A stretch of 60,277 nt of DNA from Candidatus Thorarchaeota archaeon (GTDB lineage Archaea; Asgardarchaeota; Thorarchaeia; Thorarchaeales; Thorarchaeaceae), in the NCBI GenBank assembly GCA_003345545.1, contig PRDH01000028.1:1-60277 (forward strand), written 5' to 3'. The notes under the pieces were generated by a model that was not told the origin of the DNA, ran no database searches, and worked only from the letters and a program-made list of their open reading frames with translations. Position numbers and translations under genes: made by a program. This document shows positions 1-60,277 of the stretch, in pieces. Position 1 is the stretch's first letter. Each line of letters begins with the position of its first letter.

Positions 1-182
1 GTGACTTCGTTCAGGACAAAGTATGGACCATGCACTTCGCTCCAAGCGTTGAGGCCCGTGACCTCGCTAACGAATTCAATTACAAGCCACATAGCTGGAA
101 GCGAGAGGAGCGCTCCCGAAAGATAGATGAGTCTCAAGATCCACGGGTGGCCCTTATACCACGGTTTTGTAGATGTTGTCAT
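1..182 (-). CDS. Membrane protein, runs off the window edge; paralog of the C-terminal domain of the 339..1244 protein (missing from the ORF track)
   Basis: Manual translation from ATG at 182 (GGAG upstream, in-frame TAA at 189-191 just 5'): MTTSTKPWYKGHPWILRLIYLSGALLSLPAMWLVIEFVSEVTGLNAWSEVHGPYFVLNEV..., open to the edge. Confidence 0.8.
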   Translation of the reverse strand, partial: MTTSTKPWYKGHPWILRLIYLSGALLSLPAMWLVIEFVSEVTGLNAWSEVHGPYFVLNEV

Positions 183-338
183 AGACCATTACTCCATGCT
201 GACAATTTGACGCCTTCTGTTCCATTACAATCATGGAGCTCAGAAACTAATCACCTTTGCTTGCCTGCCCGTTATGAATACTCCTATCCAAGCACAGAAT
301 CTATAGTCTTGTCTTTCTCTCTCACAACCCAGTTCAAC

Positions 339-1244
339 TCAAAACTCCAATTCATCCGATGTTGAGAAGGCTTTGTAGATGAATGCCAAGGAGAGACTGA
401 TGAAGCCAACGATAGCCAAGACCGAAGCCATGACAGGAGGGCCAGTTATTTCGTTGAGAATGAAGAATGGTCCGTGAACTTCACTCCATCGAGAGAGCCC
501 CGTGACTTCACTGATGAACTGAAGAGAAATACCCATCAAGACGAACGAGAATAGAGAGGCTCCAAGAAAGACAACACGTCTCAACCAAGCCCCTCTCCAC
601 CATGGTCTTTTCGTCTTTGGCAAGCTGGATAGTACTTCGTGCTTTGCTTCTTTGTTCCAGTTCTTTGTGCTGGTCGTGACTCTCTTCCTGACTCCAGTTG
701 AAGTTATCAACTTCGCATCTCTATAGTTGACCAACCTACTAGTGAAGTAATACTTCGTCTGCGCCCACGATATATCATACTGACGCTTCAGAAGCTTATT
801 CATCAAATAGAGGGAGAAAACGAAACTGAAGGCGCACGTCCAAAAGGGAGGATAGGCCATACCACCAATCCATGGAATGTAGAAGAAAGTCACATTATAG
901 GCGACCATGGCAATTCGCAGAGCGATTACGAATGAGAACGCAAAGGTATCCGGACCACTAGGTCTCCAACGAGTGTGGAGATAATACGAACCAGCCATCA
1001 TGCAGAAGAACGTGAAACCCAAGATATTGATCAGAGACCATGGAAACCAGTAGCCAGCCGCAAGCAGCTCCCGTGTAATAGGATTGAATTCGACCTCATA
1101 TCCATAAATCGCCGTCATTCCAATCGTATAGACTGAATCAACAATCCCGATCGGGATGAGCATTAGTACCAATGCCCTGACCCATCGGACCGTTGACCAG
1201 CCTGTAAAAAGCTCCGTCGGAGTGATTGTCGAGAGATTCTTCAT
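339..1244 (-). CDS. Polytopic membrane protein with DUF5658-like N-terminal region (E-x-N-P motif) and a two-TM C-terminal domain
   Basis: ORF 339..1334, likely start MKNLST at 1244; D-S-V-Y-T...EVEFNPITRELL motif; about 6 hydrophobic helices. Confidence 0.65.
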   Translation of the reverse strand: MKNLSTITPTELFTGWSTVRWVRALVLMLIPIGIVDSVYTIGMTAIYGYEVEFNPITRELLAAGYWFPWSLINILGFTFFCMMAGSYYLHTRWRPSGPDTFAFSFVIALRIAMVAYNVTFFYIPWIGGMAYPPFWTCAFSFVFSLYLMNKLLKRQYDISWAQTKYYFTSRLVNYRDAKLITSTGVRKRVTTSTKNWNKEAKHEVLSSLPKTKRPWWRGAWLRRVVFLGASLFSFVLMGISLQFISEVTGLSRWSEVHGPFFILNEITGPPVMASVLAIVGFISLSLAFIYKAFSTSDELEF

Positions 1245-1454
1245 CGGTTCAGTGTCCTTCTTCAGAAAGAAGAACGAAACATGCAATATAACCGTTAGCC
1301 ACCGAGCAAAAATGAGAGTGGCAGAGTAGCACACTGGAGGAAGAAACCGATATTAAAACACTCGTACCTCCGCCGAATTGACTGGGTCCTGTTCTAGCAT
1401 CTTGATTACAAATCAAATGTCAAATTTGTGAATGACTAGGGAGAGTGAAATGAT

Positions 1455-1493
1455 GAAAAAGAAAAGGATGACAGAGGCCGAAGCCTCTGCATC
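1455..1493 (-). terminator. Hairpin plus U-tract terminator after the solute-binding protein gene
   Basis: Minus strand GATGCAGAGGC-TTCG-GCCTCTGTCATC followed by CTTTTCTTTTTC, 16 nt after the stop at 1510. Confidence 0.7.
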
Positions 1494-1509
1494 TAACAAT
1501 GAACTACTT

Positions 1510-3363
1510 CTATGCGGTTGGGTATGTCTTGTACATATGGAACCAGTAGAGGTCGTGCATTGGGTTGTAGACTAGACCATCACCGTGCAGCCATATTCTC
1601 CAAGTCCTGAACTCAGTTGCCTGATAGACCCAGAGGTATGGTGCATCCTGAGAGACTTGCTCGTGAATGAGGTTGTAGTATGCCATTCTAGTAGCAGGCA
1701 CTGTTGCAGCCTTGGCCAACAGATAGTTATCGTTAACAATGCTGTTGTTGTAGCCAATTCTCTGCGCGTAGGTACCCCACTCATAACAGAACGGATAGAC
1801 ATAGTTGTCTGGGTCTGCATAGTCGGGTGCCCAGCCTACAAAGAAGATAGGCATCTGGCGAAGTCTGATCTGGTCTAGGTAGGCGGACCACTCAAGAGCT
1901 TGGGTCTTGAACTTCATCGTACCACTGATACCTGTTAAGTTCGCGCTTGGACTAGCGACCACCTTTGTTAGACCATCTGCGAGCAGGAGCGAACCCTGTT
2001 CTCTCACAGTGTTACCACTGTTGTAGTAGATAGTGAGGGTTTGGCTCATGTTATTCATAGTCTGAACAAACACTGGGTCGGTCATAGCCACGTTCCATGC
2101 AGCAACTGCTAGTGAGATGTTGTAGGCGTAGGTGTAGAGTGATGCATTGTATCCAAACATCCCGAATGGGATTGGACCCTTAGCCTGGATACCGAAGCCA
2201 TTGACTGCAGCATTCATGAAGGCCTGGTAGTCAAAGGCGTAGGATGAACACTGTCTGAAGGCCTTGTTTGCATAGGGGCTTGTTACAAGCTGACCGCTAG
2301 TCAAGTTGAAGGTACCCATGTTGAATCCAAAGAACATCACTGTGTAGCTCGCGCCACCAGTGTTGACATGAATGTTTGGATCCTTGGACGTAAGTGATGT
2401 CTTGTTGTAGATGTCTAGAGCATTTGTGGTCGGCCAGTAACAACCATCGGTTGTACCAGCTTTCAGGTTAAGTGACCTACCGTTGACATCCTCGTTGGTC
2501 CTGATGAAGACCGTCTTGATGGCACCTGCGTTAGTACTGGTTGAAGTTCTCCAGTAGCTGGGGTTTATGTCCATTCGAATGTACTGATCTGGTATCCAGG
2601 TTGTCATCATGTATGGGCCAGTTCCACAGGTGTGGCTTGCCATGTAGTTGTCGTACTCACCATAGTCGACACCATAGCCTGCCCAGGTTGCATATGTCGC
2701 ATTGGTTGCGTGCGCAATAGCATAGGTAGGGCTCATCACTGCACCGACTTCATATGTCAGGGCTGCGATGAATGGCAGATATGGTTCAACTAGACGGAAC
2801 CTGATTGTGTTCGCATCGATAACAATGATTGCGCTAGAGTTTGCGACCCAGTTCTCGAAGGCTGCTATGAAAGCGGCCGAGGAGGGACCGGCGCTATAGG
2901 CCTTGGCCTCTACTGCGGAACCACCGACAAGGGGTTCAGCAATCATCCAGATGGGACCGTCAGGATAGAAGATCTTCATTGCGCGCTCAAGGTTCCATTT
3001 GACACAACTGGCGTTGAATGGAGTACCATCATGGAATTTGATACCCGTTCGCAACGTGATTGTGTAGTTCAGACCATCAGCAGACATTACTGGCGCAGAT
3101 GCGGCCAGCAGTGGTACTGACGGGTCGGTCACAGCGCTGTCCCACGGATAGGTGTACAGCGTCTCATACACATTGTATGAGATATATGAACCGAAGGTCT
3201 CATAGTCGACATGTGGGTCTAGATAGTCAGGGTTGCCGATTGTTTCCCAGACCAGAGTGTTCTCTGGTGGCCTAGTCGGCTGCTGCATCCAGATAAATGC
3301 AATTCCTGCACCCGCAATAACAACTATGATAACAACGATTGCTAGGAGTTGATTTCTTTGCAC
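1510..3363 (-). CDS. ABC transporter peptide/nickel substrate-binding protein (family 5, OppA/DppA-like), N-terminal membrane anchor
   Basis: LDPH..YETL, LRTGIKFHDGTPFNA, CGTGPY and GWAPDYADPDNY motifs. Confidence 0.9.
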   Translation of the reverse strand: MQRNQLLAIVVIIVVIAGAGIAFIWMQQPTRPPENTLVWETIGNPDYLDPHVDYETFGSYISYNVYETLYTYPWDSAVTDPSVPLLAASAPVMSADGLNYTITLRTGIKFHDGTPFNASCVKWNLERAMKIFYPDGPIWMIAEPLVGGSAVEAKAYSAGPSSAAFIAAFENWVANSSAIIVIDANTIRFRLVEPYLPFIAALTYEVGAVMSPTYAIAHATNATYATWAGYGVDYGEYDNYMASHTCGTGPYMMTTWIPDQYIRMDINPSYWRTSTSTNAGAIKTVFIRTNEDVNGRSLNLKAGTTDGCYWPTTNALDIYNKTSLTSKDPNIHVNTGGASYTVMFFGFNMGTFNLTSGQLVTSPYANKAFRQCSSYAFDYQAFMNAAVNGFGIQAKGPIPFGMFGYNASLYTYAYNISLAVAAWNVAMTDPVFVQTMNNMSQTLTIYYNSGNTVREQGSLLLADGLTKVVASPSANLTGISGTMKFKTQALEWSAYLDQIRLRQMPIFFVGWAPDYADPDNYVYPFCYEWGTYAQRIGYNNSIVNDNYLLAKAATVPATRMAYYNLIHEQVSQDAPYLWVYQATEFRTWRIWLHGDGLVYNPMHDLYWFHMYKTYPTA

Positions 3364-3731
3364 TTAGCTTCCTCCGGAATTTCCTTAGAAAGTATGTTCA
3401 GTTGCGACTGAATAAGTCGGAACGGATTGGATAGAAGCGGCAGAGTCCTCTAGGAGTTTAAGCCTTTTGGACCTTCTACCAACTTGAAGCTCTTCGTAAC
3501 ATCAATTGCTAATATAGGTACCGGTCAAACAGACGTTTCAAACCGCTTTTTTCTTGATTCGATGCTGGTCTTAGTGAATCAGAGGAAGAGCAGAAAGTAT
3601 CTACGGGGACGTGGGGTTAGGAAATCGAATAATTGAGTGTCATAGGATTGCCAGGAGAAACAACCCGCCAACATACCTCCGCTCTGATTTGTTTGTGGCA
3701 ATTGGAAAATATGGAGTCGAGTAACACAGTA

Positions 3732-4325
3732 CTAAATATCAAGCTCGTCAAGGGCTTTGAAGAACTCCCTAGTGAGGAAAGCGCGATAAGCAAAACCGCC
3801 CCATCCAGATTCAGTCATTAAACGATTCATATCACCGAGCAGTTCTTCTCGGGACATAACAGTCACATCATAGATCTCATGTGTGTCTATGGGTTTCATC
3901 TCACCGCTGAGAGGTTCTGCCAGAAAAACGAGCGAGCGCCAAGGAATCGTTTCATTCCTGCACAAAATGGCGAGGTCGAGGTCAAGGACCATTCTCTGTA
4001 GACGAACTGTGAAACCAGTTTCTTCACGCATCTCACGAATGGCTGCTTCTTCGATGGACTCTCCTGCCAAAGCTCCTCCCGAGGGAGCCCGATATATCCC
4101 TGTATGTGCATACTGAGGTTTCTGAATTACGACGTATTTGTCGTCTGACGTCCTGATGAAGCAAGTGACATCATGGAGGCGATTCTTTGCGCGACTTTCT
4201 CTTACAAGGTCGCACTCAAACTTCAGGAACTGGGCTGTGAAATGAAGCCTGCGAGGTTCACCATACTGTTCTATGAGGGACCCCATCTCTTCACTGTCTA
4301 TGTCATTCAGGGTTCTCGCCGTCAT
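3732..4325 (-). CDS. NUDIX hydrolase
   Basis: Nudix box GGALAGESIEEAAIREMREETG. Confidence 0.9.
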   Translation of the reverse strand: MTARTLNDIDSEEMGSLIEQYGEPRRLHFTAQFLKFECDLVRESRAKNRLHDVTCFIRTSDDKYVVIQKPQYAHTGIYRAPSGGALAGESIEEAAIREMREETGFTVRLQRMVLDLDLAILCRNETIPWRSLVFLAEPLSGEMKPIDTHEIYDVTVMSREELLGDMNRLMTESGWGGFAYRAFLTREFFKALDELDI

Positions 4326-4410
4326 GGCAAGAGGTTGACACTCTCAAAAGGTTGTGGGACGACAACCTTTTACGAGTACGGATGCAACACACAGTGGATT
4401 TGAGAAGGGA

Positions 4411-4947
4411 GTGAGGAATCTGGAGAAACGAGTCGGCAAAGTCGTAGTCAAGATACATATGGGGGACATCACTGAACTCGAAGTCGATGCTATTGCTAAT
4501 GCTGCGAACTCGGATCTTTGGATGGGCTCTGGCGTTGCAGGAGCAATAAAGCGCAGAGGAGGACAAGATATAGAACGCGAGGCTATGTCGCTAGGTCCCA
4601 TTAAGCCCGGAGAAGCAGTCCTGACCTCAGGAGGTGCTCTGCCTGCACGCTATGTCATTCATTGTGCGGGCATGGCACCCGGGGGAAAGGCCACTTTCCA
4701 GAAGGTTTCATCCTCGGTTCGAAATGCACTTGCCATTGCATCTGACCATGACTTAGTGTCAGTAGCGTTCCCTGCAATAGGTGCGTGCGTTGGTGGGCTT
4801 TCCGAACGCGAGTCTGCACGGGCTCTTGCCACAGAGGTGGTGCATTACTCAAGGTCGCCTCGGTCAGTAAAAGAAATAACACTTGTCGGTCTTAACAAGT
4901 ACACCTGCAATTGCTTCAGTCAGGCATTTGACGATGTACAGGAGTAG
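4411..4947 (+). CDS. Macro domain protein (ADP-ribose/O-acetyl-ADP-ribose binding or hydrolase)
   Basis: GDIT, AIANAAN, MGSGVAGAI, VIHCAG and SVAFPAIG motifs; ORF begins 4354, likely GTG start at 4411. Confidence 0.9.
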   Translation: MRNLEKRVGKVVVKIHMGDITELEVDAIANAANSDLWMGSGVAGAIKRRGGQDIEREAMSLGPIKPGEAVLTSGGALPARYVIHCAGMAPGGKATFQKVSSSVRNALAIASDHDLVSVAFPAIGACVGGLSERESARALATEVVHYSRSPRSVKEITLVGLNKYTCNCFSQAFDDVQE

Positions 4948-4952
4948 ACACC

Positions 4953-5453
4953 TTGGAACATCATGACCTTAGAGGCATTCAAGTCTCGGTTCAACTAGGG
5001 CCATGCGATGATTCAGACATAGACCTGGTTGTAAAGGCTCAGGATATACAGCTCGGAGCCGCTCCCTCAGGCATTATCAGCAGCAGAGGTTCATTCGAGA
5101 GCTTAGGCATCTCTATGAAGGAGGCGACCCATGCCGAAATGGTGCGTCATTGGCCCAGCATATCGATTCAGGACCCTGATAGACGAAAGGTGGTCTACAG
5201 AGCAGCTAGAGACGCGTTGAATGCTGCCGAGGCAGCTAACGTTTCAAGTGTGGGATTCTTTACCCTTGGGCTGGAAGTCTCGAGGGTTCCCAGTTGGGAA
5301 GTAGCAGAGGAAATAGTCAAGGCTGTATTCGACCACGCAAAAGAAGGTACGAGCCTTGACAGAATCATGCTAGTAGCTAGCTCACCAATTCAGGTGAGTT
5401 CTTTCCAATACGCGCTAGGCAACATCAGAATGCTACGAGATGGGTCGACCTAG
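4953..5453 (+). CDS. Degenerate macro-like domain protein
   Basis: C-terminal half (RDALNAAEAANVSSVGFFTLG...EVAEEIVKAV...LDRIMLV) parallels the macro C-terminus; GDIT/NAAN motifs lost; starts 5 nt after the macro gene. Confidence 0.55.
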   Translation: MEHHDLRGIQVSVQLGPCDDSDIDLVVKAQDIQLGAAPSGIISSRGSFESLGISMKEATHAEMVRHWPSISIQDPDRRKVVYRAARDALNAAEAANVSSVGFFTLGLEVSRVPSWEVAEEIVKAVFDHAKEGTSLDRIMLVASSPIQVSSFQYALGNIRMLRDGST

Positions 5454-5460
5454 TCAGTGA

Positions 5461-6822
5461 TCATCGATTCAGCCTTTTTTGTGCAACATCTGCGGATTGC
5501 ACAAGAGGGTCCCAAGTATCGCACACAGCCGGCGCATAGCAGTTCTCAAAGTCGAAGAGCTCTCCTGCATCGATATCCTGTTGAATACCTAGTGTCAAGA
5601 CGTTCAATCTCATCGCAGCGTCCTCAAGTCCCACCAGTTGACCTCCAACGAGTTTGCCAGTTTCTTTGTTGAAGAAGGTCTTCAGCTTGAGGTCTAGTCC
5701 TCCAATGTAGTACGGTGGCTTCGTGCTCCCTTTGATCGAGCCCTTCACGATGGGGACTTTGAGCCTTGTCGCCATCTCCTCTGTAAGCCCGGTGCTGGCT
5801 ATTTCAAGGCCGAACAACTTTGTCACTTTGGCTCCGACGATGCCTGGGAACCTCACATGACCACCGGCAGCATTGATTCCTGCAACTCGTGCCTGACGCA
5901 CTGCAACAGTTCCGAGGCCCGCGGTCATGGGGGTTCGAGTGATGAACTCCAGGTTCTCTGCGCAATCACCAACAGCATAGACGTCCTGGAGATTCGTCAT
6001 CATTCGGTCATCCGTCTGGATGCCTCGCCAAGGGCCAATCTTGACACCTATCTTTTGAGCAAGGTCAGTCACTGCTCTGACTCCAGTGGCTACAACGACG
6101 AAGTCGGCAGGAATCTCTGAGATTTCTTCTGTCTCCCTGCTCTTCACAACTACACCGGTAGCTTTCTCCTTTCCTGCAATCTCCTGAGCCGCAGTATTAT
6201 TGAGAATCTTGAGGCCGTGCTCTCTGCAATGCTCCTCGATGATCTGTGCCATATCAGAATCAACCATAGCCAAGAGAATATGAGGCAGAAACTCGACAAC
6301 TGTGACCTCAAGACCGCGTTCATGAAATGCCTCAGCTGTTTCCATTCCAACAAGGCCTCCCCCGATTATTACAGCATTCTTTGCTTTATCAGCTTCCTTT
6401 GCCAAAGCCTTGGCATCATCGAGAGTCCGGAGACCATAGACACGCTTCTTGTCAAGACCTTTGATAGGGGGATCTGCATTCCTGGCGCCTGTGGCAAATA
6501 TCAGAGCATCATATTCCTGGTGCCCCTTGCCCCCTGCGCCACCAAAAGCAAGCTCTCTTGAGTCGTGATTGATATCAGTGACACTCGTACCCAGTCTAGC
6601 CTGTATATCAAGTCCTTTCCAATTCTCTGGTGGCATGAGTACAAGGTCCTCAAAGGCCTTTACTTTACCTGAGATGGTATAGGGTAATCCACAACGAGAA
6701 TATTGCGAGTAAGGTTCTGTGTTGAAGAGTGAAATCGCGACTTTCCGATTGAATTTCCGAGCCTGCATTGCGGCAGTTGCACCCGCCGCACCACAGCCAA
6801 TAACAGCGATGTGTTCAACCAT
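5461..6822 (-). CDS. NADH oxidase / CoA-disulfide reductase family flavoprotein
   Basis: GCGAAG FAD motif, redox Cys in YSRCGLPY, IGGGLVGMETAE NAD motif, VYAVGDC, YAP dimerisation region. Confidence 0.9.
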   Translation of the reverse strand: MVEHIAVIGCGAAGATAAMQARKFNRKVAISLFNTEPYSQYSRCGLPYTISGKVKAFEDLVLMPPENWKGLDIQARLGTSVTDINHDSRELAFGGAGGKGHQEYDALIFATGARNADPPIKGLDKKRVYGLRTLDDAKALAKEADKAKNAVIIGGGLVGMETAEAFHERGLEVTVVEFLPHILLAMVDSDMAQIIEEHCREHGLKILNNTAAQEIAGKEKATGVVVKSRETEEISEIPADFVVVATGVRAVTDLAQKIGVKIGPWRGIQTDDRMMTNLQDVYAVGDCAENLEFITRTPMTAGLGTVAVRQARVAGINAAGGHVRFPGIVGAKVTKLFGLEIASTGLTEEMATRLKVPIVKGSIKGSTKPPYYIGGLDLKLKTFFNKETGKLVGGQLVGLEDAAMRLNVLTLGIQQDIDAGELFDFENCYAPAVCDTWDPLVQSADVAQKRLNR

Positions 6823-7051
6823 GGTGATGGTCTCCGATTGATTTCGCTACCTCACCTTTGGCTCGTCATATTTAGGCTATTGGTATCACCATAGTGAAGC
6901 ACAGAATCGATAAAAGGAGGGCAACTGAATACCTCTGAGTGGTGCATTGAGTAATCACTCCTTGCCCGAGAACGACAGGTAATCCACAAGTGGGTGTCGC
7001 GGGACTTGTGCTTACTATGTCGTCAAGAAAGAGAAGCGGGATGGGTCTGAA

Positions 7052-10000
7052 ATGAGTAAAGACACTTCAACGAGAAGAGAAAGTGAGTTCCGACCGATAT
7101 CTACACCAATGAATGGTAATAATCTGAAAATGCTGAAGCTGCTGTCGCTGTTTTTCATTTCATTCATGGCCATCGCGCCCATTGTCCTGAGTAATAGCCC
7201 TACAACTGCCATTCTGCAATCAGAAGATAGTGTGGGCTTCTTGCCATCTCAGTCTCTCTATCACTACACGCTTCCAGGATCTTCAAGCATTCAGATTGCG
7301 ACCGGGACAGTTCAAGGTTACAATGGATTTGCTTATGTCATCGATGACGAAGACGTGCTCTACTTTGTGGATGTCTTCAATGGAGCAACTCTTACTATTG
7401 TACTCCCTACGGGGGACCAGAGCCTTGGATCCGATATAGTTGGCTATGATGTGGATGGTGATGGAGATTCGGAGTTCCTGATTCGTAATTACGTCAATTC
7501 CCAATTCTATATTCTAGTGGCTGATATTGACGACTCGAACGTAGCACAGTATCCAATACCCTTCAACTACCCTGCCGCGGTTGGCTTTGGGGACTTCAAC
7601 GGAGATGTTCATCCTGACGTACTGATAAAGAACATCAACAATAATAACGACTTCATGACCCTTGATCTCTTCGGCAACGACACTATAGGTTCGTTTCTCG
7701 TGGACTATTGCTATGCTGGGCAGATTGTTGGGAACTTCGCCAGTTACACAGAGGACTCAATTGCACTTGTCAGCAGATACTCACTTCAGCAGAGAAACCT
7801 GACTCTGGTTGCAGCAGATGGAGTGCAGATAGACTCCATTATTCTCACTCCGTCGATACAAGACTTGGTGACATTCCACTACTCAGACGGACTTGATGAA
7901 ATAGCCACAATCGAATCAGATGGAGACATCGTGGTCTATTCAGGACCGGCTCTAGGTGTCACGTATACAAACAATGTGGAACTTCTGTCAAGTTCCTACA
8001 GAACCATCCAGAGTGGCGATTTCAATCTCGATTCGCAAGAGGACCTGGTAGTCATCAGCCGGACTCAGGAGAAAGCCTACTTTATGGATGGATATGCTGG
8101 CTTTCCAATAAGAGAAACTACTGGCATCTACATGCCCAGCTATAAACGGCAGGGTCTTGGGCTGATGGACAGTGACGCTCTGGATGACCTTGCGGTCGGC
8201 ACTGTAGATGGTGGTCTGGGCATCATTCGTGGGCAAGATGGCATGTTTGCTTACACGGAGTACCTTATTGATGTCCGGAGCGTATCATCCTCCTACCAAA
8301 TCGAAATGATTGATGTTAATGGAGACACACGAGCTGATGTGCTCTGTAGAGTCTTGGGTGATGTGTATCTGCTGCTAAGCGATTCAACTCCCCCAGGTGT
8401 TGTGCAACTACCAATAGTTCCCAGACATCCGACGACTCTCGATGATTATGTCACGGTAGAAGTGCAAGTCAGTGAAACATCAGGAATCGAGCGTGCAGAT
8501 ATCTTCATGAGAATTAGCGCTACGGGGTCATGGATTCAGCCACAGGACGAGATGTATGCGTCTCATCAAGAGGGGTTCTACTATGCATTCATCGCAAATC
8601 TACAGGCTGGCAGCTATGAGTACTACATGGAATTCCAGGACACATACCTCAATACTGTAAGTGTCGGTGATTCCGTCCTCCCAATGAGTTTCACTGTGAC
8701 AGGGGATTTTGTCTGGCAGTTCGACAAGAGCGATACAGACTACGTGGATAGCAGGGCACATCAGTCAGACAGTGGGTATCTCTTTGGAGGGCAGAGAGTC
8801 ATTTACACAATTGAGAGGGAGAGAGGTGTTGAGAATCTTACGCTGACCCAGTATTCTAGCACTGGCACTCTTCTCGATACAGTGACCATCGTAGACACAG
8901 GTGAAGTTCGGCAGTACTTCGAAGTCTACACAGCCATGCTCGACGGAGATATTGTGTCGGACATCATCGTTCTTGACAAGACTCCGTCCTACCTCTACTA
9001 TCACGTCTATCATGGAAACACACTCTCACTGATAGGTGAGGGAATATGTCCCTACCCCTACAAGAGTTTCAACTATCTTGGAATTATAGATGATGATAAG
9101 GATGGAAATGATGAGCTGCTGCTTGTTTCTGATACAACGCCCCTATCCCTGATAAAGATGGATTCGGACACGAGCTGGTCAGAGGTCGAGCTCTCGGGCA
9201 CTGCAATACCTCGAGGCTATTCAGTGATTCACGATCCCGATACAGGCGATGGCTATATTGCAGTTCTCAGAGGGGATCTAGCAATCGATATCTATCGTGC
9301 GGAGGACCTGTCATTCATTCGTTCTCTTGATATCGAACTCAGTGCTTATTCCGACCAGGTTGCCATAGCTTTGACAAGTAGATACAATTCATTCCTCGCA
9401 CAAGAGGAATTCGTGGCTGCGGTGAACTATTGGCATGGTACTGATCCAACAGGACGCATCTTCATTTTCGATAGCACGACGACAAATGTAAACAGCACAC
9501 CTTACTATGCAGTGCCTCATGAGGGAATTACATATGCCTTTGCGTACGATACGGTCGGCAGTGCCTCCGATGAGCTCTTTATTCTTCTGAACTCAGGAGA
9601 ACTACGAATGACTGAAACCGCAGCATCGTTGACGACACTCTGGTCCACGTTTGTGACTAGCGCGACACCCCTCAGTGCTACAGTTGCTGACTTTGACGGA
9701 GATGACAGTAGCGAGTTCTTACTATTTACTGACCAAGATGAACTAGTCACATCAGTTTCATTCTACGGTGAAGTTGAGTGGACAGTGAAGGTAGGTGAGG
9801 TTCGTAATCCACTCCTTATTGGCAATATTGACTTGGTTCCAGGGGAGGAGATTGCTGCTTATCCATTCGCATCAATAAACAGCATGATTCTGGGTGCGAT
9901 TCGAAATCTCGACAGCACCTATCTTCTCGATGTCTCTATGGAGTATTCCTCCACTAATCTGATTCAAGGAGATACACTGGTTGTGAACGCTACGGTGCTG

Positions 10001-12616
10001 AATATCTATGGAGATTTGGTAGATGATGCGACTGTATATATGAATGCCAACTACATGACTCCTGAGGGACTGGGCTCAAACACATATGGATTCTACTACG
10101 CGGGACCATGGAGCAAGTACTCAACAACGGCAGATGTTACGTGGCCCATTGGCACTGTTGACCTGAGTTTCGAGGTGGACAATGGATTCTATCACGCATT
10201 TCGGGTTTTCTTCGCAGACGCATTGACCGTTAGTAGTGCTTTGCACGTCGATCTGGAGGTTCCGGATATCGTACAGCAAGGTGCGAATATGTCAATTCGG
10301 GCCATTGTCTTTGACAACCTCGGAGGCGTGGTAGAAGGTACGACTGTCACTGTCTCGATTGATGGCATAGTCTATCCCACAGTCGTTACTGGTCAAAGAC
10401 ACATTCTGATGATTCCAGAAGTGCAATTCGAGGCAGGAGAGCACCTAGTCTTGGGCAGAGCTGTCCATCCCTTCGCAGTTGGCGAGGGACAGATAACCAG
10501 AGCATTCACTGTCAAAGTACTGACAGAGGATTTGTTGATTCTGACAGATTTCCCCGTGAGTGCTCAACAAGACGACCTTATTGGAGCATGGTTCAATGTG
10601 ACCGATGCCTACGGTCATGCCATAACGGGGGCAGACGTATCACTCAAGAGTGGCGCTCGTGTCTTCGGTATGGCCGAGAGCCCGACGGAACCTGGATGCT
10701 ACTGGTTCGCTCATAATATGAGCTTGAGTCTTGGAGTGCAAATCTTTGACGTCAATGTTGCTAGATCGAATATCAACGGACCTCCAGCGACCACGATAGG
10801 TGTTGAGGTCTATGGCAACCTCGAGCCGAGCGTCTTCTATGATACGCGTGTAGAGGGCGGCTCCATGTTTCCAATCCATGTCTTTGTGAAGGACAGATAC
10901 GGACCTGTGACCATAGGGACTAGTGTGACAGTCGAGATAAACGGAACCAGATACACTGAGATAGACGTGACTGACAATCCAGACTACTTCTTGGATGTCC
11001 CCGCAGACTTCCTCGTAGGCAAGAACAACTTCACTGTCTATGTCAATGCAACCTACGCGACGCCGTGGATTGGCGTGTTCACAATAAGAGCATATGCTGA
11101 TGCTTCTTCATCTGCATCGATAGTGTCAACGCAAGGATGGACGGTCAAACAGGGAGGAGAAACCACCCTGGAATTGACACTAGAAGACTGGGTTGGAAGA
11201 CCTGTTTCAGGTGCAAGAGTGTCATTCTATGTTAAGGCTCTGGCATACACGCTCCATGAGGTTAGCCCTGGTTTCTATGCGGCCAATGTCTCAACAATAG
11301 GTTGGGCGCCGGGGATGTATGGCTACACAGTTTCCGTGAATCATGAGGACATCCAAACAGGAGATCCAATAGAGGGGGACCTCACGATACTCGGAATCCT
11401 GCATATAGATGTAACGTGCAATCCAGAACAGCCAACTCAGGGCGGCTCTCTGCTCGTTTCAGTATTCATTGCGGATGACTACGGGAATCCGATTCCAGAT
11501 CTTGAGGTATATGTGTCTGCAATGGACCTGCCGACACTCATGGCTGAGGAAACCGAACTAATCGGGCTCTACACCGTTTTCATCGAGCATCTTCCTAGAA
11601 CACAGGGATACGGAACAAAGAACATCAGTATAGAGGTGGCAGGTCAATTCATTGAGCCATCAGCGATGTCAGGCACATTCTATCTATCTGTCGCCAATCC
11701 AGAAATCGGCCTCATAGATACTCAGACAGCAGTATCGTTCACTGCGATTTCATTCGTCGTGAGCCTGTTCGGTATGTTCCTCTACTTCAGAATGGCACCA
11801 TCACTTCGAAGGACGGGACCAGGCAAAGAAGAGCTGCAGAAGTCCGTGAAACGCATGGATAGACTCTATCTTGTCATCGTGCTGGCGAGTGCAGTGGGCT
11901 TTGTGGCATCTATGAGGCTCAGCGCGATTGGCGACTTTGGAGGAGCGCTAATCCTTACTGTGACCCTTCTTGGAGCCTCTGTGCTTCTCTATGGCCTCTG
12001 GCTCTACAGAGATGCTGTATCAGCAGTCATGGTTACTGGTGCATTGAACAAGAAGAGGATGGTCGCGGGACTATGGCATCTATTCTTCGTCCCTATTGTC
12101 ATAGTGATGATTCTCACTTATGGAGCAGAGATTGATTGGTTCAAAGCATATATGATAGATCCGGCAATCGACATAGGTGGCTTGTCCATACCTACCATCA
12201 TGACGACGATATTCGTCGCATATCTATCATCTATTCTGGTTGTAGTGGTGAATCTCTATCGAGAAGTGAAGAATGGTCTTAGGAAGCTCAGAAGAATGCG
12301 GGATGCGGACACACCAGTCGCTGTTATCGAAGATGAGAAAGAAGCAATGGTCAACAGATTCAGTTCCTCAGTGAGAATTAAATTCCTGATGTTTCTGGTC
12401 GTCGTAGGTGCTGCCGCAGTGACAACAATGGACTTCCTGCAGAGCTATGAACTTGGAATCATTGTACTCTTGCCTGTCGCCTTCTTGGTTGTGATACCAT
12501 TCATCTCGTCTAGGATTGTCCAGGCGCTGAACCGCGCCTCAAAGGTCAAAATCAAGAAGACCGGAGTACCCACGGGGGAGGAATCAACCACATCGGTATC
12601 AGAAGAAACTGCATGA
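7052..12616 (+). CDS. Giant cell-surface protein: signal peptide, FG-GAP/VCBS Ca-binding repeats (probably two propellers), multiple Ig-like domains, C-terminal 7-TM domain
   Basis: Repeats DVDGDGDSE, GDFNGDVHPD, GDFNLDSQED, DVNGDTRAD, ADFDGDDSSE; D-x-x-G-x-x-V/I Ig-type repeats; seven hydrophobic segments in the last ~290 aa. True start may be a later Met. Confidence 0.8.
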   Translation: MSKDTSTRRESEFRPISTPMNGNNLKMLKLLSLFFISFMAIAPIVLSNSPTTAILQSEDSVGFLPSQSLYHYTLPGSSSIQIATGTVQGYNGFAYVIDDEDVLYFVDVFNGATLTIVLPTGDQSLGSDIVGYDVDGDGDSEFLIRNYVNSQFYILVADIDDSNVAQYPIPFNYPAAVGFGDFNGDVHPDVLIKNINNNNDFMTLDLFGNDTIGSFLVDYCYAGQIVGNFASYTEDSIALVSRYSLQQRNLTLVAADGVQIDSIILTPSIQDLVTFHYSDGLDEIATIESDGDIVVYSGPALGVTYTNNVELLSSSYRTIQSGDFNLDSQEDLVVISRTQEKAYFMDGYAGFPIRETTGIYMPSYKRQGLGLMDSDALDDLAVGTVDGGLGIIRGQDGMFAYTEYLIDVRSVSSSYQIEMIDVNGDTRADVLCRVLGDVYLLLSDSTPPGVVQLPIVPRHPTTLDDYVTVEVQVSETSGIERADIFMRISATGSWIQPQDEMYASHQEGFYYAFIANLQAGSYEYYMEFQDTYLNTVSVGDSVLPMSFTVTGDFVWQFDKSDTDYVDSRAHQSDSGYLFGGQRVIYTIERERGVENLTLTQYSSTGTLLDTVTIVDTGEVRQYFEVYTAMLDGDIVSDIIVLDKTPSYLYYHVYHGNTLSLIGEGICPYPYKSFNYLGIIDDDKDGNDELLLVSDTTPLSLIKMDSDTSWSEVELSGTAIPRGYSVIHDPDTGDGYIAVLRGDLAIDIYRAEDLSFIRSLDIELSAYSDQVAIALTSRYNSFLAQEEFVAAVNYWHGTDPTGRIFIFDSTTTNVNSTPYYAVPHEGITYAFAYDTVGSASDELFILLNSGELRMTETAASLTTLWSTFVTSATPLSATVADFDGDDSSEFLLFTDQDELVTSVSFYGEVEWTVKVGEVRNPLLIGNIDLVPGEEIAAYPFASINSMILGAIRNLDSTYLLDVSMEYSSTNLIQGDTLVVNATVLNIYGDLVDDATVYMNANYMTPEGLGSNTYGFYYAGPWSKYSTTADVTWPIGTVDLSFEVDNGFYHAFRVFFADALTVSSALHVDLEVPDIVQQGANMSIRAIVFDNLGGVVEGTTVTVSIDGIVYPTVVTGQRHILMIPEVQFEAGEHLVLGRAVHPFAVGEGQITRAFTVKVLTEDLLILTDFPVSAQQDDLIGAWFNVTDAYGHAITGADVSLKSGARVFGMAESPTEPGCYWFAHNMSLSLGVQIFDVNVARSNINGPPATTIGVEVYGNLEPSVFYDTRVEGGSMFPIHVFVKDRYGPVTIGTSVTVEINGTRYTEIDVTDNPDYFLDVPADFLVGKNNFTVYVNATYATPWIGVFTIRAYADASSSASIVSTQGWTVKQGGETTLELTLEDWVGRPVSGARVSFYVKALAYTLHEVSPGFYAANVSTIGWAPGMYGYTVSVNHEDIQTGDPIEGDLTILGILHIDVTCNPEQPTQGGSLLVSVFIADDYGNPIPDLEVYVSAMDLPTLMAEETELIGLYTVFIEHLPRTQGYGTKNISIEVAGQFIEPSAMSGTFYLSVANPEIGLIDTQTAVSFTAISFVVSLFGMFLYFRMAPSLRRTGPGKEELQKSVKRMDRLYLVIVLASAVGFVASMRLSAIGDFGGALILTVTLLGASVLLYGLWLYRDAVSAVMVTGALNKKRMVAGLWHLFFVPIVIVMILTYGAEIDWFKAYMIDPAIDIGGLSIPTIMTTIFVAYLSSILVVVVNLYREVKNGLRKLRRMRDADTPVAVIEDEKEAMVNRFSSSVRIKFLMFLVVVGAAAVTTMDFLQSYELGIIVLLPVAFLVVIPFISSRIVQALNRASKVKIKKTGVPTGEESTTSVSEETA

Positions 12617-12718
12617 TAATACATCTGTGGCGAAATTGGAAATCGGAGAAGAAGGGGTCAAGCGAGGAAAGGAACCGAAGATGGATGCGATTCAGATTAT
12701 GAGCAGATGAAAGATATC

Positions 12719-12752
12719 GGATTGGGGGCGATGTGATTCCTGCCCCGAATCC
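12719..12752. terminator. Stem-loop between convergent genes
   Basis: GGATT-G-GGGGC...GCCCC-G-AATCC inverted repeat. Confidence 0.4.
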
Positions 12753-12857
12753 AGTTACACGAATAGCGGTATCCAACTACTCCTCATCAAGCGCGTCTTC
12801 TCTCGATTCAGCCTGTGAATCAGATACGGCGTGCTTTGATTGGGCAGTGTCATTCGA

Positions 12858-14312
12858 TCAGTCTTCAGAGCCTTTTTCCTCTTCCTGTTTAGGAACGCTT
12901 GCAGTTTCCTCAGCAGCTGCTGCTTCCGCCCCAGCTTCCTTCTCAGTCGGTATCCATTTCTTACCTGCATCGATATCGCCCTGGAATTTCTTAATCTGAG
13001 TCTTGCGGCTAACATAGAGAGCGACAATCACTGCAAGAGACAACGCTGCACCCACGATTGTTAATGTCGTCAGAAACGTGCTTGCACTGTCACCAAGCAA
13101 TTGCTGCCAAGTGATGACGAGGAATGCGAGACCTGCAATATTCATGACGAAGGATCGTAGTGGTGTTCCAACCTTGACGATTTCAGTGACCTTCGTATCA
13201 ACCATTGCTGCAGCGATGACACCAGCGCCGTAGTCTGTTGATTTCGTCTTCTTTGCAAGGGTGCGTATATCTGAGCTCTTCTTCTTGCCCATGACTTTCA
13301 GTGCGATGGGTACTTTCGATGCCAGAAGGTCAGCGTATTGAATGCGGGCATCATCGCTCGTCAAATTGCACTTCTTGCACATGTCCACTTTCTTGTTCCA
13401 GTCGCGTTTGCACTTCGGACACTTGTCACCTTGCCAAGCTTCCGGTGCGGTTTCTCTCAGACGCTGTCTGATGATGTACTCGCTGACGCCACTGTCCTCT
13501 CGTCCTGATTCATCGGAGCTCTTCTTCTTCCCGAACTTGGTCATCCCGGCAAGCATAGAGAACAGGAGTGGCAACGCACCAATAACTGTCAAGTTAGGTA
13601 GAGATTTTAGTTCAGAGGCCTTCTTCTGAATTCCTCGAAGCTTGTAGGCAGTCTTTAGACCATCAAAGAGACTCCTGAATCCGTTACCAACGCCATAGAC
13701 AGCACCGACAGTCGCGGCACTCGCGGATATTCCAGTCACTGATGTGAAGACATCTAGTGGCGTTGCCGGTATACTGAAGTAGAAAGGTTCACTCTGCAGA
13801 ATATTTACAGTTGTATTGCCCTCAACAAAGTATCTGAAGTCCATTGAAGCCTCTATGATACCTGTGACGAGTTTGAGAGGCCCATAGTTGAAGATGGATG
13901 AGAAATCGATGAACGCATTGATAACAGGAATCGCCATTGTATGGTCGACCCAAACCCACGTTGAGTTCGTGACTGGTTCAACGATCGTGATGGGAAAGAT
14001 CGCAATTCCTTGGTAGTAGAACATGATTGTACCGCTCATGTTTAAATCGTGTGCACTTGTCACATTGATCTGGAGTGTGAGCAGCATGGGAGCTTCGATA
14101 TTGAGTACGAGAGGTGCAGACTGTGAATAGGCTCCAATAACGTTTTGCCCATCGAACGCGGCGTACACATAGAGTGTGTCGTCATGGAGAAAGTCGGTGG
14201 GAAACACAGGTACTTGGGCAGTCGTCGTGCTCAGGGCAGCACTCCCAACCAACATCACTAGAAGCAGAGTCATGAAACCAACGAAGATAGTCTTTGATGG
14301 CGAGCGACGCAT
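12858..14312 (-). CDS. Membrane protein: signal peptide, beta-rich ectodomain, hydrophobic segments, C4 zinc ribbon, two further TMs, acidic tail
   Basis: CPKC-x10-CKKC; hydrophobicity pattern. Confidence 0.7.
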   Translation of the reverse strand: MRRSPSKTIFVGFMTLLLVMLVGSAALSTTTAQVPVFPTDFLHDDTLYVYAAFDGQNVIGAYSQSAPLVLNIEAPMLLTLQINVTSAHDLNMSGTIMFYYQGIAIFPITIVEPVTNSTWVWVDHTMAIPVINAFIDFSSIFNYGPLKLVTGIIEASMDFRYFVEGNTTVNILQSEPFYFSIPATPLDVFTSVTGISASAATVGAVYGVGNGFRSLFDGLKTAYKLRGIQKKASELKSLPNLTVIGALPLLFSMLAGMTKFGKKKSSDESGREDSGVSEYIIRQRLRETAPEAWQGDKCPKCKRDWNKKVDMCKKCNLTSDDARIQYADLLASKVPIALKVMGKKKSSDIRTLAKKTKSTDYGAGVIAAAMVDTKVTEIVKVGTPLRSFVMNIAGLAFLVITWQQLLGDSASTFLTTLTIVGAALSLAVIVALYVSRKTQIKKFQGDIDAGKKWIPTEKEAGAEAAAAEETASVPKQEEEKGSED

Positions 14313-14386
14313 CAGTCAAATTCAACTCCTGAAACAACACTGGCAGTGCTCACTGACTGTTAACGACTGAAAAGGGTTTTGCGCGT

Positions 14387-14821
14387 CTATGGGGGTAGAG
14401 ATTGAGGCGTCGGTTCTCGAGTCCCGCGTACCATGTCTGCGACTTTCCTTGCCACGGAGGCAAAGCCCTCGCTCTTCTTAAGCACACCCTTGGCGCCAAC
14501 CTCAGCAGCCAATCTCATTGAATCAGTATCGAAGTAGGCAGTAAGGAGGTGGACGTTGGTAATCCCCATACTCGTCAGCTTTTTGGTGCACTCAAGACCT
14601 CCCATCTCAGGCATCTTCATATCCATAAGAACAAAATCTGGTGGATGACCTTGTCTGATGCACTTCCTGGCCAGTCCGATGGCTTCCTGACCATTTGATG
14701 CTGTAATGAGTTCGAAATCGTCAAGGAACTTCCTCAGATACGCATTCATTACTTCATGAATTGCCGGCTCATCATCAACAATCAGGATGCGCAGTGACAC
14801 GAATGATTCCCCATAATGCAT
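14387..14821 (-). CDS. Stand-alone response regulator receiver (CheY-like)
   Basis: ILIVDDE, phosphoacceptor in LMDMKMP, LTAY, conserved Lys in VLKK. Confidence 0.9.
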   Translation of the reverse strand: MHYGESFVSLRILIVDDEPAIHEVMNAYLRKFLDDFELITASNGQEAIGLARKCIRQGHPPDFVLMDMKMPEMGGLECTKKLTSMGITNVHLLTAYFDTDSMRLAAEVGAKGVLKKSEGFASVARKVADMVRGTREPTPQSLPP

Positions 14822-14946
14822 TCAATGATGACCCATAGTCAAGGCACCTTATCAATAGTGTGTTCGAAAGGCTCCATATGAAGCAACATTGCTCTTCGCG
14901 AATCTATTTAACTAGCATAGCTCATGAACGCCATCAGGTGCAAGTT

Positions 14947-16035
14947 ATGGTCTTTAAGCGGATGCCTCTAGAAGTCTGGTTCGACGAATACCAGTTCGAG
15001 ATTGATTATGACATTGGCGAGAGCGGAATGAAATTCACCTCTCTGAAGAACCTAGGAATCGACCTCAATGAAGTCGATTTGCGCTATGGCTACCATCTTG
15101 GACATCCAGATCTGAGGAAGGAGATAGCGAAGCAGTATAAAGGGATGACTTGGGAAAACGTTGCAGTCACTACAGGTGCGAGCGAAGGCAATTTTGCAGT
15201 CATTGGACATCTAGTCGGTGCGAGGGACCATATGATTGTTGAACATCCAACCTATCCTTCGCTTTACCAGATACCAAGGTCTCTTGAGAGAGACCTCTCG
15301 CTATTCAGACTTACGTGGAATAATGAATTCAGACCAGATATGGATGAACTGCGAAAACTGGTCAAAGCAAATACCAAGTTGATTACACTCACACATCCAA
15401 ATAATCCGACAGGCTCTGTGATAACGGAAGATGAGTTGAAAGAAGCCATCGAGATTGTTGAAAAAGCAGGCGCATATCTCATGGTGGACGAGACCTACAG
15501 GGATATGATGTTTGACAATCCCCCGCCGCTGGCAGCAACGATGAGCCCTAACGCAATCAGTCTGACTAGTATGTCTAAGACATGGGGTCTTCCTGGCATT
15601 CGCATTGGTTGGGTTGTTGCGGACACATCTGTCATTCAGGCAATCAGGGCCGTACGGGAACAAGTGACAATCTGTAACTCCTCCTTGGGAGAAGCGATTG
15701 CTAAGGCAGTTCTGAAACAGAGGAAGGCGCTGCTGACGAAGCTTCGTAAATCGATGCTGACAAACTTCAGGATCCTCAAAGATTGGATGAACAATCAAAA
15801 ATGGCTCGAATGGATTGAGCCCAAGAGTGGTGTCGTAGGAGCCCCAAGACTTGTCCGTGGAGGAAGTACCGATGAACTCTGCCAGTTGCTGGTGACCAAG
15901 TATCGTACTTTCACAGTACCCGGTTCAAGGATGGAGCTTGATGGACACCTCAGAATCGGATTCGGTGGAGAACAAGAAGAACTGACCAGAGGTCTTGAGC
16001 AGCTAGGTCTGGCTCTGAAAGAGATCCATAAGTGA
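14947..16035 (+). CDS. PLP-dependent aminotransferase class I/II
   Basis: HPNNPTG, VDETY, SMSKTWGLPGIRIGW; likely start MVFKR. Confidence 0.9.
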   Translation: MVFKRMPLEVWFDEYQFEIDYDIGESGMKFTSLKNLGIDLNEVDLRYGYHLGHPDLRKEIAKQYKGMTWENVAVTTGASEGNFAVIGHLVGARDHMIVEHPTYPSLYQIPRSLERDLSLFRLTWNNEFRPDMDELRKLVKANTKLITLTHPNNPTGSVITEDELKEAIEIVEKAGAYLMVDETYRDMMFDNPPPLAATMSPNAISLTSMSKTWGLPGIRIGWVVADTSVIQAIRAVREQVTICNSSLGEAIAKAVLKQRKALLTKLRKSMLTNFRILKDWMNNQKWLEWIEPKSGVVGAPRLVRGGSTDELCQLLVTKYRTFTVPGSRMELDGHLRIGFGGEQEELTRGLEQLGLALKEIHK

Positions 16036-16094
16036 GTATTCCATAGGTGTTCATTAGGGTATGGCCGGACGTGTGGTTGGATGCGTCGTGTCAA

Positions 16095-16586
16095 ATGGCC
16101 GAATCGAATAATTCGCTAGAGCAGCATACCAAGACAGTCTGGACTGATATTGTGCACCTCACGCCTGAGTGCCGACAAGTCAATGTGCGATTTAGAGTCG
16201 TCAAGAAGGGAGTCGCAAGGAGAGTCACTTCCAAGTCCTCAGGCAGGCAGTACGAAGTATCAGACTGTGTAGTTGTGGATTCTACTGCAAGAATCAATCT
16301 GACTCTCTGGAATGAGGATGTTGACCGCATTAGTCAAGACTATTCATACTGCCTCATGAGTGGACACATCAACATCCTTGACGAATGCATGAGTCTCTCG
16401 GCGGGACATTGCGGGAAGATTGTGGAATCAGATGTGCTAATCGAGAATACAGATGACAAGTTCGATATGAGCCGACCCTTCATGGGAAGACCCAAGCGCC
16501 GGAGATCCCGATTCACGACTTCTAGGGTTCTTCAGGGTACAATTGGTCGGGAAGCTGGCGGGTACCCATCACGGAAGTCCTTTTGA
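16095..16586 (+). CDS. Single OB-fold ssDNA-binding protein (SSB/RPA-like) with basic tail
   Basis: VNVRFRVV...VSDCVVVDSTARINLTLWNE pattern typical of archaeal SSB OB folds. Confidence 0.7.
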   Translation: MAESNNSLEQHTKTVWTDIVHLTPECRQVNVRFRVVKKGVARRVTSKSSGRQYEVSDCVVVDSTARINLTLWNEDVDRISQDYSYCLMSGHINILDECMSLSAGHCGKIVESDVLIENTDDKFDMSRPFMGRPKRRRSRFTTSRVLQGTIGREAGGYPSRKSF

Positions 16587-16626
16587 GGTCGAACGAACTA
16601 GACGTGCTGCGATAGGTGCGTCGAGA

Positions 16627-17526
16627 ATGAGAGTGAGAATCCAGAATGATGATGTTCCCTATCCGCTTTCTATCCTGAGAGGAAGACTCAGACTCAGCGG
16701 GCTGCGGGACACCGAAGTGGCGGGTATCATCGCTGGTTCCTTGGCAAATCAGCCCTCTTCGAAGTTTTGGACTGAAGAGGAACTTGTCAATTCCATCGAG
16801 AAGGCACTTGAAGAATATCCACCACTTGTATGCGAGAATTTCCGGTTGTTGACCGCATATGAACAGGCTCGAGGACTGTCAGACTCCAACCGGTCTCTCC
16901 TCCTGGTCCTCGAGGGAGCTTCAGCAACAGGCAAATCAATGCTTGCGATGGAACTGCTTCAAGATCTTGCAGCTACACGATTCATCAGCACTGACTCTGT
17001 TCGGCAAATCATGAGGGGGATTTACACCAAGCAGAGTCATCCCGAGCTGTATTGCCACACCTACCAGGCCCACAAGTATAGGAAGTCGGGCGATCCATCG
17101 CTTGACCCCGTCATCCGAGGATTCATTGCTCAGTCTGAGCTTGTCATACCCCATGTGCAGGACCTAGCGGGAAGACTCCTTGAGGAGGGAGCAATTGCTG
17201 TTGTCGAAGGTGTTCATGTCTATCCAGGAAGCCTAGCGAGTCTGGGTGCGAATGTGATCGAGGTTGTCATCAGTCCGAGCTCGAAGACTCACAGAGCCAT
17301 GTTCCTGAACAAGTATGCAACAGGAAAGTTGAGGACTGTTTCGGGGAATCAGTCTCTTCGCATAAAGGAATACGAAGATACAAGAATCATTCAAGACTAC
17401 ATAGTCGCTTGCGCCTCGAAATGTGGCGCGCCTATCGTTGAAATGGAGAACTATGAAACAGCTCGTATGGAGATCTCCAGACTCGTTATTGAGAGGGTAA
17501 GATATCTTGTTGAGGCTCATGAATGA
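16627..17526 (+). CDS. 2-phosphoglycerate kinase-like P-loop kinase
   Basis: Walker A GASATGKS, ISTDSVRQIMR, VVEGVH; ATP-cone-like N-terminus. Confidence 0.75.
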   Translation: MRVRIQNDDVPYPLSILRGRLRLSGLRDTEVAGIIAGSLANQPSSKFWTEEELVNSIEKALEEYPPLVCENFRLLTAYEQARGLSDSNRSLLLVLEGASATGKSMLAMELLQDLAATRFISTDSVRQIMRGIYTKQSHPELYCHTYQAHKYRKSGDPSLDPVIRGFIAQSELVIPHVQDLAGRLLEEGAIAVVEGVHVYPGSLASLGANVIEVVISPSSKTHRAMFLNKYATGKLRTVSGNQSLRIKEYEDTRIIQDYIVACASKCGAPIVEMENYETARMEISRLVIERVRYLVEAHE

Positions 17527-17541
17527 GGAGAAGGATATGAT

Positions 17542-18948
17542 ATGAGTTGGAAAAACGATTCTCTTGACAGGCTATTCAATCCACGTGCCATTGCAGTTAT
17601 TGGTGCGTCGGATAAACCAGATAAACTCGGAGCTCTGTCTCTGCTCGCGCTGCATTCCTTTGAGGGCACTGTTGTACCTGTGAATCCCAGACTCAAATCA
17701 ATCCGAGGTCTTGAATGCTATCCAACCGTGGAGTCGATAGATACTCAAATAGATCTCGCAATCGTAGCTGTTGGTCCGCAGCATGTACTACCCGCATTAG
17801 AGGATTGTGCGGCTGCCAGAGCAGGGGGTGCAATCATTTTCTCTGCTGGATTCAAGGAAATGGGCGGACTCGGAATAGAGCACCAAAACCTTTTGAGAAA
17901 GTTAGTTGACAAAGCTCACATTGCTGTCATCGGACCAAACTGCTTGGGCGCTGGCAATCCGGGAATCAGTCTCAATGCAACATTCTTCCCACATCCGGTT
18001 CCGATGAAGAAAGGAACAGTCGCAATGGTGAGCCAAAGCGGAGGAGTCACAGGCCTCATGCTCTATCGCGCCTCAGACGTCGGTCTTGGAGTGTCCAAGT
18101 TTGCAAGCGTTGGAAACAGAGTGAATATCGATTTTCATGACATGGTGCGCTACCTCCGGGACGATCCTCTGACTGAAGTGATCTGCCTATTCATCGAAGG
18201 AACTGAATACGGCCGCGAAATGATGAATGAGATAACCAAGACAACCCCCAAGAAGCCCGTAATCGTCTTCAAAGTGGGGAAGACACCGTCGTCGAGAGAG
18301 GCCGCTTTGAGCCACACAGGGAGTCTTGCCGGAAATGCCGAACTCTACAGTGCCGCAATAAAACAGTCAGGAGGGATAGAGGTCTCAGGGATTGAGGACA
18401 TGGTTGATCTCGGATATCTGCTCTCTACATGCAAACATCGCCCCAAAGGAAATCGGGTCGCGATCGTCACTCATACCCTCGGAATTGCACTCATTGTTGC
18501 TCAGGTACTTGAAGAGAATGGAGTAACCCTACCTGCTCCATCTGAGAAGAACGCAAAGTTGATTGAGGACAGTCTTGGTATGCCAGTTGAGATACCAATT
18601 AAGAATCCTGTCGACCTGCTGGCCACAGGGTGGGCGAATCCCAAAATCTTTGCCGATGCTCTTGAACTCATCCTCAACGAAGAGCAGTATGATGCAGCAG
18701 TCATTGTCTTTTCGCCGAACTATCAGGAGAGCATAGGCGGAGGAATGCCCATCAATGAGATTGTCGAGATCGCTCGGAAGAGCAATAAACCAGTCATCAG
18801 CGTGTTGACTTCACCAATCACGCGGAAGCCTCCAGGGCATGAAATTCTTGAAGAGGGCGGCATCCCGTTCTATCCCAGTCCACAGAGAGCAGGAATGGCG
18901 CTTGCTAATTCAATAAGGCTGGCACGAAATGGCACGACCCGAGTGTAG
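17542..18948 (+). CDS. acdA: Acyl-CoA synthetase (ADP-forming) alpha subunit
   Basis: IAVIGAS, GPNCLG, SQSGG, phospho-His SHTGSLAG, NPVD. Confidence 0.85.
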   Translation: MSWKNDSLDRLFNPRAIAVIGASDKPDKLGALSLLALHSFEGTVVPVNPRLKSIRGLECYPTVESIDTQIDLAIVAVGPQHVLPALEDCAAARAGGAIIFSAGFKEMGGLGIEHQNLLRKLVDKAHIAVIGPNCLGAGNPGISLNATFFPHPVPMKKGTVAMVSQSGGVTGLMLYRASDVGLGVSKFASVGNRVNIDFHDMVRYLRDDPLTEVICLFIEGTEYGREMMNEITKTTPKKPVIVFKVGKTPSSREAALSHTGSLAGNAELYSAAIKQSGGIEVSGIEDMVDLGYLLSTCKHRPKGNRVAIVTHTLGIALIVAQVLEENGVTLPAPSEKNAKLIEDSLGMPVEIPIKNPVDLLATGWANPKIFADALELILNEEQYDAAVIVFSPNYQESIGGGMPINEIVEIARKSNKPVISVLTSPITRKPPGHEILEEGGIPFYPSPQRAGMALANSIRLARNGTTRV

Positions 18949-19199
18949 TCAGAAAGACCTCGGCAGCAGCATTTGTTTGTGAACCGCTACATGATGGGCA
19001 AACGAATTTCGGGCCTTGAACCAGACCTGAGAGGACAGCTGGTCGATCAGTATTATGAGAAGATCCAAGTTGAGGACCTTTGAGGGATGATTGCACAATA
19101 GAGCAAGATGCGTCATGCTACTGCCTTGCGGATGCTGAAGCCATACATTGGTAGGGGTTTCTCCCAGAACTGTTAAATCTCACTTTCAGGGTACAGTAT

Positions 19200-19769
19200 G
19201 TGGCACAGGAAGGACCGCACATGATTGAAGCCGGGTCTGATTATGTCCTCAAGATGGTCGCATTGGGTGACGGTGCAGTCGGGAAGACCAGCTGCATCAT
19301 GCGATACACTGAGAACAGATTCGGTGAGCAGTACAAGGCGACCATAGGGACCAGCATTGCAGTCAAGAACGTCGTAGTGGAGATCGAGGGCAGGGCCCGA
19401 ACTGCGCAGATTGTCCTCTGGGACCTTGCAGGGCAGCCCACATACAGGGACCTGCGGCAAAGGTACATGGTCGGCTCATCGATGGCATTCCTAGTATATG
19501 ATGTGACACGGCCAAGCACCTTCCTCAGTCTCGATGACTGGTATAAGAATTTCCGCAAAGTCTGCCCAGATGCCATTGTCGCACTCGTGGCAAACAAGGT
19601 TGATAGAGAAGACAGGTTAGTGCCGACTGAAGCAGGCGAAATGCTTCAGAAATGGCTTGGCGTGTTGTACCTGGAAACGTCAGCCCTTACCGGACAGAAT
19701 ATCAACGCACTCTTTGAGAAATGCGCAGAGTTGGCAATCAAGCGGGAACTGGAAAAGGAGATATTGTAG
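19200..19769 (+). CDS. Rab/Ras-like small GTPase (eukaryotic signature protein)
   Basis: G1 GDGAVGKT, G2 YKATIG, G3 WDLAGQ, G4 NKVD, G5 ETSA; no C-terminal prenylation Cys motif. Confidence 0.92.
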   Translation: MAQEGPHMIEAGSDYVLKMVALGDGAVGKTSCIMRYTENRFGEQYKATIGTSIAVKNVVVEIEGRARTAQIVLWDLAGQPTYRDLRQRYMVGSSMAFLVYDVTRPSTFLSLDDWYKNFRKVCPDAIVALVANKVDREDRLVPTEAGEMLQKWLGVLYLETSALTGQNINALFEKCAELAIKRELEKEIL

Positions 19770-19835
19770 GGGCTCCTATGTAGATGTATACTGCGTCTTG
19801 CATCCTAGTTCTGCTTTCAATTATGCGTGATGTTG

Positions 19836-21356
19836 CTACGGGTAGAATGTCTGAGCCGCTTGAAATGCGTAATCGAGTACTAGGTTTGGCAGGATAAACA
19901 ACAGGAGTACAACGAATACGCAAATGCCTGCTGAGAGCATTGAGGATCGTGGCATACACAGCTTCGTATCATTGGCTGGATCCAGCATGTAGGAGTACTT
20001 CAAGACACGGAGGTAATAGCCTAGAGAAAAGACTGAGTTCAGGAGGCCCACTAAAGCCAGCCACCACATGCCTGCAACAATTGCACTCTGGAATACAACT
20101 AGCTTTGACCAGAAACCGACACCGACTGGCAGACCGGCCAAAGAAAGCATCAGGATTGCAAGCATTGCTGACGCCATCGGAGCCTTCTTGCTGAGCCCAG
20201 CCAGATCGTCGTAGGTTATCCGTCTTGCTAATGTAAGGGACATCGCCCATACGAGAATGAATGCCGCTGTCTTCATGATGGAATGGGCGAAGGCAAAGAA
20301 GACTGCCGATGCCATTCCAATTTCATTTCCTGCAGCGATGCCAATGAACAAGTAGCCCATCATTGCAATGCTTGAGTAGGCAAGCATTCTCATAATGTCC
20401 TTCTGAGCTAGTGCAAGCACATTCCCGATGACCATAGTCAGAATTGCAACTCCAGCTATCAACGGAGCCCACTCCGTCTTAGCAACGAAGAAAGCAATCA
20501 TGAGAATTCTCATGAGAGCACTCACGCCGGTCTTCTTTGACCCGCCAGCTAGATACGCAGTAACACTTCCGTCAGCACTGGCGTACGCATCTGGCACCCA
20601 TTGCCACCCAGGAAAGATGCCTACCTTGAATCCAAATGATACAATGAAGAGGACCATGGCCAGGAGCAGCGTATAGGCCGAAGACTCGCTTCCGACTGGA
20701 GTTGCCCAAAGGTTTGTGATGTAGATCCTGATTGCCTGCAGATCCGTAGAGCCCGTAACCCCCAAGGTGAGAGCAATGCCTAGTAGCATGAGAGCAGTTG
20801 CCAACAGACCCATCACGAAGTACTTCAGCGCACCATCTACAGCCTCCCTGTGAGGGCCAAGTGCGACTAATACATAGGTGGGTGTAGACATTAGCTCCCA
20901 AGCAATAAACAGGGCGACGAGATCGGTTGCCATGACGACCCACAGAGCTCCTGCGAATGAGATGAGAAGCAGAAAGTTATAGGTCCCCTTGTCTCCGCCC
21001 CATACACTCGATGACATCAGGACCAGGAAGGCCACAACTAGCACAATGTAGATGAAGATGTCACTGAAAGCATTTCGAACAAAGAGCGTTCCAAAGGAAT
21101 AGCCTGGCATTGTCTCTGGAATTGTCTCTGGATTGAGCAAGACCATCTCAAGTGTTGCAAGAACTACACCAACGAAGCTGACACCGAGGGGATTGTATCT
21201 AAGACCAATTACCAATGCCAGTATTGCGAAAAGCACCAGGGTTATCGCTGGGAGCGACATAATCCAACCATCAGGAACGAAAGCTAGGATTGCATCTGTC
21301 AATCCGGAGAAGACACTTCGCAAGAAACTCGCAATCAAGTCTAGTTGCATCATCAA
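19836..21356 (-). CDS. nuoN: Complex I-like antiporter subunit N
   Basis: AWELMS, ALKYFVMG, FKVG..P..QWVPDAY, RMLAYSSIA, SLAGLP...GFWSK. Confidence 0.9.
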   Translation of the reverse strand: MMMQLDLIASFLRSVFSGLTDAILAFVPDGWIMSLPAITLVLFAILALVIGLRYNPLGVSFVGVVLATLEMVLLNPETIPETMPGYSFGTLFVRNAFSDIFIYIVLVVAFLVLMSSSVWGGDKGTYNFLLLISFAGALWVVMATDLVALFIAWELMSTPTYVLVALGPHREAVDGALKYFVMGLLATALMLLGIALTLGVTGSTDLQAIRIYITNLWATPVGSESSAYTLLLAMVLFIVSFGFKVGIFPGWQWVPDAYASADGSVTAYLAGGSKKTGVSALMRILMIAFFVAKTEWAPLIAGVAILTMVIGNVLALAQKDIMRMLAYSSIAMMGYLFIGIAAGNEIGMASAVFFAFAHSIMKTAAFILVWAMSLTLARRITYDDLAGLSKKAPMASAMLAILMLSLAGLPVGVGFWSKLVVFQSAIVAGMWWLALVGLLNSVFSLGYYLRVLKYSYMLDPANDTKLCMPRSSMLSAGICVFVVLLLFILPNLVLDYAFQAAQTFYP

Positions 21357-22924
21357 GGCATACCTCCCAGGAGCATCTGTTCGATAACTGGTTGTATTAC
21401 TCCGAGAATCAAGTCAGGCCATATTCCAAGCAAGATGACAGGAATCAGCATCAGTGTTGGCGCGACCAGGTCGTTCCAGGAGGCCTCAGAGACCTCCACT
21501 TGAGGGTCAGGGTCGCTGAACACGATTCTGTTCAGCATCCACAGCATGTAGCCCACCGTGAGAAAGATGCCAAAGGCAATCAGTGCCGACAGGGGGTATA
21601 TCACAATAGCTCCAAAGATGACCAGTGCTTCAGCAATAAAGCCACTAAAGCCAGGTAGACCAAAAGCTGCGAGCGTGGCGATTATCAACACTCCAGAGAG
21701 GTGCGGTGCTTTCGTCATAAGACCCTTGACATTGGGAATCTCTCTCGTCCCTGCGCTGTATTTGAGCTGACCTGCAACAATGAACATCACGGATATGATC
21801 GTGCCATGAGAGAACATCATAAATATTGAACCCTGAACAGCCAAGTTTGCTGCTGCCTGGATTGCAGGATCGGGGGAGTTGTAGCCAGCAGCATAGGCAG
21901 CAACACCAAGTAGGACCCAAGCCATATGATTGATCGAGGTGTACGCGACAAGGCTCTTCATGTCAGTCTGAGCAAGTGCAGTGAAAGCAGCATAGATGCA
22001 CGTAAAGACAGCAACGACTGCAAACGGAATGGCCAGTCGTGCCATAGCCTCAGGTACCATCCACAGGCCAAGACGGATGAATGCATACCCTCCCATCTTT
22101 AGCAGGATTCCTGCAAGAATGACAGAGCCTGGTGTCGGAGCCTTCACATGTGCCCATGGAAGCCAGTTGTGAAGAGGAAATACGGGCAACTTCACACCAG
22201 CACCCACAAAGAGAGCAAGGGCGAATCCAATCTGAACGGTTGGATCGAGTCCAACGTTGCGTAGCGCGACCATATCGAAGGTGGGTACATGATCGACCGT
22301 GAAGTTGGAGGACATGAAGTAGAGATAGAAGAAGCCCACCAACATCACAGCAGAGCCGAGATGTGTGTAGATGAAGAACTTGATTGAGGCGTGTCTACTA
22401 CCTTCCTCGCCCCACCTGCCAATGATGAAGAACATGGGCACTAGGACAAGTTCCCAGAATACGAAGAATCCAATCAAATCAAATGAAACAAAGACTCCCA
22501 GCAGCCCTGTCTGAAGCAGAAGAAACAGAGCGTAGTAGACATTTGCAGAGTCCTTGATGTGATTCGACCCGATGGCTGCAATCCACACAACGAGGGCGGA
22601 AAGCAGAACCAAGACCATCGAAATTCCATCGACGCCAAGGATAATCTCAAAGACTGGAGAATCTGTGGTTGTTCCTAGTCGAGCTAAGATATAGCTCCAG
22701 GTGTGGCTCAGACCGCCTGGGGCTGGACCTACTGATGGAGTGCCCAGCATCAGTAGTACGGAGAGACCCAGCTCTAGAGTTGTGATGACCAGCGTGATGG
22801 CTCGCGCTCCCTTGTTTCCGAGGAGATAGGCGAGGAATGCGCCACCTAGAGGCATCACAAGCATTAGGACAAGGATGTTCAATGGAAGACTACTGATAAG
22901 ACTCGTGGCAAAGTCCAGCTGCAT
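21353..22924 (-). CDS. nuoM: Complex I-like antiporter subunit M
   Basis: FWELVLVPM, KFFIYT, VKLPVFPLHNWLPWAH, LLKMGGY, PGFSGFIAE. Confidence 0.92.
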   Translation of the reverse strand: MQLDFATSLISSLPLNILVLMLVMPLGGAFLAYLLGNKGARAITLVITTLELGLSVLLMLGTPSVGPAPGGLSHTWSYILARLGTTTDSPVFEIILGVDGISMVLVLLSALVVWIAAIGSNHIKDSANVYYALFLLLQTGLLGVFVSFDLIGFFVFWELVLVPMFFIIGRWGEEGSRHASIKFFIYTHLGSAVMLVGFFYLYFMSSNFTVDHVPTFDMVALRNVGLDPTVQIGFALALFVGAGVKLPVFPLHNWLPWAHVKAPTPGSVILAGILLKMGGYAFIRLGLWMVPEAMARLAIPFAVVAVFTCIYAAFTALAQTDMKSLVAYTSINHMAWVLLGVAAYAAGYNSPDPAIQAAANLAVQGSIFMMFSHGTIISVMFIVAGQLKYSAGTREIPNVKGLMTKAPHLSGVLIIATLAAFGLPGFSGFIAEALVIFGAIVIYPLSALIAFGIFLTVGYMLWMLNRIVFSDPDPQVEVSEASWNDLVAPTLMLIPVILLGIWPDLILGVIQPVIEQMLLGGMP

Positions 22925-25126
22925 CTAGAGTACCCCCATTGCTAGAAGGCCGATGACTATCAAGAGGCCAATGCCAAAGATCACCACACTTACGTAATCA
23001 TTGATTCGCCCGGTCTGCGTTTCCAGTCCTATCTCTGAAGCCTCCACGCTCCTAGTTGAAACCCCCTCTGCAAAACCATCAATGATATTGTCATCAAACC
23101 AGCGAATCTTTCTTGAAAGGGTCTGCGCAGTACCAGCAGATTTGAAGTCAATCCCATCGATTACGGGATCATCGACTTGGACTCGCCAGGCATCTGCGAA
23201 GCGGAGGAGCTTGTTTACGAACCAGTAGTAGGACTCATTGATGTACCATCGATGCCTCAGAAGGTTGTACAGCTTCCGGCGAACACCATTATCAGGAATA
23301 ACTGAGTTTGGTCTATCTGCATTCTTTATGTAAATTCGATACGCAGGTACTCCGCCAAGAAGGAGAGCGCCAATAGTGATCGCGAACGGGACAACTCCAG
23401 GCATTGTGAACTTGGCGATAGTCATCTCCCAGAGTGTTCCTATCAATAGCTCTGGAGTCATCGGTCCTTCTTGGAGAATGATTGCTTGAATAAAGGGAAA
23501 CACAAGGAATGCAATTATCGTGAATCCTGCGAGGATATACAACGGAACCATCATAGCAGGACCGGGGTCATGAGGACTCGTGTGATGTTCTTCTTCTTGA
23601 TGTTCCGGCTCCTTTCCATGAAAGACTATTCCCATGAGCCTTATGCTGTAGAAGATAGTACATGCTGCGGCAAACACTGCAAGGCCGAACAGCAGAATGC
23701 CAAATGAATACTCGACAGCTAACTCGTAGGTGTACTCTATAATGGAGTCCTTGGACCAGAAACCAGATAGCGGTGGAATGCCCGCAAGTGCAAGCACACC
23801 AATCAGCATGACTCGATAGGTCCGAGGCATGCTCTTCTTCAGACCTCCCATATTGGACATATACTTCGTATGGACTACATGAATGACGCCGCCAGCGGCA
23901 AGGAAGAGAAGGGCTTTGAAGGCACCATGGGAAACAACATGAAGCACACCGCTGAGATATGCCTGATCGAAGTGACCATTCACAGCGAGGATTCCGCCTG
24001 TGCCAATTGCCAGAATCATGTAGCCTAGCTGACTCAGAGTTGAGAAGGCAAGGACCTGCTTGAGCTCGTTCGAAACCATGCCCATTGTAGCTGTCATAAA
24101 AGCAGTAATCGCTCCGACGACTGCAACAATGATGAAGAATGTGATGGCCATCTCGATACCGAAAGTCTGTAGCGGCGCAAAGCCAGGTCCTGCGCGAATT
24201 TCATGAGCTGGGGTTGCAGTAGCATTTACAATGGTCACCAGGAAACGAGCAGTGATATACACACCAGCCTTAACCATAGTCGCAGCATGAATCAACGCAG
24301 AGACCGCAGTCGGGCCGCTCATTGCCTCTGGGAGCCACACCTGCAGGGGAACCTGACCAGACTTTCCTATGGCACCTGCAAAGATGAGGATGAGCGCAGG
24401 TAGCAGGAGACCCCAGTTCGCCATCGTACCCCACCAATTATTGATATTGTTGGCAAGGTCTGTGAACAGGAAGGAACCAGTGAACGTGAAGAGCAGGAGA
24501 ATGCCGCCCAGCATCAAGGCGTCGCCAACCCTTGTAACGATGAAGGCCTTCGTGCCGCAGTGAGTGTTGTATTCGCCCTCTGTCTCGAATTGCAGCAAAG
24601 GATTACTCTGTTGATAGCCCATGGGATCTTGTTCCGGCCTGTTCCGCTTGTCATTCCAGAAACCAATGAGACCATAGCTGCATAGGCCCATGATCTCCCA
24701 ACCTATGAAAGCAATCAGCAGGGATCCGCTCAGGACTAGAGTCAGCATTCCTCCTCCGAACAAGAGCATCAGGAAGAAGAATCTGTTTCTATCGGCTTCA
24801 TGAGCCATGTACTCAGTGCTGTACACATAGATGAGAAAACACAGCGTGCTTGATAGAATGGCCATGATCACGGAGAGCGGGTCGAGGAGCATCTCGAAGG
24901 GAACATAGAGACCTGGGATATTGATCCACTCATAATGTGGCATGTGCTCTATGCCTAGGTCTGGAAGAAGGGACCAACATAGCACCATTGTCATGCCCAT
25001 CAATATAGCTGGCGTCCAGTCACGGAGCCTTATGCTGAATCTTCCCACAAGTGGCACCAACAGTGATCCAGCCAGAGGAATGACGAGGATTAGATAATAG
25101 GGTAGACCAAGTAACATCTGACTCAC
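22925..25126 (-). CDS. nuoL: Complex I-like antiporter subunit L, 733 aa, with extended lateral helix
   Basis: GWEIMGLCSY, KSGQVPLQVWLPEAMSGPT, HAATMVKAG, FWSKD, QTG.INDY terminal motif. Confidence 0.92.
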   Translation of the reverse strand: MSQMLLGLPYYLILVIPLAGSLLVPLVGRFSIRLRDWTPAILMGMTMVLCWSLLPDLGIEHMPHYEWINIPGLYVPFEMLLDPLSVIMAILSSTLCFLIYVYSTEYMAHEADRNRFFFLMLLFGGGMLTLVLSGSLLIAFIGWEIMGLCSYGLIGFWNDKRNRPEQDPMGYQQSNPLLQFETEGEYNTHCGTKAFIVTRVGDALMLGGILLLFTFTGSFLFTDLANNINNWWGTMANWGLLLPALILIFAGAIGKSGQVPLQVWLPEAMSGPTAVSALIHAATMVKAGVYITARFLVTIVNATATPAHEIRAGPGFAPLQTFGIEMAITFFIIVAVVGAITAFMTATMGMVSNELKQVLAFSTLSQLGYMILAIGTGGILAVNGHFDQAYLSGVLHVVSHGAFKALLFLAAGGVIHVVHTKYMSNMGGLKKSMPRTYRVMLIGVLALAGIPPLSGFWSKDSIIEYTYELAVEYSFGILLFGLAVFAAACTIFYSIRLMGIVFHGKEPEHQEEEHHTSPHDPGPAMMVPLYILAGFTIIAFLVFPFIQAIILQEGPMTPELLIGTLWEMTIAKFTMPGVVPFAITIGALLLGGVPAYRIYIKNADRPNSVIPDNGVRRKLYNLLRHRWYINESYYWFVNKLLRFADAWRVQVDDPVIDGIDFKSAGTAQTLSRKIRWFDDNIIDGFAEGVSTRSVEASEIGLETQTGRINDYVSVVIFGIGLLIVIGLLAMGVL

Positions 25127-25127
25127 C

Positions 25128-26624
25128 TCATGGGCCGAACACGCCTGAAAACACCGGGACTATGACATCGAGTGCCAAGCTCGGGAATATTCCAAAGATT
25201 ACAATGAGAACGCCAAGGATCACCATCGGGATGGTCATTGATCGAGGACTCTCCTTCACTTCCTCAAGAGACTCCGGATGCGCACCCAAGAACACGCGCC
25301 AGAAGAATCGCAGCATGTAGGCAGCACTCAGAATCGAGCTTGATGCTGCAATAATGGCCAGAAGTAGAAAGCTCATGTTGAGCTCCGCACCGGGAATCGG
25401 AATCGCTGCTTGGAAGCCTCCCAGAAACATCATCCATTCACTTGCAAAACCCGAGAGGGGAGGGCTGCCCGCAATGCTCATCATTCCTATCGCTGCCGCA
25501 AATGCAGTGATAGGCATCTTGTTGGAGAGACCACCCATCTTCTTGATGTCGCGAAGACCTGTCTGATGTATGACCGCACCGGCAGACATGAACAACAGCC
25601 CCTTGGAGAAAGCATGGTTGATGAGATGAAACATTCCACCAGATACGCCTGCAATTGTTGCAGTGCCCAGAGCGAAGAGCACGTACCCCATCTGTGAAAC
25701 AGATGAATATGCAAGGAGTCTCTTGATGTCTACCTGGGCAAGAGCCATGAAACCGCCGTAGAAAACTGTGATAACACCAAGTGTTGCTATGTAGAGGGCA
25801 AACTGACTTGCGACGACATCCAGAGTCAGTGTACCAAATCGTACGAGAGCATAGGCACCTGTCTCAATCATCGCACCGGACAGGAGAACAGAGATTGGAG
25901 TAGGTGCCTCTGCATGAACCGGTGGAAGCCACCAATGGATCGGAAACACTGCCATCTTGACTAGGAAGCCAGCAGCAAGCAGTATGAAGATAATCTTGAA
26001 TATCAGGTCTCCACTCGCCCCAAGGTTTGCCAGTACAAAAGATCCACCACCGTTGGCGTATAGCAATCCGAATCCAATAAGGATACAGACTGCACCGGAC
26101 TGGGTATAGAGCCAGAACTTGAGAGCTGTGCGCTTTCGAGTTTCTGGAAGTCCCCAGAAGAGGATGAGGAAATAGCTGGGGACAAGCATGATTTCCCATG
26201 CAATGAAGAATTCTATTAGGTTAGTTGCAAGTGTCACCCAAATCATGCCCATGATGAAGAAGAGCTGATTGGCGAAGAAGGTCGGTTTGTGTTCTGTGTG
26301 TTCAGTGTACCCTACTGCATACACCACTGATAGGAATCCGAGCACAACGACTGCGAGGGTGATGGGAAATGCTACGGGGTCAAGAAAGAGCCCGAACGGC
26401 TCTAGAAGTGTCGACCAGACATATGTCTCCTCTGAGAAGCCTTCGGTCATCAGCTCGTAGAAGGGCTCTATCATCAAAGCAGAGCCTGCAAGAGATACAC
26501 CAGTGGCAATCTTTCCCGCGCTATTACTGATTCTATTCTTGAAGACGTAGATGAGGAGTGCTCCTATGAACATGACAGCTAGAGAGAGCGCCATGAAGGG
26601 GAACTCAGAGAGGAAGGTCTGCAT
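25128..26624 (-). CDS. Additional (fourth) antiporter subunit, NuoM/MrpD-like
   Basis: AWEIMLVP, VKMAVFPIHWWLPPVHAEAP, KRLLAYSSVSQMG, GFASEW; likely start MQTFLS overlapping the nuoI stop. Confidence 0.88.
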   Translation of the reverse strand: MQTFLSEFPFMALSLAVMFIGALLIYVFKNRISNSAGKIATGVSLAGSALMIEPFYELMTEGFSEETYVWSTLLEPFGLFLDPVAFPITLAVVVLGFLSVVYAVGYTEHTEHKPTFFANQLFFIMGMIWVTLATNLIEFFIAWEIMLVPSYFLILFWGLPETRKRTALKFWLYTQSGAVCILIGFGLLYANGGGSFVLANLGASGDLIFKIIFILLAAGFLVKMAVFPIHWWLPPVHAEAPTPISVLLSGAMIETGAYALVRFGTLTLDVVASQFALYIATLGVITVFYGGFMALAQVDIKRLLAYSSVSQMGYVLFALGTATIAGVSGGMFHLINHAFSKGLLFMSAGAVIHQTGLRDIKKMGGLSNKMPITAFAAAIGMMSIAGSPPLSGFASEWMMFLGGFQAAIPIPGAELNMSFLLLAIIAASSSILSAAYMLRFFWRVFLGAHPESLEEVKESPRSMTIPMVILGVLIVIFGIFPSLALDVIVPVFSGVFGP

Positions 26625-27055
26625 TACCGGAACCTCCTTCCACGCCACTCAAACGGTTCCCTCTCAAGGGTAGTGATCTTATCCGGCCCGTAAATCAGGT
26701 CTCTTCGATCGCCCTCACTTAGGTCGACGACTGGAGTGTGGAAAAGAGCGTTGAATCGGCAGGCCTCGACACAGTGCCCACAGAAGATGCAACGAGTATA
26801 GTCAAAGTATAGAGCTGCGTCTTTCTCGTACATCTTATCGTCCTTGTCTATTCGTATCGCAACGACTGGGCATGACCTAACGCACTGCGCACACGCTGTG
26901 CAGTTCTGTCGGACATGGATGTGCCTTCCACGTGTCCTCTCCGGATAGATTCTGTCCTCAAATGGGTAGAAGTAAGTGAAGGGTCTCTTGAAGACCTGCC
27001 TGAATGTGTGTTTCAGAATCTTGAAGATGTCACCCAGTACACTGAAGAAACCCAT
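26624..27055 (-). CDS. nuoI: Complex I subunit I, 2x[4Fe-4S]
   Basis: CTACAQCVRSCP and CIFCGHCVEAC. Confidence 0.92.
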   Translation of the reverse strand: MGFFSVLGDIFKILKHTFRQVFKRPFTYFYPFEDRIYPERTRGRHIHVRQNCTACAQCVRSCPVVAIRIDKDDKMYEKDAALYFDYTRCIFCGHCVEACRFNALFHTPVVDLSEGDRRDLIYGPDKITTLEREPFEWRGRRFR

Positions 27056-27058
27056 CGT

Positions 27059-28225
27059 TTATGGACCTCCTAAGGGCAACAATGCTGCCAGTTCAGGTAG
27101 ATAGACTATCGCGAGCATTGCGAATATGACATTCAGTAGCGCAAGAGGGAGCAGATACCTCCAACAATAGTGAACAATCTGGTCCTGTCTAAGTCGCTGG
27201 AATGACGAACTGACAAGTACGAAGAAGAAAAAGGTGATGATGAACTTGATAGTGAAGTTCACTGCACCAGGGAGGAAAGGCAGACCAACAGGCCCTCCCA
27301 AAAAGAGAGCGACGATTATGGCTGAGTAGAGCATCTGCTCAGCGAATTCTGCAAAGTAAGTGAGAGTGAAGTAGATTCCTGTGAACTCAGTCCTCCAGCC
27401 GAAGATGATCTCAGAGTCTGCAACAGGGGCGTCGAATGGGAATACACCTACTGATGCAATGGCTGCAATCAGGAATGTAGCAAGGTTCACAGGCAATACA
27501 ACTGCAAACCAGACAGAAGTCTGTGCTTGGGCGATGCCCATGAGACTCAGAGACCCAGCAAGCATAGCAGGTCCAGCTGAAGAAACAATCATTGGAATCT
27601 CTGCAGCAAACTGATTGTTCGCCGCTCGGAATCCTCCTATGAGTGAGTACTTGCAACCACTGACCCAACCTGCAAGCAATGATACGACAGGAACTGCCGT
27701 CAGGAAGGCGAATACTAGGACAAGACTCACTGAGAGGTCCGAAATGTACCAGAAGTCAAAGTCCCAAGGTATGAAACAGAATGGCAATAGTACAACCACA
27801 AGAAGGAGACAGGGCAGGAACCTGAACATCCAGCGTTTTGCATTATCTGGAATGATGGTTTCCTTTCCTATTAGCTTGATAGCATCGGCGAATAGCTGAA
27901 GTCCTCCATACTTGCCAATATGAAACGGTCCTCGTCTGTCTTGAATGCGACCCCAGAGTTTGCGTGTGAACCACACAGCCCAAATCAGAGTGAGCACTAC
28001 AAAGATCAGACCCGGAAACAAGACGGCTCGAAACAAGAACATGAAGTTCGCTGGTGAGAACACCATTGCCCAGAGCCATTCAATGATGCCCCAGGCCCAG
28101 TAGAAGACACCCAGAACGAGGTTGATTATCCATTGCAGTATGCCGTAGATCCAATCGGGAATCCCTGCAAGCCAAGTGAAGAAGTCGAACTGCAACATCA
28201 CACCTCCATTCACCGGTCCCACCAT
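27059..28225 (-). CDS. nuoH: Complex I subunit H with N-terminal Trp-rich extension
   Basis: RK..GRIQDRRGP, QLFADAIKL..KE, KYSLIGGFR, PFD, RLRQDQ; true start probably near 28198. Confidence 0.9.
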   Translation of the reverse strand: MVGPVNGGVMLQFDFFTWLAGIPDWIYGILQWIINLVLGVFYWAWGIIEWLWAMVFSPANFMFLFRAVLFPGLIFVVLTLIWAVWFTRKLWGRIQDRRGPFHIGKYGGLQLFADAIKLIGKETIIPDNAKRWMFRFLPCLLLVVVLLPFCFIPWDFDFWYISDLSVSLVLVFAFLTAVPVVSLLAGWVSGCKYSLIGGFRAANNQFAAEIPMIVSSAGPAMLAGSLSLMGIAQAQTSVWFAVVLPVNLATFLIAAIASVGVFPFDAPVADSEIIFGWRTEFTGIYFTLTYFAEFAEQMLYSAIIVALFLGGPVGLPFLPGAVNFTIKFIITFFFFVLVSSSFQRLRQDQIVHYCWRYLLPLALLNVIFAMLAIVYLPELAALLPLGGP

Positions 28226-29346
28226 CCAGGATACGGGTCTAAGCTTCCAAATATCACAATGAAGTCCGCAAACTTCGCGCCAGGGACCAAGTCCTTCAAA
28301 GCGTAGTAGGATGCAAAACAGGGTCCACGTATCTTTGCGCGATATGCACTCTGTGCCTTATCTTGAGTCTTGAGCCATAGTGATGTGATACCTCGTGTCC
28401 CTTCTACGCGACCGTATGCCTCTCCTGCCGGAAGTCTATTGACTTTGGCACGAGCTTTGGCGTCGATGATAGGACCTTCGGGTAATTGCGGTAGCAGTTG
28501 TTTTATAATCTCTACAGAGGTTTCTGCCTCCTTGAATCTCTGTTCCATCCGGTCTAGAGCATCACTCTCTCCAGGATGATCCGGATTCTCAGTAATCGGT
28601 ACTTCCCAATCGCACAGGTTGTATGCAAGATTCGAATCAGGAGCATCTTTTCTCAGGTCCATGGGGATGCCACATGCCTTGATGGGAGGTCCACTTAGTC
28701 CCCATTTGAGACCCTGTTTTGCGGTGTACTGCCCAATGCCCTTGGTCCTCGCTCTGAAGGTAGGACTTCCCATCTGCATATCCCGGAACTTGGGCAATCT
28801 GTCCTCAAACCTCTTGACGGCTCTATTGATCTGTTTCAAGACCTTCTCATTAAAGTCGAACCTTGTTCCGCCAGGAGTTGAGAACGATACAGTGTGTCGC
28901 GAACCCGTCAACTCTTCAAAGGCATCCAGTGAATACTCTCGGTCGACCCATGGCCAGAGAGCCATTGTAAAGAATCCAAGCTCTGCATTGAACTGTCCCC
29001 ACCAGAATTGAATACTGTGCAGACGGGACAGCTCCATCATGATGGTCCTCATGACCTTCGCTCGATCTGGTACCTCAAGCTCTGCAATCTTTTCAACTGC
29101 AGCAACATAGGGATACTCAGCAAGAAATGCCTCAAGCATGCACATTCTTTCCATGACAAGGGACCCTTGCCTGAAGGTCCTGTACTCAAGGACCTTCTCT
29201 GCAGAACGGTGAAAGTATCCGGCATTTGGATCACACTTGACAATGTAGTCGCCGACCAAAGTCAATTTTGTCGCCCATCCGTGAGCGGAAACATGTTGAG
29301 GTCCGAACCAGACATCTATGGCCTCATCAAGGATGTTAGGGCTCAC
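28210..29346 (-). CDS. nuoD: Complex I subunit D (no NiFe-binding CxxC pairs)
   Basis: GPQHVSAHG, GYFHRSAEK, ELSRLHS, C-terminus SLDPYPGWWDR. Confidence 0.9.
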   Translation of the reverse strand: MSPNILDEAIDVWFGPQHVSAHGWATKLTLVGDYIVKCDPNAGYFHRSAEKVLEYRTFRQGSLVMERMCMLEAFLAEYPYVAAVEKIAELEVPDRAKVMRTIMMELSRLHSIQFWWGQFNAELGFFTMALWPWVDREYSLDAFEELTGSRHTVSFSTPGGTRFDFNEKVLKQINRAVKRFEDRLPKFRDMQMGSPTFRARTKGIGQYTAKQGLKWGLSGPPIKACGIPMDLRKDAPDSNLAYNLCDWEVPITENPDHPGESDALDRMEQRFKEAETSVEIIKQLLPQLPEGPIIDAKARAKVNRLPAGEAYGRVEGTRGITSLWLKTQDKAQSAYRAKIRGPCFASYYALKDLVPGAKFADFIVIFGSLDPYPGWWDR

Positions 29347-29891
29347 TGGTTCGCTCCTCCTGTCCTTGTCGGTGTTTTTGGTGGAGTGATGCCTGTCTCA
29401 TCCAAGCGGCTTCTGTCAGTTTGGAATCTCTTGCGAAGAGGAAAAGCTCCCTCAAGTTCATCCGGTAGAAGGAGCAGCCGAGGGTCAGGATGATTCTTGA
29501 ATTCAATCCCGAACATCTCTCGAGTTTCACGTTCGTGCCATTCAAAGCCGGGGAAGATGTCACAAGTACTCTCGATCTCAGGTCTCTCCCCTTCCAACGA
29601 CACTCTCAGTTGGAGCAGTAATCGATTTGAGTGAGACCAAATGATGTAGATAAGCTCGTACTTGTCGTTTTCAAGATCGATTCCAAAGACCGATTCAGGA
29701 AGAGCGTCATGCACTTCCTCGTTGATCATCGTCACAACCTGTCGAATCTTATTAGCAGGCACCAGCAGCTCAATCTGATTCGCACCCAAAGACCTAGAAC
29801 CGACCTCGGGATGCTTATTGATGAGCTTTCTTGCGAAAGCTGAAGCGTCAATGGTGGAGGATTGTGACAGCTCATCTTCCCTCCATCTCAA
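29343..29891 (-). CDS. nuoC: Complex I subunit C
   Basis: WHERETREMFGIEFKNHPDPRLLLLP...FPLRK; start codon uncertain. Confidence 0.9.
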   Translation of the reverse strand: MRWREDELSQSSTIDASAFARKLINKHPEVGSRSLGANQIELLVPANKIRQVVTMINEEVHDALPESVFGIDLENDKYELIYIIWSHSNRLLLQLRVSLEGERPEIESTCDIFPGFEWHERETREMFGIEFKNHPDPRLLLLPDELEGAFPLRKRFQTDRSRLDETGITPPKTPTRTGGANQ

Positions 29892-30186
29892 TTGGCTTGC
29901 CTAGGTCAACCGAATTGTATCGACGGTTATACATCAGCATCAAGACCAATGCTAGCGCAGTATGTGCAGCAGAAACAGAGATGACGAGCATGATTAAGCC
30001 CTGACCTGTGAAGTAGAACACCGGGTTGTATAGAGAGATGGCAACCAGGGCAATATTGGCTCCATTGCCCATTATCTCAGCTCCTATCAGGATTCTAATG
30101 AGGTTCCTTTTCACCATCATCCCGTATCCACCTAACCCTATCATCATGAAAGAGAGCACCAAATACCAGGTGAGCGGGATCATCAA
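29872..30186 (-). CDS. nuoK: Complex I subunit K
   Basis: RNLIRILIGAEIM..GANI, three TM helices. Confidence 0.85.
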   Translation of the reverse strand: MMIPLTWYLVLSFMMIGLGGYGMMVKRNLIRILIGAEIMGNGANIALVAISLYNPVFYFTGQGLIMLVISVSAAHTALALVLMLMYNRRYNSVDLGKPIEMEGR

Positions 30187-30827
30187 GCATCAACCTCCTT
30201 GGATTCATCGATAGTTCGCACATCATCAGCAATGGTTCGCTCATCTTTGGTAGAGCTTGCCTCTCCTCCAGAAGCCCCGATGATAACTCCGAGCTGCTCA
30301 GCTTTGTCGATCTTCAAAAGGGCGATTGCGCCCACGAGAGCGGTGAGGATGATCAGGGCGACCATCTGCACGTAGATACCATTCTCAGACCACAACCAGA
30401 GCGCAAGACCATTCAGATCTTGCGAGATACTAACGAATGCCTCATTGAATGACTCAGCCCATGGGAAGATGATCGCAAGAAAGCCAGTAAGTACTGTCAC
30501 GACTGCTGAAATGAGGAGACCAATATGACGAACTCTGGCGGACGCGAATTTCTCTAGAGTCGAGTCTTGGACTCTTGGTAATATGAGAACTGCAAAAATA
30601 ATCAAAGCGCTGATTCCACCAGTGTACACGGCAATCTGCATTCCAGCAATGAAGGGCGCTTCAAGCAGAAGGAAGAAACCAGCGACAAAAGATGCCATGA
30701 AACCAAAGAAGAATGCGGCATAGACTATCTCCTTATGCTCCAGGGCCAGATATGCAAGCACCAGGACCATGCCTGCCAAGAATAGAAACTCGATCTGCTC
30801 GAATAACGCAGGATCAAAACCTTGCAT
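30183..30827 (-). CDS. nuoJ: Complex I subunit J
   Basis: LLLEAPFIAGMQIAVYTGGI motif; five TM helices. Confidence 0.88.
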   Translation of the reverse strand: MQGFDPALFEQIEFLFLAGMVLVLAYLALEHKEIVYAAFFFGFMASFVAGFFLLLEAPFIAGMQIAVYTGGISALIIFAVLILPRVQDSTLEKFASARVRHIGLLISAVVTVLTGFLAIIFPWAESFNEAFVSISQDLNGLALWLWSENGIYVQMVALIILTALVGAIALLKIDKAEQLGVIIGASGGEASSTKDERTIADDVRTIDESKEVDA

Positions 30828-30829
30828 CT

Positions 30830-31297
30830 CTATCGACCTCCCGCAGCCAACTGCTCTTGTTCTCTCTCAGCCTTCATCTTCCTGTATAACTCAACAGTCT
30901 CTCTGCCATCGAGGAATGTGTGTGGAATCATTTTCAAGGAAAAACCAATTCCGCCCATGATTATGAAAATGAAGACGATAACCTGCCATACAACCTCATA
31001 TTTGGTAGCGTCAGCCCATAGAATGGTCGAGGAAGAGAGGAGCCAAAGAAATGCGCCCATCACGTCGACAACTACAAAGAGCACAGTGTATACGAAGTAG
31101 TTGTAAGGATAGGAAATGCGTGAGGGACCTACTGGTACCTCGCCACATTCGTATGTCGAGGTCTTCTCGGAGTTCTGGAGAACATGAGGTCGTAGCACCC
31201 AGGAGGCTAGCAGCATTACAATGACGAGAATTATCGCAAGTAGCGCCCAGACTACGACAGGGAAGAAATCCAAGAACAATCTAGTGGTTTGTATCAT
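30830..31297 (-). CDS. nuoA: Complex I subunit A
   Basis: KTSTYECGE.P loop, LFVVVDV; three TM helices. Confidence 0.9.
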   Translation of the reverse strand: MIQTTRLFLDFFPVVVWALLAIILVIVMLLASWVLRPHVLQNSEKTSTYECGEVPVGPSRISYPYNYFVYTVLFVVVDVMGAFLWLLSSSTILWADATKYEVVWQVIVFIFIIMGGIGFSLKMIPHTFLDGRETVELYRKMKAEREQEQLAAGGR

Positions 31298-31416
31298 TCT
31301 TTGAAACCATCCTCTTGAGAGACTCCAGTGCCAAAGGCCGTTTTGTAGTTCTTCGACCTCTCACTATGTGTCGAGACTGATTATGGTCTGCAGTCTGCGC
31401 TAGACTTACCCGCGTA

Positions 31417-31437
31417 GGAAAGCAGCATGATAAAAAC
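31417..31437 (-). promoter_or_regulatory. Putative TATA-containing promoter of the nuoA operon
   Basis: Minus strand GTTTTTATCATGCTGCTTTCC, 18/21 identical to 34411..34431. Confidence 0.5.
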
Positions 31438-31515
31438 GCTTCGGGAAACCTCGCAAAGAAGTTATATACTGTCAGACATCGAGCAGCTACTTGACATAGG
31501 TTTCTACTGTGTCGG

Positions 31516-31881
31516 GTGATTCATTTGGCTCGCGGCGAAGAAGGAAAATTCTTCTACTACCTATCGCTCCTAATTGGAATGTCTCTTCTGGGAGCCTACA
31601 TGTGGATAGTAATGAGTGCGGCACTTGCTCCGCAGTACGTGTTTTTCCATTTGATCCTTTTCATGAGCGGGATTCTACTCATTGCCTCGGCGTTCGGATT
31701 TGTTGCTGCTGATACCCGATCAAGTAGAGTAGCACTGACAATAGTTTCTGGCGTTTTTGGCGGTATTCATGCGTATCTCATCTTCGTTCTGTTTGAGTAT
31801 CTCACGAATGTCATCCTGTTTGCACTCATGGCTCTTGGGCTCATGATTGCATTTGCTGCTTTCAACTGGCTCTACGATTGA
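31516..31881 (+). CDS. Small four-TM membrane protein
   Basis: 121 aa, almost entirely hydrophobic; TTATAT upstream at about 31462. Confidence 0.7.
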   Translation: MIHLARGEEGKFFYYLSLLIGMSLLGAYMWIVMSAALAPQYVFFHLILFMSGILLIASAFGFVAADTRSSRVALTIVSGVFGGIHAYLIFVLFEYLTNVILFALMALGLMIAFAAFNWLYD

Positions 31882-31891
31882 AGCGAAATCC

Positions 31892-32425
31892 CTACTCATT
31901 AGGAACAGCAGATGCAGGATCAACAGCATCAGCGGCTTTCTCGGGTTTTGTTTCAGTCTTAGGTGCAGCTTCTTCCGCAGGTTTTTGTTCAGCACCGTAA
32001 CGTAGTGACCCTACATCCAACATGCCCGGAGAGTAACTCTCTTCGCGAGTATGCATCACCGAGAAACCTCCGGCTGTCAGTACCGAACCTCCAAGCCCCC
32101 AGGCCGAGAGATACAGTGTAGTCCCAACTGCAGGGAGAGCATTCACAAATTCATCAACAAAGATTACGAAGAAAAAGCCAACAACAATCGATAGTGCCAT
32201 CATCAGGCTCTTTCCTTTACCTCTCGCAGGTCGGAAATATCCAACTAACAGGAATACTAACAATAGGGAAGTCCCACTTAGGAGAGCGAAGGCACTTCCA
32301 ATGACCAGCACCGATTCTGGCATCAAGAAGCCAAGATAGATGAAATTGAAGATGAACGATGACAGAATGATGATTCCTAGCCAGAGCATGCAAAACGGGT
32401 CGCTATCTTGTCGAATCGACATCAC
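31892..32425 (-). CDS. Four-TM membrane protein with Ala/Glu/Pro/Lys-rich tail, translationally coupled to the FAD-NuoB fusion
   Basis: 4-nt overlap with the upstream stop; four hydrophobic segments. Confidence 0.7.
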   Translation of the reverse strand: MMSIRQDSDPFCMLWLGIIILSSFIFNFIYLGFLMPESVLVIGSAFALLSGTSLLLVFLLVGYFRPARGKGKSLMMALSIVVGFFFVIFVDEFVNALPAVGTTLYLSAWGLGGSVLTAGGFSVMHTREESYSPGMLDVGSLRYGAEQKPAEEAAPKTETKPEKAADAVDPASAVPNE

Positions 32426-34362
32426 TGTATCAGCCCCATCGCATCCTGGTTTTCATATCTTCTTTGCCAGTGAGTCGTGCCAGCTCGTATTTTGTTCTGA
32501 AGAATCAGATGTGCCCGAATGAAATCTGCCGGCTTCGGAGGACAGCCCGGCAAGTAGACATCGACAGGTACTACCTTGTCCGGAGGCGTCATCAGGCTGT
32601 ATCCCTCCCAGAAGAGGCCTCCTGAAGCAACGCATTGACCAAAAGCGATCACATACTTGGGCTCAGGCATCTGCTCGTAAATCCTCCTGAGCCGTGGTGC
32701 CATCTTCTTGGTGAGCGAACCTGAGATCCACAGAACATCGGTCTGTCTCGGACCAAACAGGGGTAGCATACCAAATCGTTCAAAGTCCCATCGTGGAGCT
32801 ATCCCTGCAGCACCTTCCACCATGCAACATCCTATACCATACTGCATCGGCCAGGGACTATGGGCGCGTCCCCATCTGAGTACCCACTTCAGTGGCGGCA
32901 CATTCTGCAACCATTTCAGCAGAATGGGAGCGATCCGACCCCAACCATTTCTGAACAGATCAAAGAAGATCCACATGAAGTATTTCCCGATTCTCAAGAT
33001 GAACGGTAGCCAGTAGGCAAATATCTTCCCGGGATTCGAGATCTCCTTCTTGTCCCATTGAAGTTTCGCTGCTCGAATTCGGGACAGCCGTTCTTTTCCA
33101 AAGTACTGATATGCGTAGTTTGCGAACCAAATTCCTGTGGAGTGCACATGCCCTCCATGACGTTGTGCAATTTTGAATATGACAAAGCTCTGTGACCACG
33201 AGAGCATGTAGAAGTGTCTTCGCTCATCTTCAAGGAAGTAGCCCATCATAGTCACTCCGGTCTTTGAGTTGACGTAGCCATCGATCCCAGCTTTCGCAGA
33301 GGCTTGTTCATACTGGAAATCATCAAGGATTGCAACGAGATTCTCGAGAGGCGCAAAAGCTTGACCGACTACCAGAGTTGGCCCTCTCTTCTTGATCTTC
33401 ATTGGATAGTAGCGCAGCTGCCATTCATGTTCTGCAAACTCATCATCATAGACACGCCCTCGATACATCTCAGTGACTTCGCGGACAACTCTCAACCCCT
33501 CTTCTGTTTCTTCCTCGTTGCCCTCATATGCAATCATCAGTGAACAATGATTGGCCGGTATCGGGAACGGCTTCTTGCCCTCCCAAATGGCCTTTTTGAG
33601 GTCGGTGTACTTTGACTCCTCGAATTTCATCGTGTACGGAAGTGGGCCATCTTCGAGTATCTTCTCAATTGCAAGAACCATCTGATAGTTTTCTTCAAAA
33701 CTGGAAACAATGACCTTCATCGGCGTGAGGGTTTTTATCTTGAGAGTGGCTTTGGTGATGATACCCAGTATTCCTTCAGTGTCGCAGAAAAGGCCAAAAT
33801 CCTTCGTGTTGACTATTCTTCCTGTTGGCAGAACCACTTCGAGCTCGATTATGTTCTCATTGATCTTTCCATACTTCAACGAGCCAATGCCATCGCCACC
33901 TTGGGCAATCCAGCCACCCACAGTCGCTGAGATACCAGATGATGGATAACATCGTATATCCAGACCCTTCCTGTTCAACGCAAACTGAAGATTCGCCCAA
34001 GAGATTCCTGGTTCAACCGTGACAGTGAGATTCTCAGAGTCAACGTCAAGAATCCTGTCCATTCGGCGCATATCAACAATGATGCCTCCTTTTCTTGGAA
34101 TCGCGCCGCCATATCCTGATGTTCCTGCCGCTCTGGGGACGAGGGGGATCTTGTGTTTTCGCGCCAGCTCATAGAGCGCCTGTATCTCTTCAGGAGTCAG
34201 AGGTTGAACAAGGGCGTCGGGCTTTGTGTTCATGAGCCAACCGACTTGCTTTGGAAGAGAACCAACGTCTTGCCCAAACAGAATCAGCTCATGCTTCGCA
34301 GTGATTAAGCGGTCTCCGAAAATCTTGCCTAGTTCTTCAACCAGCTTTTGATCAAGGACCAT
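32422..34362 (-). CDS. Fusion of a GlcD/Dld-type FAD-binding oxidoreductase (N-terminal) and NuoB [4Fe-4S] N2 subunit (C-terminal)
   Basis: FAD part: PRAAGTSGYGG, TVEPGI, SATVGGWIA, EGILGIITKATL, NPGK. NuoB part: WGRAHSPWP, GIGCCMVE, PRQTD, QMPEPKYVIAFGQC, VDVYLPGCPP. One uninterrupted frame; likely start MVLDQ at 34362 with GGAGA upstream. Confidence 0.9.
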   Translation of the reverse strand: MVLDQKLVEELGKIFGDRLITAKHELILFGQDVGSLPKQVGWLMNTKPDALVQPLTPEEIQALYELARKHKIPLVPRAAGTSGYGGAIPRKGGIIVDMRRMDRILDVDSENLTVTVEPGISWANLQFALNRKGLDIRCYPSSGISATVGGWIAQGGDGIGSLKYGKINENIIELEVVLPTGRIVNTKDFGLFCDTEGILGIITKATLKIKTLTPMKVIVSSFEENYQMVLAIEKILEDGPLPYTMKFEESKYTDLKKAIWEGKKPFPIPANHCSLMIAYEGNEEETEEGLRVVREVTEMYRGRVYDDEFAEHEWQLRYYPMKIKKRGPTLVVGQAFAPLENLVAILDDFQYEQASAKAGIDGYVNSKTGVTMMGYFLEDERRHFYMLSWSQSFVIFKIAQRHGGHVHSTGIWFANYAYQYFGKERLSRIRAAKLQWDKKEISNPGKIFAYWLPFILRIGKYFMWIFFDLFRNGWGRIAPILLKWLQNVPPLKWVLRWGRAHSPWPMQYGIGCCMVEGAAGIAPRWDFERFGMLPLFGPRQTDVLWISGSLTKKMAPRLRRIYEQMPEPKYVIAFGQCVASGGLFWEGYSLMTPPDKVVPVDVYLPGCPPKPADFIRAHLILQNKIRAGTTHWQRRYENQDAMGLIQ

Positions 34363-34410
34363 GAGTCCACTCTCCAGCTCATGAGCAGAGCCGCTTACAA
34401 ATCGAGGCTT

Positions 34411-34431
34411 GGAGAGCAGGAAGATAAAAAC
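34411..34431 (-). promoter_or_regulatory. Putative TATA-containing promoter of the FAD-NuoB fusion gene
   Basis: Minus strand GTTTTTATCTTCCTGCTCTCC, matching the motif upstream of nuoA. Confidence 0.5.
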
Positions 34432-34564
34432 ATAGCGTAGTAATGCATGCACAATTCGTTTTGCGAGGCCCGAGAGCAGATTGCTTCATCTGGTCGCGGT
34501 CCAAATGGAAGGATTTTAAGGAGCATTGCACCGAAATTCCTGAGTGATTCATTCTCGGAGATAA

Positions 34565-35797
34565 GTGACGATGGACTTTCCAACACTGAATGAATACGAT
34601 CTTCAAAGATACGCATTCACTTGCGCTCAGTGCAGTTTCTGTCAAGTAGGTCATGGTGCTTGTCCCACCTACAAAGTGAAGCGGCGCGAAACATATTCAG
34701 GCAAGGGCAAGATGCTCTTGACCCGAGCATTGATGCAAGGTCGAATCAAACCATCCGAGGGTCTCGAGGGTCTGAGGGACGGAATTTTTGGCTGTACTCT
34801 GTGTGGAGGTTGTGAAGAGGTCTGCCATGTGGATATCCCGTTCGTGAAGCTCTATCAGGTGATGCGCTCGGAGTTCAAGAAGCGAAATATGTGGCCCGAA
34901 AGACTGCAGACGGCAAAGGACACACTATTGAAGACTTTTAATATTCAAGGCCAGGCACAAATGGATAGGATAGAGGGATGGTCCTATTGGACTCCTAACG
35001 AGAATGAATTGCTGGGCAAACAGGGGACTCCAGCAAAGACTGCCTTCTTCGTTGGATGTGCGTCTTCGTTTCGGGGCGTTTCGATTCAAGCCACAATTGC
35101 CACGACACTGATCCTAGATAGGATTGGAGAAGAGTATACTATGCTGGGCGAACAAGAATACTGCTGCGGCGCGCCGCTTATCATGTCAGGCGATTTCGAG
35201 GGGGCAAGAGCTCTCGCAGAGCATAATATTCAGAAGTATAGAGAGCTCGGCGTTGAAACGATAGTAACCAACTGCCCGGGTTGCTACAAGATGTGGGCTC
35301 ATGAGTACCATGAGTTCTTGGGTATCGATCATGGTTTTGAGATTCGCTATGGCTATGAATATCTTGCAGATCTTCTTGATAGAGGGAAACTGACAGGTTT
35401 CAATACTCCTCTTAATGCCACAGTCACGTTCCACGATGGTTGCGACGCTGGTAGGAATACAGGATTCTATGAAGAGCCAAGGAAAGTACTGGAGAGTATA
35501 CCGGGCGTGACATTTGAAGAACTCCCGCACAACAAAGCAAACTGCTATTGTTGTGGTTCCGGAGGCGTACTGAGAGCCATTGATGCCGAATTCGCCAATC
35601 AGATCAATAGACTCAAGGTAGAAGATATCGAAGCCACAAATGCAGAAATCGTAGCGTCTGGTTGTCCATCTTGCGTAGACTTTATGCATGCTCAACTTCC
35701 ACAGGCAGGTTCGAATAAGATGGTGAAAGATCTTGCTGTCCTTGTCGCGCAAGCTCTTGGTCTGTCTTGGGACGGGCTTGATGAGATATATGGCTGA
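34565..35797 (+). CDS. Fe-S oxidoreductase, GlcF/HdrD-like (2x[4Fe-4S] plus two CCG domains)
   Basis: CAQCSFC...CP, CTLCGGCEEVC, FVGC, YCCG, NCPGC, HDGC, YCCGSGG, GCPSC. Confidence 0.9.
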   Translation: MTMDFPTLNEYDLQRYAFTCAQCSFCQVGHGACPTYKVKRRETYSGKGKMLLTRALMQGRIKPSEGLEGLRDGIFGCTLCGGCEEVCHVDIPFVKLYQVMRSEFKKRNMWPERLQTAKDTLLKTFNIQGQAQMDRIEGWSYWTPNENELLGKQGTPAKTAFFVGCASSFRGVSIQATIATTLILDRIGEEYTMLGEQEYCCGAPLIMSGDFEGARALAEHNIQKYRELGVETIVTNCPGCYKMWAHEYHEFLGIDHGFEIRYGYEYLADLLDRGKLTGFNTPLNATVTFHDGCDAGRNTGFYEEPRKVLESIPGVTFEELPHNKANCYCCGSGGVLRAIDAEFANQINRLKVEDIEATNAEIVASGCPSCVDFMHAQLPQAGSNKMVKDLAVLVAQALGLSWDGLDEIYG

Positions 35798-35851
35798 TCA
35801 ATAAGAAACCCCTTCGGCAGCCTATTAACAGTAGTCAACTAATCATTTCTG

Positions 35852-37114
35852 ATGAATAATCGATCGACAGTCAAGAGCAGGTATGAAAGGAAATGGATCT
35901 ACGAAGAGATTGTAGACCGAATACCACCATTCAGATGGATGCCCCCGTCTTATGAGGTAATTGCGCAGTTGCTTCTTGTGGAGGCCATTGGTGTGATAGC
36001 GTTCATCTATTTTCAGATGCCAGCCGAAGCTGCAATATTCGGTTCACTAGCAATCATCTATACTGTGGTCTGGTCCTCCGGATGTCTTTACGTTGTTCCA
36101 TGGCTCAGAAGACTTAGAGATCCCACTAATGAAGCTGAATACAAAATTCTTCAGGATTACAAGAACCGAATTCTCTTGGACCGGAAGCTGGAACTCATTG
36201 GTGGTGTTGTTTGTTTTGTCGCTGTCGTGCTCTACCTTTTAATCGACACTGATTATCTTCGGTATTTTCTTGGTGCGGGTTTCGGGAATCCATTCTTGTT
36301 CATTCTTATTCTTGTGTTGGCGTGGGACATCAGTTATCGATTGGGACTGTCGCTAGTAACAACCTTCTTCGCAGCAGTCCGATCCATAACGCTCAGTGCT
36401 GCTGCAAGAAAGCGAAGAGGGTTGGCCTACACAGCTTATTCCGAAGTCAGAACCCTCAAGCATCTTGACATGATTAACCTGTATTGGGGCCTCAGTGCTC
36501 TTCTTCTTCTACCTCTAGCTCTTCAATCGTATTTCTTGCTGCTTGGACTTTCCGTGTTTCTAGCAGGAATAATGGGACTTTCTACACTTAGTCTGCTAGC
36601 GATGGAAACTGTCCCTTGGTTTCCTCCAGATGTTGAAAGTATTCTCCATCATGAAAGATTCGCATATGTGAATGCATGCTCGAAGAATCAGCCACATGTG
36701 ACACCCGTCATCTTTGTCTACGATGGCAAGTATCTGTATTTCGCTATCTCCGTGGCTTCGGCCAAATACCGAATCATCAAGAAGAATCCGAAGATCGCGG
36801 TCTTAGTCGATATGCGGGATCGTGAGTCACCAATGAAGAATAGAGCTGTGCTCTTGATTGGAAAAGGAATGATTCTGGGAGAACTTTCAGTCATAGGGGC
36901 ATTCAGACTCTTTCTTCATGGTCTATGGCTTATCCGAGTTAGAGGGCTGTTCTCCAAGAAATATCCAATGTACATCAAGTACTATGCTGATCAAGCTAAT
37001 GATTTGCCACCAGCTTGGCGTAACAAGCCATTCCTTTCGAGAGTAATTGTACGCCTAGAACCTGAGAAGATAACTTACTGGCGTGAGGCACGACCAACAA
37101 CTCTGCGAGCGTGA
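35852..37114 (+). CDS. Multi-TM membrane protein fused to a C-terminal PNPOx-like (FMN/F420 split-barrel) domain
   Basis: About 6 TMs, then QPHVTPVIFVYDG...KYRIIKKNPKIAVLVD. Confidence 0.75.
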   Translation: MNNRSTVKSRYERKWIYEEIVDRIPPFRWMPPSYEVIAQLLLVEAIGVIAFIYFQMPAEAAIFGSLAIIYTVVWSSGCLYVVPWLRRLRDPTNEAEYKILQDYKNRILLDRKLELIGGVVCFVAVVLYLLIDTDYLRYFLGAGFGNPFLFILILVLAWDISYRLGLSLVTTFFAAVRSITLSAAARKRRGLAYTAYSEVRTLKHLDMINLYWGLSALLLLPLALQSYFLLLGLSVFLAGIMGLSTLSLLAMETVPWFPPDVESILHHERFAYVNACSKNQPHVTPVIFVYDGKYLYFAISVASAKYRIIKKNPKIAVLVDMRDRESPMKNRAVLLIGKGMILGELSVIGAFRLFLHGLWLIRVRGLFSKKYPMYIKYYADQANDLPPAWRNKPFLSRVIVRLEPEKITYWREARPTTLRA

Positions 37115-37118
37115 GATC

Positions 37119-37604
37119 ATGACACTTAGATTACCTCCGCGTGATTCTGCTAGGAAGACTGCAGATATTCCTGCCGCGGCTTTGGAGATCCTTCGAGATG
37201 GATTCTTTGCATACTTAGGTACAACTGACCTAGAATGCAATCCACATGTGACACCGATGTTCTATGTTTGGGATGATGAAACCAGAACAATCCATCTCGT
37301 CACCTCAAGACAGAGTAAGAAAGCTCTCAATATCAGACGCAACAAGAACGTGAGCATAACTGTAGACCAGCGGGATCCAGTGTCTCCAGCACGCAATGTC
37401 GGTGTCATGGTGCGAGGGAGAGGCTATCTCGTTGAAACGGAACGTGTCGATGACAAGCTGATGGCTAATTACCTAGAGAAGTATGCTGGTTTCCTTGGCA
37501 CAGGATATCCATTAGGTTCTAGAATAGCAATCCGTGTAATCCCAAGAGCAGTCTTCTATTGGAAGGGAACCAGCTTTTACACTTGGAAGAGCAGAAAGTC
37601 GTAG
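37119..37604 (+). CDS. PNPOx-like (FMN/F420 split-barrel) protein
   Basis: NPHVTPMFYVWD...SKKALNIRRNKNVSITVD. Confidence 0.82.
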   Translation: MTLRLPPRDSARKTADIPAAALEILRDGFFAYLGTTDLECNPHVTPMFYVWDDETRTIHLVTSRQSKKALNIRRNKNVSITVDQRDPVSPARNVGVMVRGRGYLVETERVDDKLMANYLEKYAGFLGTGYPLGSRIAIRVIPRAVFYWKGTSFYTWKSRKS

Positions 37605-37608
37605 ATAC

Positions 37609-38661
37609 TCACTCAGTAGGCATCATGGAAGCTGCTGCTTTTGCTTTGCGTTCTGCTTGATAATAGAAGGCAAGAGACACTGTTAGGCACAGGGCACCCC
37701 AGACAGGAATGTAGAGGGGAGGGACTGAAAATCCAATCAACAGGTAAGATAGTGACAGAAACAGTCCCGTAAACAAGTGGTTCGTGACGGTCGAGGCGTA
37801 TGCTGGTGTCAATTGAAGTGATTCTTCATAGTGTGCTAGCGCGTACTTACAACCTAGCACGGCGACAGGTATTGTAGCTAGTCCCAGAACTGTATACCAA
37901 TATGTTGGGTTTAGAAAGACGGGCAGTAGTATCGAAACGTATAGTGCTGCCATCAAGACGACGTACCCTTTCGCGGCGCGTTTTCGACCAAGACGCACTA
38001 CCGCAGTCAACTTGCCGACTGACTTGTCAGCCTCATAGTCGGGAAACTCGTTGATGTACAAAACAGCTGTGATTAGAATTGCAATCGGAATGGAGGGGAA
38101 TATTGCTTCCCAAGCAAGCACCTGAGTCTGAACGAAGTAGGCACCAAGAGTCATGAGAACCCCAAAATTGAGCCCAACGAAAATCTCTCCGATACCTCTG
38201 TTCACTAGTCTAAAAGGTGGAGCAGTGTAGAAGAAACCCGAGCAGACACCAATGATTCCAATAATAAGGACCTCTACGCCTCTCGTGTACGCAAGATACA
38301 GACCTATGCCGCCGCCAAGGACGAAGAATACTATCGACTCCAGGAAGACCTCTCCTGGTGACAACCACCCCTTCTGTATCATCCTACTTCCCCCAGTGAA
38401 AGGACGCACATACTCCAGGTTGATATCGTCGGTGCCGCTTCTGTGGTCAAAATAGTCGTTAGCAACGTTAGATCCAATATGGATGAAGATGCCTGCAGCG
38501 AGGGTCAGAAGAAAGATATCGAGAAGGAACGTACCTGTTGACGCCCAGGCCACGCTTGTTCCAAGAACCACAGGCACGATAGCGCCCGTTAAGAAGGGTG
38601 CGCGCACCTCAGCCAGCCAGACTCTGATTTTCGAAGGTTTTTCATCCGTCAAATCAATCAC
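37609..38661 (-). CDS. menA: 1,4-dihydroxy-2-naphthoate polyprenyltransferase (UbiA family)
   Basis: NVANDYFDHRSGTD, GGSR, YTAPPF...GIGE, NEFPDYEADKSVGKLT..VRLG. Confidence 0.88.
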   Translation of the reverse strand: MIDLTDEKPSKIRVWLAEVRAPFLTGAIVPVVLGTSVAWASTGTFLLDIFLLTLAAGIFIHIGSNVANDYFDHRSGTDDINLEYVRPFTGGSRMIQKGWLSPGEVFLESIVFFVLGGGIGLYLAYTRGVEVLIIGIIGVCSGFFYTAPPFRLVNRGIGEIFVGLNFGVLMTLGAYFVQTQVLAWEAIFPSIPIAILITAVLYINEFPDYEADKSVGKLTAVVRLGRKRAAKGYVVLMAALYVSILLPVFLNPTYWYTVLGLATIPVAVLGCKYALAHYEESLQLTPAYASTVTNHLFTGLFLSLSYLLIGFSVPPLYIPVWGALCLTVSLAFYYQAERKAKAAASMMPTE

Positions 38662-38783
38662 AACTCGTGGACTTGAAATCCTTGTAGTTCCAAGAAAAGA
38701 CTTACTAAAGGGTGCGATTGGTGCAAAAACGACACTGCTTTAAGGCACATACAGTCTGAACCAAAACCTGAGGAGTACGTCTG

Positions 38784-39821
38784 ATGTCAGAGCGCCCAAC
38801 TGTTCACACTGAGTATGAAATGCAGACATCAGAACCCTGGCAGTCAGATTCTTCGGGTTTTCTGGAGAATGAGAAGATAAGAACAAGAATCAATCTCATT
38901 AACGAGGAAATCAAACGCTGCCTTTTGGATGAAGATGGAGAACCCAAGCAACTCTATGAAACGGTCCGTCATCTGATTCTTGCAGGTGGCAAGAGACTAA
39001 GATCCCTTTTGCTAATACTCGGTTGCGAGGCAGTGGGTGGGACTCTAGTGGACGCATTGCCTTTTGCAGTTGCCACTGAGTTCATACAGACTGCTAGTCT
39101 GATCCATGATGATGTCATTGATGAAGATGATTTGCGTCGTGGAGTCGAAACTACGCACAAGAAGTACGGAGAGAAGATGGCCATAATCTCGGGAGACCTG
39201 CTCGTCGGCCTGGCAATCAAGTTGATAGGAGAGAGAGCAACTCCCCAACTTCTGACCAGTGTTGCCACAGCTGGTATCCGGATGTGTGAAGGTGAAGCCG
39301 CAGACCTCTTGATGAGTCAAAACAAAGCTCAAACCTACACAACAAAAGCCGCTCTGGATATTATAAGAATGAAAACAGTCGCGTTCATGACTTACGCCGC
39401 GAAGGTGGGAGCGATTCTGGGTAAGGCGACTGAGGAGCAATCAGAACTGTTAATGAAGTATGCTGAGGATCTCGGTTTCTCGTTTCAAATTCGTGATGAC
39501 ATACTCGATATAGTTGCTACCCAGAATGGAACAGGAGAGACTGGTTTATCCGATCTGAACAGGAATGTAAGTAATTTCGTGCTTGCACATACTATAGAGA
39601 GCAGTTCTCCAAGAAAGAAGAAGGAACTCATTCGGAAATTGGACGAGGGCGATGTAGACTTTGCCTTCGAACGAATCAAAGAAATGAAGTCTATTGAATA
39701 CGCCACGGAAACTGCCAAGGAGTTTATGGAAGCTGCTAAGGACAGGATTCGTGGTACCAACTTCTCAAACGGCGAGTTGCTAATGCTTCTCGCAGACTTC
39801 GCAGTAAAACGGCAATACTGA
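38784..39821 (+). CDS. trans-polyprenyl diphosphate synthase (long-chain type)
   Basis: GGKRLR, TASLIHDDVIDED.LRRG, FQIRDDILD. Confidence 0.88.
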   Translation: MSERPTVHTEYEMQTSEPWQSDSSGFLENEKIRTRINLINEEIKRCLLDEDGEPKQLYETVRHLILAGGKRLRSLLLILGCEAVGGTLVDALPFAVATEFIQTASLIHDDVIDEDDLRRGVETTHKKYGEKMAIISGDLLVGLAIKLIGERATPQLLTSVATAGIRMCEGEAADLLMSQNKAQTYTTKAALDIIRMKTVAFMTYAAKVGAILGKATEEQSELLMKYAEDLGFSFQIRDDILDIVATQNGTGETGLSDLNRNVSNFVLAHTIESSSPRKKKELIRKLDEGDVDFAFERIKEMKSIEYATETAKEFMEAAKDRIRGTNFSNGELLMLLADFAVKRQY

Positions 39822-39832
39822 TCTAGCTCACA

Positions 39833-41023
39833 CTACATGAACTGATACAACAGCTTAACGAAGGTTTTTGATGCTAAATCAACAGGAAGAGGCAGACGGC
39901 ACCGAATCAATGGCTCAAGAAATCTGACTCCTGCCAGATTCATACAGATATCAGTAATGACATCTGATGGCATGACTACGTCTGCAACTCTAAGGACTCT
40001 TAGTGCAGTTTCTAATTCCTGACCAAACTCAGCTCTCCACATCTGTTCATAGGAGGAGAGGGATTCGTTCTCTGTCAGGTACTTAACAACGGATTCCCCT
40101 GCGATACGGCCTCCGCATAGTGCAGTTGGAATTCCGCCTCCATTTGATGCCATTACGTGCCCAGCTGCATCCCCAACCAATAGCGCATTTTGAAACCACG
40201 TTTCGTGAAGTGGACCTCCCATAGGGATTATCGCACCTGTTTTTCGAACAATCTTCGCACTCTCGATCTTCTGTGCCAGCAAGACAAAAACAAACCGTTC
40301 TAGATACCGTCTAAGAGGAGTTGCATCTCCACCAACACTTCGTCTCATCCCAAAACCGATGTTGGCTAGCCCATCACCCTTAGGTATGACCCATGCATAT
40401 CCTCCAGGTGCTATCTTCTCGCCAAAGTACATCTCAACAACAGATGGGTCCACATCGACCCCACTCATTACGTATTGCAGGGCAGGACTGAGGTCTGACT
40501 CGGAGTGAATGAATCTCAGTCCCATCGAACGAGCCACGACGGATCTAGGTCCATCAGCTCCAATGATAGCATTAGCAGTGACTTTGTGTGTCGTATTCTG
40601 AGTTCTGACAGTGAGTTCATTTTTCCCTGGTCGTTTCAGCACGGTTGAACGCAGCTGAACCTCAGCACCAGCATCAACAGCGTTCTGCGCAAGTTGTCTG
40701 TCGAATCTGGACCTGTCAACAATGTTAGCCTCAAAGGGAAACTCAAATGTGCTGCCATTTGGCGAAATCAGGCGAATGGATTTCGTTCTGTTTGTGATGA
40801 ATTCTCTTGGCACATTTACAGCTTTAGGCATCATTTTGGAACGAGGAAACAGCCTCCGTGTTTCTGATGGCGTGGGGATGAGCTCGCCACACTGGACTGG
40901 CGTGCCCACTATAGACCTTCGATCGAGAACGAGTGCTCGTAAATTGCTACTGGCAACTATCTGAGCTGCAGTAGACCCTGCTGGTCCCGCTCCAACCACT
41001 GCAACATCATAAGGTTGACTCAT
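39833..41023 (-). CDS. Geranylgeranyl reductase family flavoprotein
   Basis: VVGAGPAG, PVQCGE, DRSRFD, GADG, PGGYAWVIPKG, LVGDAAG. Confidence 0.9.
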   Translation of the reverse strand: MSQPYDVAVVGAGPAGSTAAQIVASSNLRALVLDRRSIVGTPVQCGELIPTPSETRRLFPRSKMMPKAVNVPREFITNRTKSIRLISPNGSTFEFPFEANIVDRSRFDRQLAQNAVDAGAEVQLRSTVLKRPGKNELTVRTQNTTHKVTANAIIGADGPRSVVARSMGLRFIHSESDLSPALQYVMSGVDVDPSVVEMYFGEKIAPGGYAWVIPKGDGLANIGFGMRRSVGGDATPLRRYLERFVFVLLAQKIESAKIVRKTGAIIPMGGPLHETWFQNALLVGDAAGHVMASNGGGIPTALCGGRIAGESVVKYLTENESLSSYEQMWRAEFGQELETALRVLRVADVVMPSDVITDICMNLAGVRFLEPLIRCRLPLPVDLASKTFVKLLYQFM

Positions 41024-41077
41024 GAGTAGCTACTCCATGAGGTGAATGGTTACTGCATGTATAAAGTATTTTGAAAC

Positions 41078-42016
41078 TCAGACAATCGGTTGAATTTCAC
41101 TATCCGCACGGGTTCTTAATCGCGGTATTAGTATTACGATCATGGCCACGACTCCTCCTATTATAAGCAGCCAGCCGTGATCGATGAGGGGTCCTTGGCT
41201 ATTTCGAATTTGACCATTGAACACAATGACATCCTGCGTGAACTGACTGATGTTGAACTCCCATATTGCTTCAGTTATGATTCCATCCTGCGACACAGTC
41301 AGCGTTTCATTGGGGGAAAACTCTGTTTCAAGAAATGCGGCATGTTCGATGAGGCGAAGGTGTATCTTCTCATGAGTGTCACCTATGAAAGTCCGAGCAC
41401 TTCCTACGATGTAATAGTACTGGAACAGGTCGATATCCGTCAGGATGTAGACTGAGTCAGAAACTACTGTGAAGATGAGAGTTGTATTTGCTGTGAGTTC
41501 AAGATCAAATACGGCAAAGTCTGCAAACGGATGAACAAATGGGGCATGGTATAGAAAATCATCAATAAACCCGCTTTCGATAAAATCATCCCAAAACACG
41601 ATTGTGTAATTCATTATGGTCGCATTTGCTATGATCTGCATAGTCCCATTGGTCTGAAAGGATATTGGATTGCCAGAAACATCTGTCGAATTGTACACAA
41701 TGCCGATTCGGTTGAAAGAAGGATACATAAATGCCAAAGTCGCATTCTGTGTGATATTTGAATAGACTGCAAACACGGCGGTCATGTTCACCGTTGCACA
41801 GTCTATTAGTCTAGTGATATTGATGCTGACGTCTGCATAGGGCATGTTGATATCAGTCCCATTGTGAAACGTAGAACCCTCCTGCATCATCGCTACATTC
41901 CCAATGTTAGCGTCGCACGTCGGAATCTCGATGGATACAACTGTCAGGGACAGCAAACTGATGGCGAGGAGCAGCGCTACCATTCTTCGCTCCATAAGCC
42001 CATCAACTAGTATCAA
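41078..42016 (-). CDS. Secreted, C-terminally anchored hypothetical glycoprotein
   Basis: Signal peptide, many N-x-S/T sequons, C-terminal TM plus basic residues. Confidence 0.65.
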   Translation of the reverse strand: MILVDGLMERRMVALLLAISLLSLTVVSIEIPTCDANIGNVAMMQEGSTFHNGTDINMPYADVSINITRLIDCATVNMTAVFAVYSNITQNATLAFMYPSFNRIGIVYNSTDVSGNPISFQTNGTMQIIANATIMNYTIVFWDDFIESGFIDDFLYHAPFVHPFADFAVFDLELTANTTLIFTVVSDSVYILTDIDLFQYYYIVGSARTFIGDTHEKIHLRLIEHAAFLETEFSPNETLTVSQDGIITEAIWEFNISQFTQDVIVFNGQIRNSQGPLIDHGWLLIIGGVVAMIVILIPRLRTRADSEIQPIV

Positions 42017-42146
42017 TCAGTAAGGGCTTGGGCATTTCTTCTTTGTTGTGTAGGCAATGAAACAACGGTCAGACTTTGCAGGAGAACTCACAAGGCGATG
42101 CGATTATTAGAGAGTCAGCTGAATCCAAAAGAGGCAGGGAGTCACC

Positions 42147-44747
42147 ATGACCAAGCAAACACCGATGCAGCGGCAGTATCTTCAACTGAAGAAACAGTAC
42201 CCGGACTGCATTCTGATGTTCAGACTTGGTGACTTCTACGAGATGTTCAATGAGGACGCAAAGACTGCAAGTAAAGCGTTGGATATCGTTCTGACTGCAA
42301 GGGGAGAGGGAGTCAACCGCTGGCCGCTTTGCGGGGTTCCCTTCCATGCTGTGGATGGATACGTTGCCAAGTTGTTACAGCAGGGCTACACGGTAGCAAT
42401 GGCGGACCAGATGGAGGACCCCGCACAAGCAAGAGGTCTCGTCAAGCGAGATGTTGTTAGAGTCATTACACCTGGAACTGTCTTGGAGAGCTCTATGCTT
42501 GAAGATGCTACAAATAACTACCTAGCCGCAGTAATTGAACACTCAGGAGCCGTTGGTATAGCCGCGGCTGATGTATCCACAGGTGAATTCCTGGCAACGG
42601 AGATTGAGGGAGGCGTTGAAAGCGAGTCGGTAATGAACGAAATAGGCAGACTTGCTCCCTCTGAGATACTCCTGCCCGATGTTCTAGCCAAGTCAAAAGC
42701 ATGGAAGATACTGCATGAAACAGGAACTCATATCACGTTCAGAAACGATATGGACTTCTCTGTGGCAAACGCAGAAGCAGCGCTAAAAGAGCACTTTGGA
42801 GTTGCCACACTCGAAGGCTACGGTATCACAGACAGGACATTGGCATTAGGAGCAGCAGGTGCCGTTCTATCGTACTTAAAGGATGTACACAAGACGAATA
42901 CAGTTGCTCTCTCAGGACTCAGAGCATACACTGTCGATGCCCATCTGGTAATCGACAGTCAGACGCAGAGGAATCTTGAGCTCATCAAGAATGCAAGGGA
43001 CGGGACACCTCGGGGAACGCTTCTTAGTGTCCTATCGAGAACAGTCACGCCCATGGGAAAGCGCAAGATGAAGCAGTGGATTCTGCAACCCCTTCGAGAT
43101 GTAGAAGCGATTGAAAAGAGATTAGACGCTGTGGAAGAGCTGGCACGAAACGCGCTCACACGTCAAAGTATTGCGGGAAGCCTGAGGGACGTTGGAGACC
43201 TCGAGAGGATCACCAGCAGAATCGTCTTTGGAGCATCTGGGGCGAGAGACCTTCTTGCACTAAGGAATTCCCTCTCTAAGTTGCCAGCAGCCAGAGAAGC
43301 ACTCTCATCCTGCAAAGCCAAAATCATACGGGACTCCGCAGAGTCTATAGATCCATTGGCTGATCTTCATGCTACACTCAGGTTGGCCGTAGTAGACGAT
43401 CCTCCGATTTCAGTGAGAGAAGGAGGGATGATAAAACGAGGATTCAGCAAAGAACTTGACTCACTGATGGAATCCATCGCCTCTGATAAGAAATGGATTG
43501 CAGCGCTTCAAGAAACCGAGAGAAGAAGAACGGGTATCAAGTCTCTGAAGGTCGGATTCAACAAGGTCTTTGGATACTACATCGAAATCTCGAGGGCGAA
43601 CGTCAATATGGCGCCAGACGAGTACGAGAGGAAACAGACTCTAGCCAACGCAGAGAGATTCATCACACCAGACCTCAAAGAGAAAGAATCAGCAGTACTA
43701 GCTGGCGAGGAGCGCATCAACAAGCTGGAGTCTGAAATCTACGAACACCTTCGCGAGAAGGTTCGCGATGCATCGAGCATACTTCGTGATGACTCAAGCA
43801 CATTAGCTACTGCTGACGTTCTAGTATCGCTTGCCGATGTGGCTGTGACAGGGAGGTACTGCAGACCAATTCTGACGGATGGCACACGCATCAAAGTCAT
43901 AGATGGCAGGCATGCGGCACTTGAGGTCATGCTGGGTCCAAATGAGTTCGTGCCTAACGGCGTTGAAATTGGTGACGGGGGCACGACTCTAATTATAGTC
44001 ACTGGACCGAATATGGCCGGCAAGTCGACCTGGATGCGACAGTGCGCAATCATCGTACTCCTTGCCCAGATGGGTTCCTTTGTGCCGGCGAAGAGTGCTG
44101 AGATAGGCATTGTAGACAGAATCTTCACGCGAGTTGGCGCTTTTGATGACCTGACCGCACGACAGAGTACATTCATGGTAGAGATGATAGAGACAGCAAA
44201 CATCCTCAACAATGCTACTGAGAGAAGCCTTGTGGTGCTCGATGAGATAGGAAGAGGGACATCAACGTTCGATGGCATGGCACTAGCATGGGCAGTTGCT
44301 GAACGAATCATCCAGTTGAAGACACGAACCCTATTCGCGACTCATTTCCATCAGCTCACCGATATGGCCGCTGAGTTCCACGGTGTCAAGAACGTGCACA
44401 CTCTGGCAAAGGAAGTCGGCGACAAGATCATCTTCATGCATAAGGTTGTTGAAGGCGGGACTGACAAGAGCTATGGAATTCATGTAGCGGCTCTGGCAGG
44501 AATTCCTGAACCAGTCGTCATACGGGCGAAGCAGATTCTTCAGAAGATTGAGAAGGAAAACAGGGTCACGGTTGGCGAATCTATTACGAACTTCGGTAAG
44601 ACTGAGCAGGCCAGCCTTGAGCCATTGGTCATAGAGGACCCTCTCGTGGAGAGAATAAAGAATATAGATCTCGACAGAACAAGTCCGATGGATGCCCTAC
44701 TTCAGCTCAAAGAGATGCAGGAGGACGCAAAGAAGCGGAAAGGCTGA
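42147..44747 (+). CDS. mutS: DNA mismatch repair protein MutS (MutS1)
   Basis: TPMQRQY, GDFYEMF mismatch motif, TGPNMAGKST, STFMVEM, DEIGRGT, SYGIHVA. Confidence 0.97.
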   Translation: MTKQTPMQRQYLQLKKQYPDCILMFRLGDFYEMFNEDAKTASKALDIVLTARGEGVNRWPLCGVPFHAVDGYVAKLLQQGYTVAMADQMEDPAQARGLVKRDVVRVITPGTVLESSMLEDATNNYLAAVIEHSGAVGIAAADVSTGEFLATEIEGGVESESVMNEIGRLAPSEILLPDVLAKSKAWKILHETGTHITFRNDMDFSVANAEAALKEHFGVATLEGYGITDRTLALGAAGAVLSYLKDVHKTNTVALSGLRAYTVDAHLVIDSQTQRNLELIKNARDGTPRGTLLSVLSRTVTPMGKRKMKQWILQPLRDVEAIEKRLDAVEELARNALTRQSIAGSLRDVGDLERITSRIVFGASGARDLLALRNSLSKLPAAREALSSCKAKIIRDSAESIDPLADLHATLRLAVVDDPPISVREGGMIKRGFSKELDSLMESIASDKKWIAALQETERRRTGIKSLKVGFNKVFGYYIEISRANVNMAPDEYERKQTLANAERFITPDLKEKESAVLAGEERINKLESEIYEHLREKVRDASSILRDDSSTLATADVLVSLADVAVTGRYCRPILTDGTRIKVIDGRHAALEVMLGPNEFVPNGVEIGDGGTTLIIVTGPNMAGKSTWMRQCAIIVLLAQMGSFVPAKSAEIGIVDRIFTRVGAFDDLTARQSTFMVEMIETANILNNATERSLVVLDEIGRGTSTFDGMALAWAVAERIIQLKTRTLFATHFHQLTDMAAEFHGVKNVHTLAKEVGDKIIFMHKVVEGGTDKSYGIHVAALAGIPEPVVIRAKQILQKIEKENRVTVGESITNFGKTEQASLEPLVIEDPLVERIKNIDLDRTSPMDALLQLKEMQEDAKKRKG

Positions 44748-44767
44748 ATCTGCCACTGACATGTAAA

Positions 44768-46177
44768 TCACTTTGCCTCAGCTGTCTCCCTGGTCGATCT
44801 GAGCTCCACTTCCAGTTCTTCAACATTGACCCTCGGTTCAATGCTCTTGGTAGCAAGAATGGCCAAGATTACAATGTTTAGAATAATAGCACCAAGAATG
44901 AGTGGAACGCCTTCATAATAGGTGTAGATCAAACCTGAGAAGATAGGGGCGATCGTACCGACAATCAGGACAAGAAGCGTTGAAAGCCCTAGCATCTTGC
45001 CGAGGTCTTCCCTTGGCAGGGATTTCTGGATATAGGCATTTATCGTTGTCCCCCACAGATTATCATTGGTTGTCTTCATGGCAGTAGCAATGAACGCAAG
45101 CGAGAGCACCACTCCGAAACCAGGGTATATACTATCGAGAACTGCCACCCAGGATTCTGGAGCAATGTACTTCACGTGCTGGGCAATGAGTAGCAGACTT
45201 AGAGCAACTGGCATGACTGAGTATACTGCAATGGTAATCCTCCTTCCGCCCCTCTTATCGAATGCGCGACCCAATAGAAGCGTTAATGGAACGGACAGCG
45301 CGAGGGTAATCAGCACCATCAAGAATATTTGACCTATGTCGAACTCCAAGGTTTCATTCACGTAGAATAGACTGGAGTATCCATACATGTTATCGCTAAG
45401 AGCGTCGATCATCATCACAAGAATGAACACCGGGAATATCCTCACAAGTAATCTTAGTCCTCTCAGGCTCTCTTTTACAAAGTCTCTGATTATTGACGAG
45501 TCTCGTTCTCTCTCGGGAATTGGTGTTGAATCAAGCCAGATTATTCTGATGATGGTTGTGAACAAAAAGGCAACAGCGCCGAAGAAGAACACTGCTCTCA
45601 TTATCAGAATGAATTCCCATCCACTGTTGAACATGATGCCCATGGCAAAGAGCGGACCAAGTCCGAAAAGAGCTCCTAGGGTGAAGTGTGACACTGCGAC
45701 GCCACCGTACTTCCGGTCGGTCACCTGAAATATGTAGGCTGTGCCGCCTTGGCTTGTGAAATTCCCTGAGGCCATGGTGAGCAGTCCTAGAGCAACTAGC
45801 TCAATCCTATCAGCAAGGGAAAGGATTAGAAAACCAACGCCATTAAAGACCATAGTGGCAATCGCGAGATTTCTCCGATTGTAGTTGTCAGCGAGATAAC
45901 TGGCGACCAGGTTTCCAACAAGTGTTACAGCTGTCATTAGCGAAAACAGCAGACCCAGTGTGACATAGGCGATACCGAGGTCGCGGAGATACAGACTGAG
46001 AAACGTCCATACAACGTTGAGACTCGCCATGATCCAATTTGTTATTATGAAGACCTTGAAGTTCTTGTTTGACATCAACTTTCGAACGGTTTGACTCCAA
46101 GCATCATCCCTTGTTTGTTCAGAGGGGGGGTTGGGCACTTCTATTGGAATATCACTTGGCTCATCGACCATGACCAA
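44768..46177 (-). CDS. MFS transporter
   Basis: About 12 TMs, YLADNYNRR and FDKRGGRR loop motifs. Confidence 0.85.
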   Translation of the reverse strand: MVMVDEPSDIPIEVPNPPSEQTRDDAWSQTVRKLMSNKNFKVFIITNWIMASLNVVWTFLSLYLRDLGIAYVTLGLLFSLMTAVTLVGNLVASYLADNYNRRNLAIATMVFNGVGFLILSLADRIELVALGLLTMASGNFTSQGGTAYIFQVTDRKYGGVAVSHFTLGALFGLGPLFAMGIMFNSGWEFILIMRAVFFFGAVAFLFTTIIRIIWLDSTPIPERERDSSIIRDFVKESLRGLRLLVRIFPVFILVMMIDALSDNMYGYSSLFYVNETLEFDIGQIFLMVLITLALSVPLTLLLGRAFDKRGGRRITIAVYSVMPVALSLLLIAQHVKYIAPESWVAVLDSIYPGFGVVLSLAFIATAMKTTNDNLWGTTINAYIQKSLPREDLGKMLGLSTLLVLIVGTIAPIFSGLIYTYYEGVPLILGAIILNIVILAILATKSIEPRVNVEELEVELRSTRETAEAK

Positions 46178-46431
46178 TCAGGCCACCTGACGCAATGTAA
46201 GTTGAGAAAGTGTGAAAGAAATCGCAAATGAGCGCCTAATGAACGTCGCGATGAACGCATGACTTCCCGGCAATTCAGGCCGGTCTTCTTCGCTGTGCAG
46301 GACACGCTCCGAGGTCCATGACTATGAAGAACTTCCTGTGTATCTAACCAAATCGAAAGCTATTTTAGTTACGATTTGTAACCATTTTGTTATTCATTAT
46401 AGTTAAGCACATATAGAAGGCTTGAAGGAAA

Positions 46432-47127
46432 ATGGAACTAACCACCAAGAAATGGCTGAGTATCATCGTTGTCTTGCTCGTTGACATAGTATTGACTGCA
46501 ATGATTTTTCTTGCACTAGTACCTCAATGGGCAGTACCTGACGCCGACTTGATGATACCGAACCTCACACTCTACATGTCACCACTGATTGCCCTTGCAA
46601 TCATATTGGTGCCAACACTTGTAATCCTCAGGTTTGGATGGCCCGATAGAATCAAACTTGAGATGTTCTTGTTTCCGCTAAGAATTGGACTTGCATTCGA
46701 GTTCCTCCATGGCGGACTTGAGAAACTCATTGATACAACGTATTTGGCTACTCCAGGACTCATAGGGGTTGGTGCTGCTGCAGCTCCGAGCCCATGGATT
46801 CGTGACATAATGACCGCAATGCTTCCAAACTACGGAGCATTTCTTTTGTTAATTGCAGTGGGAGAATTCTTAGTAGGCCTCTCGTTGTTGCTTGGCGGAT
46901 TCACGAGATTAGGAGCAATTGGTGGAGTTCTACTACAATGGACATTCCTCTTCTTGCTTGGTTGGCTGAGCGTGTCAACATTTGGTATCAACTTCATAGG
47001 CGCAGTAGCTTTCCTGGTCCTTGGGATGTATAGATCAGGTCGTTTCTTAGGGGTTGACCAGATAATTGGACCAAGGCTTGATGGATCAGAGAACAGATTA
47101 CTGAAGTCCTTTGGACTACTGACTTGA
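46432..47127 (+). CDS. DoxX/DoxD family membrane protein with two extra N-terminal TMs
   Basis: LRIGLAFEFLHGGLEK, GEFLVGLSLLLGGFTR, GRFLGVD. Confidence 0.75.
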   Translation: MELTTKKWLSIIVVLLVDIVLTAMIFLALVPQWAVPDADLMIPNLTLYMSPLIALAIILVPTLVILRFGWPDRIKLEMFLFPLRIGLAFEFLHGGLEKLIDTTYLATPGLIGVGAAAAPSPWIRDIMTAMLPNYGAFLLLIAVGEFLVGLSLLLGGFTRLGAIGGVLLQWTFLFLLGWLSVSTFGINFIGAVAFLVLGMYRSGRFLGVDQIIGPRLDGSENRLLKSFGLLT

Positions 47128-47137
47128 AAGAAAAGTA

Positions 47138-47171
47138 TTGATGAGGGTCTGGTATTGTCCGCCCTCATCAA
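47138..47171. terminator. Inverted repeat immediately after the DoxX gene
   Basis: TTGATGAGGG-N14-CCCTCATCAA perfect 10-bp arms. Confidence 0.45.
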
Positions 47172-47255
47172 AATCCGCATATGATACGAGAAAATCAATA
47201 TTCGGAAGGCTATCGCGAAACAATTCCTTGACTGCGATTTGGGAGGACTCTTGAA

Positions 47256-48335
47256 TTGACGAATGAAAACGAACAAGAATATGTCGGAACTGTGAGTAGG
47301 AAAGACAATGCTTGGTCAGAAGAATCTCTACCTGGAGAAGTCGTGTTCACGGACTTCGATAAGATTGCCACGCCTTCCCAATTAACCAGACTACAAGAGC
47401 GAATACAATACGTCAATTCACAAATTGAAGGATTCATCAAAGAAAATCAGGGCGAACCGAAAGTACTTTACGAAGCAGCAAATCACCTGCTAATGGCAGG
47501 AGGGAAGCATGTTCGTGCACTTCTATCCCTTTTGGCCTGTGAAGCAGTTGGCGGGAAACTCGAAGATATCGGACCAATTGCTTTGGCTGAGGAGTTGCTT
47601 CAAACAGCGAGCTTGATTCACGATGACATTATCGATAGAGATGAGCTCCGAAGAGGCGTGCAAGCAGTTCACAAGAAGTATGGTGAACAGGTAGCAATCA
47701 TTGCAGGAGACCTATTGATTGCGCAAGCCATCCGACTCATTGGAGATCACGGGACACCTGAGCTCATCACACGGATTGGGAGGAGTGGTGTGAAAATGTG
47801 TGAAGGTGAAATTGCCGATATCGTGTTTGTTCCAGAGGTATCAGAGCCATTCAGCACAGATGAGTACCTGATGATGGTGGGATTGAAGACAGTTGCCTTC
47901 ATGAGAGAGGCCGTGAGAACGGGAGCTATGATTGGCAACGCATCACAAGAACAGGTTGACGCGTTGACTCAATATGCAGAGATGCTCGGATTTGCGTTTC
48001 AGATTCGTGATGATATGCTAGATGTCATTGCATCCACAAAGGAAATCGGAAAACCAGTACTATCAGACTTGCAGAAACGTAGAAGGAACTACCTCCTCAT
48101 GCATGCCCTCGAGTCGGCCTCAGAAACTCGCCGGAAACAATGCCTAGAGGAATTATCAGCAGGAAACGTCAGGGATGCACTTGTACTGATCGGAGAAACA
48201 GACTCAGTAGCTTACGCTGATGAATTAGCACAGGAATACATTGTAAGAGCGAAAGCTGCATTGAAGGGCCAAGACTTCGCTGAGAAAGATCTTCTCGAAT
48301 TGCTTGCAGACTATGCGATAAAGAGAGAAAGATGA
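47256..48335 (+). CDS. trans-polyprenyl diphosphate synthase, paralog of 38784..39821
   Basis: GGKHVR, TASLIHDDIIDRD.LRRG, FQIRDDMLD, GKPVLSDL. Confidence 0.88.
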   Translation: MTNENEQEYVGTVSRKDNAWSEESLPGEVVFTDFDKIATPSQLTRLQERIQYVNSQIEGFIKENQGEPKVLYEAANHLLMAGGKHVRALLSLLACEAVGGKLEDIGPIALAEELLQTASLIHDDIIDRDELRRGVQAVHKKYGEQVAIIAGDLLIAQAIRLIGDHGTPELITRIGRSGVKMCEGEIADIVFVPEVSEPFSTDEYLMMVGLKTVAFMREAVRTGAMIGNASQEQVDALTQYAEMLGFAFQIRDDMLDVIASTKEIGKPVLSDLQKRRRNYLLMHALESASETRRKQCLEELSAGNVRDALVLIGETDSVAYADELAQEYIVRAKAALKGQDFAEKDLLELLADYAIKRER

Positions 48336-48481
48336 AGATTAGCAAGAATAAGAACGGACAACTGAAACCAAGACTATGCTTTTGGAGAATCGGGTCATTA
48401 AGAGTAGGTCAATCGTCGTTGACTACTTGGTCAATGATGATAGAATAATATGCTCCTGCGTCTATTGGTAATTGATGAGTT

Positions 48482-48934
48482 ATGACTTCGGATGAAGTAT
48501 TTGAAGCAATCTCGCACCCAATGAGAATCGCTATTCTGAAAGAATTGGCAAAAGGGCCCACTCGATTTGCAGATATCAAGAGAAGATTACGAATCAAGAG
48601 CAGCGGTCTCCTAGATTTCCACCTCAAGAAGATGGTGTTGATTTTGACAACTGACAGAGATGGACTGTACGCCTTGAATGACAGAGGATTCGCCGCCCTT
48701 CGCGCAATCAACATTGTTAGGAACTATGGTTGGCAGAGAAGGTCGTGGATAATCAATGTGCTAGTGATGTCTATGATCAACATCTTCTTTCTCTTCGCGG
48801 CCTTTGACCTCATCATTATCGCCGCAATCCCAACTATTTGCTGGATTGTGTTCTATAGTTACTGGACTTTTGTCAGGAGGGGGATTCGTCTGAGAGGCAA
48901 CGAAATTGACGCAGAGGATGTGGAGGGATCCTAA
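48482..48934 (+). CDS. ArsR-like winged-helix regulator with two C-terminal TM helices
   Basis: FEAISHPMRIAILKEL, SGLLDFHLKK; hydrophobic C-terminus. Confidence 0.8.
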   Translation: MTSDEVFEAISHPMRIAILKELAKGPTRFADIKRRLRIKSSGLLDFHLKKMVLILTTDRDGLYALNDRGFAALRAINIVRNYGWQRRSWIINVLVMSMINIFFLFAAFDLIIIAAIPTICWIVFYSYWTFVRRGIRLRGNEIDAEDVEGS

Positions 48935-49026
48935 TTGGAGGTCTCGCGTCGATGTGAAGAACCATATTCCTGCAATACTGGATTCTTCACAATTGTATTT
49001 CATAACGTACATACTACTATAGGAGA

Positions 49027-49815
49027 TTGAAGAAGTTGGTCGCCGTCAGTATTCTGAATCTTGTCAAATCCTTTGGAAGCCTCGTAGCGGTGAATGATGT
49101 GACCCTCGAGGTGCGCGAGGGCGAAACGTATGGTCTCTTGGGGCCGAATGGGGCAGGCAAGACAACCACCATAAAGTGCCTGATGGGTCTCCTAGATCCC
49201 GACACTGGGACTACCTCTGTCTACGGGGTCGATTCATTGGATAATCCGATTGAAGTCAAGAGGCTTGTTGGCTATGTACCAGAAGAACACCAACTCTATG
49301 ATTCTCTAACTCCCAGAGAACTCTTCGAGTTCATCGCCTCTATCAGGGAGCTCCCAGAGGAAAGAACCAATAAAAGAATCAAAGAGATGGTGAAGGCATT
49401 TGACTTTGAGAAGTACTATGATTCGATGATTGTGACTCTCTCCCAAGGCAACAAGCAGAAGACGATGCTGATCTCTGCTCTACTGCATGCTCCCAAGCTC
49501 TTGATTCTGGATGAGCCATTTGTGGGTTTGGACGTTCGAACAACAAGAATGGTCAAGGACATCATCAAGATACATGTTGAGAGCGGAGGTTCAGTATTGC
49601 TCTCAACGCATATCATGGAGGTTGCCCAAGGACTCTGCGATCGAGTTGGCATTATCGATGATGGTGTCCTAGTCGCAGAGGGATCACTTGCGGAACTCAG
49701 AAGTCAAGCCCACGAAGAGAGCGCAACTCTCGAGAAGCTGTTTCTTAGACTCACAGAACAGGAAGAGGAGGTTCAAGTAGGTGTTGATGCACTTAGGGAG
49801 GCCCTCTCAGAGTGA
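49027..49815 (+). CDS. ABC-2 type exporter ATP-binding protein
   Basis: GPNGAGKTT, LSQGNKQK, LILDEP, STH. Confidence 0.93.
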   Translation: MKKLVAVSILNLVKSFGSLVAVNDVTLEVREGETYGLLGPNGAGKTTTIKCLMGLLDPDTGTTSVYGVDSLDNPIEVKRLVGYVPEEHQLYDSLTPRELFEFIASIRELPEERTNKRIKEMVKAFDFEKYYDSMIVTLSQGNKQKTMLISALLHAPKLLILDEPFVGLDVRTTRMVKDIIKIHVESGGSVLLSTHIMEVAQGLCDRVGIIDDGVLVAEGSLAELRSQAHEESATLEKLFLRLTEQEEEVQVGVDALREALSE

Positions 49816-51455
49816 ACTTCAAAGAGCGATGGAGAATAGCAGGCATCATCGCGACTCAGATGAGGTTTGATGGATTTCTTGAGGGTAATCCAGGCAACGT
49901 GGCTCGAATCAAGGAGGACCCTCAGAGAATATCAAGGAGCATAAAATCCGCGAGTAAGATCAATAGTCTCATGAGCACTTTCATGATTGCCTTGCTAGCT
50001 ACTCTCACAATCGGTGCTGCTGGTTTTGGTGGCTCAGTGGGAGAGTTCAATGTCCGGCTTGCGGTAGGGTTCTCGTTCTTTATGGCACTCGCCTTTGTTT
50101 TGATATTCTTCCTGAACCTGACAACTACAACTGGATTCTTCACGTCAGGCGCGATGAAGTTGCCAAGCATCTTGCCTCTCGGTCAAAAGGACCTTGAGAA
50201 CTTAGCAATACTTGCCTTTACTCGTGTTTTTATTGCTCCAGCTATACTCACTGTGACTGTCTTCCCAGCTGCATGTCTTGTTCTATTTGGACCACTAACA
50301 GGTCTGGTTACGTTTATTGGGTGTTTGGCAACAGTCTCGATCTCTCTTCGTTCACTAATTGGTTTCTCGCGGTGGTTCCAAGTCAAAACACATTCGTCAG
50401 GAGAATCGAAACTAGGGACCATAGTGAGGATGGCTGCAACAATCGGACTTGTCGTCGGAATCATGAGTGTCTATATGCTAGCCAGCTATGTGTACTACAT
50501 TGTTGAAGCAGTGATCGTGTTCGCAGAAGCCTTCAGCGGAACTTATCTGGTTCTTTCATTAGTATTCCCGTTCTCGTTCGGATTCTTGGCCTCATCTGTT
50601 ACACCAGGAGCGATATTCACTGACTGGATGATACCTCTGTCCTCAGCAGGTATGTCCCTCTTGTATGCATTGATTGCCCTTGTCTTCTACAGGCAGAGTG
50701 GGAGATTGCTGAGAAGCCTTGCCATTGGAGGCATTTCCACGGGAAGGACCGGGCCACTTAGAGAGATCAGCATTGAAACTCGAGCGCCACTATTGGCTGT
50801 CATTCGAAAGGACATCAAGATGGCAACAAAGAGCGTCGGGTCAGCAATCGTGTTTGCAATCCCTATCTTTCTTGCGGTCATGCTGTATCCAATGATTGCA
50901 GGATGGTCAGTCGAGGGACACCTCCGTAGCATTACTGCCCTCACGGCAGTGGCATATGCGAATCTCTTTTCAGGGCTCACAGTTGTATCAGTCATGGTGT
51001 TTGATACTCAGGGTGCGTCAATCCATGAAGGACTACCACTTAGTTCTAGACTGGTTCTAAGAGGAAAGACTGCAATCTCAATCATTCCTTACACGATAAC
51101 GATGATTCTGCTTGCCTTCTTACTTCCTCTATTCAATCCTATCACTCCGCTTGTCGCCTTGATACCAATCATAGCCATTCCACTTGGCTACGCAGTACCA
51201 ATGTCTGTGGGAGCAGCCGTGTATCGCTACAAGGGAGACGGCCGCGCAGTAGCAATCAATTTGACCTCAGATCAAAAAGTGGGCATGCTCGCAGGATTTG
51301 TCGGAGCAGTTGTTGGGCTTGGTCCACTAGTGTGCTTTGGCATCAGCATGTTACTCACGGGGTCTCAAGTGTACAGTCTTATCGCACAGATCCTTTGCAC
51401 ACTGGCCTTGGTCATCACAGCGCACTATCAAATTCCGAAACTGCTTAAGGATTAG
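49812..51455 (+). CDS. ABC exporter permease (multi-TM)
   Basis: 4-nt overlap with the ATPase gene; two LPL-containing halves, many TMs. Confidence 0.75.
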   Translation: MNFKERWRIAGIIATQMRFDGFLEGNPGNVARIKEDPQRISRSIKSASKINSLMSTFMIALLATLTIGAAGFGGSVGEFNVRLAVGFSFFMALAFVLIFFLNLTTTTGFFTSGAMKLPSILPLGQKDLENLAILAFTRVFIAPAILTVTVFPAACLVLFGPLTGLVTFIGCLATVSISLRSLIGFSRWFQVKTHSSGESKLGTIVRMAATIGLVVGIMSVYMLASYVYYIVEAVIVFAEAFSGTYLVLSLVFPFSFGFLASSVTPGAIFTDWMIPLSSAGMSLLYALIALVFYRQSGRLLRSLAIGGISTGRTGPLREISIETRAPLLAVIRKDIKMATKSVGSAIVFAIPIFLAVMLYPMIAGWSVEGHLRSITALTAVAYANLFSGLTVVSVMVFDTQGASIHEGLPLSSRLVLRGKTAISIIPYTITMILLAFLLPLFNPITPLVALIPIIAIPLGYAVPMSVGAAVYRYKGDGRAVAINLTSDQKVGMLAGFVGAVVGLGPLVCFGISMLLTGSQVYSLIAQILCTLALVITAHYQIPKLLKD

Positions 51456-51513
51456 GACAGCTGAATTCCTCTGAGCGAAGATTAAAAGCCAGCGTCAACA
51501 ACAATAGCAGGCG

Positions 51514-52170
51514 ATGAAGCCCTTACTCACACCCTCAATCCTCGCTGCAGACTTTGCCAATCTTGAGAGAGATATCAATGCTGCTGAGAGAGGAGGTGCA
51601 GACTACTTCCATCTTGATATAATGGATGGCCATTTCGTGCCCAACATCTCCTTTGGACCCTGGGTAGCCAAGCTGATGAGAAAAATCACCGACAGACCTC
51701 TTGACGCTCACCTAATGATTACGAACCCGCGGGAGTACATTCCAGAATTCATAGAGGCGGGGGTCGAGCTCATCTACCCCCACATAGAGGCATCATACGA
51801 CATTTACCGCACAGTCCAGATGATTACTGATCATGGGGCAAGAGCGGGCATCACCCTCAATCCAGCAACTCCGATATCTTCTGTTGAGGGAGTGATAGAC
51901 CTCATTGATGCAGTATTGGTGATGAGCGTCTGTCCTGGATTCGGGGGTCAGAAGTTCATTCCATCGAGCATGGACAGGATAACCAAGTTAAGGGAACTGC
52001 TAGACAGCCTCAAACCAAGCATTCGGATTGCAGTTGATGGTGGAGTAACTCTTGAGAACATTGGAAACCTCCGAAAGGCAGGAGCTGATTTCTTCATTGC
52101 AGGCTCTGCAGTATTCGAGGCACCGGATATCGAAGAGAGAGTACGCGCAATGAAGAAAGCCATGAAATAA
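51514..52170 (+). CDS. rpe: Ribulose-phosphate 3-epimerase
   Basis: PSILAADF, HLDIMDGHFVPN, DAHLMI, MSVCPGFGGQKF, VDGGV. Confidence 0.96.
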   Translation: MKPLLTPSILAADFANLERDINAAERGGADYFHLDIMDGHFVPNISFGPWVAKLMRKITDRPLDAHLMITNPREYIPEFIEAGVELIYPHIEASYDIYRTVQMITDHGARAGITLNPATPISSVEGVIDLIDAVLVMSVCPGFGGQKFIPSSMDRITKLRELLDSLKPSIRIAVDGGVTLENIGNLRKAGADFFIAGSAVFEAPDIEERVRAMKKAMK

Positions 52171-52274
52171 GGACTGCTTCAGGTCTTTTGTTACCGACCC
52201 TACGTTTTAAATCGTAAGGAATTCTAGACTAGATAGCACGGAGCACATCATGGCTCTAATAGGAGCAAAGACAA

Positions 52275-52925
52275 TTGAAATTCTTCATAGATACTGCCAA
52301 TGTTCAAGAGATACGCAAAGCGCACGAGAGAGGAATGGTCGATGGAGTTACCACAAATCCCTCGCTGGTCGCCAAGGAAGGAAAGGACTTCAGAAAGATC
52401 ATCGATGAGATAGCATCTTTCGTTAAAGGACCGATCAGTCTTGAAGTCCTGAGCGAGAAAGCGGACGATATGCTAAAAGAAGCACGGGAGCTCAATAGCT
52501 GGATTGACAATGCTGCAATTAAGATACCTATGACCTGGGAGGGCTTAAAGGCAGTCAAGCAATGTTCTGATGAAGGAATCCAAACCAATGTCACTCTTTG
52601 TTTCAGTGCAAATCAGGCACTCTTGGCTGCAAAGGCAGGAGCAAGCTTTGTGTCACCCTTTATTGGCAGGCTAGATGATGTCGGTCAGACTGGAATGGAA
52701 GTAATCGAAAGCATCGGCCAAATCTATGCCAACTATGGGATAGAAACAGAAATCATCGTTGCAAGCATCAGGCACCCAATTCATGTCTATGAGGCTGCTC
52801 TGATAGGCGCTGATATTGCCACGATTCCTCCCGAAGTCCTTGAAAAGATGGTAAACCATCCGCTCACTGACATCGGCATCAAGAGATTCCGTGAGGACTG
52901 GGAGAAAGTCAAGAAGATGAAATAG
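52275..52925 (+). CDS. tal: Transaldolase (short TalC/FSA family)
   Basis: FFIDTAN, GVTTNPS, ISLEV (catalytic Glu), IKIP Schiff-base Lys, SPFIGR (Phe). Confidence 0.92.
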
Positions 52926-53039
52926 GGAACACATTTCTCTGTTTGCTAGGAGTGAAAGAATAGAGAAAGAACATCGCACAAATAAATGACAAGAATGATA
53001 TGCCGCTGCGTTGTGTGTTTCTAGTTAGTGGGATGACCT

Positions 53040-54593
53040 ATGAAGATTGAAGCCGACCTCGTTGTCTTTAATGGAAACATAATAACCATGGATCCACAGC
53101 GACCAACTGCAACAGCATTCGCTGTGAAGAGCTATAGGATCCTTGCAATTGGTGACGATGCGGCGGTGCTCGATCTCGTACCCAACGCAAAGAGGATCAT
53201 CGATCTTGGGGGCAAGACAGTTGTTCCTGGCTTCATTGATGCACATACACACTTGACTAGCGCGGGCGTGAAAGAGTCGCATATCAAATTGGATACTGCC
53301 AGATCTGTTGATGAAGCGCTAAAGGTAATCAAAGATAATCTGCATCGGTATTCTGAAGATGAGTGGGTTTTGGGGTTTGGGTGGGACGAAAGCGAATGGT
53401 CAACTAAACGTTACATCGATGGAAAGGACCTAGATAGCGTCAGCACCACGCAGCCCATTATGGCCACACGTGTGGATGGTCACCTTGCAAGCGTGAATAG
53501 AGTGGGTCTTAAGAAGTTGGGAATATCTCTGAATCAAGATGGAGTTCAGAAGGACAAGAAAGGAAGACCTACTGGTATTCTAACGGATATTGACGAAGTC
53601 TGGGAGAAAGTGAGACCATCTCCAGCCAAAACACGAGCAGGCGTCATTGCAGGGAACAATATCGCCAATAAATGTGGGATCACCGCAGTTGTCGATAATG
53701 CAGCCATCGGCACTTTGAAACACATCCGCGAAGTAGAAGACATTCATGAACTCACAACACGGATGATTGTGAATGTTCCCGTGGAACAGATGAACCACCT
53801 TGTTGGACTAGGTTTGACATCAGGAATGGGAAGCCCGCTCGTTAAGATTGGCGGTGTAAAAATCTTCACAGATGGTTCAATTGGCGCAATGACTGCAGCT
53901 GTTTCAAAGGGGTACCGCAGAGAACTGAAGAACAAAGGCAGAATGCTCCTTCAAAAGAGGAGGTACGCATCAATTGTACGGAAGGCAGTTGAGAATAATA
54001 TTCAGACTGCAACGCATGCAATTGGTGACGAGGCCATCGAGATGGTGATATCAACCTTCGAAGATATCGAGGACAAGAGTCTACTCCGTGTCCAACGTCA
54101 CAGAATTGAACATGCAGAGCTCATTAGTGAGTATCAAATCAGACGAGCAGTGAGTCTAGGACTGATACTCTCAATGCAGCCGAACTTCGTTGGTAGATGG
54201 CAACAGAAGGGAGGGCTCTATGAGGAGAGGTTTAACGAAGAGACTGTCCGAGGAATGAACATGTTTCGTGTAGCGCTAGACAATGGTGCTCGACTGTGCT
54301 TTGGTTCAGATGGCATGCCATACGGACCGCTCTATGGTATCTGGTCAGCAACAACACACTCGAATGATAGAGTCAGATTGACTGTTGAAGAGGCATTGCG
54401 GTGCTACACGATGGAGAGTGCCTACTCTGTATTCCTTGAGAACACACTGGGAAGTCTGGCTGTTGGCAAGCGAGCCGACTTTGTTGTACTTTCTGAAAAC
54501 ATCCTAGAGATACCGCCAGACAGAATCAAAGATGTCTGCACAGAAATGACAGTTGTAGGCGGTCTCGTAGAATACTCAGCGCCGCGACCCTGA
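53040..54593 (+). CDS. Amidohydrolase 3 family (YtcJ-like) metal-dependent hydrolase
   Basis: PGFIDAHTH, KIFTDGS, HAIGD, RIEHAE, GSD, GKRADFVVL. Confidence 0.9.
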   Translation: MKIEADLVVFNGNIITMDPQRPTATAFAVKSYRILAIGDDAAVLDLVPNAKRIIDLGGKTVVPGFIDAHTHLTSAGVKESHIKLDTARSVDEALKVIKDNLHRYSEDEWVLGFGWDESEWSTKRYIDGKDLDSVSTTQPIMATRVDGHLASVNRVGLKKLGISLNQDGVQKDKKGRPTGILTDIDEVWEKVRPSPAKTRAGVIAGNNIANKCGITAVVDNAAIGTLKHIREVEDIHELTTRMIVNVPVEQMNHLVGLGLTSGMGSPLVKIGGVKIFTDGSIGAMTAAVSKGYRRELKNKGRMLLQKRRYASIVRKAVENNIQTATHAIGDEAIEMVISTFEDIEDKSLLRVQRHRIEHAELISEYQIRRAVSLGLILSMQPNFVGRWQQKGGLYEERFNEETVRGMNMFRVALDNGARLCFGSDGMPYGPLYGIWSATTHSNDRVRLTVEEALRCYTMESAYSVFLENTLGSLAVGKRADFVVLSENILEIPPDRIKDVCTEMTVVGGLVEYSAPRP

Positions 54594-54602
54594 GGTGTTA
54601 TA

Positions 54603-56411
54603 ATGGGCAAGGTCAGAGCTCTGACCAAGGACCTTGTGTCCCTGATCTCAGCTGGCGAGGTCATTGAGAATCCAGCCTCGATTGCGAAGGAGCTGATAGA
54701 GAACTCACTTGATGCAGAAGCAGATATGATTGAGGTTGTGATAGAGGAGGGAGGTATCAGAAAAATCGCGGTTTCAGATAATGGAAGCGGTATTCTCAAG
54801 GATGACTGCAAGATCTGCCTCCAGCGCTATTCGACAAGCAAGATCAGAACAAAGGAGGACCTTGAAGAGATTGCCACCTATGGCTTCAGGGGCGAAGCTC
54901 TGGCGAGCATTGCGTCCGTTGCCGATATTAGAATTACAACCCAGACCGCCGAAGAGAAAACGGGAACATTTGTCGTATCCAAGGTTGGAACTAAGCCAAC
55001 ATACCATGAGGTATCAAGACCAAGGGGAACCACTGTTGAAGTTGGAGAGCTATTCAAGAATGTGGCAGCAAGGAGAAAGCATCTCGCAGATGCAAAGACA
55101 GAGTCACAGAGAATTCAAGAAGCTATCATGAAACATGCAGCTATTCGTCCAGATGTCGGATTCCGACTCGTAAGAGATGGAAAGGCCATCATCGAATGTC
55201 CTCCTGCCCAGAATGCCAGTAACAGGATTGCGATGTTGTGGGGTCACGAGATTGCCAAGGCACTCGTTGATGTCGACTATTCAATGAACGAATTGCGTAT
55301 CTCGGGATTTGTTGCCCGGTCCCCCGTTTCACGAGGCAACAGGTCTCGAGAGTATTTCTCAGTAGTCAAGAGACCCATATCTGACGAAAAACTGAGCCAT
55401 GCTGTAGAGTCCGCATTTTCCACGACTTTGATGAAGGGCCAGTTTCCCATTTGTGCGCTGGATATCACAATGAATCTCTCAAGGGTAGATGTCAATGTGC
55501 ACCCAACAAAGAGAGAAGTAAAGATTCTCGATATGGACCAGGTCTGCGCAGCAGTCAGGAAGGCAACGCTCATTGCCCTGGGAAAGGGGGATTCAAAGGA
55601 AGAGTCCCCAACTCTTGAGGCGGCGTTTGGCGAACCTGTTGAGAGCAGCAGCGATAGCGGTGTGGCTGTAATCTCTCATGATACGATGAAACCCGTGAAT
55701 CAGCTGGCCCCGATTTCAATGGTCGAGCAGAGATTGCTTGGGACTTTGAATGAAGGCATGCGGGAATCAGCCGATGTCGCCTTTCTCGGAGGAGTCTTCA
55801 GAATCATTGGACAGATTCACAATCTCTACATCCTGCTCGAGTTCGATGACGGGCTCTTGATTGTTGATCAGCATGCAGCTCATGAGAGGATACTGTATGA
55901 GCGACTGCGAAAGGATGTGAATGATGGAACTGTAGCTGTGCAGGAGCTTCTCCAGCCTTTTGTTTTGAACCTGAATCAGAAGGATGCAGAGCAAATCCTA
56001 CAGATTGCAAACATCATGAATGAGATTGGCTACACAATTAGCAGCTTCGGTGGAAACGATATTGCTGTTTCTACGCTTCCAGAGATATTCGGCAGAATAG
56101 CCTCAGAAAAGGAGCTCATGTCCCTACTTGATAGGATCATTGATCTTGGAAAGCATCAGGCTCGTGAAACGTTCTTAGATGACTTAGTAAAGCTCACGGC
56201 CTGTCATTCCGCTGTACGTGCGGGTCAACCACTAGACGTAGAACAGATGAGAAACATACTTCTTGACCTAACCAAAACGAAGAACAAGTACAACTGCTGT
56301 CATGGCAGGCCTTCCATGCTCAAGATAATGAAAGAAGACATCGATCGCAGCGTAGGAAGGATGGGGCCTGAAGCAATCAAGAGATTCAGAGCAAGACAAG
56401 GACTGAAGTAG
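54603..56411 (+). CDS. mutL: DNA mismatch repair endonuclease MutL
   Basis: ELIENSLDA, GFRGEALASI, DVNVHPTK, DQHAAHERILYE, ACH, CCHGRP. Confidence 0.96.
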   Translation: MGKVRALTKDLVSLISAGEVIENPASIAKELIENSLDAEADMIEVVIEEGGIRKIAVSDNGSGILKDDCKICLQRYSTSKIRTKEDLEEIATYGFRGEALASIASVADIRITTQTAEEKTGTFVVSKVGTKPTYHEVSRPRGTTVEVGELFKNVAARRKHLADAKTESQRIQEAIMKHAAIRPDVGFRLVRDGKAIIECPPAQNASNRIAMLWGHEIAKALVDVDYSMNELRISGFVARSPVSRGNRSREYFSVVKRPISDEKLSHAVESAFSTTLMKGQFPICALDITMNLSRVDVNVHPTKREVKILDMDQVCAAVRKATLIALGKGDSKEESPTLEAAFGEPVESSSDSGVAVISHDTMKPVNQLAPISMVEQRLLGTLNEGMRESADVAFLGGVFRIIGQIHNLYILLEFDDGLLIVDQHAAHERILYERLRKDVNDGTVAVQELLQPFVLNLNQKDAEQILQIANIMNEIGYTISSFGGNDIAVSTLPEIFGRIASEKELMSLLDRIIDLGKHQARETFLDDLVKLTACHSAVRAGQPLDVEQMRNILLDLTKTKNKYNCCHGRPSMLKIMKEDIDRSVGRMGPEAIKRFRARQGLK

Positions 56412-56415
56412 TATC

Positions 56416-56628
56416 TCATCTCTGCCCACTCGGTATCCAACCCTGATGAAGTGTCCAGGAGATGATGAGCCAGACAGTCAATAATATCCAACTCATAGGG
56501 AGCTGCACAGACTGATAAGGGAGTCTGACTATATGAAATGTGGCAGTCGATGAGGCTAACAATACTATCAGAGCCTTTGCGATGATGAAACGGTGAGCAG
56601 CTGAGACTTGCCACTCTGATTCTCCCAC
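56416..56628 (-). CDS. Possible small two-TM protein
   Basis: 70-aa ORF with two hydrophobic stretches filling the gap after mutL; no family motif. Confidence 0.25.
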   Translation of the reverse strand: MGESEWQVSAAHRFIIAKALIVLLASSTATFHIVRLPYQSVQLPMSWILLTVWLIISWTLHQGWIPSGQR

Positions 56629-56822
56629 GAATTGCCCTTGTGAATGTGCATATCCGGCATTGTGATTGGGATATCACGCGGTACCATCAAAGTAGTGCTT
56701 AGGAGTACATCAGGAATAAAAAGCGAAGACTTTTACTAGGATTTGTTGATAGATGTTCAGGCTAAAGAAACACTTGCGTTAACAAGACCAGTGGACATGC
56801 CGGGATGCAGGATGGAATTCCG

Positions 56823-57227
56823 ATGAGCACGACGTGGTTCATTGCCAAAGAGTACCTTAAGAGACGAGAGATTGATTTTGAAGAACATGGACGCAAGACA
56901 TTCAGCGTTCGCCCAGAGAGGCATATAGAAACAAAGGTCATCGAGGTCTTTCCCGGCAAGGACTGGATTACCCTAACGACTCGACTGATGGACCTCGAGA
57001 ACCTGTCAGCCAAGGGAAAAGAGAACGTCTATGAGAAATTACTGAGAGCAAATGCTACTCTTGTAGAAGTGAACTTTGGAATTGACAAGAAGAACTGCCT
57101 AATGCTAAGAAGTGCAGTGCCGGTGACAGGTATCTCATATGATCTTTTCAGCTGCATTTATGATGCACACATCACAGCCACCAAATTCTTCTTTGAGAAG
57201 ATGAAGGACGAACTGCTCAGAGAGTGA
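56823..57227 (+). CDS. YbjN / T3SS-chaperone-like fold protein
   Basis: YEKLLRANATL..VNFGIDK pattern; about 135 aa. Confidence 0.6.
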   Translation: MSTTWFIAKEYLKRREIDFEEHGRKTFSVRPERHIETKVIEVFPGKDWITLTTRLMDLENLSAKGKENVYEKLLRANATLVEVNFGIDKKNCLMLRSAVPVTGISYDLFSCIYDAHITATKFFFEKMKDELLRE

Positions 57228-57264
57228 GCAAGACCTCATCCTCTCTCTTATCGATCTTGAAGAC

Positions 57265-57296
57265 AAAAAAGGAGGGAAGCGGATCCAAGATCCGCT
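57265..57296 (-). terminator. Hairpin plus U-tract terminator after the large surface-protein gene
   Basis: AGCGGATC-TTG-GATCCGCT followed on the minus strand by TCCCTCCTTTTTT. Confidence 0.6.
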
Positions 57297-57306
57297 CAGA
57301 ATAGTT

Positions 57307-60277
57307 CTAGCTGCGCTTCCTCAGAGCAACAAGGATAATGACTACGACTAAGAGGCTGCCAATGGCCGCGATGATCAGAAACATTGAGTCTCCGAGGATT
57401 GTGCCGGTTCCTGTGCCCGTTGTCGTGGTTGCTGTTGTGGTCGTTGTGGTCACTAGAGGTTCCATGACTGTGTACGAGAACTCACTGGATATCGCCTCAT
57501 TACCCAGACTATCCATGGCCACTAGTCTGTACGTAACGTTCGTACCATCAGCTTGTGCAGGGATGGTGCCAGACCACGTGTTTCCATCTGCTGCCATTGT
57601 TGCATTTGTCCAAGCTCCAGTGCCGATCTTGTACTGGAGGGTGACATAGTCAGTACCAGACGGATCAATAACGGTTGCAGAGATGGTCACAGTATCAGTG
57701 GGACTTGGACTCGCAGGATCGTGTGCAATCATTGACATTGATGGGCCGTACGTATCAGGCAACCCACCGCTGTAGAAGGTGAACAGATTCACTGCGCTCT
57801 CGAGGAAGTTGTCATCGACATCGGTGACTGTAATCCAGAAACTGACTGTGGTCGAAGGTGCGTGATTGGGTATTGCTCCTTCGTAGTAGCCAGCGTCGAG
57901 GGTCATGGTCACATTGAAGTAGCCTGACGCATTGGAGTATGTCAGGATGACCTGATCAATGCCAGACCCGCCTGTGTCAGCAACCTGAGTCGATATGACG
58001 GCGACTTCATTCCCATATCCGTCAGTGCTGTTGTCCCATGTCAGAGTGGTGATAGTAGGAGCAATGTTATCTCTGAATGGGAATGCTCTTGGCGCTGTAA
58101 CCCCAACGTTTCCTGCATTATCGCTTGCAATGATCTGATAGTTGAAAGTGTACCGGCCATCTTGAGTTCGTGGGATATTCACTACCCAACGGCCAAGCCC
58201 CTCAATGTAGGTCATGCTATAGTTCTCATTGTTATCAATGTCGTGGACCTTCACACCAGCCAACTCTGAACCGCCGCTATCCGTGACCATGGCCTCAATG
58301 TGGGCATTATCTACTCCGGTTACCTTGAGAGGTACATGAGTGACTGTGCCAATAGCTGGCGCGACAGTATCAGTAGTGCCATGCGATATGTAGCCCACAA
58401 ACACGGGGTCTACCGTCACGGCCCAGCCATCCCACCACTTGAAACCAATCAGGGTGTAAAACTGCTCAGAGGTGACAGAAAATGATGTCGCAGTACCTCC
58501 ACTCCCAGACACGTAGATGGCACTGACCGCAGACAGCGGGACAGTCTGCGCGTCCACTGTGCAACTCTGAGATGCATTCTTTGACCAAGAATAAGGAGCA
58601 CCACCGAGGCTCATCATTGCGACACTACTGATACCTGATGTTATCGTGAAATTGCTAGATGCACTTGCCACTTCGTTGTCGAGGATCTGGCCGTAGTCGC
58701 CGATATACGTGGCAACTGCGCCGCCGCCTCCACCGCCCGATGCTATTGAGAGATCGCTGTAGAAGGATACAGCCAGACTCATGTTTTCGAGAACATCAGT
58801 TCCACCAGGCGTATCAGGATCCCACTGACCTACGCCAATATCGAACTTCACCTCTGCAATGTTTGAACCAGTCTCATTCACAATTCCTGTGAAGTGCACA
58901 GCAAGAGAGAACTCGTCCACTGAACACTCTGTGGGGCGTTCGTTGAAGTTGGCAAAGTCGGATCCATAATACTGACCAACATACCAATCCCAGTATGAGA
59001 ATGCTCCGAACGGGTACACGATACCCGTGACGTTCTCAAAGGTCACTCCGAAATCAACTGTTTCATTGACGCCGAGGTAAATCGAGTCAGTCGCGTTGTA
59101 GTTGCCAAAAGCCTCGCCAGGAGTGACGAAACTCACTGATTCTACATCGACAGGCATCCAGTAGTGAGTCATCTCAGAGCCGCTTAGGCTTTCCACTGAC
59201 ACATTCATAAAGTTGTCATTATTCTCATCCTGCCAAGCAAACATTCCTGCGTATTGGTAGGCCAGACGGATGTCCATCAGTTCGCTGTATGTGCCATTGC
59301 TGATCTCAGTGCTGTAGTGCTCATCAAGCTCCCACCACAACCAGCTCCATTCTCGAGAATTGCCGACCGCCCATTCCCATCCCTCCTCAATCGCCTTTTG
59401 GATTAGGTCATCGGAGGTGAAGTTCTGGGCAAGCCAAGCAATGCCCCAATAGCCTGGTCGAGAATTGCCCCATTCATCAAGGAGCGTTTCTTTGACCACA
59501 TCTAGTTGTGCAGGTGTGAGGGTTTTGCCTGATGACGCCTTGGTCCAGATGTAACTGTCTTGCCATGATGATGTCCAATTGAAGGTGACCATGCCCGTGA
59601 AGGAGTGCATACTGAACTCGTCAGCCCACGTGCTGTTATCAGGATCCCAGAGGATTGTAACATCCAGATACTCGTGAGTCACGTTATACCAGTCAGTTGA
59701 TGAGTGGAATTCCCTAACGAAGTACTGGTCATCTGTCGTGTCTAGGTTTCCATCCAGGTCGAGTGCGCCGGTATCAGGTTCGACAGTCCAAAGGTCAATA
59801 CCCCATAGACCAGATTTCGGAGCACCGGTCACGATTCTGTCCTGTTCACGGATGATGGACACAGGCAGTGGGGCATAGTCAAGCTTCTGAGAGTAGCCCT
59901 CGAAGCGATATGCCTTGTAGATCATGTCAGACATTCCACTGATATTATACACTGCTCCGCCATACGTGAAGTTCCATGATGGAAAGTTGTAACGGTAACT
60001 CTCTGGCGTATAGGATAGTGGGATAATCTCATACTTTGTTCCATTCATTGCCTGAAGGAAGAAGTAGTACTCTCCCCACACGCTGGTTTCCTCATGGACT
60101 TCCTCAAACCACATCGAACCGTCCCATCTCCAATCCGATACATTGTATCGTGTGACGGGAACTGACGCTGCCTGGAACCAGAAGGACCCAGTATCCAAGG
60201 TTCCTGTGACATTCTCAATCATGATGACCTGAGAGGAGAACTCATCCCATCCATGCCACCACTGATAGTGACCATAT
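57307..60277 (-). CDS. Large S-layer-like surface glycoprotein, 5'-truncated by the window; three C-terminal Ig-like repeats, Thr-rich stalk, TM anchor
   Basis: Frame stays open from 60222 to the window end; repeats begin DTVAPAI, DNIAPTI, DTYGPSM; TTTTTTATTTGTGTG then TM plus RKRS. Confidence 0.85.
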   Translation of the reverse strand, partial: YGHYQWWHGWDEFSSQVIMIENVTGTLDTGSFWFQAASVPVTRYNVSDWRWDGSMWFEEVHEETSVWGEYYFFLQAMNGTKYEIIPLSYTPESYRYNFPSWNFTYGGAVYNISGMSDMIYKAYRFEGYSQKLDYAPLPVSIIREQDRIVTGAPKSGLWGIDLWTVEPDTGALDLDGNLDTTDDQYFVREFHSSTDWYNVTHEYLDVTILWDPDNSTWADEFSMHSFTGMVTFNWTSSWQDSYIWTKASSGKTLTPAQLDVVKETLLDEWGNSRPGYWGIAWLAQNFTSDDLIQKAIEEGWEWAVGNSREWSWLWWELDEHYSTEISNGTYSELMDIRLAYQYAGMFAWQDENNDNFMNVSVESLSGSEMTHYWMPVDVESVSFVTPGEAFGNYNATDSIYLGVNETVDFGVTFENVTGIVYPFGAFSYWDWYVGQYYGSDFANFNERPTECSVDEFSLAVHFTGIVNETGSNIAEVKFDIGVGQWDPDTPGGTDVLENMSLAVSFYSDLSIASGGGGGGAVATYIGDYGQILDNEVASASSNFTITSGISSVAMMSLGGAPYSWSKNASQSCTVDAQTVPLSAVSAIYVSGSGGTATSFSVTSEQFYTLIGFKWWDGWAVTVDPVFVGYISHGTTDTVAPAIGTVTHVPLKVTGVDNAHIEAMVTDSGGSELAGVKVHDIDNNENYSMTYIEGLGRWVVNIPRTQDGRYTFNYQIIASDNAGNVGVTAPRAFPFRDNIAPTITTLTWDNSTDGYGNEVAVISTQVADTGGSGIDQVILTYSNASGYFNVTMTLDAGYYEGAIPNHAPSTTVSFWITVTDVDDNFLESAVNLFTFYSGGLPDTYGPSMSMIAHDPASPSPTDTVTISATVIDPSGTDYVTLQYKIGTGAWTNATMAADGNTWSGTIPAQADGTNVTYRLVAMDSLGNEAISSEFSYTVMEPLVTTTTTTATTTTGTGTGTILGDSMFLIIAAIGSLLVVVIILVALRKRS

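Follow-up and report, generated by a model that had tools for sequence, protein, structure and literature searches.

In the Methanomassiliicoccales, a head-less Fpo-like complex together with HdrD has been proposed to act as a ferredoxin:heterodisulfide oxidoreductase of the energy-converting kind (PMC7374477). The locus described here lies in a 60,277-nt stretch of DNA from Candidatus Thorarchaeota archaeon (contig PRDH01000028.1, hereafter the window), and it resembles that system in combining an 11-subunit-type complex-I homologue, without an NADH or F420 head and thought to take ferredoxin, with an unanchored, soluble HdrD-type 2x[4Fe-4S]+2xCCG protein. In the Methanomassiliicoccales, however, the association is assumed and there is no fusion, whereas here the flavoprotein partner of the HdrD-like protein is covalently joined to NuoB. 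The Thorarchaeota system further adds a FAD domain and a fourth antiporter-like subunit, has no methanogenesis or known heterodisulfide, and contains menA and menG genes that point to a quinone.

Other described systems share single elements of this arrangement. In GlcDEF glycolate oxidase, the D-2-hydroxyglutarate dehydrogenase YdiJ and lactate dehydrogenases of the Dld/LdhH type, single-chain or split, electrons pass from a GlcD-fold FAD domain to a 2x[4Fe-4S]+CCG part, a layout found here in two genes; the metal and catalytic residues of these enzymes are absent from the Thorarchaeota FAD domain, and its equivalog scores are all far under cut-off. Fusion to a complex I subunit is not known for any of them. 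The input subunit FpoF/FqoF, which oxidises F420H2 in archaeal Fpo/Fqo, is likewise a non-NADH flavin and 2x[4Fe-4S] module on an archaeal complex I homologue, but it is a separate protein of unrelated fold (FrhB family), and its docking site is the far end of the Fe-S chain. Plant L-galactono-1,4-lactone dehydrogenase (PDB 7a24 chain z) is a VAO-family FAD_binding_4 flavoprotein physically attached to complex I; in contrast to the present case, the attachment is non-covalent and to an assembly intermediate, on its membrane arm, and the mature enzyme no longer contains the protein, which also lacks an Fe-S partner. In 2M complex I, too (Chadwick et al. 2018, cited in PMC9040806), there is one more NuoM-like subunit, and the lateral helix of NuoL is longer by about 26 residues; described 2M enzymes are known with a normal free NuoB, whereas here the genes run A-J-K-C-D-H-I-M-L-M-N, in an Asgard archaeon. 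Moreover, subunit L of Pyrococcus MBS, the membrane-bound sulfane reductase (6u8y_L), is the best match of the local NuoD among PDB structures, with an R-x-C-x-x-E active-site variant in common. MBS differs in its Mrp-type membrane arm and in keeping a C-terminal Cys, which HMMER alignments to PDB chains did not find in the Thorarchaeota NuoD; here a Nuo/Fpo-type arm is built from NuoL, NuoN and a pair of NuoM-like subunits.

A conserved fusion of a flavoprotein domain with NuoB

The fusion gene (32422-34362, reverse strand) encodes 646 aa within an ORF spanning 32422-34452(-); the earlier ORF start at 34452 is corrected to the ATG at 34362, which matches all homologues. This single ORF contains FAD_binding_4 (E 2.8e-41), FAD-oxidase_C (6.7e-10) and Oxidored_q6 (3.7e-23), so that the initial annotation of a NuoB fused behind a FAD oxidoreductase is borne out by Pfam. 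When sought in other genomes, the architecture was found in 59 of the 87 species genomes of the class and in 12 of its 17 genera. That faulty assembly or gene calling produced the fused ORF is hardly conceivable: the window is part of a fragmented MAG, and one genome (G024) has both halves in different frames, but the same 646-aa ORF recurs in about 46 clusters (90% identity) from NCBI, JGI, ENA and Logan assemblies, and the fusion is also present in a closed 3.16-Mb genome (L004) and in contigs of 548-750 kb. The junction is spanned by DNA contigs and by an RNA-library contig, identical to the window, that covers aa 439-555. As far as sequence data go, conservation and junction-spanning contigs refute the artefact reading and exclude the misassembly considered at the outset. 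The fusion is real and conserved. It is also apparently unpublished; a literature search found no paper describing it, in agreement with the initial impression of an undescribed architecture.

The fusion carries the only NuoB of the genome, as first claimed. A search of the whole genome (2.69 Mb, 92.9% complete) found no second copy; outside the fusion, PF01058 matched only on contig C52, where the hit is a soluble NiFe hydrogenase of group-3 type, in its small subunit. Further, the fusion and type-1 NuoD have the same genus distribution, with both in 12 genera and neither in 4. In one genus (g14), the FAD domain with its tail and the CCG partner occupy the same syntenic site without NuoB and without a nuo operon, implying that the pair can work without the pump.

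The FAD domain (aa 1-450; 33013..34362, reverse strand) is assigned by Pfam, AF2 and Foldseek to the VAO/PCMH fold of GlcD, LDHD and AGPS; its AF2 model has a pLDDT mostly >90, and its top Foldseek match is mouse LDHD (TM 0.85). Neither the His/His/Glu metal site nor the Glu-His motif of the Dld/GlcD/LDHD enzymes was found in the domain or anywhere in its subfamily, which keeps motifs of its own, including DER at 379-381. Against the NCBIfam GlcD model the domain scores 147 bits, with a cut-off of 568. The annotation as a GlcD/Dld-type flavoprotein consequently stands for the fold and fails for the metal and catalytic residues; judged by its residues, the domain is GlcD/Dld-like in fold alone.

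Amphipathic helices (aa 451-488; 32899..33012, reverse strand) connect this domain to the NuoB core, according to hydrophobic moment, AF2 and alignment. The moment is at its highest for the protein within aa 446-480, with 0.64 at aa 455 against an overall mean of 0.24 (sd 0.12), and AF2 predicts helices at 451-472 and 474-486. In the alignment with free NuoBs and the unfused P0082, residues 451-476 form an amphipathic tail, while residues ~477-500 are homologous to free-NuoB N-termini and represent NuoB's own N-terminal helix region; the stretch first described as an amphipathic linker is thus amphipathic, but it is no neutral spacer. The NuoB N-terminus presumably lies at the membrane interface, remote from the NuoI end where input modules or ferredoxin dock, as in solved complex I structures. 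The NuoB domain itself (aa 489-646 plus stop; 32422..32898, reverse strand), identified by Oxidored_q6, Cys positions and NuoB subfamily models above cut-off, clears the NCBIfam NuoB threshold (179.5 bits versus 116) and retains the four N2 cysteines reported initially, in GCC (C512 and C513), GQC (C577) and PGCPP (C607).

The pump and the neighbouring genes

The operon nuoA-J-K-C-D-H-I-M'-L-M-N (19836..31297, reverse strand; Pfam per ORF) encodes a head-less, complex-I-like pump. No nuoB, nuoE, nuoF or nuoG was found within it by the same Pfam assignments, and no NuoF was found in the whole genome. The initial description as headless therefore holds for the operon, but a different contig carries an FrhB/FpoF-like gene; it is the only FpoF-like gene and is present in 16 of 17 genera, and so is not specific to genomes with the fusion complex. 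NuoI is an ordinary 2x[4Fe-4S] subunit, able in principle to take ferredoxin as in other 11-subunit enzymes. The four antiporter-like subunits, together with a 26-residue repeat in the lateral helix of the 733-aa NuoL (DDxxIDG at residues 652 and 678), identify the pump as the 2M type. A four-antiporter, five-site pump needs about 0.35-0.4 V (roughly 375 mV) per electron pair, while transfer from lactate-type donors to menaquinone yields about 115 mV, and alcohol- or hydroxyacid-type donors are too weak to drive it. For the five-site 2M pump, the driving force has to be ferredoxin-like. Pumps of the 2M type are discussed for ferredoxin-level potential spans in PMC9040806, which cites Chadwick 2018.

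NuoD (28210..29346, reverse strand), present as a single copy in the genome, has a non-canonical acceptor site in HMMER alignments to PDB chains: HVSAHG is retained, RMCM replaces R(L/W)DY, and Met stands where the quinone-ligating Tyr is expected. The closed genome's NuoD has the same motif. With this substitution, quinone reduction by the pump may not take place at the usual site.

Downstream of the fusion gene, and overlapping its stop codon, begins a conserved gene for a membrane protein of about four helices (31892..32425, reverse strand) that belongs to no known family; Pfam and NCBIfam searches found no matches, and it is 34% identical (E 5e-31) to the same-place gene in the closed genome. 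A small hydrophobic ORF on the opposite strand (31516..31881, forward strand; ORF list and translation) lies between the fusion unit and nuoA, separating two transcription units, and a 116-aa opposite-strand gene takes the equivalent position in the closed genome. A TATA-like 21-nt motif occurs upstream of nuoA (31417..31437, reverse strand) and again before the fusion gene, ~50-70 nt upstream of its ATG (34411..34431, reverse strand); the window contains the pattern only these two times, against a chance expectation of 0, and it was not found in the closed genome. Beyond the CCG gene, and adjoining it in both genomes, are a DUF7530+PNPOx-like gene and a PNPOx-like gene of the F420-PPOX class (35852..37604, forward strand; Pfam, NCBIfam). 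They are followed by genes for a menA-type prenyltransferase (MenA TIGR00751, 123.8 bits versus a cut-off of 102.15), a polyprenyl synthase and a geranylgeranyl reductase (37609..41023; NCBIfam, Pfam). In L007 and L008, too, these three genes adjoin the locus, placing menA beside it in three lineages. MenG/UbiE is found in the genome above cut-off; MqnA/MqnD and MenD were not found there, so that naphthoquinone head-group synthesis is putative in that genome.

The CCG partner and possible functions

The divergent gene (34565..35797, forward strand; likely start ATG at 34571, with homologues of 407-408 aa) encodes the annotated 2x[4Fe-4S]+2xCCG protein (Pfam Fer4_8 and 2xCCG), a member of the HdrD/GlcF/TfrB superfamily whose NCBIfam matches are all under cut-off. 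It is co-conserved with the fusion gene; its cluster cysteines are invariant across 53 homologues, and both CCG motifs are intact. Its relatives comprise ~70 Thorarchaeota clusters at 63-91% identity, then fall to <=36%, and the more distant ones include proteins with NarI-type membrane domains. The pairing of flavin part and CCG protein suggested initially is supported by complex prediction: FAD(1-500) and the CCG protein gave an ipSAE of 0.87 in three runs, compared to 0.00 for the best of 3 controls. Of 80 solved complexes, 58 attained that mark, as did 2 of 110 mismatched pairs; these counts apply only roughly here because we supplied the alignments ourselves. At least 96% of contacts are shared between the runs (partner pLDDT at least 89). 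In the predicted interface, the [4Fe-4S] domain of the CCG protein (residues 15-90) faces a part of the FAD domain that includes the conserved DER 379-381. The model supports docking of the CCG protein's ferredoxin-like domain on the flavin domain, although the score could come from likeness to solved flavoprotein/Fe-S complexes. FAD-domain relatives at 30-39% identity are mostly single FAD+Fer4+2xCCG chains, one of them fused to an NrfD-type quinone-interacting membrane anchor, and in a distant relative three GcvH-type lipoyl-carrier domains are fused to FAD-Fer4-CCG. From these we infer that the FAD-FeS-CCG unit represents, in split form, the widespread proteins that have FAD, Fer4 and CCG on a single chain.

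The initial annotation proposed an electron-input module, coupling substrate oxidation to pumping through flavin, CCG-protein [4Fe-4S], NuoI/N2 and the acceptor site. The sole NuoB sits in the fusion and is co-distributed with the operon, the genome has no NuoF, its only FpoF-like gene is not specific to complex-bearing genomes, and the modelled Fe-S domain binds on the flavin side. Nevertheless, this proposal is now unlikely and was not upheld as stated: the catalytic residues of hydroxyacid dehydrogenases are missing, the attachment is presumably on NuoB's membrane side, g14 retains the pair without the pump, textbook potentials leave lactate-type donors short of the five-site requirement, and NuoI could accept ferredoxin. 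A flavin domain outside the pump's electron path, as a structural, assembly or regulatory appendage, is quite improbable. Former enzymes have been recruited as complex I accessory subunits, VAO-family GLDH sits on plant complex I intermediates (7a24_z is among the sequence matches), and the classical catalytic residues are absent; however, the FAD_binding_4 profile is matched end to end, the subfamily's own motifs are conserved, and the Fe-S partner is co-conserved with invariant ligands and kept where the pump was lost.

Doubtful, too, is a quinone-independent oxidoreductase passing electrons from ferredoxin through NuoI and N2 directly to the tethered HdrD-like protein, which would reduce a disulfide or another CCG-site substrate, with the flavin as an extra relay or second substrate site. 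It would fit the MBS-like NuoD without its quinone-binding Tyr, the intact CCG motifs of a protein in the HdrD/TfrB/DsrK group, the menaquinone head-group genes not found in the genome and the Methanomassiliicoccales proposal (PMC7374477), and the lipoyl-domain fusion hints at dithiol chemistry. Against it stand MenA and MenG, with menA beside the locus in three lineages, the lack of a candidate thiol cofactor or disulfide substrate, and the occurrence of the pair without a pump.

The explanation tentatively preferred, at somewhat less than even confidence, is that a FAD-FeS-CCG enzyme with a link to quinone is attached to the foot of a pump driven by ferredoxin, and does not replace the NADH module. 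The unit would be an independent redox enzyme at the membrane surface, fixed by in-plane amphipathic helices at the membrane-proximal foot of the peripheral arm, beside the quinone entry, and would exchange electrons with the pump via a locally shared menaquinone-type carrier. NuoEFG would not be replaced at the NuoI end, where reduced ferredoxin would stay the low-potential partner. Most likely, electrons would pass from reduced ferredoxin through NuoI and N2 to quinone, with ions pumped, and from quinol through CCG/FeS and FAD to an acceptor; the reverse direction is possible. This explanation draws on the conserved fusion, its shared distribution with type-1 NuoD and the RNA-library junction; on the single-chain relatives with NrfD- or NarI-type membrane parts; on the modelled docking, the amphipathic helices and the pair kept in g14; and on MenA, MenG/UbiE and the 2M-type pump. 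Points against it are the Met in NuoD, MqnA/MqnD and MenD not being found, a conjectural placement relative to N2, NuoI and the quinone entry in which the NuoB N-terminus is put where solved complex I structures have it, and a docking prediction that could pass through likeness to solved complexes. Under the preferred explanation, gene fusion would have made the Thorarchaeota complex into a supercomplex whose parts share the work in the way that Fpo and HdrDE do.

The FAD-NuoB fusion and its distribution

The fused protein is encoded by one open reading frame (32422-34452, minus strand) that carries FAD_binding_4, FAD-oxidase_C and Oxidored_q6 domains in a single frame. Comparison with homologues, all of which have 646 aa and the same start, places its start codon at the ATG at 34362, about 60 nt downstream of a TATA-like motif. 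Its C-terminal part is a NuoB, scoring 82 bits against PF01058 (Oxidored_q6; cut-off 27) and, within NCBIfam, 179.5 bits against NF005012 (cut-off 116) and 169.7 bits against TIGR01957 (cut-off 142.7). The four N2 cysteines, which the initial annotation had described as intact, are all present (C512 and C513 in GIGCCMVE, C577 in GQCVASGG and C607 in LPGCPP). The same annotation had taken this domain to be the sole NuoB, and the genome bears this out: in the 2.69 Mb, 92.9% complete assembly (G000), apart from the fusion, PF01058 matches only a soluble NiFe hydrogenase, in its small subunit (contig C52), leaving no separate canonical nuoB to serve the operon. There is one copy of NuoD in this genome, and NuoF was not found in it. 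The contig C52 hydrogenase comprises four genes (L003 1107-7103; Fer4_22, FAD/NAD, small and large subunits), which adjoin another FAD_binding_4/FAD-oxidase_C gene of 549 aa.

Several genomes of the class, including congeners, do have a free NuoB-like gene that is 43-46% identical to the fused domain. In genome G047, this gene sits in a second operon with the order A-B-CD-H-I-J-K-L-M (contig C54, L011 1231-9247), which G049 and further genomes of the class share and G000 lacks. The fused NuoCD of this operon has the full set of four NiFe cysteines (RICGIC and DPCFSC), which identifies the operon as a membrane-bound NiFe hydrogenase of complex-I-like form that has a small subunit of its own; the free NuoB-like genes seen in congeners do not serve the complex described here. 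At another locus (L010 10001-10561), a free NuoB of metagenomic origin that is 63% identical to the fused one is encoded singly, outside any nuo operon and beside hyp hydrogenase-maturation genes.

The fusion recurs throughout much of the class. In a word-indexed search, the 646-aa fused protein was recovered in about 46 clusters (at 90% identity), almost every one of which carries a Thorarchaeota label. They are drawn from NCBI, JGI, ENA and Logan assemblies, and their contigs include one of 3.16 Mb and others of 750, 591 and 548 kb. When fusions outside Thorarchaeia were sought with an exhaustive HMMER search over 1.84 billion representatives, a single full-length fused cluster was recovered. 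Within the class, 59 of 87 species genomes encode the NuoB part in a frame of 646-720 aa, and these belong to genera g1-g12; the NuoD of this operon type occurs in the same 12 genera and is absent from g13-g16. The fusion and NuoD genes are mostly separated by 3-5 kb, and sometimes by 10-26 kb or on separate contigs. Further, one DNA contig crosses the FAD/NuoB junction, and aa 439-555 are covered by a 368-nt contig that matches the window exactly and comes from the metatranscriptome library of a sediment, a hint of a fused mRNA. Runs X4 and X10 cover only portions of the stretch; gaps in contig cover are uninformative. The single fused reading frame, which had been put forward subject to a check for misassembly, is therefore upheld by the assemblies from several sources, the closed genome of another genus (L004, CP070761.1), the 59 species genomes and the junction-spanning contigs, and the probability that it is an artefact is negligible. 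One genome has its FAD part in a 461-aa frame and its NuoB part in another frame, of 266 aa (G024:C5:93256-95186), which may be a genuine split or a sequencing frameshift.

Two lineages show the locus in an unfused form. In genus g14 (L007; GCA_004524445.1, SDNP01000025.1, 8665-11497), the syntenic site is occupied by a FAD gene for a 498-aa protein (58% identical) and by the CCG gene, with neither a NuoB domain nor a nuo operon there or in the genus. MutS, GGR, prenyl synthase and menA flank the site on one side, and the opposite flank holds an ADP-forming acyl-CoA synthetase. In the tail of this FAD protein the amphipathic helix is still present, and the homology ends with FPPLKWI, which corresponds to the first turn of the NuoB helix; four unrelated residues follow. 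Together with the syntenic flanks, this tail favours a deletion, and it suggests that about 13 kb, from mid-gene to nuoN, was lost. In the FAD-domain tree the g14 form is sister to all fused forms, a position compatible with either an ancestral or a truncated state; whichever its origin, the FAD/CCG pair is kept without the pump in g14. In a more distant lineage (L008), a free nuoA-nuoB pair is divergent from nuoJKCDHI-M and has the same GGR/prenyl synthase/UbiA neighbours, a layout that is probably the unfused ancestral state.

A FAD-NuoB fusion was not found in the searched literature, including papers on Asgard metabolism; for other Asgard classes, Sun et al. 2021 report Dld-HdrD gene pairs as well as a head-less complex I, with no fusion mentioned. 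We regard the enzyme as a member of the complex I family to which a redox module of a new sort is covalently attached.

The flavin domain, its junction with NuoB and the CCG partner

The N-terminal part had been described as a GlcD/Dld-type FAD oxidoreductase, a description that fits the fold alone. Pfam assigns it FAD_binding_4 and FAD-oxidase_C, AlphaFold2 predicts a GlcD/LDHD/AGPS fold (mean pLDDT of 87 for the protein, mostly above 90 in the FAD domain), Foldseek matches mouse LDHD with a TM-score of 0.85, and the closest PDB sequence match is LctD. In the alignment, the His/His/Glu metal site and the Glu-His catalytic motif were not found in the domain; at the positions of H.GDGN.H and GEHG.G the fusion family has VNSKTGVTMMG and GGHVHSTGIW. 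Its scores are 146.8 bits against TIGR00387 (glcD; cut-off 567.9) and 82 bits against YdiJ (cut-off 1350). These motifs and scores rule out a classical D-lactate or glycolate dehydrogenase. In place of the hydroxyacid motifs, the 48 nearest homologues (30-39% identity) conserve L(D/E)DER and GG(R/K)PY.TG.W, and conserved motifs of its own, combined with the GlcD score below cut-off, mark a distinct FAD subfamily rather than a degenerate one-off. An ESM Atlas feature search returned generic FAD-oxidase clusters only, with scores below 0.9. The relatives of the domain are mostly single chains with the order FAD, Fer4 and two CCG domains, so the FAD domain and the CCG gene of the window represent a split form of a common architecture. 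Among the metagenomic relatives, P0085 has an N-terminal NrfD/PsrC-type membrane anchor fused to the same FAD subfamily, and P0209 has three GcvH-type lipoyl-carrier domains fused to FAD-Fer4-CCG.

Residues 446-480, at the junction, are predicted by AlphaFold2 to be helical and contain the highest hydrophobic moment of the protein (0.64 at aa 455; mean 0.24, standard deviation 0.12); such helices would be consistent with in-plane membrane binding. From about residue 477, there is homology to the N-termini of free NuoBs (metagenomic proteins, 57-64% identical), and the junction is therefore no neutral spacer. The Trp/Phe/Lys-rich amphipathic linker of the initial annotation is accordingly amphipathic and helical as described, but it is not a spacer, as NuoB's own N-terminus begins at about 477. 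We take the N-terminal helix of NuoB to lie at the membrane-arm interface near the quinone entry, well away from the docking site of NuoG or ferredoxin at the NuoI end.

The CCG protein, encoded by the divergent gene upstream of the fusion gene (34565-35797, plus strand), has two [4Fe-4S] motifs and two CCG domains (Fer4_8 and 2xCCG in Pfam). Thirteen cysteines are invariant (C20, C23, C26, C33, C77, C80, C83, C87, C165, C200, C293, C329 and C330), and C201, C240, C367 and C370 are conserved in at least 90%. The protein reaches no equivalog cut-off for any one characterised HdrD, GlcF, GlpC or TfrB member: its scores are 156 against TfrB, the top match (cut-off 385), 129 against LdhH (800), 108 against GlpC (278) and 70 against GlcF (333). 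Its orthologues form about 70 clusters with 63-91% identity and are confined to the fusion-bearing archaeal group, the next relatives being at most 36% identical; some distant relatives bear NarI-type membrane domains.

That the CCG protein is the partner of the fusion, as had been supposed, is supported by this shared distribution and by complex prediction. In particular, the FAD domain (residues 1-500) and the CCG protein are predicted to form a complex with a score of 0.87 in three runs (best of three controls, 0.00), with at least 96% of contacts in agreement and a partner pLDDT of at least 89; the [4Fe-4S] domain of the CCG protein (residues 15-90) is placed on the flavin domain, including its DER motif. 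Among solved complexes, 58 of 80 reached a score of 0.87, as did 2 of 110 mismatched pairs; these counts are approximate because we used our own alignments, and the high value may partly stem from likeness to solved flavoprotein/Fe-S complexes. The genome has 28 CCG-domain matches in about 14 proteins, making its HdrD/GlcF-like family unusually large, and in L004 the locus is directly preceded, on its upstream side, by two to three more pairs of FAD_binding_4 and CCG genes.

The locus and its pump

Downstream, the fusion stop codon is overlapped by a conserved gene for a 177-aa membrane protein of no known family, which is 34% identical (E 5e-31) to the product of the gene at the matching place in L004. 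A small ORF on the opposite strand separates it from the operon nuoA-J-K-C-D-H-I-M'-L-M-N, which runs on the minus strand and ends at 19836. On the upstream side, beyond the CCG gene, there are two PNPOx-like genes, then a MenA-type prenyltransferase (above the TIGR00751 cut-off), and then a polyprenyl synthase and a geranylgeranyl reductase. The layout in L004 is the same. A 21-nt TATA-like motif lies upstream of both nuoA (31417-31437) and the fusion gene (34411-34431) on the minus strand, with 18 of 21 positions in common and no further copy in the window; it was not found in L004, which makes it weak evidence. A Ras-family small GTPase gene (19200-19769, plus strand) lies between an acyl-CoA synthetase gene and nuoN, and is gone from the g14 locus along with the nuo block. 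The stretch 46432-48335 (plus strand), which is about 10 kb away from the complex, encodes a membrane protein like DoxD/DoxX together with another polyprenyl synthase, the second in the window.

The operon has four Proton_antipo_M genes, hence four antiporter-like subunits, and its NuoL (733 aa) contains DDxxIDG at residues 652 and 678, 26 residues apart. As described in PMC9040806, citing Chadwick 2018, the 2M type of complex I has an extra NuoM-like subunit and a NuoL lateral helix longer by about 26 residues; the pump of the window matches it in both its four antiporter genes and its 26-residue NuoL repeat.

Compared with NdhH and the 49-kDa subunit, NuoD retains the HxxxHG loop as HVSAHG and has RMCM instead of R(L/W)DY, a change of Tyr to Met, so that the quinone-binding Tyr of canonical complex I and NDH-1 was not found in it; the NuoD of L004 has the same pattern. 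Unlike the group 4 membrane-bound [NiFe] hydrogenases and the RICGIC- and DPCFSC-bearing NuoCD of the congeners' second operon, it lacks both NiFe CxxC pairs: a single cysteine remains at the N-terminal site, and the C-terminus, SLDPYPGWWDR, has no cysteine. The RMCM motif and the missing cysteine pairs together point to a non-canonical acceptor site. The closest solved relative of NuoD is MBS subunit L.

A FrhB/FpoF-like gene with an N-terminal 2x[4Fe-4S] domain is present elsewhere in the genome (C3:28850-29917; L013 4851-5918), where it stands alone and adjoins GTP cyclohydrolase II, and there are three homologues of CofE (F420 ligase). This FrhB/FpoF-like gene is shared by 16 of the class's 17 genera, among them genera without this complex, and so appears to have no specific tie to it. 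For quinone synthesis, MenA is in the window and MenG/UbiE on contig C34; MqnA/MqnD and MenD were not found in the 93%-complete genome, which does not prove them absent.

Proposed electron flow and its possible meaning for Thorarchaeia

A pump with five coupling sites needs about 0.35-0.4 V per electron pair, which the step from ferredoxin to menaquinone provides. By textbook potentials, hydroxyacid and alcohol donors are too weak for it, and this speaks against the FAD/CCG unit being a true electron-input module, an alternative that we consider unlikely. Of the proposal that a hard-wired flavin/CCG module lets substrate oxidation drive the pump, what survives is the conserved covalent tie and the predicted FAD-CCG pairing; the catalytic motifs are missing, and g14 keeps the pair without a pump. 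The voltage need, the flavin motifs, the site of the junction and g14 together favour a different arrangement, to which we tentatively give somewhat less than an even chance. A FAD-FeS-CCG enzyme at the membrane surface would be held at the foot of the pump through its fusion with NuoB, ferredoxin would drive the pump, and pump and enzyme would share local quinone; the enzyme would most likely re-oxidise the quinol and reduce some acceptor. Such a tethered enzyme would split the work as Fpo and HdrDE do.

Quinone could also be bypassed, with electrons passing directly from N2 to the HdrD-like protein; the same arrangement has been assumed for Methanomassiliicoccales (PMC7374477), and here the idea seems improbable. 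That the flavin domain is a structural or assembly appendage is very unlikely. A bolder formulation, which we regard as possible though doubtful, is that of a novel anaerobic respiratory machine in which an HdrD-type CCG/Fe-S protein and a flavoprotein are hard-wired through NuoB to the N2 end of the five-site pump, coupling ferredoxin oxidation directly, from cluster to cluster or through captive quinone, to the reduction of an organic or disulfide acceptor.

Complex I and its relatives are modular. To our knowledge, the known electron modules (NuoEFG, FpoF, the ferredoxin-binding NdhS/O/V and modules for hydrogenase or formate) each consist of separate proteins and sit at the distal end of the Fe-S chain; in contrast, the flavoenzyme here is covalently part of the N2 subunit, on its presumed membrane side, and an HdrD-like partner comes with it. 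The fusion would be the first genetic evidence that physically ties an HdrD-type protein to a complex-I-type pump, a tie merely assumed for Methanomassiliicoccales. Metabolic models usually treat Thorarchaeia as non-respiring fermenters or acetogens. The fusion bears on Asgard energy conservation, and the hard-wired machine, if real, would be a chemiosmotic energy source that is missing from current reconstructions of Thor-type Asgard archaea.
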